A DNA stretch of 64,000 nt from the human T2T-CHM13v2.0 reference genome, Homo sapiens. Shown piece by piece: positions 1 through 64,000 of this stretch; position 1 is the stretch's first letter; each line of letters begins with the position of its first letter. The translations under genes were made by a program, and so were the position numbers. The notes under the pieces were generated by a model, which saw nothing but the letters and a program-made list of their open reading frames with translations, made no database searches and was not told where the DNA came from. Where the stretch lies: the NCBI RefSeq assembly GCF_009914755.1, contig NC_060928.1. One strand, given 5' to 3'.

Positions 1-1500
1 AGCTTGAATAACCAAGGCAATTCTAAGCAAAAATAACAAAGCAGGAGACATCACACTAATCGAATTCAAACTATACTATAGGGCTACAGTAACCAGAACA
101 CCATGGTACTGGTACGAAAGCAGATGCATAGACCAAGGGAACAGAATCAAGAGCCCAGAAATAAAGCAGCACACCTACAACCATCTGATATTCGACAAGG
201 CTGACAAAAGTAAGCAATAAGGAAAGTACTCCCTATTCAACAAATGGTGTTGGGATAACTGGGTAGCCATATGCAGAAGACTGAAAGTGGGACCCTTTCT
301 TACACCACACGCAAAATCAAATCACAATGGATTCAGAACTTATATGTAAAACCCAAAACTATAACAATCCTGGAAAATAGCCCAGGCAATACCATTCTGG
401 ACATAGGAACTGGCAAATATTTCATGACGAAGATGCCAAAAACAATGACAGCAAAAACAAAAATTGACAAATAGGATCTGATTAAAGAGCTTCTGCACAA
501 CAAAATAAATTATCAACAGAGCAAACAGACAGCTTACAGAATGGGAGAACATATTTGCAAACTATGCATCTGACAAGTTCTAATAACCAGTATTTACAAG
601 GAACTTAAACAAATTTACAACAAAAAACCAAACAACCCCTTTAAAAAGTAGGCAAAAGACATAAACAGATGCTTTTCAAAAGAAGACATATATAGGGCCA
701 ACAAGCATGTGAAATAAAAGCTCAATATCACTGATCATTAGAGAAATGCAAATCAAAATCACAATGAGATACCATCTCACACCAGTCAGAATGGCTATTA
801 TTAAATAGTCATTTAAAAAAATAACAGATGCTGGCAAGGTTGTGGAGAGAAGGGAACACTTATACACTGTTACTGGGAGTGTAAGTTAGTTCAACCATTG
901 TGGAAAGCAGTGTGGCAATTCCTCAAAGAGCTAGAAACAGAACTACTATTTGACCCAGAAATTCTGTTACTGAGTATATACCCAAAGGAATATAAATTGT
1001 TCTATCATAAAGGCACATGCACATGTATGTTCATCGCAGCACTGTTCATGATAGTAAAGACATGGAATCAACCTAAATGCACATCAATGGTAGACTGGAT
1101 AAAGAAAATGTAGTACATATACACCACGGAATACCATGCAGCTATGAAAAATAATGAGATCATGTCCTTTGGAAGCAGATGGACAGAGCTGGAGGCCATT
1201 ATCCTTACCAAACTATTGCAGGAAGAGAAAACCAAAGACCACATGTTCTTACTTATAAGTAGGAGCTAAATGAGACACAAAGAGAGGAACAACACATTCT
1301 GGGGCGTTCCTGAGGGTGGAGGGTGGGAGGAGGGAAAGGATCAGAAAAAATAACTATTGGCTACTAGGCTTTGTACCTGGATGGCCAAATAATCTGTACA
1401 ACAAACACCCATGACATGAGATTACCAATGGAACAAACCTGCACATGTACCCCTGAGCTTCAAATAAAAGTTCAGAAACAGACAAAACCAAACAAAAACC
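1..1500 (+). mobile_element. LINE-1 3' portion (older primate L1PA13-16/L1PB-like): degraded ORF2 C-terminus, 3' UTR and A-rich tail
   Basis: ORF fragments match the ORF2 C-terminus ([14 protein letters not shown]). 3'UTR motif 'aatctgtacaacaaacacccatgaca...gcacatgtacccctgagcttcaaataaaagtt' is followed by an A-rich tail. Confidence 0.92.
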
Positions 1501-3539
1501 AAATTAGCCCTAGCATTTGTGGAGGCATACATACTATATTCCTCAATATTTACATGTTTAAAGTTAACAAATTATTGAGTAAAATGTTTTATCATCCTAC
1601 ATTGACAAAATTATATTTATAACATTTTTAAATGTGAAGAACTATGTTACATTTAAATAGCTGCAAGTTAGTAAATGTAAAAGATGATTTATTTTAATTA
1701 TGCTTGGCATGTCTGGCCTTCTAGTGATAGGCCAGTGATGTTTGAATGGTATAAAGCAAAGATATATATAATGAATACATTATTATATATTTATTTCATA
1801 AGCATTTTTTTCTTCATTTTAGAAAAATTGCTAATTATGTTATAATCAATATTTTCATTTAATTTGTATTGACAGCATGCTAAATGAGAGGACATTGCTT
1901 GATTTATTAAAACTTTTTGATAGATTTTAAAATTAATTTTAATTGGCCAAACTATCACTCTGCTGAAACAATAACATCTGGAATTTTTAATGAAATTCTT
2001 AAAGCAATACTTGATTTAGTAATGGACCATGAATTTTACATATCATGTTTGAGCATTGGTTTGCATATGATAAACTAATATTACCCCATGAGATTTTACA
2101 AAACATTTAAAATTTCATTGCTATCACTTATGTTGTAATTTATAGTCTTTTAAGTAAGATCTAATCTGTATACTAATGTAAAAAACTGATAGCACAGTCA
2201 ACTGATGCTATATCTAGATTTATATATTCAGTTATGTAATATTGAAAATTGTTCCTCAGCCACCATGTACAACTTGGTGATTATCATGCTAATTTATGAG
2301 TATTTTCAGAACCACAAATGAAACACACACACAAAAACAGAAATGTTCACTTTAGGCACTACTGGGATTTTGGGGGGCGTTTTGTTGTTGTTGTTATGCA
2401 AGAAACTATTACATTGCCCTTGTTTCAGAATTGCCTTGTAGATATGTGATGCTGTCAACAAATAGTTCTATTTCTAAACAAAGAAGTATATTTTTAGGTC
2501 GTAAGAAACAAAGCCAAATCTCTAGTTTGTTAGATTCTAATGATAGAAGGAAAAGGCAGATACCTTAAAAGATCACAGATATTTGAAATCATAAATTGAA
2601 CACACATACCTGCCTACCAATAAGATATAAAGATACCATAAATTGTTGATGTTAATTTGTAATTAAATAACATTTTTTAGAAAAACTTTACTTAAAATAG
2701 TCTTAAATGTACATAATAATGCCAAATTTCTATGACTCAAAAATATTTACAACCGCCATTTTCAATACAAGTGAAACTCATGAATCATTATAAGAGCAAA
2801 ATATTGATTTAGCAAGGAGTAGTCTGTTGAATATTAAGAAATAATTAATATTCAGGAAGTTTTTATTGACAACTCTGTGGCAGAATCTCAATATAAACAA
2901 GATATAGATGATTTTAAATCAACCTCCCCCACACATATATATACATGCAAAGCATGGCAATGTATTTTATTGCTAACTTGTGAGATCTATTTTGTTACTT
3001 CATTGATACCCATTCATATACTTACTTTTGGATTTTTTTTAATTAGAAGTTAGGATGAAGGAATTAATTGAGTTCTAAAAATCCCTAACTCTCTACCTTG
3101 TTTAACATACTTAGACTTAAACAGTGAAACTCAATAGCCTTCTGGGCTTTTGATGAACAAAGAGCTATCAGTTTATAGAGCAAAAATAGAACCTGTCCCT
3201 GAACAACCAATTATATTCAGTAACTTAATGACTATTTGAGTACATATCATATGCCAGCCACTGTTCTACACATTGATTTACAACAATGAACAAAAGCAAA
3301 GCATCCTACCTTCAAGGAGCTTACATTCTAGAAATGGAATGGAGTGGGGGTGGGGGTGTAGAGAGCAAATATATCAGTAAATTATGTGGAATGCATGAGG
3401 ATAAATACTATGAGGAAAATAAATTAGGATAAAGGAATGGGAGTGCTGGGCAGAGGTTGCAGTTTTAAAGGGATTGTCAGAGAAGAACTTACTGAGAAAA
3501 TGACATGAGTCATAAAAGAGGTTATTTTTAAAAACTTTT

Positions 3540-5800
<2,261 letters not shown>

Positions 5801-7179
5801 TGTCTGGCTCTGCTCCACCTAATGTTTTTAAGACTGAATTGCTCAAAAAAAGAAAGGGAAATGGAGGGAAAGGGCAAGTGAAGGGGAGGGGATGGGAAAG
5901 AGAAAGCTGAGTTTTATTATATTTTAATAAAAATAATACATGTATGTCACAGCACTATGCCAGTCTGGAATCAGCCTTCAATTTGAACCAGACTCCAACT
6001 TTTGTTTCTAAGCCTCTGAGAAAAATAGTTGCCATGAACCTCAATCTCCTGCATGATTGCAAATGTGTAGAATCACTCCACCAACAAATATTTATGTAGT
6101 TTCTATGAAGACACAGAAAAGTCACTATTGATAAAGCTTTTCATATTTCAAAAGGATTTCCTCATATAATAACACATTAAGTAATGTTTATACTACTGAA
6201 TGAGCCATCTATAAAAGGCAAAGTGAGGACCCATTTACTTTATTTTTCAAGACAGAAAAGTGCAAAATGCACACCTTAAAATGTTTCAAAAAATGGCTGA
6301 CAATTAATTTTGTGCTTACATTTTAGTTATCTGGAAAATTCACACATGGAAAAACTCCATTTCATTTACCTAGTGTCACTGGAAAATAAAGTGCTATTGC
6401 ATGTATTAAAGCCAAACTAAACTCAAGGTCCTAGACTGTAATGGCCTCCAGCCATTTGCTGGATCTTGGGGTAGTCACTGTAATATTCAGGACCTTTAGT
6501 TTCCTCACCCATAAAATTAGAGTTAGTCTAAACTCAAAGATAATTGCCAACTCTAAAATTCTATGACTTAAGGCAGAAAAACATACCGGCTTTTTATCTC
6601 CTAAAAAAGTTTAAAATATATATAAATCAGTAAAGGATAAAGTACCTATATGTTGTATTAGGAATTGCCCTGTGGAGCAAAAGGCACTGATTAGAAATGA
6701 ATCGAATCATAAGATGCCCACACAAGTCTAAGAATAAGGTGTGGTTTTCTCTTAACTGGTAGTACATTTAAATAATGGAACATGGAGTCCATAAGTAACG
6801 GATTTACCATTTGTGACCTACATTAGCTATTGGAGATTAGCTGTTGGAATTTCCCAGAAGGTAATTTCCCACTACTGCTTCTTTTTCCCAATGTATGGTC
6901 TACTAGAAGGCACACTAGACTATGAATCAGAACAGTAACTAACATTTGATTTGTATATTACATCTACTATAATTATCTGTCACCCCAATTTCCCCCTTCT
7001 TGCTTCAAGTCCATTTATGTAAGCTGGCTGCTCAAGGATATCACTCTAAGGTTTAGAGGTTTGGGTTTATTTTTCCCCGACTTAAACCAATCATATTTTC
7101 TCACTTGAGATGTTGAAGCAAAGAATACTGAAACTTATTTAGATATAAGTGGAAATCGAAAGACTACATTTAAAATTGT

Positions 7180-7750
7180 TTCAGGAACCTCCAAACTACT
7201 TTCCACAATGGCTGCACCACTTTGCTCTCCCACCAACGGTGCACACAAGGGTTTCAGTTTCTCCAAATACCTGCTAACACATGTCTTGAAAAAAAATTGT
7301 AGCCTTTCTGACAGATGTGAGGTAATATCTTATTGTCATTTTGATTTGCTTTTCTCTAATAACTAGTGACACTGAGCATTTTTTCCTATGCCTGTTGGCC
7401 ATTTATATGTCTTCTTTGGAGAAATGTCCATTCAAGTTCTTTGCCCATTTTTAATTGTTTGTTTTTTTACCATTGAGTTGTAGGAGTTATTTGTATATTT
7501 TGGAGATTAACCCCTCATCAGATATATGGGTTGCAAATACTTTCTCCACTTCCACACGTTGCCTGTTTATTCCACTAATTCTTTCTTTTGCTGTGCAGGA
7601 GTTTTTAGTTTGATGCAGTCCCACTTGGTTACTTTTGTTTTTGTTGCCTGTGCTTTTGGTCTCATATCCACGAAATTCATGGATCAACTATCACGGAGCT
7701 TTTCTCTTATATTTTCTTCTAGGAGTTTTACAGTCTTGGGTCTTATGATT
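7180..7750 (-). mobile_element. L1 ORF2 3' fragment (L1M/L1PB-like)
   Basis: Minus ORF ends 'FATHISDEGLISKIYK', homologous to ORF2. Confidence 0.8.
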
Positions 7751-7924
7751 CTTCCTTGTTATTGTCTTTAAAATAATTTTTTTATATTTAAATTTTTAAA
7801 TATTTTATTATAGTATAATAAAACATTTGTATTACACTATTATAATAACATAATTGATAGTAATATCTAAAACATTTTAGTGTCTATAAAGATAAACATA
7901 CATTTTACAGTGTTTAGGATACTT

Positions 7925-8430
7925 TTTCCCCTAGCTTTATTCAGATATATTTGACAAATAAATATTGTATATATTTAAGGCATACAATATGATGTTTTGA
8001 TATACATAGACATTGCAAAATGATTGCTATAATCAGGCTAATACAACACCTCACATAGTTACATTTTTTCCCTGTGGCCACCTAAGATCTGCTCTTAGCA
8101 AACTTCAAGTATACAATACAGTATTATTAACTTTAGTCACTATGATTTACATTAGCTCTCCAGAATTTATGCATCCTGAATGCCTGAAGTTTTGTACCCC
8201 TTTAACCAACATCTCCCCATTTCCCTTGCTTTCCCGCTCTGCCAACCACCATTCTGCTCTCTGCTTTTATGAGTTCAATATTTTTATTTTTTGTGTTTTT
8301 CTTTCTTTATTTACTTTTTTGTGTGTGAGTTCAATTTTTAAAGAATCTACATATAAATGAGATCATGCAGTAATTGTCTTTCTGTGTCTGGTTTATTTCA
8401 CTTAGCATAATATCCTTTAGGTTCAATTCA
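7925..8430 (-). mobile_element. L1MA-like 3' end
   Basis: Motifs 'atatttaaggcatacaatatgatgtttt' and 'ctgtgtctggtttatttcacttagcataat'. Confidence 0.7.
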
Positions 8431-8466
8431 GGTCTTATGTTTAATAAGTCTTTAATCCAATAATCC

Positions 8467-8831
8467 TGCTGTTATGATCTGAATGTTTATGTCTCTCCCA
8501 AATTCATATGTTGAAATTCTCACCCCCAAGGTGACAGCATTAAGAGATGGGGCCTTTGGGAGGTGATTAGGTCACGAGGGCAGAGCCCTTATGAATGAAA
8601 TTAGTGCCCTTATAAAAGAGGCCAGAGAGAGATTCTTCACTCCTCCTACCATGTGATGCTAAAGTCTATGGTAGCTATCCATAAGCAAGTAGGCCCTTAT
8701 CAGACACTGAATCTGCCAACATCTTGATCTTGTACTTCCCATTCTCCAGAACTGTGAGAAATAAATTTCTGTTGTTCATAGGCCATTGAGTCTGTGGTAT
8801 TTTGTTACAGCAGCCTGAACAGACTAAGACA
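8467..8831 (+). mobile_element. MaLR solo LTR (MLT1A0/MST-like)
   Basis: 'aaattcatatgttgaaattctcacccccaaggtga...aataaatttctgttg...agcagcctgaacagactaagaca'. Confidence 0.8.
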
Positions 8832-8835
8832 CTGT

Positions 8836-9275
8836 CTTCAATGTATTTATCCAAAAGAACTGAAATCAAAAGCAATATCCTGAAGCACTCCTATGTTCAT
8901 TGCAGCACTATTCACAATACCCACGATGTGAAAACAACCTAAACGTCTATGGACAGATGAATGTATAAAGACAATGTGGCATATGCATACAATAGGATAC
9001 TTTCAGCCTTAAAAAGGAAGGAAATTCTTCTGGCTGCCAGAGGCCAGCAGGATTGGGAGCATAGCAGGGTGAAATGTGGAGTTACTAATCAACCAGCATA
9101 AAGTTTCAGTTAAGCAAGATCAATAAGCTCTACAGATCCACTGTATAATTTGTACCTACAATCAATAATAATGTATGTACACATAAACATTGGTACAAAG
9201 GTAGATCTTATGTTAAGCATTCTTACCACAATAAAATAAAATTTAAAAAATAATTTGACAAAGAAAAAAAAGAAA
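8836..9275 (+). mobile_element. L1MA-like 3' end
   Basis: 'atgttcattgcagcactattcacaata...aaacaacctaaa' and an A-rich end. Confidence 0.7.
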
Positions 9276-9373
9276 AAGACTACATTAAGAGATCTTAACA
9301 GGTAGATGTGGGAAATGACGGGTCACATGCATGCTTTGATTATTGGTTGCAGATAAACTAAAAAAGTTGAGGA

Positions 9374-9846
<473 letters not shown>

Positions 9847-10480
9847 GTTGAGGAGAGAGGTGAAAGGAAATGAGGAAAATACAAGTACATGATCTCAATT
9901 TGCTTTCACAGCTACTGTGGAGTAGTAGTAACATATTCTTACCACCAACTGCAATTTACAAATTAAGAGACTCATACTTAGGTAAATGACTGATTTTTCA
10001 AAGATTATATGGCTAATTACTGCTACAGTCATTTTTGAACCTTAATGTTTTGACCTAAACTAGTTCTTTTTCTACTGCACTGCGCTGATAGTACTGGCTC
10101 TGCCATTAGTTAGCATGACCTCGGGAAAGTCCATTAAGTTCTCTGAGTCTCAGTTTTTAGGTCTGCAAAGTGGGGTTAAAATATGAGCCTTATCCTATTT
10201 AATAGGATTAATACTACATATCTTATTTTTTATTGTGTTTTATAGTTTGTAAAAGGTCACTGATGTGTGATTTCATAAAATTTCTTACAAAAGTACTGTA
10301 AGAATCAAATGAGCATGTATTGCTAAGAGAATAGATTTTACGTTATGTATTCTTATAAAATAATAATAATAACAAAGAGGGTAGGAGGAAACTATTAGAG
10401 GTGATAGATGTGTTCATGGCATAGATTGTGGTGATGGTTTCACAGGTGCATACTTATCTCGAAAGTCACCAAGTTATATA

Positions 10481-10766
10481 TAGTCATTTGTCGTTGTGGT
10501 AGGTGGAGGGATGGTTCCAGAACCCCCCCAACCCCTAGTGGATACCAAAATCTGAGAATGCTCAAGTCCTTTATATAAAATGACATAATATTTGTATATA
10601 ACCTATGCACATGCTCCTGTATCCTTTAAATTATCTCGAAATTACTTATAATACCTAATATAAAAATGCTATGTAAATAGTTGTTATACTGTATTGTTTT
10701 AATTTGTATTATTTCTTATTGTTGTATTTTTAAAAATATGTGGGACCTACAGGGAGGGCCAACTGC
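10481..10766. mobile_element. MER2 (TcMar-Tigger) inside an old L1 3' fragment (~10310-10820)
   Basis: 'ggttccagaacccccc...gataccaaaatc...gctcaagtcctttatataaaatg'. Confidence 0.75.
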
Positions 10767-11344
10767 ACATTAATATGTACAGCTTTTTGCATGTTAATCA
10801 TAACTTAATAAAGTGGTTTTAAAAAATCAATGTGAAAGCAGTTGCACAGTAATTATCATCTGACTCTGCTTCCATATACTCCTTCACATCCCTGAAGTTG
10901 TTGAAATTCTCGAGATTTTAGTTAAGATTTAAAGGTTGCCTGGGGAGAAATTTCAAATGGACTCCATAGCCTCTGATAATACTTACAACGAAATAAAAGC
11001 ATAATAAGAATTTTATAATCTGCAAAGTCCAAATCTCAAACAGCCTTTTAGGACTATTAATAATCTATCCACCATGACATAACATTCATCTAAACATCCT
11101 CCAACTTTATCATCCCCAGGCCTAAGTGAATTCTTCCTTTATGTAGTCCTGTTTGGGGGTTCTATGAATGGTCACTTCTGTGCCTGTGTCTTGACACATG
11201 CAGCCTCCCCTGCCTAGAATACACTCTTTGTGTTCTCTATCTTTCCAGGATAGGTAAGATCTGACCTCCATCTGATTTCTAACTACACCAGTCTCCATTC
11301 ATAGTTTCTGTTCTCTAATCTCCATTAGTTCTTATTGTCTATAG

Positions 11345-11515
11345 CAGGGGTCAGCAAACCATGCCCCCAAGCCTACTTTTGTAAATAAAGTTTTATTATA
11401 ACTTACCTATGGCCATTTTCACACTACAAATGCAGAGTTGAGTAGTAACAACAGAAAGCATATGGCATATAAAGCCTCAAATATGTACTATATAGAAAGA
11501 GTTTGCTAACTCCTA
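11345..11515. mobile_element. MER58A-like hAT element
   Basis: 'caggggtcagcaaac...tttgtaaataaagtttta...gtttgctaactcct'. Confidence 0.75.
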
Positions 11516-12243
11516 GTTTATAGCATATAAAAACCTGAATTGGCATGATGGAGAAAGCACATTGTGTTTTTGAAATTATTTATTATTTACAGTAAGTTTT
11601 AAGGATAGCAAGTTGAATGAGTATTTTATTGCTATCCCTTTCAGATGCAATTTAGAAATTCTACTAAAAGATGAAAATGACAAAAATATTTTAGTGTCAT
11701 AGCAATGATAGCTCATCAGAACCAAATAATATAATATTACACAAGTATTATGCAATAGAATAACTAAGGTAAGGTAAAGGTGAGGGTTAAATAGCAAAAG
11801 GTAACTCTTAGCAGGACACATCAACGACACCTACTGAACAGAGAAAGCTGAAGATCACAATCAGGACAATAACCTAGTGCCTACTGTTACTGCAAGCAGA
11901 GCCAAACATCATACAGATTGATAATCAATCAAGGCTGTTAGGGTCTGCAGGAAATAGCTCCTTATTTGTGGTGAGGATGAATGTTAAGGAAGAGCAATTT
12001 CTGACTATTAGGAAAGCACTGGATTGCATGGAGAGTACTTGTGCGTTCTGTCAAATGGCACCAGCTGAGAAGCACTGGTCTATAGACTCCTTGTTTGTAA
12101 GCAATATTTTCCCACCTATACCGTCTATTTAAGGCTATGAACAAAGCCACATACTTTCACCATTCACATTATTATAAGGGATAGTGTTTCCTTATTATGT
12201 GTTAAGGCTAAACTGACACTTGATCCCACCCTCCTATGTAACT

Positions 12244-12413
12244 TTATTATTATTATTATTATTTTATGAGATAGGGTATCACTCTGTTGCCCAGGCTGGC
12301 GTGCAGTGATGTAATGATAGCTCACTGCAACCTTGAACTTCTGGGATAATGTAATCCTTTCACCTCAGCCTCCCTACGCACTGGGGTCATAGGCATGAGC
12401 CACCATGCTCGGC
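12244..12413 (-). mobile_element. FLAM/AluJ monomer with (TTA)n tail
   Basis: Reverse Alu monomer sequence. Confidence 0.8.
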
Positions 12414-12879
12414 TCTTTTTTTTCTATAGAACAGTTTCAAGGAAAGATTATTTCCCATGGAAACAAATATGGTCCCCCAGCTATTAACTTGAGAGAACTC
12501 TTCAAATGTTACTGAATAAAAGTTTTTAAAAATGAAGTGTCCTTTCTAAATTTCTTCATGAGTCCTGGTAGAAAGCTTTTACTGTCCTCCTCCTCCATAA
12601 ATATACATTAAAATGTAACTTCATAATTATAAAAATTTTAAATAATTTAGGCATTTATGCCTTTTGAGAATTTAATTTTTAGTTATGCATAAAGATGATC
12701 ATTTCCTTCACACTTGACAGCTGCCTTTCTACTTATTTTAGTAATAAATTATTTCAAATTCAAGTGATATTTTAAAGAAAAAAATTATTTAAAAACTTAG
12801 GCTACATGGAGAAGATGCCCTTATGGAGTTGGGACGTGATTTCTAATTTCATGAAACTAAAGGTAAATGATTGATTTAT

Positions 12880-13380
12880 TTTTTTAGCTTTTAAAAACAA
12901 CTGTGGTAAAGTATACATAATATAAAATTTACCATTTTAACCATCTTTATGTGTACGGTTCAGTGGCATTAAGTACATTTACATTGCTCTGCAACCATCA
13001 ATACTATCTGTCTCCAGAACTTTTTCTTCTTTCCAAACTGAAACTCCATTATCTGCTAAAAAATAGCTCCCCATTCCTACTTCCCCCAGCCCCTGGCAAC
13101 CCATTCTGTCTGTCTCTATAAATCTGACTACTCTAGATACATCATAGAAGTAGAATACTTGTCTTTTTGTGTCTGATTTATTTCACTTAGCATAACACCT
13201 TCAAGTTTCTCCATTTTGGAACATGGGTCAGAATGTCATTCCTTTTTAAGGCTAAATAATATTCCATTGTATGTATATACGACATTTTGTTTATCCATTC
13301 ATCTGTGATGGACATTTGAGTTGCTTCTACCTTTTGTTTTTTGTCACAACAATGCTGCTGTGAACATTGGTGTATAGATA
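12880..13380 (-). mobile_element. L1MB-like 3' end
   Basis: 'ataaaatttaccattttaaccat...cagtggcattaagtacatt'. Confidence 0.75.
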
Positions 13381-13432
13381 ACAGATAAGTCTGATGGTTT
13401 TGTTTTGTTTTGTTTTTATTGAAAAAGCTCTC

Positions 13433-14980
<1,548 letters not shown>

Positions 14981-15427
14981 AAAAAGCCCTCTTATTTAAT
15001 GAATATTTATAGACTGCCTAATACTTAGTAGATACTGTGCTAGGTGCTGGGTACACACTGTTGATCTTAGAGCTTATCATTATGCCTTTTTTATTTCTTG
15101 GATGTATGGGGCCCATATCGTTGGAACCTAGGTTAATAACAAAAACTAATCAGCAGTTATTATGACATAGCTATTCAGCAATCCAAATGCATAATGCCAA
15201 TTTTAATGTATTTGGGGATTAAAAGTGAAATATACAGAAAATATTTTCTCATAAACTATTAAAAATCATATTGCAGAGGTTTAACATTTAAATGATTATG
15301 CACTTTTTGAAAGCAGCACCTTCTTTTAGTTATACAAAGCATGTTTCCTTTGTTTTAACAAAACACTCTCATCTGAAAATTCTCTTGGGAATGGAAGGAA
15401 CACGTACATCTAGCCTGTGAGGCAGTG

Positions 15428-15494
15428 ATTGGTTGCTTTTTCACTTCATACTAAGCAGAGTGATAAGAAAGAAGAAAAAAGTCTCCACGGCAAC
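15428..15494. promoter_or_regulatory. Candidate RFX X-box with inverted CCAAT
   Basis: GTCTCCACGGCAAC at 15481-94 and ATTGG at 15428-32. Motif match only. Confidence 0.25.
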
Positions 15495-16522
15495 CACTTT
15501 GATCATTAAAGTTTACATTAAAAGGAGAGAACTAAATCTTGCTTGAACGTTACTCTCCTTTGCTAGGTTCTCTGGCAAGTCATTTTGCCTCTCTAAACCT
15601 GTTTCCCAGGGATAGTAAATACTCTATCTACTTTGCAGAGGTGTTTCAAGAATGAAATAACTCATATGAGGGTATTTTGTGACTCAAGCGCTACACCAAT
15701 GTAAGGGTTTTAAAAAGTTGTTATTTTGCTAACATGCCCAGATATTAAATTCTAATAGCTACAAAGAAATGCCAAAATCTCTCAACATCCTGCTGTTTCT
15801 TAAAGAATTTAATCTAAGTTGTAAAAAGCTTTCCCCAGTGGAATTCAGGAAAGCTATTTTGAGTTAAAAAAAAATGTGTCCTACAAATTTTTTTTCCCCT
15901 GAATTGGGCCATGTGCTGAAAAGTTTTTTCTCTATCATGCAGTGAAGCACATGGCTCCCTTCACAGATCACACACAAACCCTTGTGACACAGAAGGCCTC
16001 CCGCCACACTCTATTCCACTTCCACAGCTTCTACTAACTCATCCTAGTTCTGCCCCTATACACACACAGAATATCCCTAATTAAATGCTCCTCAAATATT
16101 TAAAGAAGGTTATCAAGTCCTTTGGCTATGACCTTTTCTCTGGAAAAACTAGGTTTTCAAAAATTTTACCCATTGTATATTTAAATTTTTTATTTTCTCT
16201 ATTTCTCATAGTGTCTAGAGTGGAGCCCAATATTCTAGATACAGTATGAATATTAAAGGAAAAAAATCACTTTCCTTATGCTGAGCCTTATGCTCCTATT
16301 AATATGTTCTAGGTTCATATTAAAGTTTTAATTAAAATCTTGGCTTTTTTTTTTAAAACAAGAACTGATAGTTGAGCCATATTTTACTTATTCCTTTTTC
16401 TTATAATGGCTTTTTAAGGTTCCGCTGCAAGAGTTTCATCTATTCTATTCTTTGTAGATTTTGTCCTATCAGATGCGAAACTGAAAGATTATACAGAAAA
16501 CATTTTTGATTCCCAGTTTTGC

Positions 16523-16813
16523 TTTTTTTTTTTTTTTTTGAGACAGAGTCTTGCTGTCGCCCAGGCTGGAGTCCAGTTGTGCCATCTCTGCTCACTGCAA
16601 CCTCTGCCTCAGCCTCCCGAGTAGCTGGGATTATAGGTGTCTGCGGGATTATAGGTGCCTGCCACCATGCCCAGCTAATTTTTGTATTTTTTTAGTAGAG
16701 ATGGAGTTTCACCACGTTGGCCAGGCTAGTCTCCAACTCCTGACCTCAGGTGATCCACCTGCCTCGGCCTCCAAAAGTGCTGGGATTACAGGTGTGAGCC
16801 ACCGTGCCCAGCC
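16523..16813 (-). mobile_element. AluS with an internal deletion and a short duplication
   Basis: Reverse Alu. 'gggattataggtg' is duplicated and part of the right arm is missing. Confidence 0.88.
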
Positions 16814-19800
16814 CCAGCTTTCCAGTTCATGTAAAACCTGTCCTTACTTCTTTACTCTCCTTGAATTATGTGAAACCCAAAAACAGTACTTCTGCATCCC
16901 AGGTATTAGCACTCCTTTTACTCGAACTAATTTGAGTTGTCTTCTGATATTTGCACCCAGAACAGCCTTGGCTGGAGCACAGCATTAACCCAACTTGACC
17001 TTACTTTACATATCCTTCGTCTGCAGAACTAAAGTCCAGCTGAAAGAGTTGTACCGAATGTATAGAAATTTAGCTGCTCTGGCTATGGGGTTACAAGAGA
17101 AGGGGGAAACATGCCTCCTTCACTTTGTTTCATCGCTTTTATACTGAACATGGAAGAAGCACCTCCTTCCACATATGGAAGGATTACTTCTGGAGAGCAA
17201 GCAATTCATGTGTGTAGTGGAAAAAAAAGTACTGAACGTGGATTTGAGGAAACATTGGTTAGGGGAAGATTTATCCTAATTCCCCTGGATTCAGGCAGTG
17301 TAAATTCAGGCAAGTCACAACTTCCCTAGGTTTCAGTTTGTTCATATGTAAAAATTAAAGAGTTAGGAGGTTTATATACTATGTCTAAAGTCTCTTTCTG
17401 CTTGAAATGTTAGCTTTAAGCATACCTCTGGCAGTGCATACAAAGAACTACTTTGCCATCTGCCGTAGGAGCCATCTTTCTCATTTCTGTGTTGAAAAGA
17501 CATTTCTCCCCAAATCTTGGAGACAGCCAGGGCTGTCAAGGTGTGTAACGATGCTCCATGGATTCAAGACCCCTCTTCTTTCTCTCTAATTTGTATCTCT
17601 TTTTCTTCGCTGAACACATACAAACCTTCTTCCTCTTTGTTCTTAAGACTTTGAACAAGTCCATTCTTGCTTTGCCAAATTGTCCCAGGCCTATGGTAAA
17701 ACCTAGGTCAGAGGGAAAGAGTTTTATCTACCACACTGTATCAGCAAAAATAACAGACATGGGTTATTTAACTAGAAACAAATTTATGGATATTTTCTGC
17801 GTGAATCTAATTCCTAATAAAGTACTTACTTTTGGAATTTTGGGTTTATTCTTATAATTTTTAAAAGATTTTTATATACTTATATTTCTTTAAGAGAAAT
17901 CCTACATCCTATATCCATGCATATATGTATAGTCTACTTTAGTACCTTTTGTGATTTTAAAATCAATAATACAGAAATGTGTTATAAAATTCAAAAGATA
18001 CAAAAGGGCATAATCTACCCATCGGCCCTATTCCCTGGACACCCAATTTTCCTATTCACAAGTAATCCCTACTTGTATTAACAGGTTTTTTAAAAAAGAG
18101 ACCTTCTAGAGATATTCTATCATACACAAGCATATACACACAAATATAGTCATAAAGATCATTATAATTATTGTTTTCCCCTAATGGTAACATACTATAT
18201 AAGTAAGCATTTTTTTGCCACTTACCAATAAGTCCTGGCTATGATTGTCATATCAGCATTTGGAGACCTCCCTGGCTTATTTTAACAGCTTCATAGTATT
18301 CTATTTTTTTGATATACCAGAACTGATTTAATTAGTTCTTGATTGTGGTTGCCATTAATATCCTTTTACTTTTGTAGTTTTATGCATGTATATATCTATT
18401 TGCAGCATTAATTCCTAGAAATAGAACTGCTGGGCCAAAGGGCAGCTGCATGAGTCATCTAGATGTATGCTTCTGAATTTGCCTCCCAAAACATGGTTGT
18501 CCTGATTTATATTTCCACAGGCAACATGAAAGGGCCTATTTCCCCACATTTATTCCAGCATAGTGTATTATCACACTTTTGTGGTCTTGTCATTTTCTGG
18601 GGTGAAAACCATTATATCACTATACTTTTAAATTGCATTCTATATTATATTATCTTCTCTATTAGGGTTTCTATTTAGTTATCTTAAATAAATATTTGAT
18701 ATAGATTTTTCAAGTTAAGTAAAGTATGGGCCAAACAATGGTGAGAAATCAAGAAGGTTTTTAATCTTAAAACTCTAAAAATCAAACTTCAGAACATCTA
18801 ATAAGTTGTCTTTCTTTCTGCCTCTTATTCTCTATTTTCTTTTCCTATTTACCTCTGTCTGTCAACCATTCATGAAGAATTTAAATCTACATTTAATATT
18901 TCTATTTACTGAGTAAAATGTTTTGATCCCTTTATTGTAAAAAGCAAAATAATTAGATAATTCTATATTTCTTAAAAGATAAATTTAAAAAAACCATATC
19001 CTTTAGGTCAGTCAGTTTTTGGTTGGAAGCAACAGAAACTATGGCTGATTGAAGCACAAATGGGGTAGCTCTAACTGTAGGTGAGCAGGCTCATCAGCCA
19101 TGAACAGTGTTCAGAATCATGCTACAGAATCACACAGGCATCACCATTGTTGTGCGCTATCCTCTGTGGTTTGATTATTCCCGATTACCGACCTTGAGTG
19201 CTGTGCTGGCACAACTGCTCCTGTTACCTCAGAAAATGGATGTGGCTGCTACTGGCTTCTCCAAAATGAAATTGGAGCAGTCCCTGCTTCTTTAGGCTTA
19301 CAGCATCTGATTTGGTCAGTGTAGGCCATGTCTGGTCTGTGGCCTTGGTCGGGTGTCCATGCTGTGCCTGTAAAGGAGGTTATGGAAACCGTTATTAGGC
19401 ATTTTCAGCTTCATAGTTAGAAGCAGGCACATCTTCCCCTCTAATAGGTGGGGACACACTATCATTGAAGGTTGGTAAAAAAAGGTTGAAAATTATCATC
19501 AATAATTCTCAATTGGTGTTCTTTTCCCCCAGGTGATGGTCTTTAAAAGATTGTTACTTGAGAATCACAAAACTAATATTCTTTTTCTTCTCTTGGCCTG
19601 AAATATTGAGGGTTAAGGAGGAAAATAATTGGTCCTCTCTTCACATAGCCTGATAGAATTTTGGCTGGGAAAATAGGAAGATGGGAAATAGGAAGATGCA
19701 GTTAGAGAAATAACTGCCAATGCCAATATTTATGCCTGTAAGTACCAATTTTTAATCTTCTACTTTGATTATTAAAGTATACAATCTCTTTCCAGGGTCT

Positions 19801-19961
19801 TAGTTTTTCTCAAAAATGATTTAACACACTAACAGTTTCTGGATGAAAATAACAATGTATTGTTCTTGTATTTTCTAGAATCAGAACAGTAAGTTAGGGC
19901 TAGCCACAAAGATATACATGCCTAAAAGGAAGTTAATATAAACCATTTCTACCAATCCAAT

Positions 19962-20353
19962 TGTATTAGTTTGCTAGGGTTGCTGTAACAAAATACCACA
20001 GACTTGGTGGCTTAAACAACAGAAATTTATTGTCTCACAGTTCTGGAACTACATGTCCAAGCTCAAGGTCTCAGTAGGGTTGGTTCCTTCTGAGGGAAGG
20101 ATTTGTTCCAGACCTCTCTTCTTGGCTTGTAGACAGCAACCTTCTCCCAGTGTCTACACGTTGTTTTCTCGCTGTAACTGTTTTTGTGTTCACATTTATT
20201 CTTTTTATAAGGATACAAGTCCTGCTGGATTACAGCCCATCCTAATGATCTCATTTTAACTTGATTACCTCTGTAAAGATTTTATCTCCAAATAAGGTAA
20301 CATTCTGAGGTACTGGGGATTAGTACTTCAACATATGAATTATGGGGCAGTGG
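19962..20353 (-). mobile_element. MLT1B/C-like solo LTR
   Basis: 'tgtattagtttgctagggttgctgtaacaaaataccacagac...cttcaacatatgaatt'. Confidence 0.8.
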
Positions 20354-21152
20354 GACACAATGTACCCATAACATGAATCTTTTTGGTGATCTAAATAAAA
20401 TTTGTGTTTAAGAGAGAAGGCAAGGAAGCTGCAAACAACCAGATTGGCTGTTTTGACTTGTGATTTGGGAAAAAAGTAGTGCTGAGGTCCAGGGGTTTGA
20501 GATGATAGGATTCCTAAATGTGGGCAGGACCAGGAAGACCTCTCTTAGTTCAGAATTGAAGGTTGTAATATTTTTAAAGAATAATTTGTGGACAAGATCT
20601 AAGCACTTAAATCTAAGCAGAATTTAGTAACTATGTGTCCTGTATGTAGCACTAAAAAACTTTTCTCTTTTTTATAATTTAAAAATGTGGAACTTCTCCA
20701 ATTCTCTTTCTAGGTGCTAAAACTAATTCTGAAAACAATTTGGCAATTAATATTATAATAGAACTTAATCCAACTCATTTTACTAAATTTTGCTTTGATT
20801 ATAGAAAATTATATACAAAATCTCAAAATGTTTGAGTATTTTTACATGAATTCATCCAATCAAATTAAACCACATTTTTTAGCACCTACATATAAAGCAA
20901 GGTTCAGTAAAAAGAAGTTCTTAAGTTAGAAAATTTCGATGAAATCTCAAATCTTCCTGCCTTATCCACCACTCAGGACTCAGAGACAATAAGGTAAACT
21001 ATATAAAGCTCTATGAGTCCAAACTATGAGCAAAGACTCTCACTTTTAACTTGCATAGACATTTGGCATATTCTCTGTTGGTCTCAAGCACTTCAGAATT
21101 AAAACAGAGATGATTGCTGAGATGTTGCAAGGAATTAATAATATATGTAAAT

Positions 21153-21330
21153 ACAGTGGACCCTTGAACAACACAAGGTTGAACTTCACAGGTTCACTGA
21201 CAGGTGGATTTTTTTCAACCAAACACAATGGAAAGATAGTATTCACAGGATACAAAACCCACATATAGTGGGGGCCGACTTGAGTATGCATGGATTTTGG
21301 TATAAGCTGGCGTTAACCAAGGGATTACTG
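21153..21330. mobile_element. MER8/Tigger2-derived element
   Basis: 'cagtggacccttgaacaacacaaggttgaac...gggattactg'. Confidence 0.6.
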
Positions 21331-22045
21331 TACTGTCACATTTTATGAAACAGTTTTGCTAAAATTACAGCTTTAAACTTTTTTTTTTAATAGATTGAAA
21401 TCTAAGAGAGTTGACTCTCCCTTCTGAGTCTCCTTTGTACTCTGTCTCTTTAGGTTCCTACCACATTCTACCTTGCATTTTGGCAAATAACACATATATT
21501 TCTACCATCCTCTGCACTAGGATTATGGGAAGAATATATTTTCTTCCCTTCATTTTCTTTGGGAGCTTCCTCTTAGTACCTTGCTGAGTAAGAGTCACTA
21601 TAAATGTGAACTTTGAGACATTTGAATGTGAATGAGCAAAGCAACCACATGATGGCAGCATGTTAAAAGAATAAAGAATTATTTACTTGAAGCCATCCTT
21701 TTAATTTTTAAAATTTGGTATGAACAAAGAAGAAAACCTCATATCTACCTGCTTTGTGAATCCCGTATTCTAGTCAACTCTTACAGATGCAGGAGATGAA
21801 GTGAAGTGACCAGTTTCAAATCTCAAAAACAATAAGGAACAAAAGAACAGAGAGCTCTGTGTTCTTAGATTTTAAGCTAGAACCAGACAGTCAGTCTGAC
21901 TCATTCTTAAAGCTGACAGTTTTTGGTATTCAGTATGGGGATTATTTGGTGAATTATGCAAAGCAGAATGATAACTTATGGATAGTGCCTAAAATTAATG
22001 TCTAGTAGTTACACAGATGTTTTTGGTTGCTCCGCAGATTACTGA

Positions 22046-22077
<32 letters not shown>

Positions 22078-22455
22078 GAGCTCTCAGTTATCTACATGTG
22101 CATATAATGTGTTTTTGAATGAATCACCAAAACATTGCAATGATTAATTTGAACATCTTTGCTTTGTCATCTGTGATTAAGGATTTTTTTTTCATTAGCA
22201 AACAAGTAAGTCAACATTTGTTGAAAGTCTCCAACTGCATGATAATTGCCTAGGTAGGAGAGAGAAAATGAGAGAAAGCTTTTGTATTGGAAAAGTCTAG
22301 ATGGGATTAATTCAAGGCCTAAACAATGTCATAGACATATCTGCCATTTTTACACTCTCATTTCTGTTTTCTTTTGCATTGGCTGTATTCCCAACCATGC
22401 TTTCTTTTGTGATAGCAAACACGACTCTAGGCTACTGGTTTATCTACTTCAAAAA

Positions 22456-22792
<337 letters not shown>

Positions 22793-23454
22793 CTATTGGC
22801 CAGGCTTGTGTCACTTACAAATTCCTGAACCATTTTCAGTGCTAGGAAAAATAGAGTGCTCTGATCTGCTAGGCAGATCACAGGCTCATTGCTAGACCCA
22901 GACTTGAACCACTCCCCCACTTCCCCAACATGAACTGATAATGGAAGAACAGAGGTTCCCCAAAGGAAAGCAAGGATGTTGTTACCAAAGCAAGGGGGAA
23001 GAAATGTCAGGCAGGCAGAAAAAATAGCTATCCACTAAAAGAAATTTAAAAGATGCAATCCTTACCTTCAATAAGTTTATAAACTTGAAAAGAATTATGA
23101 ACTGAATAAATATTATCAAAAACAATACATTTAAAGTTGCTTTAGAGCTTTTGAAATACTTATTTCATGTGATCCTTTCAAGAATATTTTTAGGTCAGTT
23201 CTATTTTGTAGTTAAAGTCAAAGAGAAACACAGACATTAAATTATTTGCTTACCTGATGCTTATCATGCCCAATGTAGAGCTTATATCAAAGTTGAAACT
23301 CATATTCATATTTCCCAAATGACAGTAGTTTTACTTATATATGATAGTAAGATTTATGAATATTTATATATGGGTGGTAGAAAATATGTTTATATTATAT
23401 GATCTAATATGCAAGAATCAAACTATGTTTGACATGAGAAAAAAAATCACCTAG

Positions 23455-23625
23455 CACGGAGTTTCTCAAATTGTGTTCTGCCTACATTATAATTTCCCAG
23501 GTTGTTTGTTATGAATTTCAAGGCTTCATTCATGAATCAGAATATCTACAGATGGGGCCCCAGCAATTCGTCTTTTTTAACAAGAGGCTCAGGTGATTTT
23601 TATGCAGTGATGTTTAAGAACCTCC
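23455..23625. mobile_element. MER5A-like
   Basis: 'tttctcaaatt...gaatcagaat...caggtgatttttatgca...tttaagaacc'. Confidence 0.55.
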
Positions 23626-24225
23626 AACAACATATTTAACTGCAGCCTTAGAGACCTTATACTTATAGAAATGAAAACAGAGATCCACAAGATATTTCTC
23701 AGGTTTTGTATCCTATTCTGGTCACCTTTCCTTTTTTGTGCTTTTCTCTTCTTTCTAAGTTAAAATAGTCATCAATTAGAAAGGTTAGGAATTATACCAT
23801 CATTATATCTAATTTGTGATCTTCCAGATTAATCAGTGAAAAAGAGTATTAGTTTTCACAGCAAATAACTAAAACTCAAAACTTAGAATTAAAAAGGATC
23901 TTAGCTGAACTGCCCTATGCTCAGATAAGGAAATCAATTTCTCAAAAAATAAAGTGACTTGCATAGCTAAGTCAATTAGTATTGACAGCCCTTTTAGAAT
24001 CTACTCATTTTTTTTTTATTATCATACTTTAAGTTTTAGGGTACATGTGCACTTTGTGCAGGTTAGTTACATATGTATACATGTGCAATGCTGGTGTGCT
24101 GCACCCACTAACGCGTCATCTAGCATTAGGTATATCTCCCAATGCTATCCCTCCCCCCTCCCCCCACCCCACCACAGTCCCCAGAGTGTGATATTCCCCT
24201 TCCTGTGTCCATGTGATCTCACTGT

Positions 24226-28080
<3,855 letters not shown>

Positions 28081-28116
28081 TTAGTTGATGCAGTTTCTTC
28101 CTAGTCTCGATGGTCT

Positions 28117-29133
28117 TTACATTTTGGCATGATTTTGCAGCGGCTGGTACTGGTTGTTCCTTTCCATGTTTAGCGCTTCCTTCAGGAGCTCTTGTAGGGC
28201 AGGCCTGGTGGTGACAAAATCTCTCAGCATTTGCTTGTCTATAAAGTATTTTATTTCTCCTTCACTTATGAAGCTTAGTTTGGCTGGATATGAAATTCTG
28301 GGTTGAAAATTCTTTTCTTTAAGAATGTTGAATATTGGCCCCCACTCTCTTCTGGCTTGTAGGGTTTCTGCCGAGAGATCCGCTGTTAGTCTGATGGGCT
28401 TCCCTTTGAGGGTAACCCGACCTTTCTCTCTGGTTGCCCTTAACATTTTTTCCTTCATTTCAACTTTGGTGAATCTGACAATTATGTGTCTTGGAGTTGC
28501 TCTTCTCGAGGAGTATCTTTGTGGCATTCTCTGTATTTCCTGAATCTGAATGTTGGCCTGCCTTGCTAGATTGGGGAAGTTCTCCTGGATAATATCCTGC
28601 AGAGTGTTTTCCAACTTGGTTCCATTCTCCCCGTCACTTTCAGGTACACCAATCAGACGTAGATTTGGTCTTTTCACATAGTCCCATATTTCTTGGAGGC
28701 TTTGCTCATTTCTTTTTATTCTTTTTTCTCTAAACTTCCCTTCTCGCTTCATTTCATTCATTTCATCTTCCATTGCCGATACCCTTTCTTCCAGTTGATC
28801 GCATCGGCTCCTGAGGCTTCTGCATTCTTCACGTAGTTCTCGAGCCTTGGTTTTCAGCTCCATCAGCTCCTTTAAGCACTTCTCTGTATTGGTTATTCTA
28901 GTTATACATTCTTCTAAATTTTTTTCAAAGTTTTCAACTTGTTTGCCTTTGGTTTGAATGTCCTCCCGTAGCTCAGAGTAATTTGATCGTCTGAAGCCTT
29001 CTTCTCTCAGCTCGTCAAAATCATTCTCCATCCAGCTTTGTTCCGTTGCTGGTGAGGAACTGCGTCCCTTTGGAGGAGGAGAGGCGCTCTGCGTTTTAGA
29101 GTTTCCAGTTTTTCTGCTCTGTTTTTTCCCCAT
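28117..29133 (-). CDS. ORF1: L1 ORF1p, intact 338 aa
   Basis: Full length with REKG, ARR and YPAKLS motifs. Confidence 0.95.
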   Translation of the reverse strand: MGKKQSRKTGNSKTQSASPPPKGRSSSPATEQSWMENDFDELREEGFRRSNYSELREDIQTKGKQVENFEKNLEECITRITNTEKCLKELMELKTKARELREECRSLRSRCDQLEERVSAMEDEMNEMKREGKFREKRIKRNEQSLQEIWDYVKRPNLRLIGVPESDGENGTKLENTLQDIIQENFPNLARQANIQIQEIQRMPQRYSSRRATPRHIIVRFTKVEMKEKMLRATREKGRVTLKGKPIRLTADLSAETLQARREWGPIFNILKEKNFQPRISYPAKLSFISEGEIKYFIDKQMLRDFVTTRPALQELLKEALNMERNNQYQPLQNHAKM

Positions 29134-30036
29134 CTTTGTGGTTTTATCTACTTTTGGTCTTTGATGATGGTGATATACAGATGGGTTTTCGGTGTGGATG
29201 TCCTTTCTGGTTGTTAGTTTTCCTTCTAACAGACAGGACCCTCAGCTGCAGGTCTGTTGGAATACCCTGCCGTGTGAGGTGTCAGTGTGCCCCTGCTGGG
29301 GGGTGCCTCCCAGTTAGGCTGCTCGGGGGTCAGGGGTCAGGGACCCACTTGAGGAGGCAGTCTGCCAGTTCTCAGATCTCCAGCTGCGTGCTGGGAGAAC
29401 CACTGCTCTATTCAAAGCTGTCAGACAGGGACACTTAAGTCTGCAGAGGTTACTGCTGTCTTTTTGTTTGTCTGTTCCCTGCCCCCAGAGGTGGAGCCTA
29501 CAGAGGCAGGCAGGCCTCCTTGAGCTGTGGTGGGCTCCACCCAGTTCGAGCTTCCCGGCTGCTTTGTTTACCTAATCAAGCCTGGGCAATGGCGGGCGCC
29601 CCTCCCCCAGCCTCGCTGCCGCCTTGCAGTTTGATCTCAGACTGCTGTGCTAGCAATCAGCGAGATTCTGTGGGCGTAGGACCCTCTGAGCCAGGTGTGG
29701 GATATAGTCTCGTGGTGCGCCGTTTTTTAAGCCGGTCTGAAAAGCGCAATATTCGGGTGGGAGTGACCCGATTTTCCAGGTGCGTCCGTCACCCCCTTCT
29801 TTGACTCGGAAAGAGAACTCCCTGACCCCTTGTGCTTCCCAGGTGAGGCAATGCCTTGCCCTGCTTCGGCTCGCGCACGGTGCGCGCACCCACTGACCTG
29901 CGCCCACTGTCTGGCACTCCCTAGTGAGATGAACCCGGTACCTCAGATGGAAATGCAGAAATCACCCGTCTTCTGCATCGCTCACACTGGGAGCTGTAGA
30001 CTGGAGCTGTTCCTATTCGGCCATCTTGGCTCCTCC
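29134..30036. promoter_or_regulatory. L1 5'UTR: CpG-rich sense promoter (YY1 site 30019-28) and antisense promoter firing along the + strand
   Basis: YY1 motif caagatggcc is present. Promoter architecture is established for primate L1. Confidence 0.85.
29589..29804 (+). CDS. ORF0: L1 ORF0 (antisense), intact 71 aa
   Basis: MAGAPPPASLPPCSLISDCC...RCVRHPLL. Splice donors follow nt 106 (29694, CAG|gtgtgg) and nt 191 (29779, CAG|gtgcgt). Confidence 0.9.
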   Translation: MAGAPPPASLPPCSLISDCCASNQRDSVGVGPSEPGVGYSLVVRRFLSRSEKRNIRVGVTRFSRCVRHPLL

Positions 30037-30339
30037 AGAATCTACTCATTTTTAAGTGACTATTTCATTTGGAGAAATGGTCATAAAAGTCAGTTAGCAT
30101 TTATAATTAAAACTCAGCTTTAGTTAAATTTAATTGTGTGTGCAGCAGAGCATAGAATTCAATTTCAAAATCCTGAACCATATTTTATGACTTGTCTTCA
30201 TTAGCAGTTATTGGAAATTTGCTATCTCTCTACATGTATTCCTCATTTAATTCCCACAACTCTAGGAAGTAGGTACTAGTATGCCCATTTTAGAAATGAG
30301 AAAGCTGAGACATGAATAGATTAAGAAACTTACCCTAGA

Positions 30340-30510
30340 CCAGTGTTTCTCAAACTTTATGTGCAAAAGAATCACCCAAGAGTCTTGATAATTTGCAAAT
30401 TCTGACTTGGTAGGTCTGGGGTGAATCCTGAGATTCTGCATTTTTAATCAGCTCCCAGGTCAAGGCCAACACTGTTGGCTTGTGGATCATACATTGTGTA
30501 ACAAGGTTCT
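30340..30510. mobile_element. MER5A-like, inside a MIR fragment
   Basis: 'cagtgtttctcaaactt...agaatcaccc...ctgagattctgcattttaa'. Confidence 0.65.
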
Positions 30511-31402
30511 AGATTACATGTCCTAGGGTCTTAACACTGCCTGTCTGACACTGAAACCCATGCACATAACCCCTATGCAGAGTATGCATTGACTTTTCTC
30601 TTTACTACATTGTAATTTACTTCCTACAGATGAAACAGTTACATTAGTTCTTGATGCATATACATTTGTGATGCAATTTTACCCTTGAGGAATATCCAGG
30701 GAAGCAAAGCATTACTGGGACCATCATCCTCATCCTAAAGGCTCTCTTCTACATCTGCCTCTTCTGGGACCACAGCTCCCAAAAGGAAACATAGAGGTGG
30801 CAGTGGCAGCTGACAATTTACCTTATTCTTTGGAATCTCAGGGTTTCTCCTGCTCAATGAGTGCAGCCATTCAACTTTGACTTCTCCTCCTCGATCCTCC
30901 CGTGAATATGTAGTATATAAAATCATACTATGCTTCATGCTTTCTTATGCATGTTTATTTAAATATATATATTATATGCATGTGCTTTCTTTACTTCTCA
31001 TTTTACTTGGTATTCACAGTTCATTTTCTTCCAGTAAGTCTTTTTATCCTATTCTTTGTTTGTATCCCCAAACTCTTCCTTTGTGGTTACGCTATAATTT
31101 TAATATTTACCAAAAAAGAAGATTCAAGTTAGACACTTTTCATATTATATTACTTTGGTTAAATCAGCCTGGCCTAGAGGATTTCCTTTTCACCATTTTC
31201 TTTCTCATCAGGTGAGGTAGTTTGACTGACTTGGTTTGTTCAAGCAAAAGGACAATGGGAAATAAATCTAGGTGTTCAGCATAAAAACAGCTAATGACAA
31301 AGCTATTTTTAGGGACTTCTTGTCTTTCCTATGTTATTCTTTATGTCTGTTTGATATCTATTTTCTGGCTCTTATCTTTAAAAGACAGCTGCTTTGCCTC
31401 AG

Positions 31403-31714
31403 GCATAAATCAGAAGAGGAAAACCAGCTTCTGGACCTGGAGAGAGGATGAAAGGGAATAGGAATTGAGGGAAGCGGAAGGGAAGAATAAGGGACCCCTG
31501 GAGAGTCCCTACCAAGCCAGACATAACAAACAAAAGTCCTCTACTACTGAGGAAGACAGAACAGGGAAGCCAGCAGGGGAAGAAAAAGATGCTGCTGCTC
31601 TTGATGCCTCAAAAACAGCAAGGAAGAACCCAAGCAACTGATGTACACACCCTTGGAACAAATCTGCCCCAGAAGTACAAGACACACTCTTCGAATTCAT
31701 GGAATAAATGGGAG
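31403..31714 (+). pseudogene. Exon 1 (coding) of an unnamed TM + Sel1-like-repeat gene
   Basis: Acceptor ttgcctcag|, donor GAG|gtgagt. ATG 31448, in-frame TGA 31466-68, second ATG 31589. Ends ...SSNSWNKWE in phase 0, matching exon 2. Confidence 0.6.
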
Positions 31715-31834
31715 GTGAGTGTTCAATTCCAAGACACAAGACAGAATTGGGCAAGAGGGAGGAATGCTACTACTTGTAAGTCATAGTTACATAAAAACAG
31801 CAACCACATTGTGTTTTTCTGTAATGCTCTAGAT

Positions 31835-32296
31835 CTGTGGTCCCCAATATTTTTGGCACCAGGGACTGGTTTCCTGGAAGACAATTTTTCCACTGACTGA
31901 TGATTCAAGCACATTACATTTATTGGGAACTTTATTTCTATTATTATTACATTGTAATATATAATGAAATAATTATACAAACCATAATGTAGAATTGGTG
32001 GGAGACCTGAGCTTGTTTTCCTGTGACTAGAGGGTCCCATCTGGGGGTGATGGGAGACAGTATCAGATCATCAGGCATTAGATTCTCATAAGGAGTGTGA
32101 ACCTAGACCCCTCGCATGCACAGTTCACAATAGAATTCGCACTCCTATGAGAATCTAATGCTGCTGCTCATCTGACAGCGGGTGGAGCTTGGGCAGTAAA
32201 GCTCTGTAGCCCTGCTGATCACTTCCTGCTGTGCGGCAGGGTTCCTAGCAGGCCATAGACTGGTACCAGTCTGTGGCCCAGTGGTTGGGACCCCTG
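31835..32296. mobile_element. MER1A (hAT-Charlie)
   Basis: TIR-like ends and perfect 8-bp TSD ctctagat at 31827-34 and 32297-304. Confidence 0.88.
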
Positions 32297-32409
32297 CTCT
32301 AGATTTAAGTGTTTGTAGATGAAGCACTTTAGCTTTCCCGGAAAATGTATTGAAGATAAATTTATTCAAAGTTATCATACATTTAAAAAACCCCACAAAA
32401 CTCTTAACC

Positions 32410-32515
32410 CCTGTAACCCCAGTAGGTTTGGGAGGCCGAGCTGGGAGGATTGCTTGAGGCCAGGAGTTTGAGACCAGCACAGGTAATATTGAGAATCTCT
32501 GCTTTTACAAAACAA
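32410..32515 (+). mobile_element. FLAM/Alu left-arm fragment
   Basis: 'tttgggaggccgag...gaggccaggagtttgagaccagc'. Confidence 0.7.
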
Positions 32516-33521
32516 CTCTCAAAATTTTATATGTACACACAAATTTGGACTTCCTGAATTAACCAGTTAATAGATTTTAAAATACACATTAACCCAAGAG
32601 GTAAATAATTCATCAAAATTCAGCAAAAATAATTACTTGACACCAGATAGCTAGTTTTACATTTTCCAATTTTTTAGCCAGTTGCTAGAAATCACATAAA
32701 CACAGTCTGATTTTTATAAATTTGGCTGAAAAATTGAAGGACTATTATCAATTTCAGTTAACGTTTCTTTTTAAAAATTAGCTTAAGTTTGATATTGAAA
32801 ATATAAAGCTTTTTAAAAATTGAAATGCTGCATGAAAGGAATAAAAATCATGTTATAATGTTAGTAGAGTTCTCAACCAGCTCACTCATATTTTAACATA
32901 CTCTTACCCTAAGGTATTAAAGAGTGGATTATTTAAATACAGGTAAATAAAAGTGATAGGAGTTACAGAAATGGTGAAAAGAGGGAATGCTAGCAATTTT
33001 GTGGTGGCCAAATAAAAACAATGTATTTATCAGTAGATAAAAATGTGCAGATTAATTCTTATTTTAGATATCTGTGGCAGCTAGAAGTACAACTTTAGGC
33101 TCTTCAAGAATGACAGTTTTGATTTATATTATTCTCCACAGCTCCATTTAAGTACACTACTATGCTCTCTGCATTCCTTTTCTCTTACTTGATGGCTAAT
33201 AGGCATTGCCATTCCTTGATATCTCTCAAAGAAATAAAACTAGAAGGATTTTTAAGGAGCATAAAAATTCAGCTCCCAGCTGTGTACACACACCCATACA
33301 CACACACACTCACACTCACGAAGTTAGAGAGAAGCTCATAAAAACAACAACAATAAAAAGCCAGGGAATGTATAAATGTAGAACCTGAGTTTCTACTGAA
33401 TATTCTTAAACAGAAACTACTAAACTACTGTAATTGTTGTGCTAACAGACAGCACTGATGTCTGAGTGAGAGTTTAAATATATGAAGATTATAAGACTAT
33501 AGATAAATCTGCATATATAGC

Positions 33522-33818
33522 TTTTTTTTTTTTTTGAGACAAGCTCTCACTCTGTTGCCCAGGTTGGAGTACAGTGACACGATCATGGTCCACTGCATCC
33601 TCGACTTCCTGGGCTCAAGCAATCCTCCCTCCTCAGCCTCCCAAGTAGCTGGGACTGTACGTGCATGCCACTACACCCAGCTAATTTTCTCTAGTTTTTG
33701 CAGAGATGAGGTCTTGCTATATTGCTTAGGCTGGTCTCAAACCTCTGGGCTCAAGAGATCCTTCTGCCTTAGCCTCCCAAAATACTGAGATTATAGGCGT
33801 GAACCACCATGCCTGGCC
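33522..33818 (-). mobile_element. AluJ
   Basis: Reverse Alu with J diagnostics (gggctcaagcaatcctccc). Confidence 0.88.
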
Positions 33819-35149
33819 ACATATAGCACTTGTAAAAAAATGTTATAGTAATATATGCATGTGGTACAAAATTGAATGGTTATGCAGTAATCAGAAATCC
33901 CTCTATCCTAACCTTCATCCACCCAATCCTCCTCCTAGAGGCAACCACAATTAGCAATATCTTGAATATTTTTTCAGAGATACAACAAGAAAGATTTTAA
34001 TCTCCCTTTAGTCCCTCAGTTGAAACTTAAGAGGTTTAGATTTCCGCTGACTTAAAAACAATGCAATGGAATTCTGGTCTTTGGTTCAGATCTGAAAACA
34101 ACTTCCATTTATCAGTCCAGAAAACTGAGAACTTACTGGTTATATCACTAATGGTTCAGGATTCCTCCTTAGAAGAGAGTTCTTTTCTCTAGCAACAAGA
34201 TAAATAGCTGATTTCTTGGAAGCTGTCCTTTCTTTATAGGCCCTATTTCATTAGTTCATTGCCTGGTAATTACAGCTGCATGGAAATAAAAATGTAAAAT
34301 GAGTGTGATTTCCTTTTATAGGTTGAATAATATGGGTAGCCCTGGATTGTGAAAGGAAACAGATTGCTCCTCGGTTTTTTTTATTATATCCAAGGTTTCC
34401 TATCTGCTTTGGGTGAATTATCACTAGTCACCTAAAAACACACTGATTAAAAAAAAGGGAGAAGTCACACATCTCCCTCCTGTGCAATGCTGATAAATTT
34501 ATACGGCTATTTAAATAGTCATATGAAATATCAATTATTAATAACAGCAGTAGATCTTTTGAGTTCTAAGAGCTTTAAAACTGATGATCTCTCCAAAACA
34601 TCTATAATTTGCAACTATTTACAGTACAGCAGAACGACCTCATGAAAATATTTATGGCTCTTACAGTGTCAAAATTTTGTTTTGTTTTGGCATTTACAGC
34701 AGTTAACTAAATGCTAGTTCTGTGTTAGTTCTCATTGCTATAAGTGTGGGAGTAAATTGAAACAATTGTGACAAACATACCATGATGGCAATGAACGATG
34801 AAAACATTATTTTCATTCCCTGCTTACATCGAAATTTTTCCAGGTATCAAACCAAGAGGTGGATTACTGGGTGCCATATAGGACTCTGCAGCTGAAAGCT
34901 CCTTTTAATTTTGGCAGAACAAATAGTTATAGTATACAATGATAGAATTGAAGGTGGAAATGTCACATCTCAGAAAGTATGCTAATAGTATTACTAGCTA
35001 TGAATTATTACCTTCAGTATGTGCCAGCAGGAAATCACATAGATCTAAACATGTTCAATACTTGTTTTCCTAGGTCAACCATCTAAGATGTTATTTGTCA
35101 TTATTTATAAATTATATTTGAATTTCTGAATATAAAGCAATCAATTTTT

Positions 35150-36420
35150 CTACTATTTAAGCTGAATTTTTATTTTCAAAGCTATGCACATACATAGCTT
35201 AAAAAGTCAAATATTTCACAGGGCTAATAATTTAAAAACAGCATTCTTCTGTTCCTTCCCCTGATTATTGCTCCTCAGAGAAAACCATTTTTAATTCCCT
35301 CAGCTCTTTTTCCTGGTGTCTACTGCTATAAGTCTAAGAACACTCATTTAATGCTATTTTTTCAAATTTTTATTATACTGTTGGTTAATTTCTTATTTCT
35401 AACCCCTGCCCTCCTACCACCTCAATCACAGTTACCTTCTCCTTCTCTTCTCAGTATAGCTACAGCTTTATTTGGCTAAACCAATGTTCAGTTTTCATTA
35501 TGACCAATTAGATATCATTCATAGCTGATGCATGTAGTATATCAGGATTGTAATTATTTCTTCTACACTTTGTTTTCTGGGTACTTTAAATTGTATCTTT
35601 TAAAAAAATTTTTGCTTTGTTTTCTGTGTGCTCATGGCTACCAGAGTCATCCTGTGTTGCTTCACAAAGTGTTGAGTTCCTCTTAATATAGTCTAACACT
35701 TCAGGAAATCTCAGTTTCCCTGTTGTCTTGAAGATACACTTTCCACCCTGCTGCTCCTATCTGGGCTGCTTGTCTTCCCCATCTGCCCCTCAGCTGTCTT
35801 CCTGGGATATCCTGTCACATCATCTGGGATATTTCCTTCACCTTCCTTCTGTCTGAGATCCTTATTCCTGGATCCCGAGACTTCCTCTTTATTGATTTAC
35901 TCTCTTGTTTCTGGTGGGGCATATTTTCCAGTAGCTTCCTGAGAGACTGCCTGAGAGGTGAACTTTGAGACCTTGCCCATCTGAAAACGTCCTGATTCTA
36001 CCATCGCACGTAATTTATAGTTAGACAGGGTGTAGAATTCTAGGTTTGCAATACTTCATTCTTAAAATTTGAAGGGATTCTTCTACTATGTTGCAGGTAC
36101 TAGTTTTGGTACTGAGACATCTAGTGCCTTCAGATTCATGCTTGTTGGTATGTGACCTGCTTTCTCCTTTCCACCTCTCCAGAAGCTTTTAGCATCTTCT
36201 TTTCTATTTGTGATGTTCTGAAGTTTCTCAGTCATATGCATTTATAGGACTGTTTTTCTTCCCATTGTGCTGGACACCTTGTATCATGGTGTCACCTTTC
36301 AGTTTGGAAACTCATGTTTTTTAGTTCTGGAAAATTTTCTTGAATCATTTGTTGAATACCTTCTTCCTCTTCTTTATTTTTTCTGATTTCTTTATGAGAC
36401 TCCCATTATTTGGAAGTCAG
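35150..36420 (-). mobile_element. Ancient L1ME-like fragments
   Basis: T-rich degraded L1 motifs ('ttcttaaaatttgaag', 'ctggaaaattttcttg'). Confidence 0.45.
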
Positions 36421-36759
36421 ATATCCTGGAAAAAAATGCCATAATTCTCTTTGACCTTTTTGTTGTCCTGTTCTCTCTCTCTCACGTGGCTTGTGAACCT
36501 AATTGTAAACTTGATCAGTAAAAACCATTGTGGCAGTGCAAAGGCAAATTCAAAATTGTTATCTCTGGTTATTTTTAGTGTTTTTTCAGCTATTTCAGTT
36601 TTGTCATTTATCAATGTATCTTATGTTTTTATATTCCTCAATAAATATTTGAGTGCCCTACACTGTTTTTTCCTGATGAATTGAAGCTAGGACAAACTAG
36701 AGATAATCAGTAAATTCATTAAATTGAGTTCAAATTCTGCTCCACTCAAACTTATTCCG

Positions 36760-37530
36760 TTTATTCATTCAAACATTAAAAGAACTACAGTGTATGAAGC
36801 AGTTAGCTGGGTAGTAGGTACACAAAAATAAATGAAAATAAACAAAATGTCTTTTTCTTTGTGGAAATTATAAAATGTGAATGTATGTGTATGGGGATAG
36901 ATGGGCAGGGGAGTATCATTGTTACTGCAATGGGGGTGAGTACACATGTTGTTACTGAAGAAAAGGAAGCTCATCTAACCCTGGCTTGGGGACAATTCAT
37001 TCACACTGTCTGTGGTCTATAGAATGGGTTGGAGGGCTCAGGACAGTCTTGGAGACGAACTAAAACACCAATGAATAATTCAGGTGAGATGGTAGTGGTC
37101 TGAATTAGGTCTGTGACAAGAAGGAGAAAAGTGAATTTTGAGACACTAGGAGTTTAATTAGATAGGACTTGAATTTCATTGAATTAGAGGAAGTGAAAGT
37201 GAGTTCTAAGGCAGAAGATAGTGAATTTAATTTTGGAAAAGTTTAATTTTATGTGGGATGTGCAAGTGGGGATTTGAATCAGAAGCTCAGAAGGGACAGA
37301 AGCCCTGGAAATAGATTCTTGGGTGTCACTCACATATGGTACTGTCTGGAGCCATGTGAATTGAGAGCACAGGAGGAAAGTGTGTCAACTCAACAAGGTC
37401 AGAGAAAGTTTGATGAAGAAACCTAAGGGAACATGGAGATTTAGAGGCTAGAAAGAGAAGAATATCCCACATATGTCAAGAGAAGAGAGGGTTAAAGAAA
37501 TGAATACTTGGCATGATCAAATGCTACCAT
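36760..37530. mobile_element. L2 fragments
   Basis: 'attcattcaaac' end and purine-rich L2-like body. Confidence 0.45.
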
Positions 37531-37700
37531 ACATTCATATAAGGCTTTATGATATGTGTGATTTTGCATATATTTTCTTACTTAATCCCTGTAATGGCTT
37601 TATGGTTCATCTATCTCACTTTTCCACTTTTTTCTAAAAGTGTTTAGATAAGAAAACGGAGGCCCAGGAACACAGCAATTTGTTCAAGATTACAAAAGTT

Positions 37701-38048
<348 letters not shown>

Positions 38049-38099
38049 TCAGGTGCAGAGTGGTGAGTCCAGACTGCAAAGTGGCGCAGTTAATGTGAG

Positions 38100-38570
38100 C
38101 CCTCACTGTGTGCAGGCACTGTGCTGAGTGCTTTGTGCACATTATCTCATTTAATTTTCAAATCTTATACTATAAACTTGTTAACATTATAATCCCCATT
38201 TAAGGAATGAGGTAGAGGAAGCTCAGAGGTTAAGCAACCTGCCCAAAGTCATAAAACCAGTAAATGGTAGAAGCAGAGGAATTCACGTCCATTTGCTGTA
38301 TGACACACGTATTAACAATTCCATCATTACGTATGAATTTCTTTCATCCAAAGACTTCCCTGATTTTTTTTTTTTTTGCCTACTAATGCTTCTGGGCTGC
38401 ATAAAGATAAAAATCTCAATAAATAATAGTTATTTTGAAAGGCCTACAATGTGGTGAGGTGCTCAACTAAATAATTTATTTGTAGTCTATTCACTCTTTA
38501 CAAACCTGAATGGGAAAGTATTTTTACCCCCATTTTACAGATGAGAAAACTGACCCCCAGAGATTAAATA
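38100..38570. mobile_element. MIR fragments
   Basis: 'caggcactgtgctgagtgcttt' and 'cccattttacagatgagaaaactga'. Confidence 0.65.
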
Positions 38571-39288
38571 ACAATACACATTGTACGCATGTTTCAAAAT
38601 ATCACTTGTACCCTTAAAAATTTTTTTAGAATCACATGGGTCCTATAAATATGTACAAATATTACATATCAAAATGTTTTTAATTAAAAAAAATAAGGAC
38701 AGAGTAGGCATTCTAGCTCAAATCCTTTTCCTTTTCTTCTTCTCTTCTTTCTTCCTTCCTTTCCTCCCTTAGCCAACCCTCCTTCCCCATCTCCTCTATC
38801 CTTCTCTTTCATTTGGCCTACTGCTTCTTAGGTGACAATAAGAGTGAATTTAGAATGAGGCCTTTAGGAATGGGATATAGGTCAAGGCACTGGGATTCAG
38901 AGGAGACAAGGGGTAAGCACTTTGCTAGTGTAATTGTAATGTTTGGAACTCAGTTAAAATGTTCACCAGACTCTCTGGTGCCCTGATATACCCACATAGG
39001 GGCTTGTGTGATTGAGAACTAAGGTTTTTAGACATTTAGTTTGAAATATAATTAACTGTGTATATCAAAGTTTGTAATTTGAGACTAATAATTGAGAATA
39101 AAATTGATGGATAATTAAGTAAAATAAAATATATCTTAGACATAAAGAATAAGATACCTTAGTGGTCATTCATAATTTGTTTCATTTTTATATAAAAATT
39201 ATTTGCTTCCCATACACAAAACCTGAGTGCTCATCTACTTGATGATTTATGACACAGAACTGGAGTTACTTATGTCAAAGCTCTGCTT

Positions 39289-39589
<301 letters not shown>

Positions 39590-40061
39590 CGAAGCTCTAC
39601 TTAGAAGGACAGCAGTGCTCTATGTTCAAGACAGAGCTTTTCTCTGTGCCTCAAAAACCAGTTGAAAAAGAGCATTGCAATATTATGTGTTAACTGTTCT
39701 GTAGACCAAAAATGTTGGTTATATTGATGGCAAAACCTGAAAGAAATCCACAACGCAGAATTAGGTAGATACTGCCCCCTCTCCCTTGGAACTTTATACA
39801 TTCCGCATTTTTACTAAAATGCTTATGATGCTGTTTCACGATTTGTTTATATCTCTGCTCTGCAACTTTGAAATGCTTGAAAGCAAGGTTTAGGTCATAT
39901 GTTTATCTTTGTAACCACAGAGTTTAGCACAAATTATGTCCTCAAGTTTACAGATTTAACTAACCATAGTCAGGGACTCAAATATTGTGTAGCCAGGCAT
40001 ATGTTCTAAACCAGAAATTGTCCCAGTGTTTTCCTCACTTCACTTAGGATCACATATGGTG

Positions 40062-40355
40062 TTTTTTTTTTTTTTTTTAATACAGAGTCTCGCTCTTGTC
40101 ACCTAGGGTGGAGTGCAGTGGCACGATAATGGCTCACTGCAGCCTCAACCTTCTAGGCTCAAGTGATCCTCCTACCTCAGCCTCCTGAGTAGCTAGGACT
40201 ACAGGCATGCACCATTACTAGATAATTTTTATATTTTTTGTAGAGACAGGATCTTGCTATGTTGCCCAGACTAGTCTCCAGCTTCTGGGCTCAAGTGATC
40301 CTGCTGCCTCAGCCTCTCAAAGTGCTGGAATTACAGGTGTGAGCCACCACACCTA
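40062..40355 (-). mobile_element. AluJ
   Basis: Reverse Alu. Confidence 0.88.
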
Positions 40356-42719
40356 CCCACTTAGCATCCTGTACAAATTTTACTGTTAAAGAATTTTATG
40401 TTTTAATAGACTTCTACCAAGCAAACTACAATTTTAAAAATAATCTCTGGCTTCTGTTCATTGTTGATACATACATATACAATACTGGTTGAAAAATTCC
40501 AACCAAGAATGAAGAAATGTGATGTTTTGGTTAGCCTTGGTAATGCTATTGTGGTTAACTAGTATTCTTATTTAACCATGTGAACTACTAAAGTATCATT
40601 CAACTTCATTTTTTAACTGTATCATTTATTTTAAAGATTTATCCCTATTGATATAGCTAAACTTAAGCCCATTCTTCCTTAAAAACATGCATTAGAATGT
40701 CAAACCTCTAATACAGGTTTAGTGGTTACACCTGGGAAGAGAGGAGGGCAGAGATGAGGGTAGATATGTTTCTATTTCTGTAATGCTTTATTTCTTTAAG
40801 AAAAAATCTGAAGCAAATATGGCAAAATATAAACCTGTTAAATGTGGCTGGTGGGTACATATCTATCTAATTCATTTTCTGTATGTTTGAAAATTTCATA
40901 CTTTAAAAAGTGAAACAGCTGATTTCAAATGCCTCTTTTAAACAAGCACCCATGTAAAATGGCATTAATACATTTACTTATTTTTAAAAAGTTAAAAAAA
41001 ATTCTAAGATTGAAAACATTTGCCCTTAACTTTAGAAAAACTTTAAAAGCATCAGAGTAAATATAGAATTCTAATTATAGACAATAGAAAAAGACAGATC
41101 AAGAGAGATTTGAAGCTCTCAAAAATTGAAATTTTGATATTTAAAGTTAAGATTTCATTAAAGCCTATGCATCCTAAATTACCACCTGTACTTAGACAAC
41201 TCAATGTTTAGTATAGACATTTGTAAATTCCAGACACTCACACCCAACAGTCTGCTTTACAGTTTTTCTCTGAGCCCCATATGATCCAAACGAAAGTCAT
41301 GGGCCCCTGCACTGTCTTTAATGTAATACACATAAACCTAGTTCTCTTATTCCAGTGACTGGAGTCATGCAAGTCAGAAACCCAGGGAAGTTTCTTAATT
41401 GCCACGCCTTACAATGTTAATATTACTTCATCACATGGGTTTTTTTTTTACAGCAGTCTTTTAAAGATTATGTCTATTTTATGAAGATTATTTCAGTTAA
41501 ACTAGCACTATATTCATAAAGCTACTTAACCTGGCATACATAAACAGAGGCACAGTCAATATGTGAAAGTCAACACTGTGGAACGCTCATCCTTTCCTTA
41601 CATTACCTCACCTACCCTAAATGAGTCATGACACCTGTCATACTGACTAAGTGAATCCCTAGGATAAATATTAATGAAGCTTAAGTTTTTAATATGTGTT
41701 TGTACAAGTTTGAACACTTTGTCCTTGCTGTCCAGTGGAACATCTTGTATACTCCATATTGGAGACTGCAACTCTATACTGTGGTCAGAATATTTTTGAA
41801 ACTCAAAATGATTATGTTTCTCTTTCCTCCCTATCCTTCATATATTAACCTTCCAGAGACTTCCTATTTGCTCTAAATATGAAGACCAAAATCTTTAGCA
41901 TGGCGTTTGGTCAAGTCTTTTCACAATTTGTCCTCTATCTCCCTCTTCAGCCTCACCTTACCAAAAGCTAACCCTTGCTCTTTGATACAAAGATATGAAG
42001 AAATGCACCTCCCTATGGTTTGATCGTAGCACTTATTTCAGTTGTAATTTTACTTGCATATTTTATTGTTTGTTTAGTATCTACCTCCTATACCACAAGC
42101 TATGTAAGTTATTTTAAGAAGTAAACAATCAAAATGAGAAAGAAGATAAAGCAATTTCTCAAAAGATTGATATTTTCACAAGACATCGGCCAATGAACCT
42201 AGATAAAAGATCATGTGTAAAAACACCAAAGGGTCAAACGATGGGAAAATATAAAAAATAATATTTATTGTTTATAAGAAGAAAATAGAGGCTTTAAAAA
42301 ATATCTTATTTCCACTTTTTTTTAGGCTTTTTAAAATTAGAAAAAATAATAAAAAATGGCCATAACTTTATTTTGGAGAAAGGCTCAGACCCACCACTTT
42401 GAGCTGATGGTATAAAATTATAGATGACAGTGACAAAACTATTCAATGTTTATTTCTTTATCAGTATTGCCATTTAGATATGCTGATTATGAAATATTGC
42501 CTAGCTGTTCTTTATAGTTGTTCTTTATAGATTCTTTATATATATATATACACACACAATATATATACATACATATTGGCCATACATATATATATGGCCA
42601 AGATGAATTATAACTTTAGGAACAGAAAAAATTAGCAGATGGATTTTATAAACCAATAATATATATATATAAGTATATACATATGTATTTAAGGAACTGC
42701 AATTTGCTTTTTAAATTAA

Positions 42720-45200
<2,481 letters not shown>

Positions 45201-45214
45201 GTTTTTAATATCTT

Positions 45215-45425
45215 CACCTCTTTCCTTTCTTCCCTCTTCCTTCTTTCTTTCCTCCTTTTTTTTCTTTTTTGTTTCCTCCATTTCTTCCTTTCTTTCTTCC
45301 TTCCTTCCAAGACATAGGGTCTTGCTGTGTTGCCCAGACTGGACTTGAACTTCTGAGTTCACATCATCTTTCCTCCTTAGACTCCAGAATAGCTGGAATT
45401 ACAAACATGTGCCACTGCGCCCAAC
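45215..45425 (-). mobile_element. CT-rich simple repeat plus Alu right-monomer (FRAM-like) fragment
   Basis: (CTTC/CTTT)n followed by 'gggtcttgctgtgttgcccagactgg'. Confidence 0.7.
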
Positions 45426-45638
45426 TGCAGTAGTCTTCTAATTGGTTTCCCTGCTTCTTCACTTGCTCCCATATGGCCAATTCCCTATATAAAGCTAGAG
45501 AGATTTTCTAAAACATAAATCATATGTCTCTTCTCTGCTAAAAGTGTGCCAATGGCTTCCCACTAAAGTTAGAAAAAAAAATCTTTGAAACTAAAGATTG
45601 GACTGTCTTAAAAGCAAACAGACTATATAACAGGCACA

Positions 45639-45995
45639 TGTCTTAATCTGTTTGCTATAACAAAATACCACAGACTGAGCAATTTACAAACAACAGAAAT
45701 TTATTTCCGACAGTTCTGGAGGCTAAAAAGTCCAAGATCAAGGTACTGGCACTGGTGCATGTTAAGACCTGCTCCCTGCTTCCAAGATGGCACCTTGTTG
45801 CCATGTCGTCATGTGGCAGAAGGTGGAAAGGCAAGGCTTTCTTCAACCTAGAGCCCTTTTTAATAATGGTTCTAATGCCATTTAGAAGGGCAGGACCCTC
45901 ATGACTTAATCACTTCCCAAAGTCCACATCTCTTAATACTGTTGCATTGAGGATTAAGCTTCAACCTGAACTTTGAAGGGGACATAGCAGCATAG
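45639..45995 (-). mobile_element. MST-type MaLR solo LTR
   Basis: 'tgtcttaatctgtttgctataacaaaataccacagactg...aagtccaagatcaagg'. Confidence 0.75.
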
Positions 45996-46407
45996 TAGAC
46001 TTTTAATGAATATTCACCAATTGAAAGAATAAATTAGAATTTCAAAACAAATTGAAAATGAAGAAAGTAAAGGTATACACTCTCCTATCTCTATCACACC
46101 CACATCCAAACAGAAGATGCTCTTAGATCTAATATCAGCGTTTTCAGAATTGGATTACTTTGCTATTGTCTCTATTCCCACCATGGATCATGCTCCCATC
46201 ATATCTTCAGTATTGCTTGCATTTTCACGATAGTTCCCTAACTGTTATTTCAGTTTCTGCCCTTGCCTCCCTTCACTCTATTTTCACAGAGGCCAGAATA
46301 ATTCGGTTAAAAAATGCCAGATCACATCACTTCTCTCTTAAAACCCTTCAGTGGCTTTCCGTTTTACTCTGGGTAAAAGCCAAAGTGCTTTAAATGGCCA
46401 ACAGGCC

Positions 46408-46720
46408 CTGTATTCATTATCTGTTGCTATGTAACAAAGTACTCAAAACTTAGTTGCGTCAAAACATACATTTATTATCTCATGGTTTCTGTGGGTCAGG
46501 CATCTGGGCCCAGGCTCTCTTGTATGGCTGCAATCAATTTATCAGCTGGGGCTGAATTGTTGAAAGGCCTGACTGAGGGAGGTTCTGATTTCAAGCTCAC
46601 ATTGCTGTTGTCAGGCTCCGGTCCCCTGCTGATTGTTGGCTGGAGACATCAGTTCTTTGTCATGTGGCCCAATCCATACGACTGTTTACAACATGGTAGC
46701 TTGCTTCCCCCAGAGTAAGG
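46408..46720 (-). mobile_element. MLT1 (F/G/H-like) LTR fragment
   Basis: 'ctgttgctatgtaacaaagtactcaaaacttag...catggtttctgtgggtcagg'. Confidence 0.6.
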
Positions 46721-48421
46721 GCTGTGTGTGTGAGGGAGAGAAAGACAGATATTCCCTAATGTCTTTTGAGTCTTTATACTTTTCTATGGCATTTATTGTA
46801 TCCAATATCTCATGTGTTTTACTCATTGTCTGTTTCCTCATTTCTCTATCCTCATTACAATATAAGCTATAATAGAGCAGGACATCTTGCTTGTTTCACT
46901 GACTATTTTATCTACAGTGATCAGAACAGTGTTAAACACATTCAAAACAAATACTGAATAAATGCAATCATTTCAGAAAAGATTTGAGGAATCTCAAAAA
47001 CAGACATCCATCTGCTATGAAACCCTGTAACATACAGAATTACTGTAAAAGGCTGTAGTGTATTCATGAAACAGAATCCAGAGATTACTGTATAGGAAGA
47101 AAAAAATTAGAACAGTCCTACCAAACATACACCAAAAAGCAAACAAAAATTCAGCAATATACAAAGAATATTATTAGTATTTAATATATATACACATAAA
47201 CACAAAGACTGTCATACAGATTTTGTCATATGTGGTTATGTATAACCACCAATAATCACCAATTTTCAAGTTCAGTTCTTGGTCTTGGAGTCAATGATAG
47301 ATCTGTACCCTTCATGACAGCACAAGAGACCTGGGTTTTTGGGGTAGATGCAGCATTCCTTTCTTCTCTTAGAAATACATTGCACCTGAAAGGGAAAATG
47401 GTCAACCCCACTGTATTTTTTCCAGATTATGAGCTCCTCCTTAGAAGCCAGCCAAGCATGCCCAGATGATGGGTTAAGGCTACTGAGCTTTCCATGGTGC
47501 TAGTGCAGTTTGCAGTCTTGCTGTATTTCATAGTTGCCCCACAGAATTTATTTCCCTGTCAGCCATGGACAGCTGTATGAATTGACATCTCAGAGGGTAT
47601 CTGCCAAGTCTCTGGAAATGCTAATGCCCATGCTGATTAGGTTGGACAATGTCAACTTGTTCTGGGCATCAATCCATTGAGCTACAAGCTTCTCATGATG
47701 GGAAAAGAGGGCTTCCTGAAGAGAAGTAGACAGCATGCTCAAACTGCTAAGAAGGGTGATGACAAAGCTCCTGCTAAGGCCCTGGTTCTTTTAGGAATTA
47801 TCCTCATATTGTCAGCTCAGGCTATGGTTTGGGCTGTGAGATCTCATCTTCCTTCATCTTCTGTGGACCCACTGGCTTGCCAAGACCTCTTTAGGAACGA
47901 AGCAGTCTGAGGAAGTGCAGTCTGAGGGTCTGTCATTTCTATAGAAGCAGCTGGAGATATTGGGAAAATGGGCCAGGATTGTGGCTTCTCCAGACTGCAA
48001 CAGAGCAGGACAGGAATTTTTCTCTGCTCCAAATCTCAGCCCCTCACCATGTCCCTGCCTAAACAACAAACACATACATTCTTTTTTTCACTTCCGCTTT
48101 TGCTTCTGCATCAGTTGTTTTTCTTTTACAAACTGTCAAGATCCTATTGATCAGCATCCAATTCATTTAATTATGCAATCCAGTTATCTTGTATCACCTA
48201 GGAAAAGTACATATAAGACTGTCTTAAAATAAAAGACTAGTGACAATAAAGATTTTTTGCCCAACAGAGGCCATTGAAGGATACACTTCCTCTTTAAATC
48301 ATGTGAAATTCATCCTGGAATGCTTTTCTCATAGAATATACTCATTTCTTTCATATCTGAACCATAGCTGAAGTAGTAGATTCCCATGCTTTTCCTCCTG
48401 TCTCATTTTTCTTTTTTGTAG

Positions 48422-48563
48422 CTCCTGGCCACAGTGGGAGCCATGATCTCTCTCCTTTACATGTGGCTGTATTCCCAGAGCTTTCATTTCCATGTGGCAC
48501 ATTTTTATGCTCATTTTGGGTACCCCAGTGCTCAGCATATTGTTAGGCAAAGATACGTGAAAA
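48422..48563 (+). pseudogene. Exon 2 of the Sel1-like gene (TM helix plus start of SLR)
   Basis: Long polypyrimidine tract with tgtag|, donor A|gtaagg. Encodes LLATVGAMISLLYMWLYSQSFHFHVAHFYAHFGYPSAQHIVRQRYVK; phase 0 to 1. Confidence 0.8.
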
Positions 48564-48764
48564 GTAAGGTAACTTTGTTTCTCTGGTGCTATTCCACTGG
48601 GGGAAAAGAGGTGGGGAGAGATTTGCTGGTTAGAGTTCTAAAAGTAATGGCAAAAACCACAATTAACTTTGCACCAACCTAATATATCTGTAGGCTTATA
48701 GGTTTTAGCATTAAGCAGTTAATTGAGTCCGTTTTTAAAAATATAATATCTTTTGTTTACCTAG

Positions 48765-48810
48765 GAGCTGGTGTAGTGAAGGATGAAGAGAAGGCAATGC
48801 ATTGGTTTAG
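48765..48810 (+). pseudogene. Exon 3 of the Sel1-like gene
   Basis: ttttgtttacctag| ... TTAG|gtaaga. Encodes (R)AGVVKDEEKAMHWF(R), the SLR 'GxGVxxDxxxAxxWF' motif; phase 1 to 2. Confidence 0.85.
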
Positions 48811-48867
48811 GTAAGATGATGACATCTGCCCAAAAGCAAAGCTTCAGAGTTACCTGTTCAGAAAGTA

Positions 48868-49109
48868 CAGGTTGAGCATCCCTTATCCGAGATGCTTGAG
48901 ACCAGAAGTGTTTTGGATCTTGGATTTTTTTTAATTTTTTTATTTTGAAATATTTGTATTATACTAACTGGTTGAGCATCCCTAACCTGAAAATTCAGAA
49001 TCTGAAATGCTCCAGTGAGATTTTTCTTTGAGGGTCATGTTGGTGCTCCAAAACTTTCAGATTTTGGAGCATTCAGATTCAGATTTTCTGATTAGGGATG
49101 CTCAACCTA
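48868..49109. mobile_element. MER46/Tigger4a MITE
   Basis: TIRs caggttgagcatccct ... agggatgctcaaccta. Confidence 0.8.
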
Positions 49110-49934
49110 TGCTGAAATAGAAAACCTTATAATTTTGGTGCTCTTTCCCTAGAGCAAAAATAAGCTAGAGATCTTAATATTAAAGTCTTGGTACCCTTTT
49201 TACTTTTTCCACTTGGTGATGAGGTAGGAGTACTGGTGGAGCTATGGAGAGGGCGGGGCCAATGCATTTTAAAACAGTCTACACAATGTAAGCAAAGAGC
49301 AGATTAGATTCAAAAGAGCCAAACTGGGGAACGTGGACCAATCTAGGTCAAGATTCAGAATATCAATAAGTTTATTAACAATGTTCTGTGTTAACGTTAC
49401 TTTGGTTATTAAGGTTTTGAGCTCTTGACTATAAAACATACACTAATTTGAAATTTACAAACTGGGCTACATGTTAGAATCACCTGGGGAGCTTCTGAAA
49501 AATGCTGATGCCCAGCTCCAGATTGATTTAAATGAGCAGAAAATGATTCCTAGGTGAGTGTAATATGCTGCCAGCTCAAACTACTCCAGAAGTCTATAAT
49601 GGTTAATAAAGTAAACATGAACCAGCAGAAGAAGGCATTTCAGGAACATATTCTAAAGCTTAAAATCGATATTCTGATAAAGTTCACCTGACAACAGAAG
49701 AAACACCTTTGAGAATCAGGAAGGGAGTGACATGGTTCCAAAGTGGCAAAGTGTCGTTGGTGATTAACTGCACTTGGCTGAAGTGCTTGCCACTGGGAGT
49801 ATAGTCCGTACACCCAGAGCATTGGCATCGCCAGGTGGGCACTTGGTAGGAATGCAGTCTCTGAGGCTCTAACACAGACCCACTGAAGTAGAATCTTCAT
49901 TTTAATAAGTTCCTGGGGTGACTGATATGCACTC

Positions 49935-50130
49935 TCCGATATTGTAGCCAACAGCCACAATGTGGCCATATAAATGTAAATGAATTAAAACTAAATAAAA
50001 TCAGAATTTTAGTTCATAGTTGCACTGTCTACATTTCAAGTATTCAATAGCCAGTACTGGCTACTGTACTGGACAGTGCAAATATAGATCGATTCTATCT
50101 TTGGTAAAAATTCTACTGGAAAGTACTAGC
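49935..50130. mobile_element. MER3/MER33-like hAT fragment
   Basis: 'gtagccaacagccacaatgtggcc...acatttcaagtattcaatagcc...ggacagtgca'. Confidence 0.6.
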
Positions 50131-51343
50131 AATTTACATTTATGTTTCAGCAATTGGAAATAGTGCTTAAGGGTCAGTTTACGTGTTATTGAATTTCTAA
50201 CATTCCCAGATAGTCCTTTCCAGCATTTTGATTGCCTGTATAGTTTGGAGAAAAGAGTATAATTATATTAATATTTGGAAAAGCTGATGAATTGATTGAA
50301 ACAAATACGCAACTAATTTTTTTAAAAGTACTGTACTTGTTTCAAGTAAGAAAAACATTTTTTTTTTTTTTGAGACAGAGTCTCCCTCTGTCACCCAGGC
50401 TGGAATGCAGTGGCGTGATCTCAGCTCACTACAACCTCCTCCTCCTGGGTTCAAGCAAGCCTCAGCCTCCCAAGTAGCTGGGATTATAGGCATGTGCCAC
50501 CATGCTCGGCTAATTTTTTTTTTATTTTCAGTAGAGACTGGGGGTTAGTCAGGGTTCTCTAGAGGGACAGAACTAATAGGATAGATATTTATATATAAAG
50601 GGGAGTTATTAAGTAGTATTAACTAACATGATCTCAAGTCCCACAGTAGGCCATCTGCAAGCTGAGAAGCAAGGAAGCCTGTCTGAGTCCCCAAGCTGAA
50701 GAACTTGGAGTCCAATGCTTAAGGGCAGGAAGCATCCAGCATGGGAGAAAGATGTAGCCTGGGAGGCTAAGCCAATCTAGCCTTTTCACATTTTTCTGCC
50801 TGCTTTTATCCTAGCTGCGACAGCAGCTGATTAGATTGTGCCCACCCAGATTAAGGGTGGGTCTGCCTTTCCCAGCCCACTAACTCAAATGTTAATCTCC
50901 TTTGGCAACACCCTCACAGACACACCCAGGATCAATCCTTTGCATCCCTCAATCCAATCAAGTTGACACTCAGTATTAACCATCACAAGTCCACCCCTTG
51001 TCAACTTTAACCGATACACATCTCCTGAGATCATACATAATCTTCAAATAAAAGCAATAATAAGCTCATAATTATGCCTAACATAATGCAACTATCCTTC
51101 ATACAGCCAGAAATGCACCACTCCCCAACCCAAATACTCTTACATAAAGTTAATGATGCTCGAATGCTGATATGAAGTAAATAAATCTTATGTCACATGA
51201 TAAACGAAAAAGGAAATAAAATGAAGTTATTTTCTTAGTACAAGTGTATATATGCACACACATGTTTTTAACAAAAGAAGGAGGAAATACTCATGACAAT
51301 TACAGTCTCCATTTCTGCAACTGGTCACGGGGCCATTGATGAT

Positions 51344-51487
51344 TACCTTCTTCTACTACCCATTCGTATTTCCTTTACCTTCATCAAGCACCTTAGCAGA
51401 TCATGGTTTTTTTCCTACCTTCTTCTGCTACTCATTCGTATTTCCTTTGCCTTCATCAAGCACCTTAGCAGGTCATGGTTTTTTTCT
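51344..51487. repeat. 72-bp tandem duplication inside HERV-L
   Basis: Two copies starting at 51344 and 51416 with a few mismatches. Confidence 0.9.
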
Positions 51488-54400
51488 TGGTGGAGTGACC
51501 CAAACCTTCATTCCTGAATGGTCTGGGCCAACTGCCTGGATTGGGCTATTGTAGTTTCCCATTGACCTTAATCACAAAGCATGATAATACTAAGAGACAT
51601 CCTAAGGGATCTCCTGTATTCCATACATACTCTTCCTTACCTCTGTTGTGGAGTAGTAGACTGACTTCATCTTGATAGCCCGGGTCAATCACCCTAGCCA
51701 ACACTGTAACTCACTTCTTAGCCTGTTGACTTAAAGGTAGGAGGAGCCTAAAGTGTCCAGTTGGCAATCTTAACTTCTAGTTTAATGGAATCACTGTGTC
51801 TCCTGGTGGCAACATTTCTCCCACTGGAACTAAGACCTCTAGGCCAGCAGAATGTAATGTCATGGAAACAGGAAGCAAAAATTTTGTTAGTGGATCACTA
51901 GGGGTGATGGTGAGTGGTGCCACTTCCATTTCCAACCCTTGATTCCTGGACCCATGAATCCTGGCTATGGGAGAAACAGTACCATATATTGAATGCTGAT
52001 TCAGAGCATACATGGCCTTTTGGAGAACTTTGCCCCAGCCCTGGCAAAGTATTGTCACCTAGTTGGCATTGTAATTGTGACTTCAAAAGGGCATTCCACC
52101 ATTCTATCAATACAGCTGCTTCAGGATAATGGGGAACATGGTAAGACCAATGAATTCCATGAGCACAAGTCCACTGCTGCACTTCTTTAGCCATAAAGTG
52201 AGTGCCTTGGTCAGAGGCAATACCATGACTGTGGATAAGGCATTCCGTGAGCCCATGGATGGTAGTCTTGGCAGAATCATTGCATGCAGGATAGGCAAAC
52301 CCATATCTGGAGTAAGTGTCTATTCCAGTGAGGACAAACCTCTGCCCTTTCCGTGATGGAAGAGGTCCAATATAATCAAGTTGCTACCAGGTAGCTGGCT
52401 GATCACCCCGAGGAATTTTGCCATATCGAGAGCTTAGTGTTGGTCTCTGTTGCTGGCAAATTGGGCACTCGGCAGTGGCCGTAGCCAGGGCAGCCTTGGT
52501 GAGTGGAGGTCCATATTGCTGAGCCCATGTGTAACCTCCACACCTGCCACCATGGCCATGTTGTTCATGGGCCCATTGGGCAATGACAGGAGTGGCTGGG
52601 GAAAGAGGCTGAGTGGTAACCACAGAATGGGTCATCTTATCCACTTGATTATTAAACTTCTCCTCTGCTGAGATACTTGTAGGTGAGCACTCACATGGGA
52701 TACAAATACAGTTTTTGATCACCTAGAGAGGTCTATCCACATACATCTTTCTCAAATTTCTTTGTCACCAATTTTCCAATCATACTTCTTCCAAGTCTCT
52801 GACCATCTAGCCAAACCATTGGCTACAGCCCATGATTCAGTATATAATTGCATATCTGGCCATTTCTCCTTCCATGCAAAGTGTACAACTAGGTGAACTG
52901 CTTGAAGTTCTCCTCACTGGGAAGATTTCCCTTCACTGCTGTCCTTCAGGGATGTCCTAGAAAGGGGCTGTAGTGCTGCAGCTGTCCACTTTCAGGTGGT
53001 GCTTGTGTATCGTGCAAAACCATCTGTCTTCTCTTAAAAAAACCCTAGTCTTCTCTTCCTCTGTCAACTGATCATAGGGAACTGCCCATAAGGCCATTGG
53101 TGTATGCTGTGGGAGAGAAGATAGGGTGGCAGGAGTGGAGACCATGAGCATTTGAACCACTTCCTCATGTAACTTACTTGTGCCTTCAGGACCCACTCGA
53201 GCCCAATCACGTATATACCACTTCCATTTAATAATGTAATGCTGCTGTGCATGACTTACTTTATAGCTAAATGGGTCATAAAGCACTCAGTTCATGATAG
53301 GCAGTTCAGGTCACATGATGACTTGATGACCCATCATTAAACATTCAGTTCCCACCAAAACCCAGTAACAGGCCAAGAGCTGTCACTCAAAAGGAGAGTA
53401 GTTATCTACAGAAGTTGGCAGGGCCTTGCTCCAAAATCCTGGAGACCTCCACTGTGATTCATCTATGGGGGCCTGGCAAAGGCTCCAAACAGCACCCCTA
53501 TCTGCCACTGACCCCTCAAACACCATTGAATCTGCTGGGTCATATGGTCCAAGTGGCAGAGCAGCTTGCACAGCAGCCTGGACCTGTTGTGGAGCCTTCT
53601 CCTGTTCTGGACCCCACTCAAAACTGGCAGCCTTTTGGGTCACTGGATAAATGGGCCAGAGTAACACACCCAAATGAGGAATGTGTTGCCTCCAAAATCC
53701 TAATAGGCCCACTAGGCATTGTGCCTCTTTTTTGGTTGTAGGAGGGGCCAAATGCAGCAACTTATCCTTCACCTCAGAAGGAATATCTTGACAGGCCCCA
53801 CACCACTGGATCCCTAGAAATTTGACTGAGGTAGAAGCTGCCTGAATTTTTGTTAGATGTATTTCCCATCCTCTGGCATGCAAATGTCTCACCAATAAGT
53901 CCAGTGTGTTTGCTACTTCTTGCCCACTGGATCCAATCAGCATAATGTCATCAATGTAATGGACAAGTTTGATATCTTGTGGAAGCGAAAGGCGATCAAG
54001 TGCTCTCCGAATAAGATTATGACACAAAGGCAGAGAGTTGATATACCCCTGAGGTAGGACAGAAAAAGGTATATTGCTGGCCTTACCAGCTGAAGGCAAA
54101 TTGCTTCTGGGGGGCTTTATGGACAGGAATGGAGAAAAAGGCATCTGCGAAGTCAGTGGCTGCATACCAGGTACCAGATGTGCTAATTTGCTCAAGCAAT
54201 GAAACCACATCTGGTACAGTTGCTGCAGTTGGAGTCACCACTTGGTAAAGCTTACAGTAATCCACTGTCATTCTTCAAGATCCATCTGTCTTCTGCACTG
54301 GCCAAATAGGAGAGTTGAATTAGGTTGTTGTGTGGATCACCACCCCTGTGTCCTTCAAGACTTTGATGGTGGCGCTAATCTCTGCAATCCCTGCAGGGAT

Positions 54401-56682
54401 GCGATATTGTTTTTGATTTACTATTTTTCTAGGTAGAGGCAGTTCTAATGGCTTCCATTTGGCCTTTCCCACCATAATAGCCCTCACCCTACCAGTCAGG
54501 GAGCCAATGTGGGGGTTCTGCCAGCTACTAAGTATGTCTATGCCAATTATGCATTCTGGCACTGGAGAAATAACCACAGGATGAGTCCAGGGACCCAATG
54601 GACCCACTGTATGTTGGACCTGAGCTAAAACTCCATTAATTACCTGACCTCCCTAAGCCTCTACTTTAACTGGAGAACCACAATGACATTTTGGGTCCAC
54701 TGGAATCAACTTCAGCTCAGAGCCAGTGTCCAGTAGTTCCCCAAATGTCTGATCATTTCTCTTTCCCCAGTGCACAGTTACCCTGGCAAAAGGCCAGAGG
54801 TCGACTTGGGGAAGGATGGGAGAAAAATTAACAGCATAAGTTGTCAGTAGTGTAGTGGGGTCCTTCCTTAAGGGGACATGTCCTCCCCTTCATTCAAGGG
54901 GCTCTGGGCCTGCAAACTGGCTCAAGTCTGGAAATTGATTGAGGGATCATGATTCTCTGTTTTTATAATTCAAATTAGTCTTTTGTCCATTCCATCTGGA
55001 AGTTTTCTGCTTGTCTAAATTGAGTAGGAATGCAGTACACTTCCCATCAATTTCACTTCTAGGAACACTGTGATTAATTAGCCATTGCCAGAGCTCTACA
55101 CAAGTCAGAATATTCTAATTTCTGCTTTGCCTCTGCTGTCCATTATAGTAGCTATGCCCACCTTGCCTTTGATGGTTAAGTGCCATCACTTGGCCTCTGC
55201 CACCTTGGGATCCAATTATTCTCATTCTATTTAAATTTTGTAGTTGAGTGACTGCCATTCCCACTGTTAGATCTGCCACACGGAGAAGAGCAATTACAGG
55301 ACTCTTCAAAGGTGCAGATGCTGCCCTCACAAATCTATTTTGCAATGCATTGGTCAAGGGTATATCTTCTGGACCCTCCCAATTGAAATATATAGGTCTA
55401 AAGTGACTCCAGCATCCTAATCTCCCTAAGCCTTTGGATCCCTTCCTCTACATTAAACCAAGGGAGATCAGGCATTTCCAGCTCGCTCACAGTGGGCCAT
55501 CGTTTAATCATATTTCAGCTAACTAAGCAAATAAACTATTGAATCTTTTTTAACTCCCCAAGCTGCAACATTAAATGCAGAATCCCTGCTTAGTGGACCC
55601 AAATCAATAAATTCAGCCTGATACAACTCTATTTTTTTCCAACATTACACCACACGCTTACTATCCATTCCCATGCCTGTTCTCCAGATTTCTGTTTACA
55701 TAAATTACAAAACTCAAGCAGTTCTTTTTGAATGTTGCACACCGCCTCCTGGATCACACTCTGAACCTCACATCTAGAGGCCTGCCAGGACTTTAGTTAT
55801 AGGTCTAGAGGCAAACAGGGGTATTGGGGGTGGCTCCTGAGGAGAATCAACATTATCTTGCCTGGCAACTGCCTCAGGGGAAGCCATCACTGTTGCCTCA
55901 GGCAGCATAGGGTTTACCTCCTCAGACAAAGGTGGAAAGACTGATGGCAGCATGGGTTGGGGAGGGGATGTTGCCACTACTGGGGATTTGGCAATTGTTT
56001 CTTCTGGCAAAAAAGTTTCATCAGAATTTACAAACACAGTGTCCCCAGTTTCATCAGGGTCCTCCCACACATCCTCATTCCAAGTTGCAGGGTCCCATTC
56101 TTTTCCAATCAATGCCCTCATTTTAATAGTAGACACCTGGAAAGGCCGTGCATGCACCTTTCATTGCAGGTCAGCCACTCATGAGAAGAGCTTGTGTCTG
56201 TTTTTTTGCAATTTCAGCTCTTTCTCTACAGGAGATAAGACTCAGGACAATCTTGGCAGACTTGAGGCTCAGTATCTGCTTCTGAAGCCAGGAGTTAGAA
56301 TCTCTAACTTCATAATTTTCTTTCATCACTTTGTCCACTGAACTTAGGAGCAACCAACCAACTTCATTATGTTCCTTGGTCCTTCACATATGGTCAAAGG
56401 TATTATGTATAGAGTCACTAGACTCCTTGCCTCTCATGAGCAGTGAATCAGGAGTGTCAAATGCATGTATTTTGCATAACTCTCTAAACAGTTCATGCCA
56501 AGGACTATCAGTGTTCTCCATAGTTTTAGAAGTAGAGTCCTTAGCATTTTGGGGTCTAATCATATTAAGCAGTGAACTCCATAAACCCCAAAACCATCCT
56601 TAATATTCTGTTCCTCTGGAACCACTCCTGGTACCAAAATCTGTATTAGTCAGGGTTTTCTAGAGGGAAGAACTAATAGGAG

Positions 56683-56686
<4 letters not shown>

Positions 56687-56720
<34 letters not shown>
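56687..56720. repeat. (TG)n microsatellite in the 5' LTR
   Basis: Direct reading. Confidence 0.95.
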
Positions 56721-56723
<3 letters not shown>

Positions 56724-57416
56724 GGAGTTATTAAGCAGTATTAACTCACCCAATCACAAGGTCCCACAATAGGCCATCTGCAAGCTGAGCAGCAAGGAAG
56801 ACAGTCTGAATCCCAAAGCTGAAGAACTTGGAGTTCGATGTTTGAGGGCAGGAAGCATCCAGAATGAAAAAAGAGTAGATTGGGAAGCTAAGTCAGCTAG
56901 CCTTTTCATGCACTTCTGCCTGCTTTTATCCTAGCTGCTCTGGCAGCTGATCAGATTGTGCCCACCCAGATTAAGGGTGGGTCTGCCTTTCCCAGCCCAC
57001 TGATTTAAATGTTAATCTCCTTTGGCAACACCCTCACAGACACACCCAGGATCAATACTTTGCATCCCTCCGTCCAATCAAGTTGACAGTATTAACCATC
57101 ACACAGGGTTTCACCATTTGGCCAGGCTAGTCTCGAACTCCTGACCTCAAATGATACACCCACCTAGACCTTTCAAAGTGCTGGGATTATGGGCATGAGC
57201 CACCATATCTGGCCAAGAAAAACATTTTTAATGAAGGAGGCTTATTATTTTTTGGCTAGATATATGGTAAGATAGAAGTAATGGTTTCTAGTAATAGTCT
57301 TTATTGGTGCTGTCCTTGGTTTTATGAAGGGGATGCTTTTTTATAAGGTTGTTTCTTTGTTTTCTATAGCATGCTTCCCCCCATCACCAGTTCCCTTTCT
57401 TCTTCCTCCTTTTCAG

Positions 57417-57503
57417 ACAAGCCTCCCAGCAGGACCATCCTGGTGCTGCCTTTAACCTTGCAGTAGGAACACTGAAAAACATGACTGCCTCCATGGAAGC
57501 AGG
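57417..57503 (+). pseudogene. Exon 4 of the Sel1-like gene
   Basis: Strong polypyrimidine tract with ttttcag|, donor GG|gtaata. Encodes (R)QASQQDHPGAAFNLAVGTLKNMTASMEA(G); phase 2 to 2. Confidence 0.85.
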
Positions 57504-58583
57504 GTAATAAAATTTGCTGTCTTTTCCCTTCTAGCTGACATGTCATTCTTTCCAAAGATGCCCCTCATATACTACCTGCAATTCACAGGCAAAAACATTT
57601 TTTATATAGCTCACTTTCTGCTCTTGCCTTTCTATGTTCTTACATTGCTGAGTTACAATAAAAGTCACAAAGCAAGGGAATGCAATATTCATATATGTGC
57701 ATATATCCCACTGACTAAATTCTTCAGGCATTCTGTGAGCCTGAGATGAAATGCTGGGTTATTTCATGGTCCTCACACTCTCCTGTGAATTCTTATGGCC
57801 CCCTTAAATATCATCTTTACAGCCTTACCACATTTTCTTATAAACAGAATAGAGCAGACACGAATATAAGGTAGAGAACTCTCTTTGGGCACAAATATCT
57901 TTAGTGTCTGTTGGACTAATCCTCTTGATTACTCACAGTTATAAAAATAAATATACCACTACTTTCTCTGGAGAAGATTTTCTTAATGCTTTTGAATAGT
58001 TCATAGTCTATGACATTTTTATTCAGCTATTTTGAGTCAGACACATTTTTTGATAGGGTCCCGAAAACAAACCATTAAACTTTCAGCTTGTTTTCTCTTT
58101 TTTTAAAGTAATGCAACTGACATCTACTTCATTTCCAATTAATGTGTACAACAACCTCCTGCAACTCCAGCATTTAATCTTCTACCTCAGGCTAAGAGGT
58201 AGACCAGGTTTAGAAAAAAAGTTCAGTAAGGGGCTGAGGATGGGGTGAATCTTTGGAATTTGTACAATAGTCAGGGATGTTGCCTGCACAATTGGTAATA
58301 AAATTTTGAAATGACCATTTTGAGGCAGCCAAGTCAAAATGGCGAAGCCAATATGTTCTACTTTACAACTGACGGTTACCAGATGGGAGGTTGTATAGAA
58401 TCCCTCTCCAGTTAGCACTCCCAAACCAAAATATAGAATTTGCTTGCAAGAGAGGGGTGCCTCCAACATTACATGAGATTCTTGGCTAGAAAAACTTCTC
58501 TAAATAGGGCAAAATAATCTAGCTAGGCTCTGGTCTTTTAAGAATATTTATTTGGGTAGCTCTGATTGTATTATGAAGATTCT

Positions 58584-60851
58584 TGTATTAGTCCATTCTC
58601 ATGATGCTATGAAGAAATACACGAGACTGGGTAATTAATAAAGAAAAGAGGTTTAATTGACTCAGTTCTGCATGGCTGGGAAGGCTTCAGGAAGCTTACA
58701 ATCATGGCAGAAGGGGAAGCAAACACGTCCTTCTTCACAAGGTGGTAGGAGAGAGAAGAATGAGAGCTGAGTAAAGGGGGAAGCCTCTTATAAAACCATC
58801 AGATCTTGTGAGAACTTACTATCACAAGAATAGCATGGGGGAAACCACCCCCATGATTCAATTACCTCCCACTGGGTCCCTCTCATAACACATGAGGATT
58901 ATGGGAACTACCAGTAAAGAGGGAGACTCAACCATACCATATCATTCTGCCCCATCCCCTCCCAAATCTCATCCTCACATTTCAAAATACAATCATGCCC
59001 TTCCAACAGTCCCCCAAAGTCTTAACTCATTCCAGTATTAACTCAAAAGTCCAAGTCCAAAGTCTCATCTGAGACAAGGCAAGTTATTTCTGCCTATGAG
59101 CCTGTAAAATCAAAAGCAAGTTAGTTACTTCCTAGATAACAATAGGGGTACAGACATTGGGTAAATACACCCATTCCAAAATAGAAAAATTGACCAAAAC
59201 AAAGGGGCTACCAGCCTTATGCAAATCTGAAATCTGATAGGGCCCTCATTAAACCTTAAAGTTCCAAAATGATCTCCATTGATTGCATGTCTCATATCCA
59301 GGTCATACTTACGCCAGAGGTGGGCTCCCACAGCCTTGGGCATCTCCGCCCCTGTGGCTTTGCAGGGTACAGCCACCCCTCCTGGCTTGTTTCATGGGCT
59401 GGCATTGAATGTGGCTTTTCCAGGTACAAAGTGCAAGCGGCCAGTGGATCTACCATTCTGGGGTCTGGAAAATGGTGGCCGTCTTCTCATAGTTCCACTA
59501 CTCAGTGCCCCAGTGAGGACTCTGTGTGGGGGCTCTGACCCCACATTTCCCTTCCACACTGCCGCAGCAGAGGTTATCCATGGGAGCCCTGCCATGTAGC
59601 AAACTTTTGCCTGGACGTCCAGTCATTTCCGTATATCTTCTGAAATCTAGGTGGAGGTTTCCAAAACTCAGTTCTTGACTTCTGTGCACCCACAGGCTCA
59701 ACACCACATGGAAGCTGCCAAGGTTTGGGGCTTGCACCCTCTGAAGCCATAGCCTGACATGTACCTTGGCTCCTTTTAGCCATGGCTGGAGCGGCAAGCA
59801 CACAGGGCACCAAATCCCTAGGCTGCACACAGCAGGGGGTCCCTGGGACCAGCCCAGGAAACCACTTTTTTCTCATAGGGCTCTGGGTGTGTGATGGGAG
59901 GGGCTTACATGAAGGTCTCTGACATGTCCTGGATACAGTTTCCCCATTGTCTTGGTAATTAACATTGGGCTCCTTGTTACTTATGCAAATTTATGCAGTG
60001 GGCTTAAATTTCTCCTCAGAAAATGGGGTTTTCTTTTCTATCACTTTGTTTGGCTGCAAATTTTCCAAACTTTTATGTACTGTTTTCTCTTTAACATTTT
60101 GCTACTTAGAAATTTCTTCTGCTAGATACCCTAAATCATCTCTCTCAAGTTCAAAGTTCCACAGATCTCTAGGTCAGGGGCAAAATGCCTCCAGTCTCTT
60201 TGCACGGCAACAGTGACCTTTACTCCAATTGCCAACAAGTTCCTCATCTCCATATGAGACCACCTCAGCCTAGACTTCATTGTCCATATCAATATTAGCA
60301 GTTTGGTTGAAGCCTTTCAACAAGTCTCTAGGAAGTTTCAAACTTTCCCACATTTTCCTGTCTTCTTCTGAGCCCTTCAAACTGTTTCAGCCTCTGCCTG
60401 TTACCCAGTTCCAAAGTTGCTTCCACATTTTCAGGTATCTTTACAGCAGTGCCCCACTCCTGGTACCAATTTACTATATTAGTTTGTTAATATGCCACTC
60501 TGAAGAAATAACTGAGACTGGGTAATTTATAAAGGAAAGAGGTTTAATCGACTCACAGTTCTGCATGGCTGGGAAGGCCTCAGGAAACTTACAATCATGG
60601 CAAAAGGGGAAGCAAACACATCCTCTTCACAAGGCAGCAGGAGAGAGAAGAATTAGAGATGAGCAAAGGTAGAAGCCCCTTATAAAACAATCAGCTATCA
60701 CGAGAACTTACTCACGATCATGAAAATAGCATGGGGGAAACTGCCCTCATGATTCAAATACCTCCCATTGGGTCCCTCTCATGACACATGGGGATTATGG
60801 GAACTACAATTCAAGATGAGATTTTGGTGGGGACACAGCCAAACTATATCA
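58584..60851 (-). mobile_element. Full THE1 (THE1D/MSTA-like) MaLR: LTRs 58584-58944 and 60475-60851 with ~1.5-kb internal region
   Basis: Paired LTRs with THE1 motifs and a typical non-coding internal sequence. Confidence 0.9.
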
Positions 60852-61010
60852 GTACTCATGATGAAACCCAGGTGAAATGGCAAGTGTTTCCCTCATCACC
60901 TTACAATGAGTTTAAACAGCTGGTACTCTGGCCCTTAACTCAAACTCTTGAATGTGCAGGTGCTTTTGGTTTACTCTTTCTTAGCACTACTAAATAACTG
61001 TTTCTTCTAG

Positions 61011-61143
61011 GGATGTAGAAATGCTCCTTAATGTTGCTGCAAAATGGGGGATCCAAGAAGCCCAAGAACTTCTGGAGAATGTTATTTGGACTAAAAGCAA
61101 GCTCTTGCCAACTGAAAGAACCAGGAGTTCTTATAAACCATAA
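61011..61143 (+). pseudogene. Exon 5 (terminal coding) of the Sel1-like gene
   Basis: tttcttctag|. Encodes (G)DVEMLLNVAAKWGIQEAQELLENVIWTKSKLLPTERTRSSYKP with TAA at 61141-43. Candidate poly(A) signals ATTAAA 61695 and AATAAA 63197. Confidence 0.8.
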
Positions 61144-61777
61144 TGTGTGCCTGCATGCTCTTCCTGGAACATGGGATGTTCTGCTCTCACTTGTCCACTG
61201 TGGCCTTGCAATGCTTTGTGGCATTTTCAATGGAAGCTCCTTTTACTTATAGTCTCATATGCTGCTGCAGCATTAATTTGCTGGTTAAAATCCTTTAAAT
61301 GAAGTGTTACTTATATGTTTTCCTGGGATCTGAGTTTGATCTCTTCTGGATAGAGGAATATTTTATTTGGGTTTCATTACTGCTCACTTCAGCTAAAGTT
61401 TCATTCAAGCCAGTGAGCATTCTATAACGTGGTAAGTGGAAAATAACGAAGAAACCTGTCATACCAGAGATTGGCTTCTTGGATGTGTTAGCTGGCACTC
61501 ACAGATCCACTGAAAGAGCTAGACTCATCATTAGCCTAATCTATGACATGTGATGTTCTGCCTAAAATAAGCCTGTTTTCATTTCTCTCCATTTCAATTT
61601 TCTGCTCTATTAGGTTTCTATAGTATTTTATTACACTCACTTTTTGTATTATAGAAAGTCCTTTATAGGGGTAAAAAGGCTGTTATTGTTGTCAATTAAA
61701 GGGAAAAGGATAAAGTATAAGACCTAACAATTATTGACCATCTGCCACATGCAAGATATTTTCTTAGCTGTTTAACA

Positions 61778-62075
61778 TATATATATATATTTGAGACTGA
61801 GTTTCGCTCTTGTTGCTCAGGCTGGAGTACAATGGCATGATCTCTACTCACTGCAACCTCAGCCTCTCAGGTTCAGGATGTTATCCTGCCTCAGCCTCCT
61901 GAGTAGCTGGGATTACATGCGTGCACCATCACATCCGGCTAGTTTTTTCATTTTTAGTAGAGACGGGGTTTCACCATGTTGGTCAGGCTGGTCTTGAACT
62001 TCTGACCTCAGGTGATCTACCTGCCCTGCCCTCCCAAAATGCTGGGATTACAGGAGTGAGCCACCACGTCTGGCC
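61778..62075 (-). mobile_element. AluS
   Basis: Reverse Alu with (AT)n tail. Confidence 0.9.
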
Positions 62076-64000
62076 TGCTTAACAAATATTTTAACATTCA
62101 CTAGTTATAAAAGTCTTATAAGGTGGATCTTATAACTCCTATTTTACAGAGTGAAAACAGGTGTAGAGAAGTTGTGATATGTGCAAAGTCACAGAGTGAG
62201 TGATAGAGTGGGGTTTTTAGTGCTGGCAGTCTGATTCTAGAGTCAACATTCTTAACCAGTTCTACCAACATTACTCTCCCAAGTCATTAACATCTCTTTC
62301 CTAACAACAAAGATGTTCTAAGAACAGATAACTGGGTTTATTACTGGCATATGGTGAACACTTATCTTAGCAAATAACTCAGCCCCATTTTCTGACTATG
62401 ATTTTTTTAAGGACAAACCACGTAGTCCTATTCTTCAAAAGTGATGTTTTTAACCTTAATTATAATTAGCTGTATTTATCTCATTTAGATTATAGCGCAA
62501 TTTTCTCCTTGGAATATACATACAGAAACACAAATTGAGGGTGACAAAAGTGTCAAACTGGAATTCAATATGATGATTAAGCTGTGTTTAAAATATTTGT
62601 TTCCCTTTTGATTGCCTTGTTTACACTGTATACATATGGAATATGACTGTAAGCCTTCAGCAATCTTCTCTTTGTCCAACGTGAACACATAAACCTTTAA
62701 AGATGTACATGAAATGGTCACATGCAATTTTAAATTCTTTAATGTAGAAAATCCCAAATTCATAAACTAAATTCTTCACGTGAACCTTTGGTAATAGTAT
62801 TTTTATCTTCTCTAGAAGCACTTTATTTTTCTTACATTTTTCCCAGAGAAACCAGTCTTCATTTCAGTTTATGTTGTTCAAGATACAACTCTGGAAATTT
62901 TATTCTGTGCCACAAACACTTATAAAATACTAGGACAATAATTTCAATCATCGTGTTAGTGTGCATTTTTTTAACCTTCACAGTAATATCCTCTTAACTG
63001 TCTTGTAATTTAAATGCTTGTTTACAGTAACAACCCAAACTTACAAGTATGAAAATATACCATAGGAATATGATCACTAAATAGTGTTTTTTTATTTTAA
63101 AAAATTCCTTTAGGTGTCTTCTATAAACATCTCCAACTAACATTGATTTAGGTTGTTTTAGGGTTCTAATGTCTTCTAACAGTTCTTTGTTGTTGAAATA
63201 AAGTAATAGAGTAGTTGAAAAAGCATAACAACAATTAGAAAGACTTTGTAAAGCCTCACATATAAAACCCCTTCACTTTTAACTTCGGTAATACTTGGGT
63301 TTAAGATCGGGAATAACCTACCAGTCCATCAGGGTTGAAAAATAATGCTTCATGCAAAACCAGAAAATGTGATGGATGAGGATTCCCCTGAATCCAAAGC
63401 TCTGCTTCTACTTCCTTTGCTGTATCTGGGCAAAAATTCAGGGGAAAAGCAAGACATAAGAAAGAAATTGGATCATAAAGAGAGTGAGAGCATGAGAGAA
63501 TGAGAATGGATTTGCATGTGTTTGGCCGGTTCAGATACCCCAGGTTCTGCTTGCTTTCTTCCTTCCCTGTGCTCCTTCTGGGCCACAGAGGTTGAGAACC
63601 TCTGCACTCTTTTAGATGCCCCAGGTTTCCTATTTAGCCATTTGATGTCTTGATCCTTTTTCTCAAGGTCTGCCTTAATGTTAATATAAAAATATTTTAC
63701 ATTAAATATGACATATATTTACAGTACACATATCTTAAATCTACAACTAAATGAATTTTACGTATATATTACCCATGTAACTACTGCTCAGATGAAGATG
63801 CAGATTTACAATATTCCTTCCAAGTCAATACTCCCAGGTAACTGCTATCCTGATATATATTCCTACAGATTAGTTTTGCCCACTTGTGAATGCTATCATA
63901 TTTGTTTGTAAATTTGGTTGTACATATTATACTGTACATTCTTTTGTATCTAGATTCTTTCACTCATGATCATTTGTGAGATTTATCCTTGTTGTTGCCT

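What the first reader, a model, noticed from the sequence alone, without database searches (positions are those of the whole stretch)
31403..61143. Hidden five-exon gene encoding a membrane-anchored Sel1-like-repeat protein
Seen: five non-repeat islands, each with AG acceptor and (except the last) GT donor, chain in consistent phases (0,1,2,2) across introns of ~16.7, 0.2, 8.6 and 3.5 kb. From ATG 31589 they give a 534-nt stop-free frame (177 aa): MLLLLMPQKQQGRTQATDVHTLGTNLPQKYKTHSSNSWNKWE-LLATVGAMISLLYMWLYSQSFHFHVAHFYAHFGYPSAQHIVRQRYVK-R-AGVVKDEEKAMHWF-R-QASQQDHPGAAFNLAVGTLKNMTASMEA-G-DVEMLLNVAAKWGIQEAQELLENVIWTKSKLLPTERTRSSYKP*. Established: the Sel1-like repeat consensus (AQxxLGxxYxxGxGVxxDxxxAxxWFxxAAxQG) continues seamlessly across three splice junctions, which is hard to get by chance. 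Inference: a type II membrane protein with a ~17-aa hydrophobic helix and 2-3 SLRs. I do not recognise it as SEL1L/2/3, LRP2BP, DELE1 or COA7, so it may be an unannotated gene or a lost one.
Basis: partly seen in the sequence, partly recalled or inferred. Interest (0 to 1): 0.92.

Follow-up and report, generated by a model that had tools for sequence, protein, structure and literature searches.

The report
Unannotated Sel1-repeat gene inside H2AZ1-DT
The human "non-coding" RNA gene H2AZ1-DT still carries, spread over five exons, an unbroken reading frame for a small membrane protein that other land vertebrates keep as an ordinary gene, but the human copy has changes that look damaging.

Summary
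Five AG/GT-bounded exons (31589-31714, 48422-48563, 48765-48810, 57417-57503, 61011-61143, + strand) splice in phases 0,1,2,2 into a 177-codon open frame.

It is not chance. A sloth protein searched against the whole human genome hits exactly these five exons, in order, and one noise hit. Profile searches find over 100 tetrapod orthologues and no human, ape, mouse, rat, frog or fish record. All 50 aligned orthologues carry Pfam Sel1. The gene tree follows the species tree.

The family looks like a type II membrane protein of about 165-175 aa: a basic N-terminus, one hydrophobic helix, an invariant His-rich motif, one canonical and one divergent Sel1-like repeat, and an N-x-T sequon present in 50 of 50.

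The human frame is intact, but Arg replaces both hallmark repeat glycines, which are G in 50/50 and 49/50 orthologues; Arg occurs at those positions in 0 and 3 of 997 unrelated repeats. One of these changes also alters the last base of exon 2.

My reading: a coding gene of other tetrapods that is probably decaying in humans (about 0.55), against a missed functional human gene (about 0.35). I found no paper describing it.

The parts
31403..31714 (+). Exon 1. 31403-31588 is the 5' leader; it holds a 6-codon in-frame uORF followed by a stop. The CDS runs from ATG 31589 to 31714, residues 1-42, the basic N-terminal (probably cytosolic) segment. The donor is GAG|gtgagt.
   Evidence: hhalign against the 50-member family profile gives 97.8% probability, E 7.4e-13. 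The sloth protein, residues 3-42, hits window 31598-31717 at E 6.5e-8.
48422..48563 (+). Exon 2, residues 43-89 plus the first base of codon 90. It holds the hydrophobic helix (about 48422-48481), the invariant His-rich motif FHFHVAH.YAH (48482-48514), and helix A of the canonical Sel1-like repeat. It carries the human-only codons R84 (48545-48547) and V88 (48557-48559), and the derived A at 48563.
   Evidence: 19 orthologues, E down to 4.1e-17; unique in the genome; E 3.6e-18.
48765..48810 (+). Exon 3, residues 90-105 (the last two bases of codon 90 through the first two of codon 105). It holds the turn and helix B of the canonical repeat. It is an annotated H2AZ1-DT exon. M101 is the first in-frame ATG available to the RefSeq lncRNA isoform.
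   Evidence: hub table; (E 0.46, 75% identity over 25 residues, colinear).
57417..57503 (+). Exon 4, residues 105-134 (part). It holds the end of repeat 1, the start of the divergent repeat 2, and the conserved N-x-T sequon (N126 at 57478-57480). It is an annotated H2AZ1-DT exon.
   Evidence: E 6.2e-6; sequon in 50 of 50.
61011..61143 (+). Exon 5 coding part, residues 134-177 and TAA 61141-61143. It holds helix B of repeat 2, a final helix and the tail. W146 (61045-61047) replaces the family's Q/H. RefSeq extends this exon to 61188.
   Evidence: E 6.3e-10; hhalign 99.5%, E 1.9e-22.

Best explanation
The five exons are the human orthologue of a single-copy tetrapod gene. That gene encodes a protein of about 165-175 aa. 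The protein has a basic N-terminal segment of about 40 aa, one membrane-spanning helix, an invariant His-rich juxtamembrane helix, and a short Sel1-like-repeat (SLR) domain of one canonical repeat, one divergent repeat and flanking helices, with a conserved N-x-T sequon.

Shown: orthology, exon structure, SLR membership of the family, and uniqueness in the human genome.

Inferred: the protein sits N-in/C-out (type II), with the SLR domain in the lumen of the secretory pathway or outside the cell. There it would act as a membrane-tethered protein-binding adaptor, as other SLR proteins such as SEL1L do.

In humans the locus is filed as the lncRNA H2AZ1-DT, whose RefSeq transcript uses only coding exons 3-5. 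The human reading frame and all splice sites are intact. However, the one canonical repeat has lost both hallmark glycines (G84R, G90R) and an invariant leucine (L88V). G90R is also a G>A change at the last base of exon 2.

I therefore read the human copy as a gene under relaxed constraint, on its way from coding gene to lncRNA or unitary pseudogene, rather than a fully working gene.
For: Orthology:
- The exon-2 peptide finds 19 proteins among 22 candidates (E 4.1e-17 to 3.1e-13). Eighteen are named placental mammals and all 19 carry PF08238.
- Family profiles find 104 and 132 (120 listed) proteins. They come from placentals, marsupials, platypus, birds, crocodilians, turtles, squamates, tuatara and caecilians.
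- The sloth protein against the 3.1-Gb human genome gives 6 matches at E<=1: the five exons in colinear order plus one noise hit.
- The gene tree follows the species tree.

SLR membership:
- Pfam Sel1 hits 5 of 5 orthologues at 32.8-37.2 bits against a cut-off of 30.7, and 50 of 50 at E<=0.001.
- The family profile hits 17 solved SLR chains.

Topology:
- Median K+R is 3.5 in the 15 residues before the helix and 0 after it.
- The N-x-T sequon is present in 50 of 50.
- The C-terminal domain has no Cys in 47 of 50.

Human decay:
- The columns of human R84, V88 and R90 read G in 50/50, L in 50/50 and G in 49/50 orthologues.
- Human has 3 private changes at otherwise invariant columns, against 0-2 in 24 other species.
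- In 997 SLR repeats from unrelated proteins those positions read G 870/A 112/R 0 and G 944/R 3. Only 7 of 997 lack both glycines.
- Human scores 38.1 bits on that generic model, against 43.4-66.2 for 25 non-primate orthologues.
- The human helix has a lower hydropathy (1.34) than all 50 orthologues (1.38-2.56).
- The marmoset model reads the helix part of exon 2 in another frame than the repeat.
- No human or ape protein record exists in the 5.8-billion-protein library.
- The locus is absent from the Ribo-seq ORF and PhyloCSF tables I could search.
Against: - The human frame is intact over 177 codons. It has a start aligned to the orthologues' start, a stop at the same place as in several carnivores, and canonical splice sites with strong polypyrimidine tracts. 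Long neutral decay would probably have broken it.
- Human divergence from the placental majority is ordinary: 13 of 115 positions, against 3-14 in 15 other placentals. The human branch is 0.20 against a median of 0.11, no longer than flying fox or ground squirrel.
- The private-change count is biased, because human is the only primate in that set.
- The 997 generic repeats were collected with the family profile, which favours glycines at these positions.
- The human repeat still scores 38 bits.
- The gelada and marmoset models are poor Ensembl models that read into introns, so they are weak evidence of primate decay.
- No primate DNA, population data, RNA-seq, Ribo-seq or proteomics could be examined.
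- Topology and function are inferred only, and no structure model could be made.
Confidence: 0.55

Rival explanations
1. This is a genuine human protein-coding gene that annotation has missed. Transcripts containing exons 1-5 are made in some tissue and translated into a functional 177-aa membrane SLR protein. The human-specific Arg residues are tolerated or adaptive.
For: The frame, start, stop and all eight splice sites are intact. Total divergence is within the placental range and the branch length is unremarkable. The repeat is still recognisable at 38.1 bits. The TM helix, His motif and sequon are retained. Exons 3-5 are spliced in humans exactly as in the coding orthologues (hub table).
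Against: Arg sits at two glycine positions where it is essentially never seen (0 and 3 of 997) and where the family is invariant. The G>A change at the last base of exon 2 weakens that donor. The curated RefSeq transcript lacks exons 1-2. There is no human or ape protein record. The locus is not in the searched Ribo-seq or PhyloCSF tables. The gene appears dispensable, since no mouse or rat orthologue was listed.
Confidence: 0.35
2. Only the annotated lncRNA isoform matters. It either acts as RNA from the bidirectional H2AZ1 promoter, or yields a truncated 77-aa product from M101 (exons 3-5) that lacks the membrane helix and helix A. The upstream exons are dead.
For: NR_125923.1 joins a first exon at the H2AZ1 promoter to exons 3-5 only (hub table). 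M101 is the first in-frame ATG in those exons. The 14 papers found with the gene's names appear, from their titles and abstract starts, to use it as a lncRNA or as an entry in gene lists (listing only).
Against: Exons 1 and 2 keep consensus splice sites and open frames. A 77-aa fragment would begin in the middle of a repeat. No evidence on isoform use could be examined here.
Confidence: 0.08
3. This is a chance open frame, or a duplicated or retro-copied fragment of a known SLR gene, or bacterial contamination suggested by the database names 'EsiB-like' and 'YbeT-like'.
For: Single exons give no Pfam hit. The automatic names point to bacterial proteins.
Against: None of 20000 shuffles stayed open. 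There are five colinear exon hits with a sloth protein. The locus is unique in the genome. Introns are present and the gene tree matches the species tree. Pfam Sel1 hits in the human genome lie elsewhere. NCBIfam gives only matches far below cut-off to MerG, MotX and ExoR.
Confidence: 0.01

Closest known systems
Predicted tetrapod proteins named 'uncharacterized protein LOC...', 'secretory immunoglobulin A-binding protein EsiB-like' or 'sel1-repeat-containing protein YbeT-like' (e.g. Bos taurus LOC511175 / F6RP65_BOVIN, Choloepus didactylus, Alligator sinensis LOC112550297)
   Same: They are colinear over all five exons. They share the same membrane helix, the FHFHVAH.YAH motif, the canonical SLR, the N-x-T sequon and the C-terminal tail. 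Identity is 74-88% in exon 2.
   Different: The human copy has R84, V88, R90 and W146 where the family has G, L, G and Q/H. It is annotated as a lncRNA and has no protein record. None of these orthologues appears to have been studied (no relevant paper).
SEL1L / yeast Hrd3 (ERAD adaptor; PDB 8ket, 8kes, 5b26)
   Same: It is a membrane-anchored protein with SLRs on the luminal side, used as a protein-binding scaffold. The family profile matches one SEL1L repeat at E 3e-21 to 7e-18.
   Different: From recall: SEL1L has about 794 aa with many repeats in clusters, a signal peptide, a fibronectin type II domain and a C-terminal anchor. Here there are about 170 aa, about two repeats and an N-terminal anchor. 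It lies at a separate locus.
Bacterial multi-repeat SLR proteins (6ok3, EsiB 4bwr, HcpC 1ouv; MotX, ExoR, MerG)
   Same: They share the 36-40-aa repeat consensus. These are the best PDB matches, at E 4e-51 and 8e-46, summed over many repeats.
   Different: They have many tandem repeats, are secreted or periplasmic, and Hcp proteins are Cys-rich. This family is Cys-free in 47 of 50. It has introns and a vertebrate phylogeny. NCBIfam scores are 16-33 bits against cut-offs of 330-450.
Other human SLR genes: DELE1, LRP2BP, COA7, SEL1L2, SEL1L3
   Same: They share the repeat type. DELE1 (8d9x) and LRP2BP (9fqr) match the profile at E 4e-9 and 6e-8.
   Different: They have different architectures and sit at different loci. 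Pfam Sel1 over the human genome gives 21 matches, none at this locus. Assigning those places to these genes rests on recalled map positions.
lncRNAs that are fossils of ancestral coding genes (Hezroni et al. 2017, PMC5577775; gene-loss relics, PMC10195156)
   Same: The exons of a human lncRNA descend from the coding exons of a gene kept in other vertebrates.
   Different: In those cases the frame is usually destroyed. Here the whole frame is still open. The locus is not named in the text or the held supplements of either paper.

Membership tests
Sel1-like repeat (SLR) proteins, Pfam PF08238 | At least one 36-aa repeat scoring above the Pfam gathering cut-off (30.7 bits) | tested here: inconclusive
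   Orthologues pass: 5 of 5 at 32.8-37.2 bits, and 50 of 50 at E<=0.001. The human repeat is split over three exons. Single-exon peptides give nothing, and Pfam over the genome does not see the locus. The spliced human peptide could not be handed to the Pfam tool. A generic SLR model built here from 997 unrelated repeats gives it 38.1 bits, the lowest of the full-length sequences.
Sel1-like repeat (SLR) proteins, Pfam PF08238 | Hallmark small residues: Gly (or Ala) of 'LG' in helix A and 'GxG' in the A-B turn | tested here: not met
   Human has Arg at both positions (R84, R90). Unrelated repeats have G 870/A 112/R 0 and G 944/R 3 of 997 there. Orthologues have G in 50/50 and 49/50. The second G of GxG (G92), the Ala pair and the W-F motif are kept.
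Sel1-like repeat (SLR) proteins, Pfam PF08238 | Tandem helix-turn-helix repeats forming an alpha/alpha solenoid | not testable with these tools
   Structure prediction accepted no jobs. Indirect support: the family profile, positions 68-152, aligns to about 2.3 consecutive repeats of 6ok3.
Tetrapod 'EsiB-like / LOC' orthologue group | Colinear match of all five coding exons, single copy | tested here: met
   five colinear hits; unique; human nests with a rodent inside placentals.
Tetrapod 'EsiB-like / LOC' orthologue group | Membrane helix, then FHFHVAH.YAH, then the SLR, then the N-x-T sequon | tested here: met
   All are present in the human peptide. The sequon is in 50 of 50 members.
Tetrapod 'EsiB-like / LOC' orthologue group | Conserved synteny (next to H2AZ1) | not testable with these tools
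   The protein libraries give no genomic context, and no vertebrate genome other than the window's own is held.
Unitary pseudogene | A disabling lesion (stop, frameshift, lost start or splice site) in a gene that is intact in other species | tested here: not met
   There is no stop or frameshift, the start is kept, and all sites are AG/GT. The only lesions are missense changes at invariant sites and a donor -1 G>A.
Long non-coding RNA (current annotation) | No conserved protein-coding frame | tested here: not met
   A 177-codon frame is orthologous to coding genes across tetrapods.
SEL1L/Hrd3 family | Many SLRs in clusters, a signal peptide and a C-terminal anchor (features recalled) | tested here: not met
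   The protein has 177 aa, one Pfam repeat and an N-terminal helix. It lies at a separate locus.

The most novel reading that the evidence does not exclude
H2AZ1-DT is not a lncRNA gene but a missed human protein-coding gene. It would make a 177-aa glycosylated type II membrane protein with a minimal Sel1-like-repeat ectodomain. It would be the founding human member of an unstudied tetrapod family, possibly older, since ESM Atlas points to similar proteins of about 217 aa in arthropods and flatworms (a lead only).
Probability: 0.33. Interest if true: 0.75.

Novelty: new member of a known kind. Interest (0 to 1): 0.6.

Why it matters
If the human frame is translated, the human proteome gains a conserved membrane protein of unknown function that two decades of annotation have missed. 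If it is decaying, the locus is an unusually clean snapshot of a coding gene turning into a lncRNA while its frame is still whole.

Either way, work that treats H2AZ1-DT as a pure lncRNA should take account of its coding ancestry. That includes the cancer network papers listed.

The tetrapod family itself is unstudied. It has one membrane helix, an invariant His-rich motif and about two SLRs, and it could be characterised in cattle, pig or chicken.

Tried and rejected
- Pfam on the four single-exon peptides gave no Sel1 hit, only one noise hit at E 0.092. The repeat is split over three exons.
- Chance frame: rejected.
- Paralogue, duplicate or retro-copy: rejected. Exon 2 is unique in the genome, with the next hits at E 2.8 and 7.6.
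- Bacterial origin suggested by the automatic names: rejected.
- Overall acceleration of the human lineage: not seen.
- Gelada as a witness for residue 90: rejected. Its Gly comes from reading the end of intron 2.
- The search of 1.84 billion representatives returned 141,512 generic SLR proteins, and its top 150 were swamped by multi-repeat proteins. It therefore said nothing about fish or invertebrate orthologues.
- Rfam found no family in the window.
- Literature: the gene's names gave 14 and 7 papers, none about coding potential judging from titles and abstract starts. 'EsiB-like', 'YbeT-like' and 'LOC511175' gave only 3 bacterial papers. Possible names such as SEL1L4 gave nothing relevant.
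- The locus is not in the main text or held supplements of PMC5577775 and PMC10195156.
- It is not in supplements S1-S5 or the held half of S6 of PMC6886504. The second half of S6 and the PDF were not visible. The coordinates I searched were estimated from a recalled hg38 position.
- It is not in the 5 held supplements of PMC10032668.
- An alignment query is not accepted for this genome, so a single protein was used instead.


Full report
**1. The observation**

I read the four regions, then spliced and translated them by coordinates.
- The coding exons are 31589-31714, 48422-48563, 48765-48810, 57417-57503 and 61011-61143.
- Each is preceded by AG, and the first four are followed by GT.
- The phases are 0,1,2,2, and the introns are 16707, 201, 8606 and 3507 nt.

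Exon 1 as an exon starts at 31403, after AG at 31401-31402. Reading upstream in frame meets a stop, with no other ATG before 31589.

The donors are GAG|gtgagt, AAA|gtaagg, TAG|gtaaga and AGG|gtaata, and the acceptors have good pyrimidine tracts. None of 20000 shuffles of the CDS stayed open. According to the hub table, exons 3-5 are exactly the last three exons of the RefSeq lncRNA H2AZ1-DT. Exons 1 and 2 are not in that transcript.

**2. It is a real, conserved coding gene elsewhere**

Pfam on the single-exon peptides found nothing. This is expected, because the repeat is split over three exons.

The 47-aa exon-2 peptide found 19 proteins among 22 candidates (E 4.1e-17 to 3.1e-13).
- Eighteen come from named placental mammals of all four superorders: sloth; elephant and manatee; many carnivores, ruminants, camel, whale and bat; and squirrels.
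- One comes from an unnamed source.
- All 19 carry PF08238.

Their sequences are colinear with all five human exons, including the N-terminal exon.

A profile of 12 placentals found 104 proteins among 1620 candidates. A profile of 50 tetrapods found 132 proteins, of which 120 were listed. These came from placentals, koala and Tasmanian devil, platypus, many birds, alligators, turtles, lizards and snakes, tuatara and caecilians, plus a few unnamed short fragments.
- No human, ape, mouse, rat, frog or fish record was listed.
- The only primates were two Ensembl models, gelada and marmoset.

The sloth protein searched against the whole human assembly gave six matches at E<=1. Five are the five exons in colinear order (E 6.5e-8, 3.6e-18, 0.46, 6.2e-6, 6.3e-10) and one is a noise hit on another chromosome (E 0.77).

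Further support:
- The exon-2 peptide is unique in the genome.
- hhalign gives exon 1 a probability of 97.8% and exon 5 a probability of 99.5% against the family profile.
- An IQ-TREE tree of 30 sequences recovers amphibians, sauropsids, marsupials and placentals. Human sits next to a ground squirrel, elephant with manatee, and so on.

The locus is therefore a single-copy orthologue. It is not a paralogue, a retro-copy or contamination.

**3. What the protein is**

SLR membership:
- Pfam Sel1 hits 5 of 5 tested orthologues above the gathering cut-off (32.8-37.2 against 30.7 bits).
- It hits all 50 members of alignment A2 at E<=0.001.
- The family profile matches 17 solved SLR chains: bacterial Sel1 proteins, EsiB, HcpC, SEL1L, DELE1 and LRP2BP.
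- It matches 141,512 generic SLR proteins in the representative library.
- NCBIfam gives only matches far below cut-off to MerG, MotX and ExoR.

Profile positions 68-117 are one canonical repeat. Positions up to about 152-159 align to a second repeat in multi-repeat proteins.

Before the repeat lies a hydrophobic helix, with a median 19-residue Kyte-Doolittle value of 1.99 in 50 members. After it comes a stretch, F-H-F-H-V-A-H-x-Y-A-H, that is almost invariant across tetrapods.

The evidence on topology is as follows:
- The 15 residues before the helix hold a median of 3.5 Lys+Arg, and the 15 after it hold none.
- An N-x-T sequon in the C-terminal domain is present in 50 of 50.
- That domain has no cysteine in 47 of 50.

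From the positive-inside rule and the conserved sequon, I infer a type II orientation with the SLR domain luminal or extracellular. By analogy with SEL1L/Hrd3 and other SLR proteins, I infer a role as a small membrane-tethered protein-binding adaptor. This is inference: no structure, partner or localisation was tested, and a mitochondrial anchor cannot be excluded.

**4. The state of the human copy**

For function:
- The frame, start, stop and splice sites are all intact.
- Human differs from the placental majority at 13 of 115 core positions, inside the range of 3-14 seen in 15 other placentals.
- Its branch (0.20) is not exceptional.

Against function:
- Human has three private changes at columns invariant in 24 other tetrapods: G84R, L88V and G90R. 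The other species have 0-2.
- In the 50-member alignment these columns read G 50/50, L 50/50 and G 49/50.
- R84 and R90 replace the two hallmark glycines of the only canonical repeat.
- I extracted 997 repeats from 146 unrelated multi-repeat proteins. At those two positions they read G 870/A 112/R 0 and G 944/R 3, and only 7 of 997 lack both glycines.
- On the model built from those repeats, human scores 38.1 bits and 25 non-primate orthologues score 43.4-66.2.
- Codon 90 is split A|GA. The derived A at 48563 is therefore also a G>A change at the last exon base before the donor.
- The three changes lie within 19 nt.
- W146 replaces Q/H (28/20 of 50).
- The human helix is less hydrophobic (1.34) than in any of the 50 orthologues.

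The marmoset has G, L and G at the three positions, so on that model the three changes arose after the split of the marmoset's lineage from ours.

The primate models themselves are poor:
- The marmoset model reads the helix part of exon 2 in another frame than the repeat. This is consistent with a 1-nt difference in the C-run at 48523-48526. It also reads into introns 3 and 4.
- The gelada model skips helix A and reads the end of intron 2 into exon 3, so it says nothing about residue 90.

Caveats:
- Human is the only primate in the private-change comparison.
- The generic repeats were collected with a profile that itself has glycines at these positions.
- I could not examine other primate genomes, human variation, RNA-seq, Ribo-seq or proteomics.

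**5. Verdict on mechanism**

I give about 0.55 to the reading that the human copy is under relaxed constraint. On this reading it is an intact-frame relic on the way from coding gene to lncRNA or unitary pseudogene. Its last three exons are reused by a transcript from the bidirectional H2AZ1 promoter.

I give about 0.35 to a live, missed protein-coding gene.

I give under 0.1 to a reading in which only the lncRNA isoform, or a 77-aa fragment starting at M101, matters.

A chance frame is excluded.

**6. Comparison with what is known**

The closest relatives are the unstudied predicted proteins of other tetrapods. They carry automatic names ('uncharacterized LOC...', 'EsiB-like', 'YbeT-like', and in two Ensembl records a mis-projected 'SEL1L2').

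The family belongs to the SLR superfamily but is none of the known human SLR genes. Pfam Sel1 over the human genome gave 21 matches, none at this locus. I assign those places to DELE1, LRP2BP, SEL1L, SEL1L2, SEL1L3 and COA7 from recalled map positions.

The human copy fails the formal test for a unitary pseudogene, because it has no disabling lesion. It also fails the test for a lncRNA, because it has a conserved frame.

**7. Literature**

- Searches for H2AZ1-DT, LOC256880, H2AFZ-DT, RP11-696N14.1, ENSG00000246090 and NR_125923 gave 14 and 7 papers (listings only). By title and abstract start they are cancer-network, GWAS or gene-list papers.
- Searches for the orthologues' names gave only bacterial papers.
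- The locus is not named in the text or held supplements of two papers on lncRNAs derived from lost genes, PMC5577775 and PMC10195156.
- It is not in supplements S1-S5 or the held first half of S6 of the GENCODE PhyloCSF paper, PMC6886504. The rest of S6 and the PDF were not visible.
- It is not in the five held supplements of PMC10032668 on the 7,264 Ribo-seq ORFs.
- So I found no description of this frame in print, within those limits.

**8. Novelty and score**

This is a new member of a known kind: an SLR protein gene, unannotated in human, in an uncharacterised tetrapod family. I set interest at 0.6. A conserved 177-codon frame missing from the human gene set is notable, and the coding-to-lncRNA snapshot is instructive. 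However, the human copy may be dying, and the family's function is unknown.

Noticed in passing
window 48482-48514: A His-rich juxtamembrane stretch, F-H-F-H-V-A-H-x-Y-A-H, is almost invariant from caecilians to mammals. It has four His in eleven residues directly after the membrane helix. It could be a metal- or pH-sensing face or the capping helix of the repeat domain. This was not tested.
   Followed up: no
window 48545-48563: The three human-only changes at invariant residues (G84R, L88V, G90R) lie within 19 nt. The last one is also the final base of exon 2 (donor -1 G>A).
   Followed up: partly
window 31448-31468: There is a six-codon upstream ORF (MKGNRN, then a stop) in the exon-1 leader, in frame with the main ATG. 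Its ATG lines up with the start of the longer camel model P0007, which reads through.
   Followed up: partly
window 48523-48526 (compared with P0094): The marmoset Ensembl model switches from frame 2 to frame 0 of exon 2 at the CCCC run. This implies a 1-nt length difference, either a real frameshift or an assembly error. The model also reads into introns 3 and 4.
   Followed up: partly
proteins P0092, P0093 (unnamed short contigs): These are degenerate copies in which exons 2-4 are contiguous, without introns, on contigs of about 0.7-1.7 kb. They may be processed copies or cDNA-derived sequence from some mammal. Their origin was not traced.
   Followed up: no
ESM Atlas, query P0028: The nearest clusters by language-model features are eukaryotic Sel1 proteins of about 217 aa. 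They are commonest in Arthropoda (score 0.97) and Platyhelminthes (0.94). This is a lead that the family may be older than tetrapods.
   Followed up: no
protein P0031 (Mirounga leonina model): This gene model fuses the SLR protein with a mitochondrial-carrier domain (PF00153). It is probably an annotation artefact.
   Followed up: no
window 51344-51486 and 9504-9846: There is a 72-bp unit repeated twice (94% matches) in intron 3, and a 169-bp two-copy array with an Alu-like unit. No Rfam family occurs anywhere in the window.
   Followed up: no

What the first reader, a model, noticed from the sequence alone, without database searches (positions are those of the whole stretch)
31448..61050. Signs that the Sel1-like gene is a decaying or unitary pseudogene in this lineage
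Seen: the upstream ATG 31448 (A at -3) hits an in-frame TGA at codon 7 (31466-68), possibly from CGA. Without it the protein would be 224 aa. Positions where the SLR consensus has Gly read otherwise: IV-R-QRY (AGG), K-R-AGV (A|GA) and QQ-D-H (GAC), each one G>A from a Gly codon. 'AAKWG' stands where 'AAxQG' is expected. Inference: relaxed selection after loss of function, while the downstream frame and splice sites survive, which suggests a recent loss.
Basis: partly seen in the sequence, partly recalled or inferred. Interest (0 to 1): 0.75.

Follow-up and report, generated by a model that had tools for sequence, protein, structure and literature searches.

The report
Open but damaged ancient Sel1 gene
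The human lncRNA H2AZ1-DT carries the still-open reading frame of an unnamed membrane protein gene conserved across land vertebrates, but in humans two key structural glycines have become arginine, so it is probably a dying gene rather than a working one.

Summary
The five-exon frame is real. Exons at 31589-31714, 48422-48563, 48765-48810, 57417-57503 and 61011-61143 splice into 177 open codons with canonical splice sites. They align end to end with predicted Sel1-repeat proteins of placentals, marsupials, platypus, birds, reptiles and caecilians. The human genome holds this family only here.

- The ATG at 31448 and the TGA at 31466-68 exist, but the conserved start is the Met at 31589, so the TGA lies in leader sequence.
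- The two Gly-to-Arg changes (residues 84 and 90) are real. They hit glycines found in all 60 clean non-primate models.
- The Asp in QQDH is old: placentals have D or N.
- The Trp in AAKWG is derived (Q, then R in gelada, then W).

Decay in the human lineage is plausible but unproven.
- For it: the hallmark changes, broken marmoset and gelada models, no human protein model, and a curated lncRNA that skips the first two coding exons.
- Against it: no stop, frameshift or splice lesion, and no significant excess of amino-acid changes. A frame drifting neutrally since the Old World monkey split would survive only about 3-6% of the time.

Verdict: partly supported; a new member of a known kind.

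The parts
31448..31468 (+). Upstream ATG followed by six codons and a TGA. It lies in the leader of the ancestral gene and acts at most as a short upstream ORF.
   Evidence: Sequence and translation. Orthologue starts.
31589..31714 (+). Coding exon A: conserved start Met plus 41 codons of a basic N-terminal tail, with donor GTGAGT. It is not part of the RefSeq lncRNA.
   Evidence: tblastn of the camel and squirrel models hits 31553-31723 at E 1e-11 and 2e-7.
48422..48563 (+). Coding exon B: hydrophobic membrane segment and the first half of the Sel1 repeat. It holds codon 84 (AGG, 48545-47, Gly to Arg) and codon 88 (GTG, 48557-59, Leu to Val). Its last base, 48563, is A where orthologues imply G. 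That base is the first base of codon 90 and also position -1 of the donor. Exon B is not part of the RefSeq lncRNA.
48765..48810 (+). Coding exon C, identical to an exon of NR_125923.1. It completes codon 90 (A|GA, Arg) and holds the loop and helix 2 of the repeat.
   Evidence: the hub annotation, and (E 0.54, 85% identity over 21 residues).
57417..57503 (+). Coding exon D, identical to an exon of NR_125923.1. It holds codon 111 (GAC, 57433-35), an Asp shared with placentals.
61011..61143 (+). Coding part of exon E. The lncRNA exon runs on to 61188. It holds codon 146 (TGG, 61045-47, Gln to Trp) and the stop TAA at 61141-43, at the same place as in the panda and hyena models.

Best explanation
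The locus is the single human copy of an old, unnamed tetrapod gene. That gene encodes a protein of about 165-175 residues: a short basic N-terminal tail, one hydrophobic membrane segment, and a small Sel1-like-repeat (SLR) domain with one canonical repeat plus flanking helices. In most tetrapods the protein is kept under purifying selection.

In the human lineage the frame is still open, but the gene has most likely stopped working as an SLR protein.
- Two of the hallmark glycines of the only canonical repeat are now Arg. Position 8 is the helix-packing glycine and position 14 is the loop-turn glycine.
- An invariant Leu between them is now Val, and a conserved Gln is now Trp.
- The G-to-A change that makes Arg 90 also removes the consensus G at position -1 of the exon B donor.
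- The curated human transcript starts at the H2AZ1 bidirectional promoter and uses only the last three coding exons. It cannot encode the start, the membrane segment or half of the repeat.

The three 3' exons of the lncRNA H2AZ1-DT are therefore fossil coding exons.

Shown: orthology, the open frame, the derived residues, single-copy status, and the identity of the lncRNA exons with coding exons.

Inferred: loss of function, the timing (after the split from New World monkeys for residues 84, 88 and 90), membrane topology, and any effect on splicing.
For: - Family and age: the profile search gave 104 hits at E<=1e-3 among 1620 candidates, spanning placentals, marsupials, platypus, birds, crocodilians, turtles, squamates and caecilians.
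- Sel1 membership of the orthologues: Pfam Sel1 scores above the 30.7-bit cutoff in 7 of 7 non-primate models scanned (34.6-43 bits), but only 25.7 in gelada and 28.1 in marmoset.
- Single copy: only this locus matches in the human genome (12 candidates scored, 4 at E<=1, all in the window).
- Hallmark changes: G84, L88 and G90 are the same in 22 placental and 38 non-placental clean models, and human has R, V, R.
- Invariant sites overall: human differs at 4 of the 38 sites that are invariant (at most one exception) in 60 clean models. Leave-one-out gives a mean of 0.5, and every amniote has 2 or fewer.
- Where the changes fall: human changes do not avoid deeply invariant sites (4/40 there against 10/73 elsewhere). 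Pooled non-primate placentals do avoid them (16/679 against 141/1235). The share test gives p=0.063.
- Structural role: a passage of PMC3851747 says that SLR glycines 8, 14, 17 and 36 allow helix packing and turns. In the printed alignments to 6ok3, both positions are Gly in 9 of 9 repeats.
- Other primates: the marmoset model switches frame inside exon B, and the gelada model drops the last 52 bases of exon B.
- Branch lengths: the three primates have the longest root-to-tip lengths (0.158-0.266, against 0.055-0.138 for 16 other placentals).
- Annotation: no human or ape protein appeared in the searches with exon B or exon E. RefSeq lists only a lncRNA that uses exons C, D and E (hub annotation).
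Against: - There is no stop, frameshift, lost start or lost splice site in 177 codons and 8 splice dinucleotides.
- If the frame had drifted neutrally since the Old World monkey split, my rough estimate of its survival is 3-6%. Since the New World monkey split it is about 0.4-1.2% (divergences and indel rates are recalled, not computed).
- The number of amino-acid changes is not significantly raised. Tajima tests against ground squirrel are non-significant with four outgroups.
- Human-gelada distance is 12/109, or 11/108 after removing an artefact. That is similar to cow-deer at 10/107 and hyena-meerkat at 15/109.
- The share test is only p=0.063.
- The marmoset and gelada evidence comes from automatic protein models, not DNA.
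- The spliced human protein could not be scored against Pfam or folded.
Confidence: 0.55

Rival explanations
1. The human gene still works and is simply missing from the protein catalogue. Under this reading, the 177-residue membrane-anchored SLR protein is made from transcripts that include exons A and B. The Arg, Val and Trp changes would then be a lineage-specific change of function or a tolerated variation.
For: - The frame and all splice sites are intact over 29.5 kb, which is unlikely after long neutral drift.
- The start Met, the stop position and the C-terminal tail match the panda and hyena models.
- There is no significant rate acceleration.
- The family as a whole evolves fairly fast outside its core.
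Against: - Three changes fall within seven residues at sites that are constant in 60 of 60 clean tetrapod models, two of them hallmark glycines.
- The curated transcript lacks exons A and B (hub annotation).
- No human or ape protein model was found.
- The marmoset and gelada models look broken.
Confidence: 0.3
2. The gene died in the anthropoid ancestor, more than 40 million years ago, and the open human frame is a chance survivor. Under this reading, each lineage collected its own lesions: marmoset a frameshift, gelada damage in exon B, and human only missense changes.
For: - The marmoset and gelada models are broken.
- Changes shared by the three primates fit a long anthropoid stem (branch length 0.072).
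- Marmoset changes hit deeply invariant sites as often as other sites (5/23 against 8/36).
Against: - Chance survival of the frame over that time is about 1% or less by my estimate.
- Marmoset keeps G84, L88 and G90.
- The primate lesions are inferred from protein models only and could be assembly or annotation errors.
Confidence: 0.1
3. Only a C-terminal fragment is made. Under this reading, the annotated lncRNA is translated from the in-frame ATG in exon C into a 77-residue soluble piece that lacks the membrane segment and helix 1 of the repeat.
For: I assembled the transcript with a guessed end for exon 1. It has no ATG before exon C. Its second ATG opens the ancestral frame for 77 codons.
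Against: - The end of exon 1 is my guess from a donor-like site.
- The first ATG opens a 25-codon out-of-frame ORF.
- A fragment starting in the middle of a repeat is unlikely to fold.
- There are no translation data.
Confidence: 0.05

Closest known systems
Unitary pseudogenes of ancient genes in human, such as TMEM274P and PFN5P (Mudge et al. 2019, PMC6886504; passages seen)
   Same: - An old conserved coding sequence with intact orthologues in other vertebrates.
- No paralogue in the human genome.
- Not annotated as coding in human.
   Different: - This locus has no disabling stop, frameshift or splice lesion, only missense changes at hallmark sites.
- I did not find it by name in that paper's main text.
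- I did not find it in the 8 of its supplementary files that could be searched. Files 1 and 8 were not searched.
lncRNAs that are fossils of ancestral protein-coding genes (Hezroni et al. 2017, PMC5577775; abstract and term searches)
   Same: Three exons of an annotated lncRNA coincide base for base with coding exons of a vertebrate gene.
   Different: - Here the whole frame is still open.
- Placental orthologues are still coding, so any transition is recent and restricted to some lineages.
- The locus was not found in that paper's text or its 4 supplements by gene names or hg19-style coordinate prefixes.
SEL1L / Hrd3 and bacterial SLR proteins: EsiB c5321 (4bwr) and the Sel1 repeat protein 6ok3
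   Same: - The same repeat type.
- The orthologue profile hits 6ok3 at 3.9e-35, 4bwr at 3e-30 and SEL1L chains at about 1e-13.
- It is a membrane-tethered SLR domain, as in SEL1L.
   Different: - It is much smaller, with one canonical repeat against 11 in SEL1L and EsiB.
- Its hydrophobic segment is N-terminal.
- It forms a separate orthologous group with no gene symbol. Names such as 'EsiB-like' and 'YbeT-like' are automatic.
Small human SLR proteins LRP2BP and DELE1
   Same: Short SLR-type solenoids in vertebrates.
   Different: - The similarity is only marginal (9fqr LRP2BP at E 9.9e-4, 8d9x DELE1 at E 8.5e-4).
- Neither locus appeared when the human genome was searched with the panda orthologue.

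Membership tests
Sel1-like repeat proteins (Pfam PF08238) | A Pfam Sel1 match above the curated cutoff | tested here: inconclusive
   Orthologues pass: 7 of 7 non-primate models score 34.6-43 bits against a cutoff of 30.7. The four human exon translations, scanned one by one, gave no Sel1 hit (0 of 4). This is expected, because the repeat is split over exons B, C and D. The spliced human protein could not be handed to the tool.
Sel1-like repeat proteins (Pfam PF08238) | Hallmark glycines at SLR positions 8, 14, 17 and 36 (passage of PMC3851747) | tested here: not met
   I mapped the positions from the Pfam coordinates to human residues 84, 90, 92 and 111, which read R, R, G, D. Human therefore keeps 1 of 4. 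Placental orthologues keep 3 of 4, and non-placental tetrapods keep 4 of 4.
Sel1-like repeat proteins (Pfam PF08238) | Conserved small and aromatic residues of helix 2 (Ala, Trp, Ala) | tested here: met
   Human keeps A100, W103 and A107, as the orthologues do (alignment).
Unitary pseudogene | A functional orthologue in other species | tested here: met
   There are open models in more than 60 tetrapods. 40 of 113 core sites are constant in 38 non-placental models and equal to the placental majority. Function itself is inferred from this conservation.
Unitary pseudogene | No functional paralogue or parent copy in the same genome | tested here: met
   A whole-genome six-frame search with P0004 scored 12 candidates. 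The 4 matches at E<=1 are all exons of this locus.
Unitary pseudogene | A disabling lesion (stop, frameshift, lost start or lost splice site) in the human copy | tested here: not met
   All 177 codons are open, the ATG and TAA are in place, and there are 4 GT donors and 4 AG acceptors.
Unitary pseudogene | No mRNA or protein of the ancestral form is made | not testable with these tools
   Only the RefSeq table is at hand. Its single transcript lacks exons A and B.
lncRNA fossil of a coding gene | lncRNA exons that descend from coding exons of a conserved gene | tested here: met
   The NR_125923.1 exons 48765-48810, 57417-57503 and 61011-61188 are coding exons C, D and E (hub annotation).

The most novel reading that the evidence does not exclude
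Human 4q23 holds an unannotated, still-translated gene for a 177-residue membrane-anchored Sel1-repeat protein. It would be the human copy of a tetrapod-wide gene that has never been named, because it is absent from the mouse and human protein catalogues. The two glycine-to-arginine changes would then mark a change of function specific to apes or humans, not decay.
Probability: 0.25. Interest if true: 0.65.

Novelty: new member of a known kind. Interest (0 to 1): 0.45.

Why it matters
- A gene conserved from caecilians to cattle has no symbol and no literature under its automatic names. The likely reason is that neither the human nor the mouse catalogue lists it as coding.
- For annotators, this is an edge case. 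It should become either a new human unitary pseudogene or a missed protein-coding gene.
- It gives an origin for three exons of H2AZ1-DT, a lncRNA that cancer expression studies cite only by name.
- It would be a clear example of a gene caught between coding and non-coding states: open frame, damaged core, rewired promoter.
- The protein models also suggest repeated loss in mammals (canids, probably muroid rodents, anthropoids). That would mark the function as dispensable under some conditions and worth studying in species that keep the gene.

Tried and rejected
- Pfam on single human exons gave no Sel1 hit because the repeat is split. One reference was rejected for its stop codon and dropped.
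- I first suspected that the exon at 31589 was not real. I rejected this because orthologue N-termini align to it.
- I first read the gelada model as keeping Gly 90. I rejected this because that Gly is read from the acceptor AG of an intron-extended exon.
- Rate-based support was weak. Tajima tests were non-significant, and pairwise distances resembled ruminant and carnivore pairs.
- Counting changes branch by branch needed ancestral states, which the machine does not offer. I dropped that analysis.
- Structure prediction of an orthologue was not accepted on either attempt, so there is no fold or fold search.
- The own genome could not be searched with an alignment, so I used one protein instead.
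- Literature searches led nowhere:
  - H2AZ1-DT (8 papers) and LOC256880 (6 papers) appear only in expression or gene lists.
  - LOC511175, EsiB-like and YbeT-like gave 0 papers.
  - 'Unitary pseudogene' with Sel1 gave 1 unrelated paper.
  - Hezroni 2017 and Mudge 2019 do not name the locus in the parts I could search.
- The ESM Atlas gave only leads to Sel1 clusters in arthropods, flatworms and chordates.
Full report
**What is in the sequence**

An ATG sits at 31448, and an in-frame TGA at 31466-68 is its seventh codon. A second ATG sits at 31589.

Five stretches join in one frame: 31589-31714, 48422-48563, 48765-48810, 57417-57503 and 61011-61143. They give 177 codons ending in TAA at 61141-43, or 224 codons counted from 31448. 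Every intron starts with GT and ends with AG, and the acceptors have good pyrimidine tracts. The last three stretches are exactly the three in-window exons of the RefSeq lncRNA H2AZ1-DT (hub annotation). The first two stretches are not in that transcript.

**Is it a real gene relic**

Yes. The 47 residues of exon B alone found 19 proteins among 22 candidates. All were non-primate mammals and all carried Pfam Sel1, with the best at E 4.1e-17 and 83% identity.

A profile of twelve of these found 104 proteins at E<=1e-3 among 1620 candidates. They came from placentals, koala and Tasmanian devil, platypus, many birds, crocodilians, turtles, squamates, tuatara and caecilians.

The spliced human frame aligns with them from the first Met to the stop, and its last residues match the panda and hyena models. 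The first exon, which I had doubted, is homologous too. Camel and squirrel models hit 31553-31723 at E 1e-11 and 2e-7.

Pfam Sel1 passes its cutoff of 30.7 bits in 7 of 7 non-primate models scanned, at 34.6-43 bits. The family profile hits bacterial Sel1 proteins 6ok3 (3.9e-35) and EsiB 4bwr (3e-30), and SEL1L chains at about 1e-13.

Searching the whole human assembly with the panda protein scored 12 candidates. It gave four matches at E<=1, and all four are exons B, E, D and C of this locus. The gene is therefore single-copy in human.

The sources give the family only automatic names, such as 'EsiB-like', 'YbeT-like' and 'uncharacterized LOC'. A search of the paper library for three of these names found nothing.

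**Anatomy of the protein (inferred)**

The orthologues have three parts:
- a basic N-terminal tail (6-10 Lys and Arg against 2-3 acidic residues);
- one strongly hydrophobic 19-residue segment (mean Kyte-Doolittle 1.7-2.3; human 1.34);
- about 110 residues with one canonical Sel1 repeat and further helices.

By the positive-inside rule, which I recall and did not test, this suggests a membrane anchor with the tail in the cytosol and the repeat domain on the other side. What the protein binds is unknown. By analogy with SEL1L and other SLR proteins, it would be a small adaptor for protein-protein contacts. I could not fold it, because structure prediction was not accepted.

- **Upstream TGA.**
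  - Of 30 models with a recognisable first exon, 14 start exactly at the Met homologous to 31589. Three start up to four residues earlier and two start a few residues later. Eleven have longer and mutually different extensions.
  - By my count from that listing, 24 of the 30 keep the Met. Only the camel cluster reads through the stretch homologous to 31448-31588, and it has Pro where human has TGA.
  - The TGA therefore lies in leader sequence and says nothing about decay.
- **Arg 84 (AGG) and Arg 90 (A|GA).** In 22 clean placental and 38 clean non-placental models, position 84 is Gly in all 60. Position 90 is Gly in 59, with one gap. Platypus and marmoset also have Gly at both. Both human changes are derived, and each is formally one G-to-A step from a Gly codon.
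- **Asp 111 (GAC).** This is old. The placental models have D in 15, N in 5 and G in 2, and the non-placental models have G in 38 of 38. It is not a sign of decay in the human lineage.
- **Trp 146.** Placentals have Gln in 22 of 22, gelada has Arg and human has Trp. This fits CAG to CGG to TGG, with the last step at a CpG. The codon path is inferred.
Leu 88 is constant in 60 of 60 models and is Val in human.

**Why these residues matter**

A passage of the EsiB structure paper (PMC3851747) discusses the SLR glycines at positions 8, 14, 17 and 36. Glycine 8 allows close packing of the two helices, and the other three make the turns.

I mapped these positions through the Pfam coordinates to human residues 84, 90, 92 and 111. 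Non-placental tetrapods keep four of the four glycines and placentals keep three. Human keeps one. In the printed alignments to 6ok3, both positions are Gly in 9 of 9 repeats.

The base change behind Arg 90 is also the last base of exon B. It replaces the consensus G at donor position -1. The rest of the donor, GTAAGG, is strong, so any effect on splicing is only a possibility.

**Evidence on selection, for and against**

For relaxed constraint:
- Human differs at 4 of the 38 sites that are invariant, with at most one exception, in 60 clean models. Leave-one-out gives a mean of 0.5. The maximum is 4 and the next is 3, both in caecilians, and every amniote has 2 or fewer.
- Pooled non-primate placentals avoid the 40 deeply invariant sites (16/679 against 141/1235). 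Human does not (4/40 against 10/73), and neither does marmoset (5/23 against 8/36). The share test for human gives p=0.063.
- On a fixed species tree, the three primates have the longest paths from the placental root, at 0.158, 0.170 and 0.266. Sixteen other placentals range from 0.055 to 0.138.

Against relaxed constraint:
- Tajima tests of human against ground squirrel give 12:9, 10:9, 9:9 and 11:10 with four outgroups. None is significant.
- Human and gelada differ at 12 of 109 sites, or 11 of 108 after removing an artefact. That is no more than cow-deer (10/107) or hyena-meerkat (15/109).
- The family evolves fairly fast outside its core, so counts of changes have little power.
- No orthologous DNA is reachable here, so dN/dS could not be computed.

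**Other primates and other losses**

Only two named primate models exist among the 104 hits.
- **Marmoset.** The model follows one frame of exon B up to about 48525 and then the ancestral frame. It reads through the exon C donor and ends in a repeat-like exon at 60436-60555. This is what a one-base indel in exon B would produce.
- **Gelada.** The model drops 48512-48563 and reads 37 bases of intron before exon C. Its apparent Gly 90 is therefore an artefact, and residues 84 and 88 are unknown there.

Both models score below the Pfam cutoff. These are automatic protein models, so the lesions need checking in DNA.

The dog and golden jackal models look frameshifted in exon D. No mouse, rat or other muroid model is among the hits, although squirrels and marmots are. 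Two unnamed short-contig proteins look like degenerate copies. The gene may have been lost several times in mammals.

**How long could a dead frame stay open**

From the human coding sequence, 4.7% of random substitutions make a stop. I used recalled lineage divergences (0.031 since Old World monkeys, 0.05 since New World monkeys) and recalled indel-to-substitution ratios (0.10-0.15). With these, the chance that the frame, start and splice sites all survive neutral drift is about 3-6% and 0.4-1.2% respectively.

The open frame therefore argues against an old death. Three hits at strictly invariant core sites argue against full constraint. Neither pure reading fits comfortably.

**The annotated transcript**

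I took the first donor-like site after the annotated start as the end of exon 1. This is my guess. The resulting lncRNA has no ATG before exon C. Its first ATG opens a 25-codon out-of-frame ORF, and its second opens the last 77 codons of the ancestral frame. As annotated, it cannot encode the start, the membrane segment or helix 1 of the repeat.

**Comparison with what is known**

The case belongs with human unitary pseudogenes of ancient genes (passages of PMC6886504). It also belongs with lncRNAs that are fossils of coding genes (abstract of PMC5577775). It meets two criteria for a unitary pseudogene: conserved orthologues and no paralogue. It fails the usual third criterion, a disabling lesion.

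I did not find the locus in either paper's main text, in the four supplements of the second paper, or in the eight searchable supplements of the first. Files 1 and 8 of the first paper were not searched. Papers that mention H2AZ1-DT or LOC256880 list it only in expression or gene tables, judged from search listings and one passage.

**Verdict**

| Reading | Weight |
|---|---|
| Human copy of an unnamed tetrapod Sel1-repeat membrane protein gene, formally open but probably no longer functional as such, with its last three exons reused in H2AZ1-DT | 0.55 |
| A still-working, unannotated human gene | 0.30 |
| An old death with a chance-surviving frame | 0.10 |
| Translation of only a C-terminal fragment | 0.05 |

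It is a new member of a known kind and of moderate interest.

Noticed in passing
window 60436-60555 and 58584-58664: The last 40 residues of the marmoset model map to 60436-60555 (75% identity, one stop in human). A similar stretch lies at 58584-58664. This looks like two copies of an interspersed repeat, one of which is used as a terminal exon in marmoset.
   Followed up: partly
P0041 (golden jackal) and P0044 (dog), against window exon D 57417-57503: Both canid models leave the family frame inside exon D. One ends early and the other returns to the frame later. This is what a shared one-base indel would produce, and it suggests an independent loss in canids.
   Followed up: partly
hits: No mouse, rat or other muroid model is among the 104 family hits, although squirrel, ground squirrel and marmot models are. 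Two unnamed short-contig proteins (P0092, P0093) look like degenerate copies with Glires-like residues. The gene may also be lost in muroid rodents.
   Followed up: no
window 48383-48421, the intron just before exon B: The cattle isoform models P0008 and P0009 take their N-terminus from the sequence homologous to this intron end. They are upstream-extended exon B models, not a different first exon.
   Followed up: partly
P0031 (southern elephant seal): This 273-residue model combines the Sel1 family with a mitochondrial carrier domain (PF00153). It is probably a fusion of neighbouring genes made by the annotation.
   Followed up: no
ESM Atlas: The nearest feature clusters to the panda orthologue are Sel1 proteins of about 217 residues from arthropods and flatworms (scores 0.96 and 0.94). 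This is a lead that the family may be older than tetrapods.
   Followed up: no
L005 279-465, outside the window (H2AZ1 promoter side): The annotated start of H2AZ1-DT lies in very GC-rich sequence. The stretch up to the first donor-like site (TCG|GTATGT) has no ATG.
   Followed up: partly
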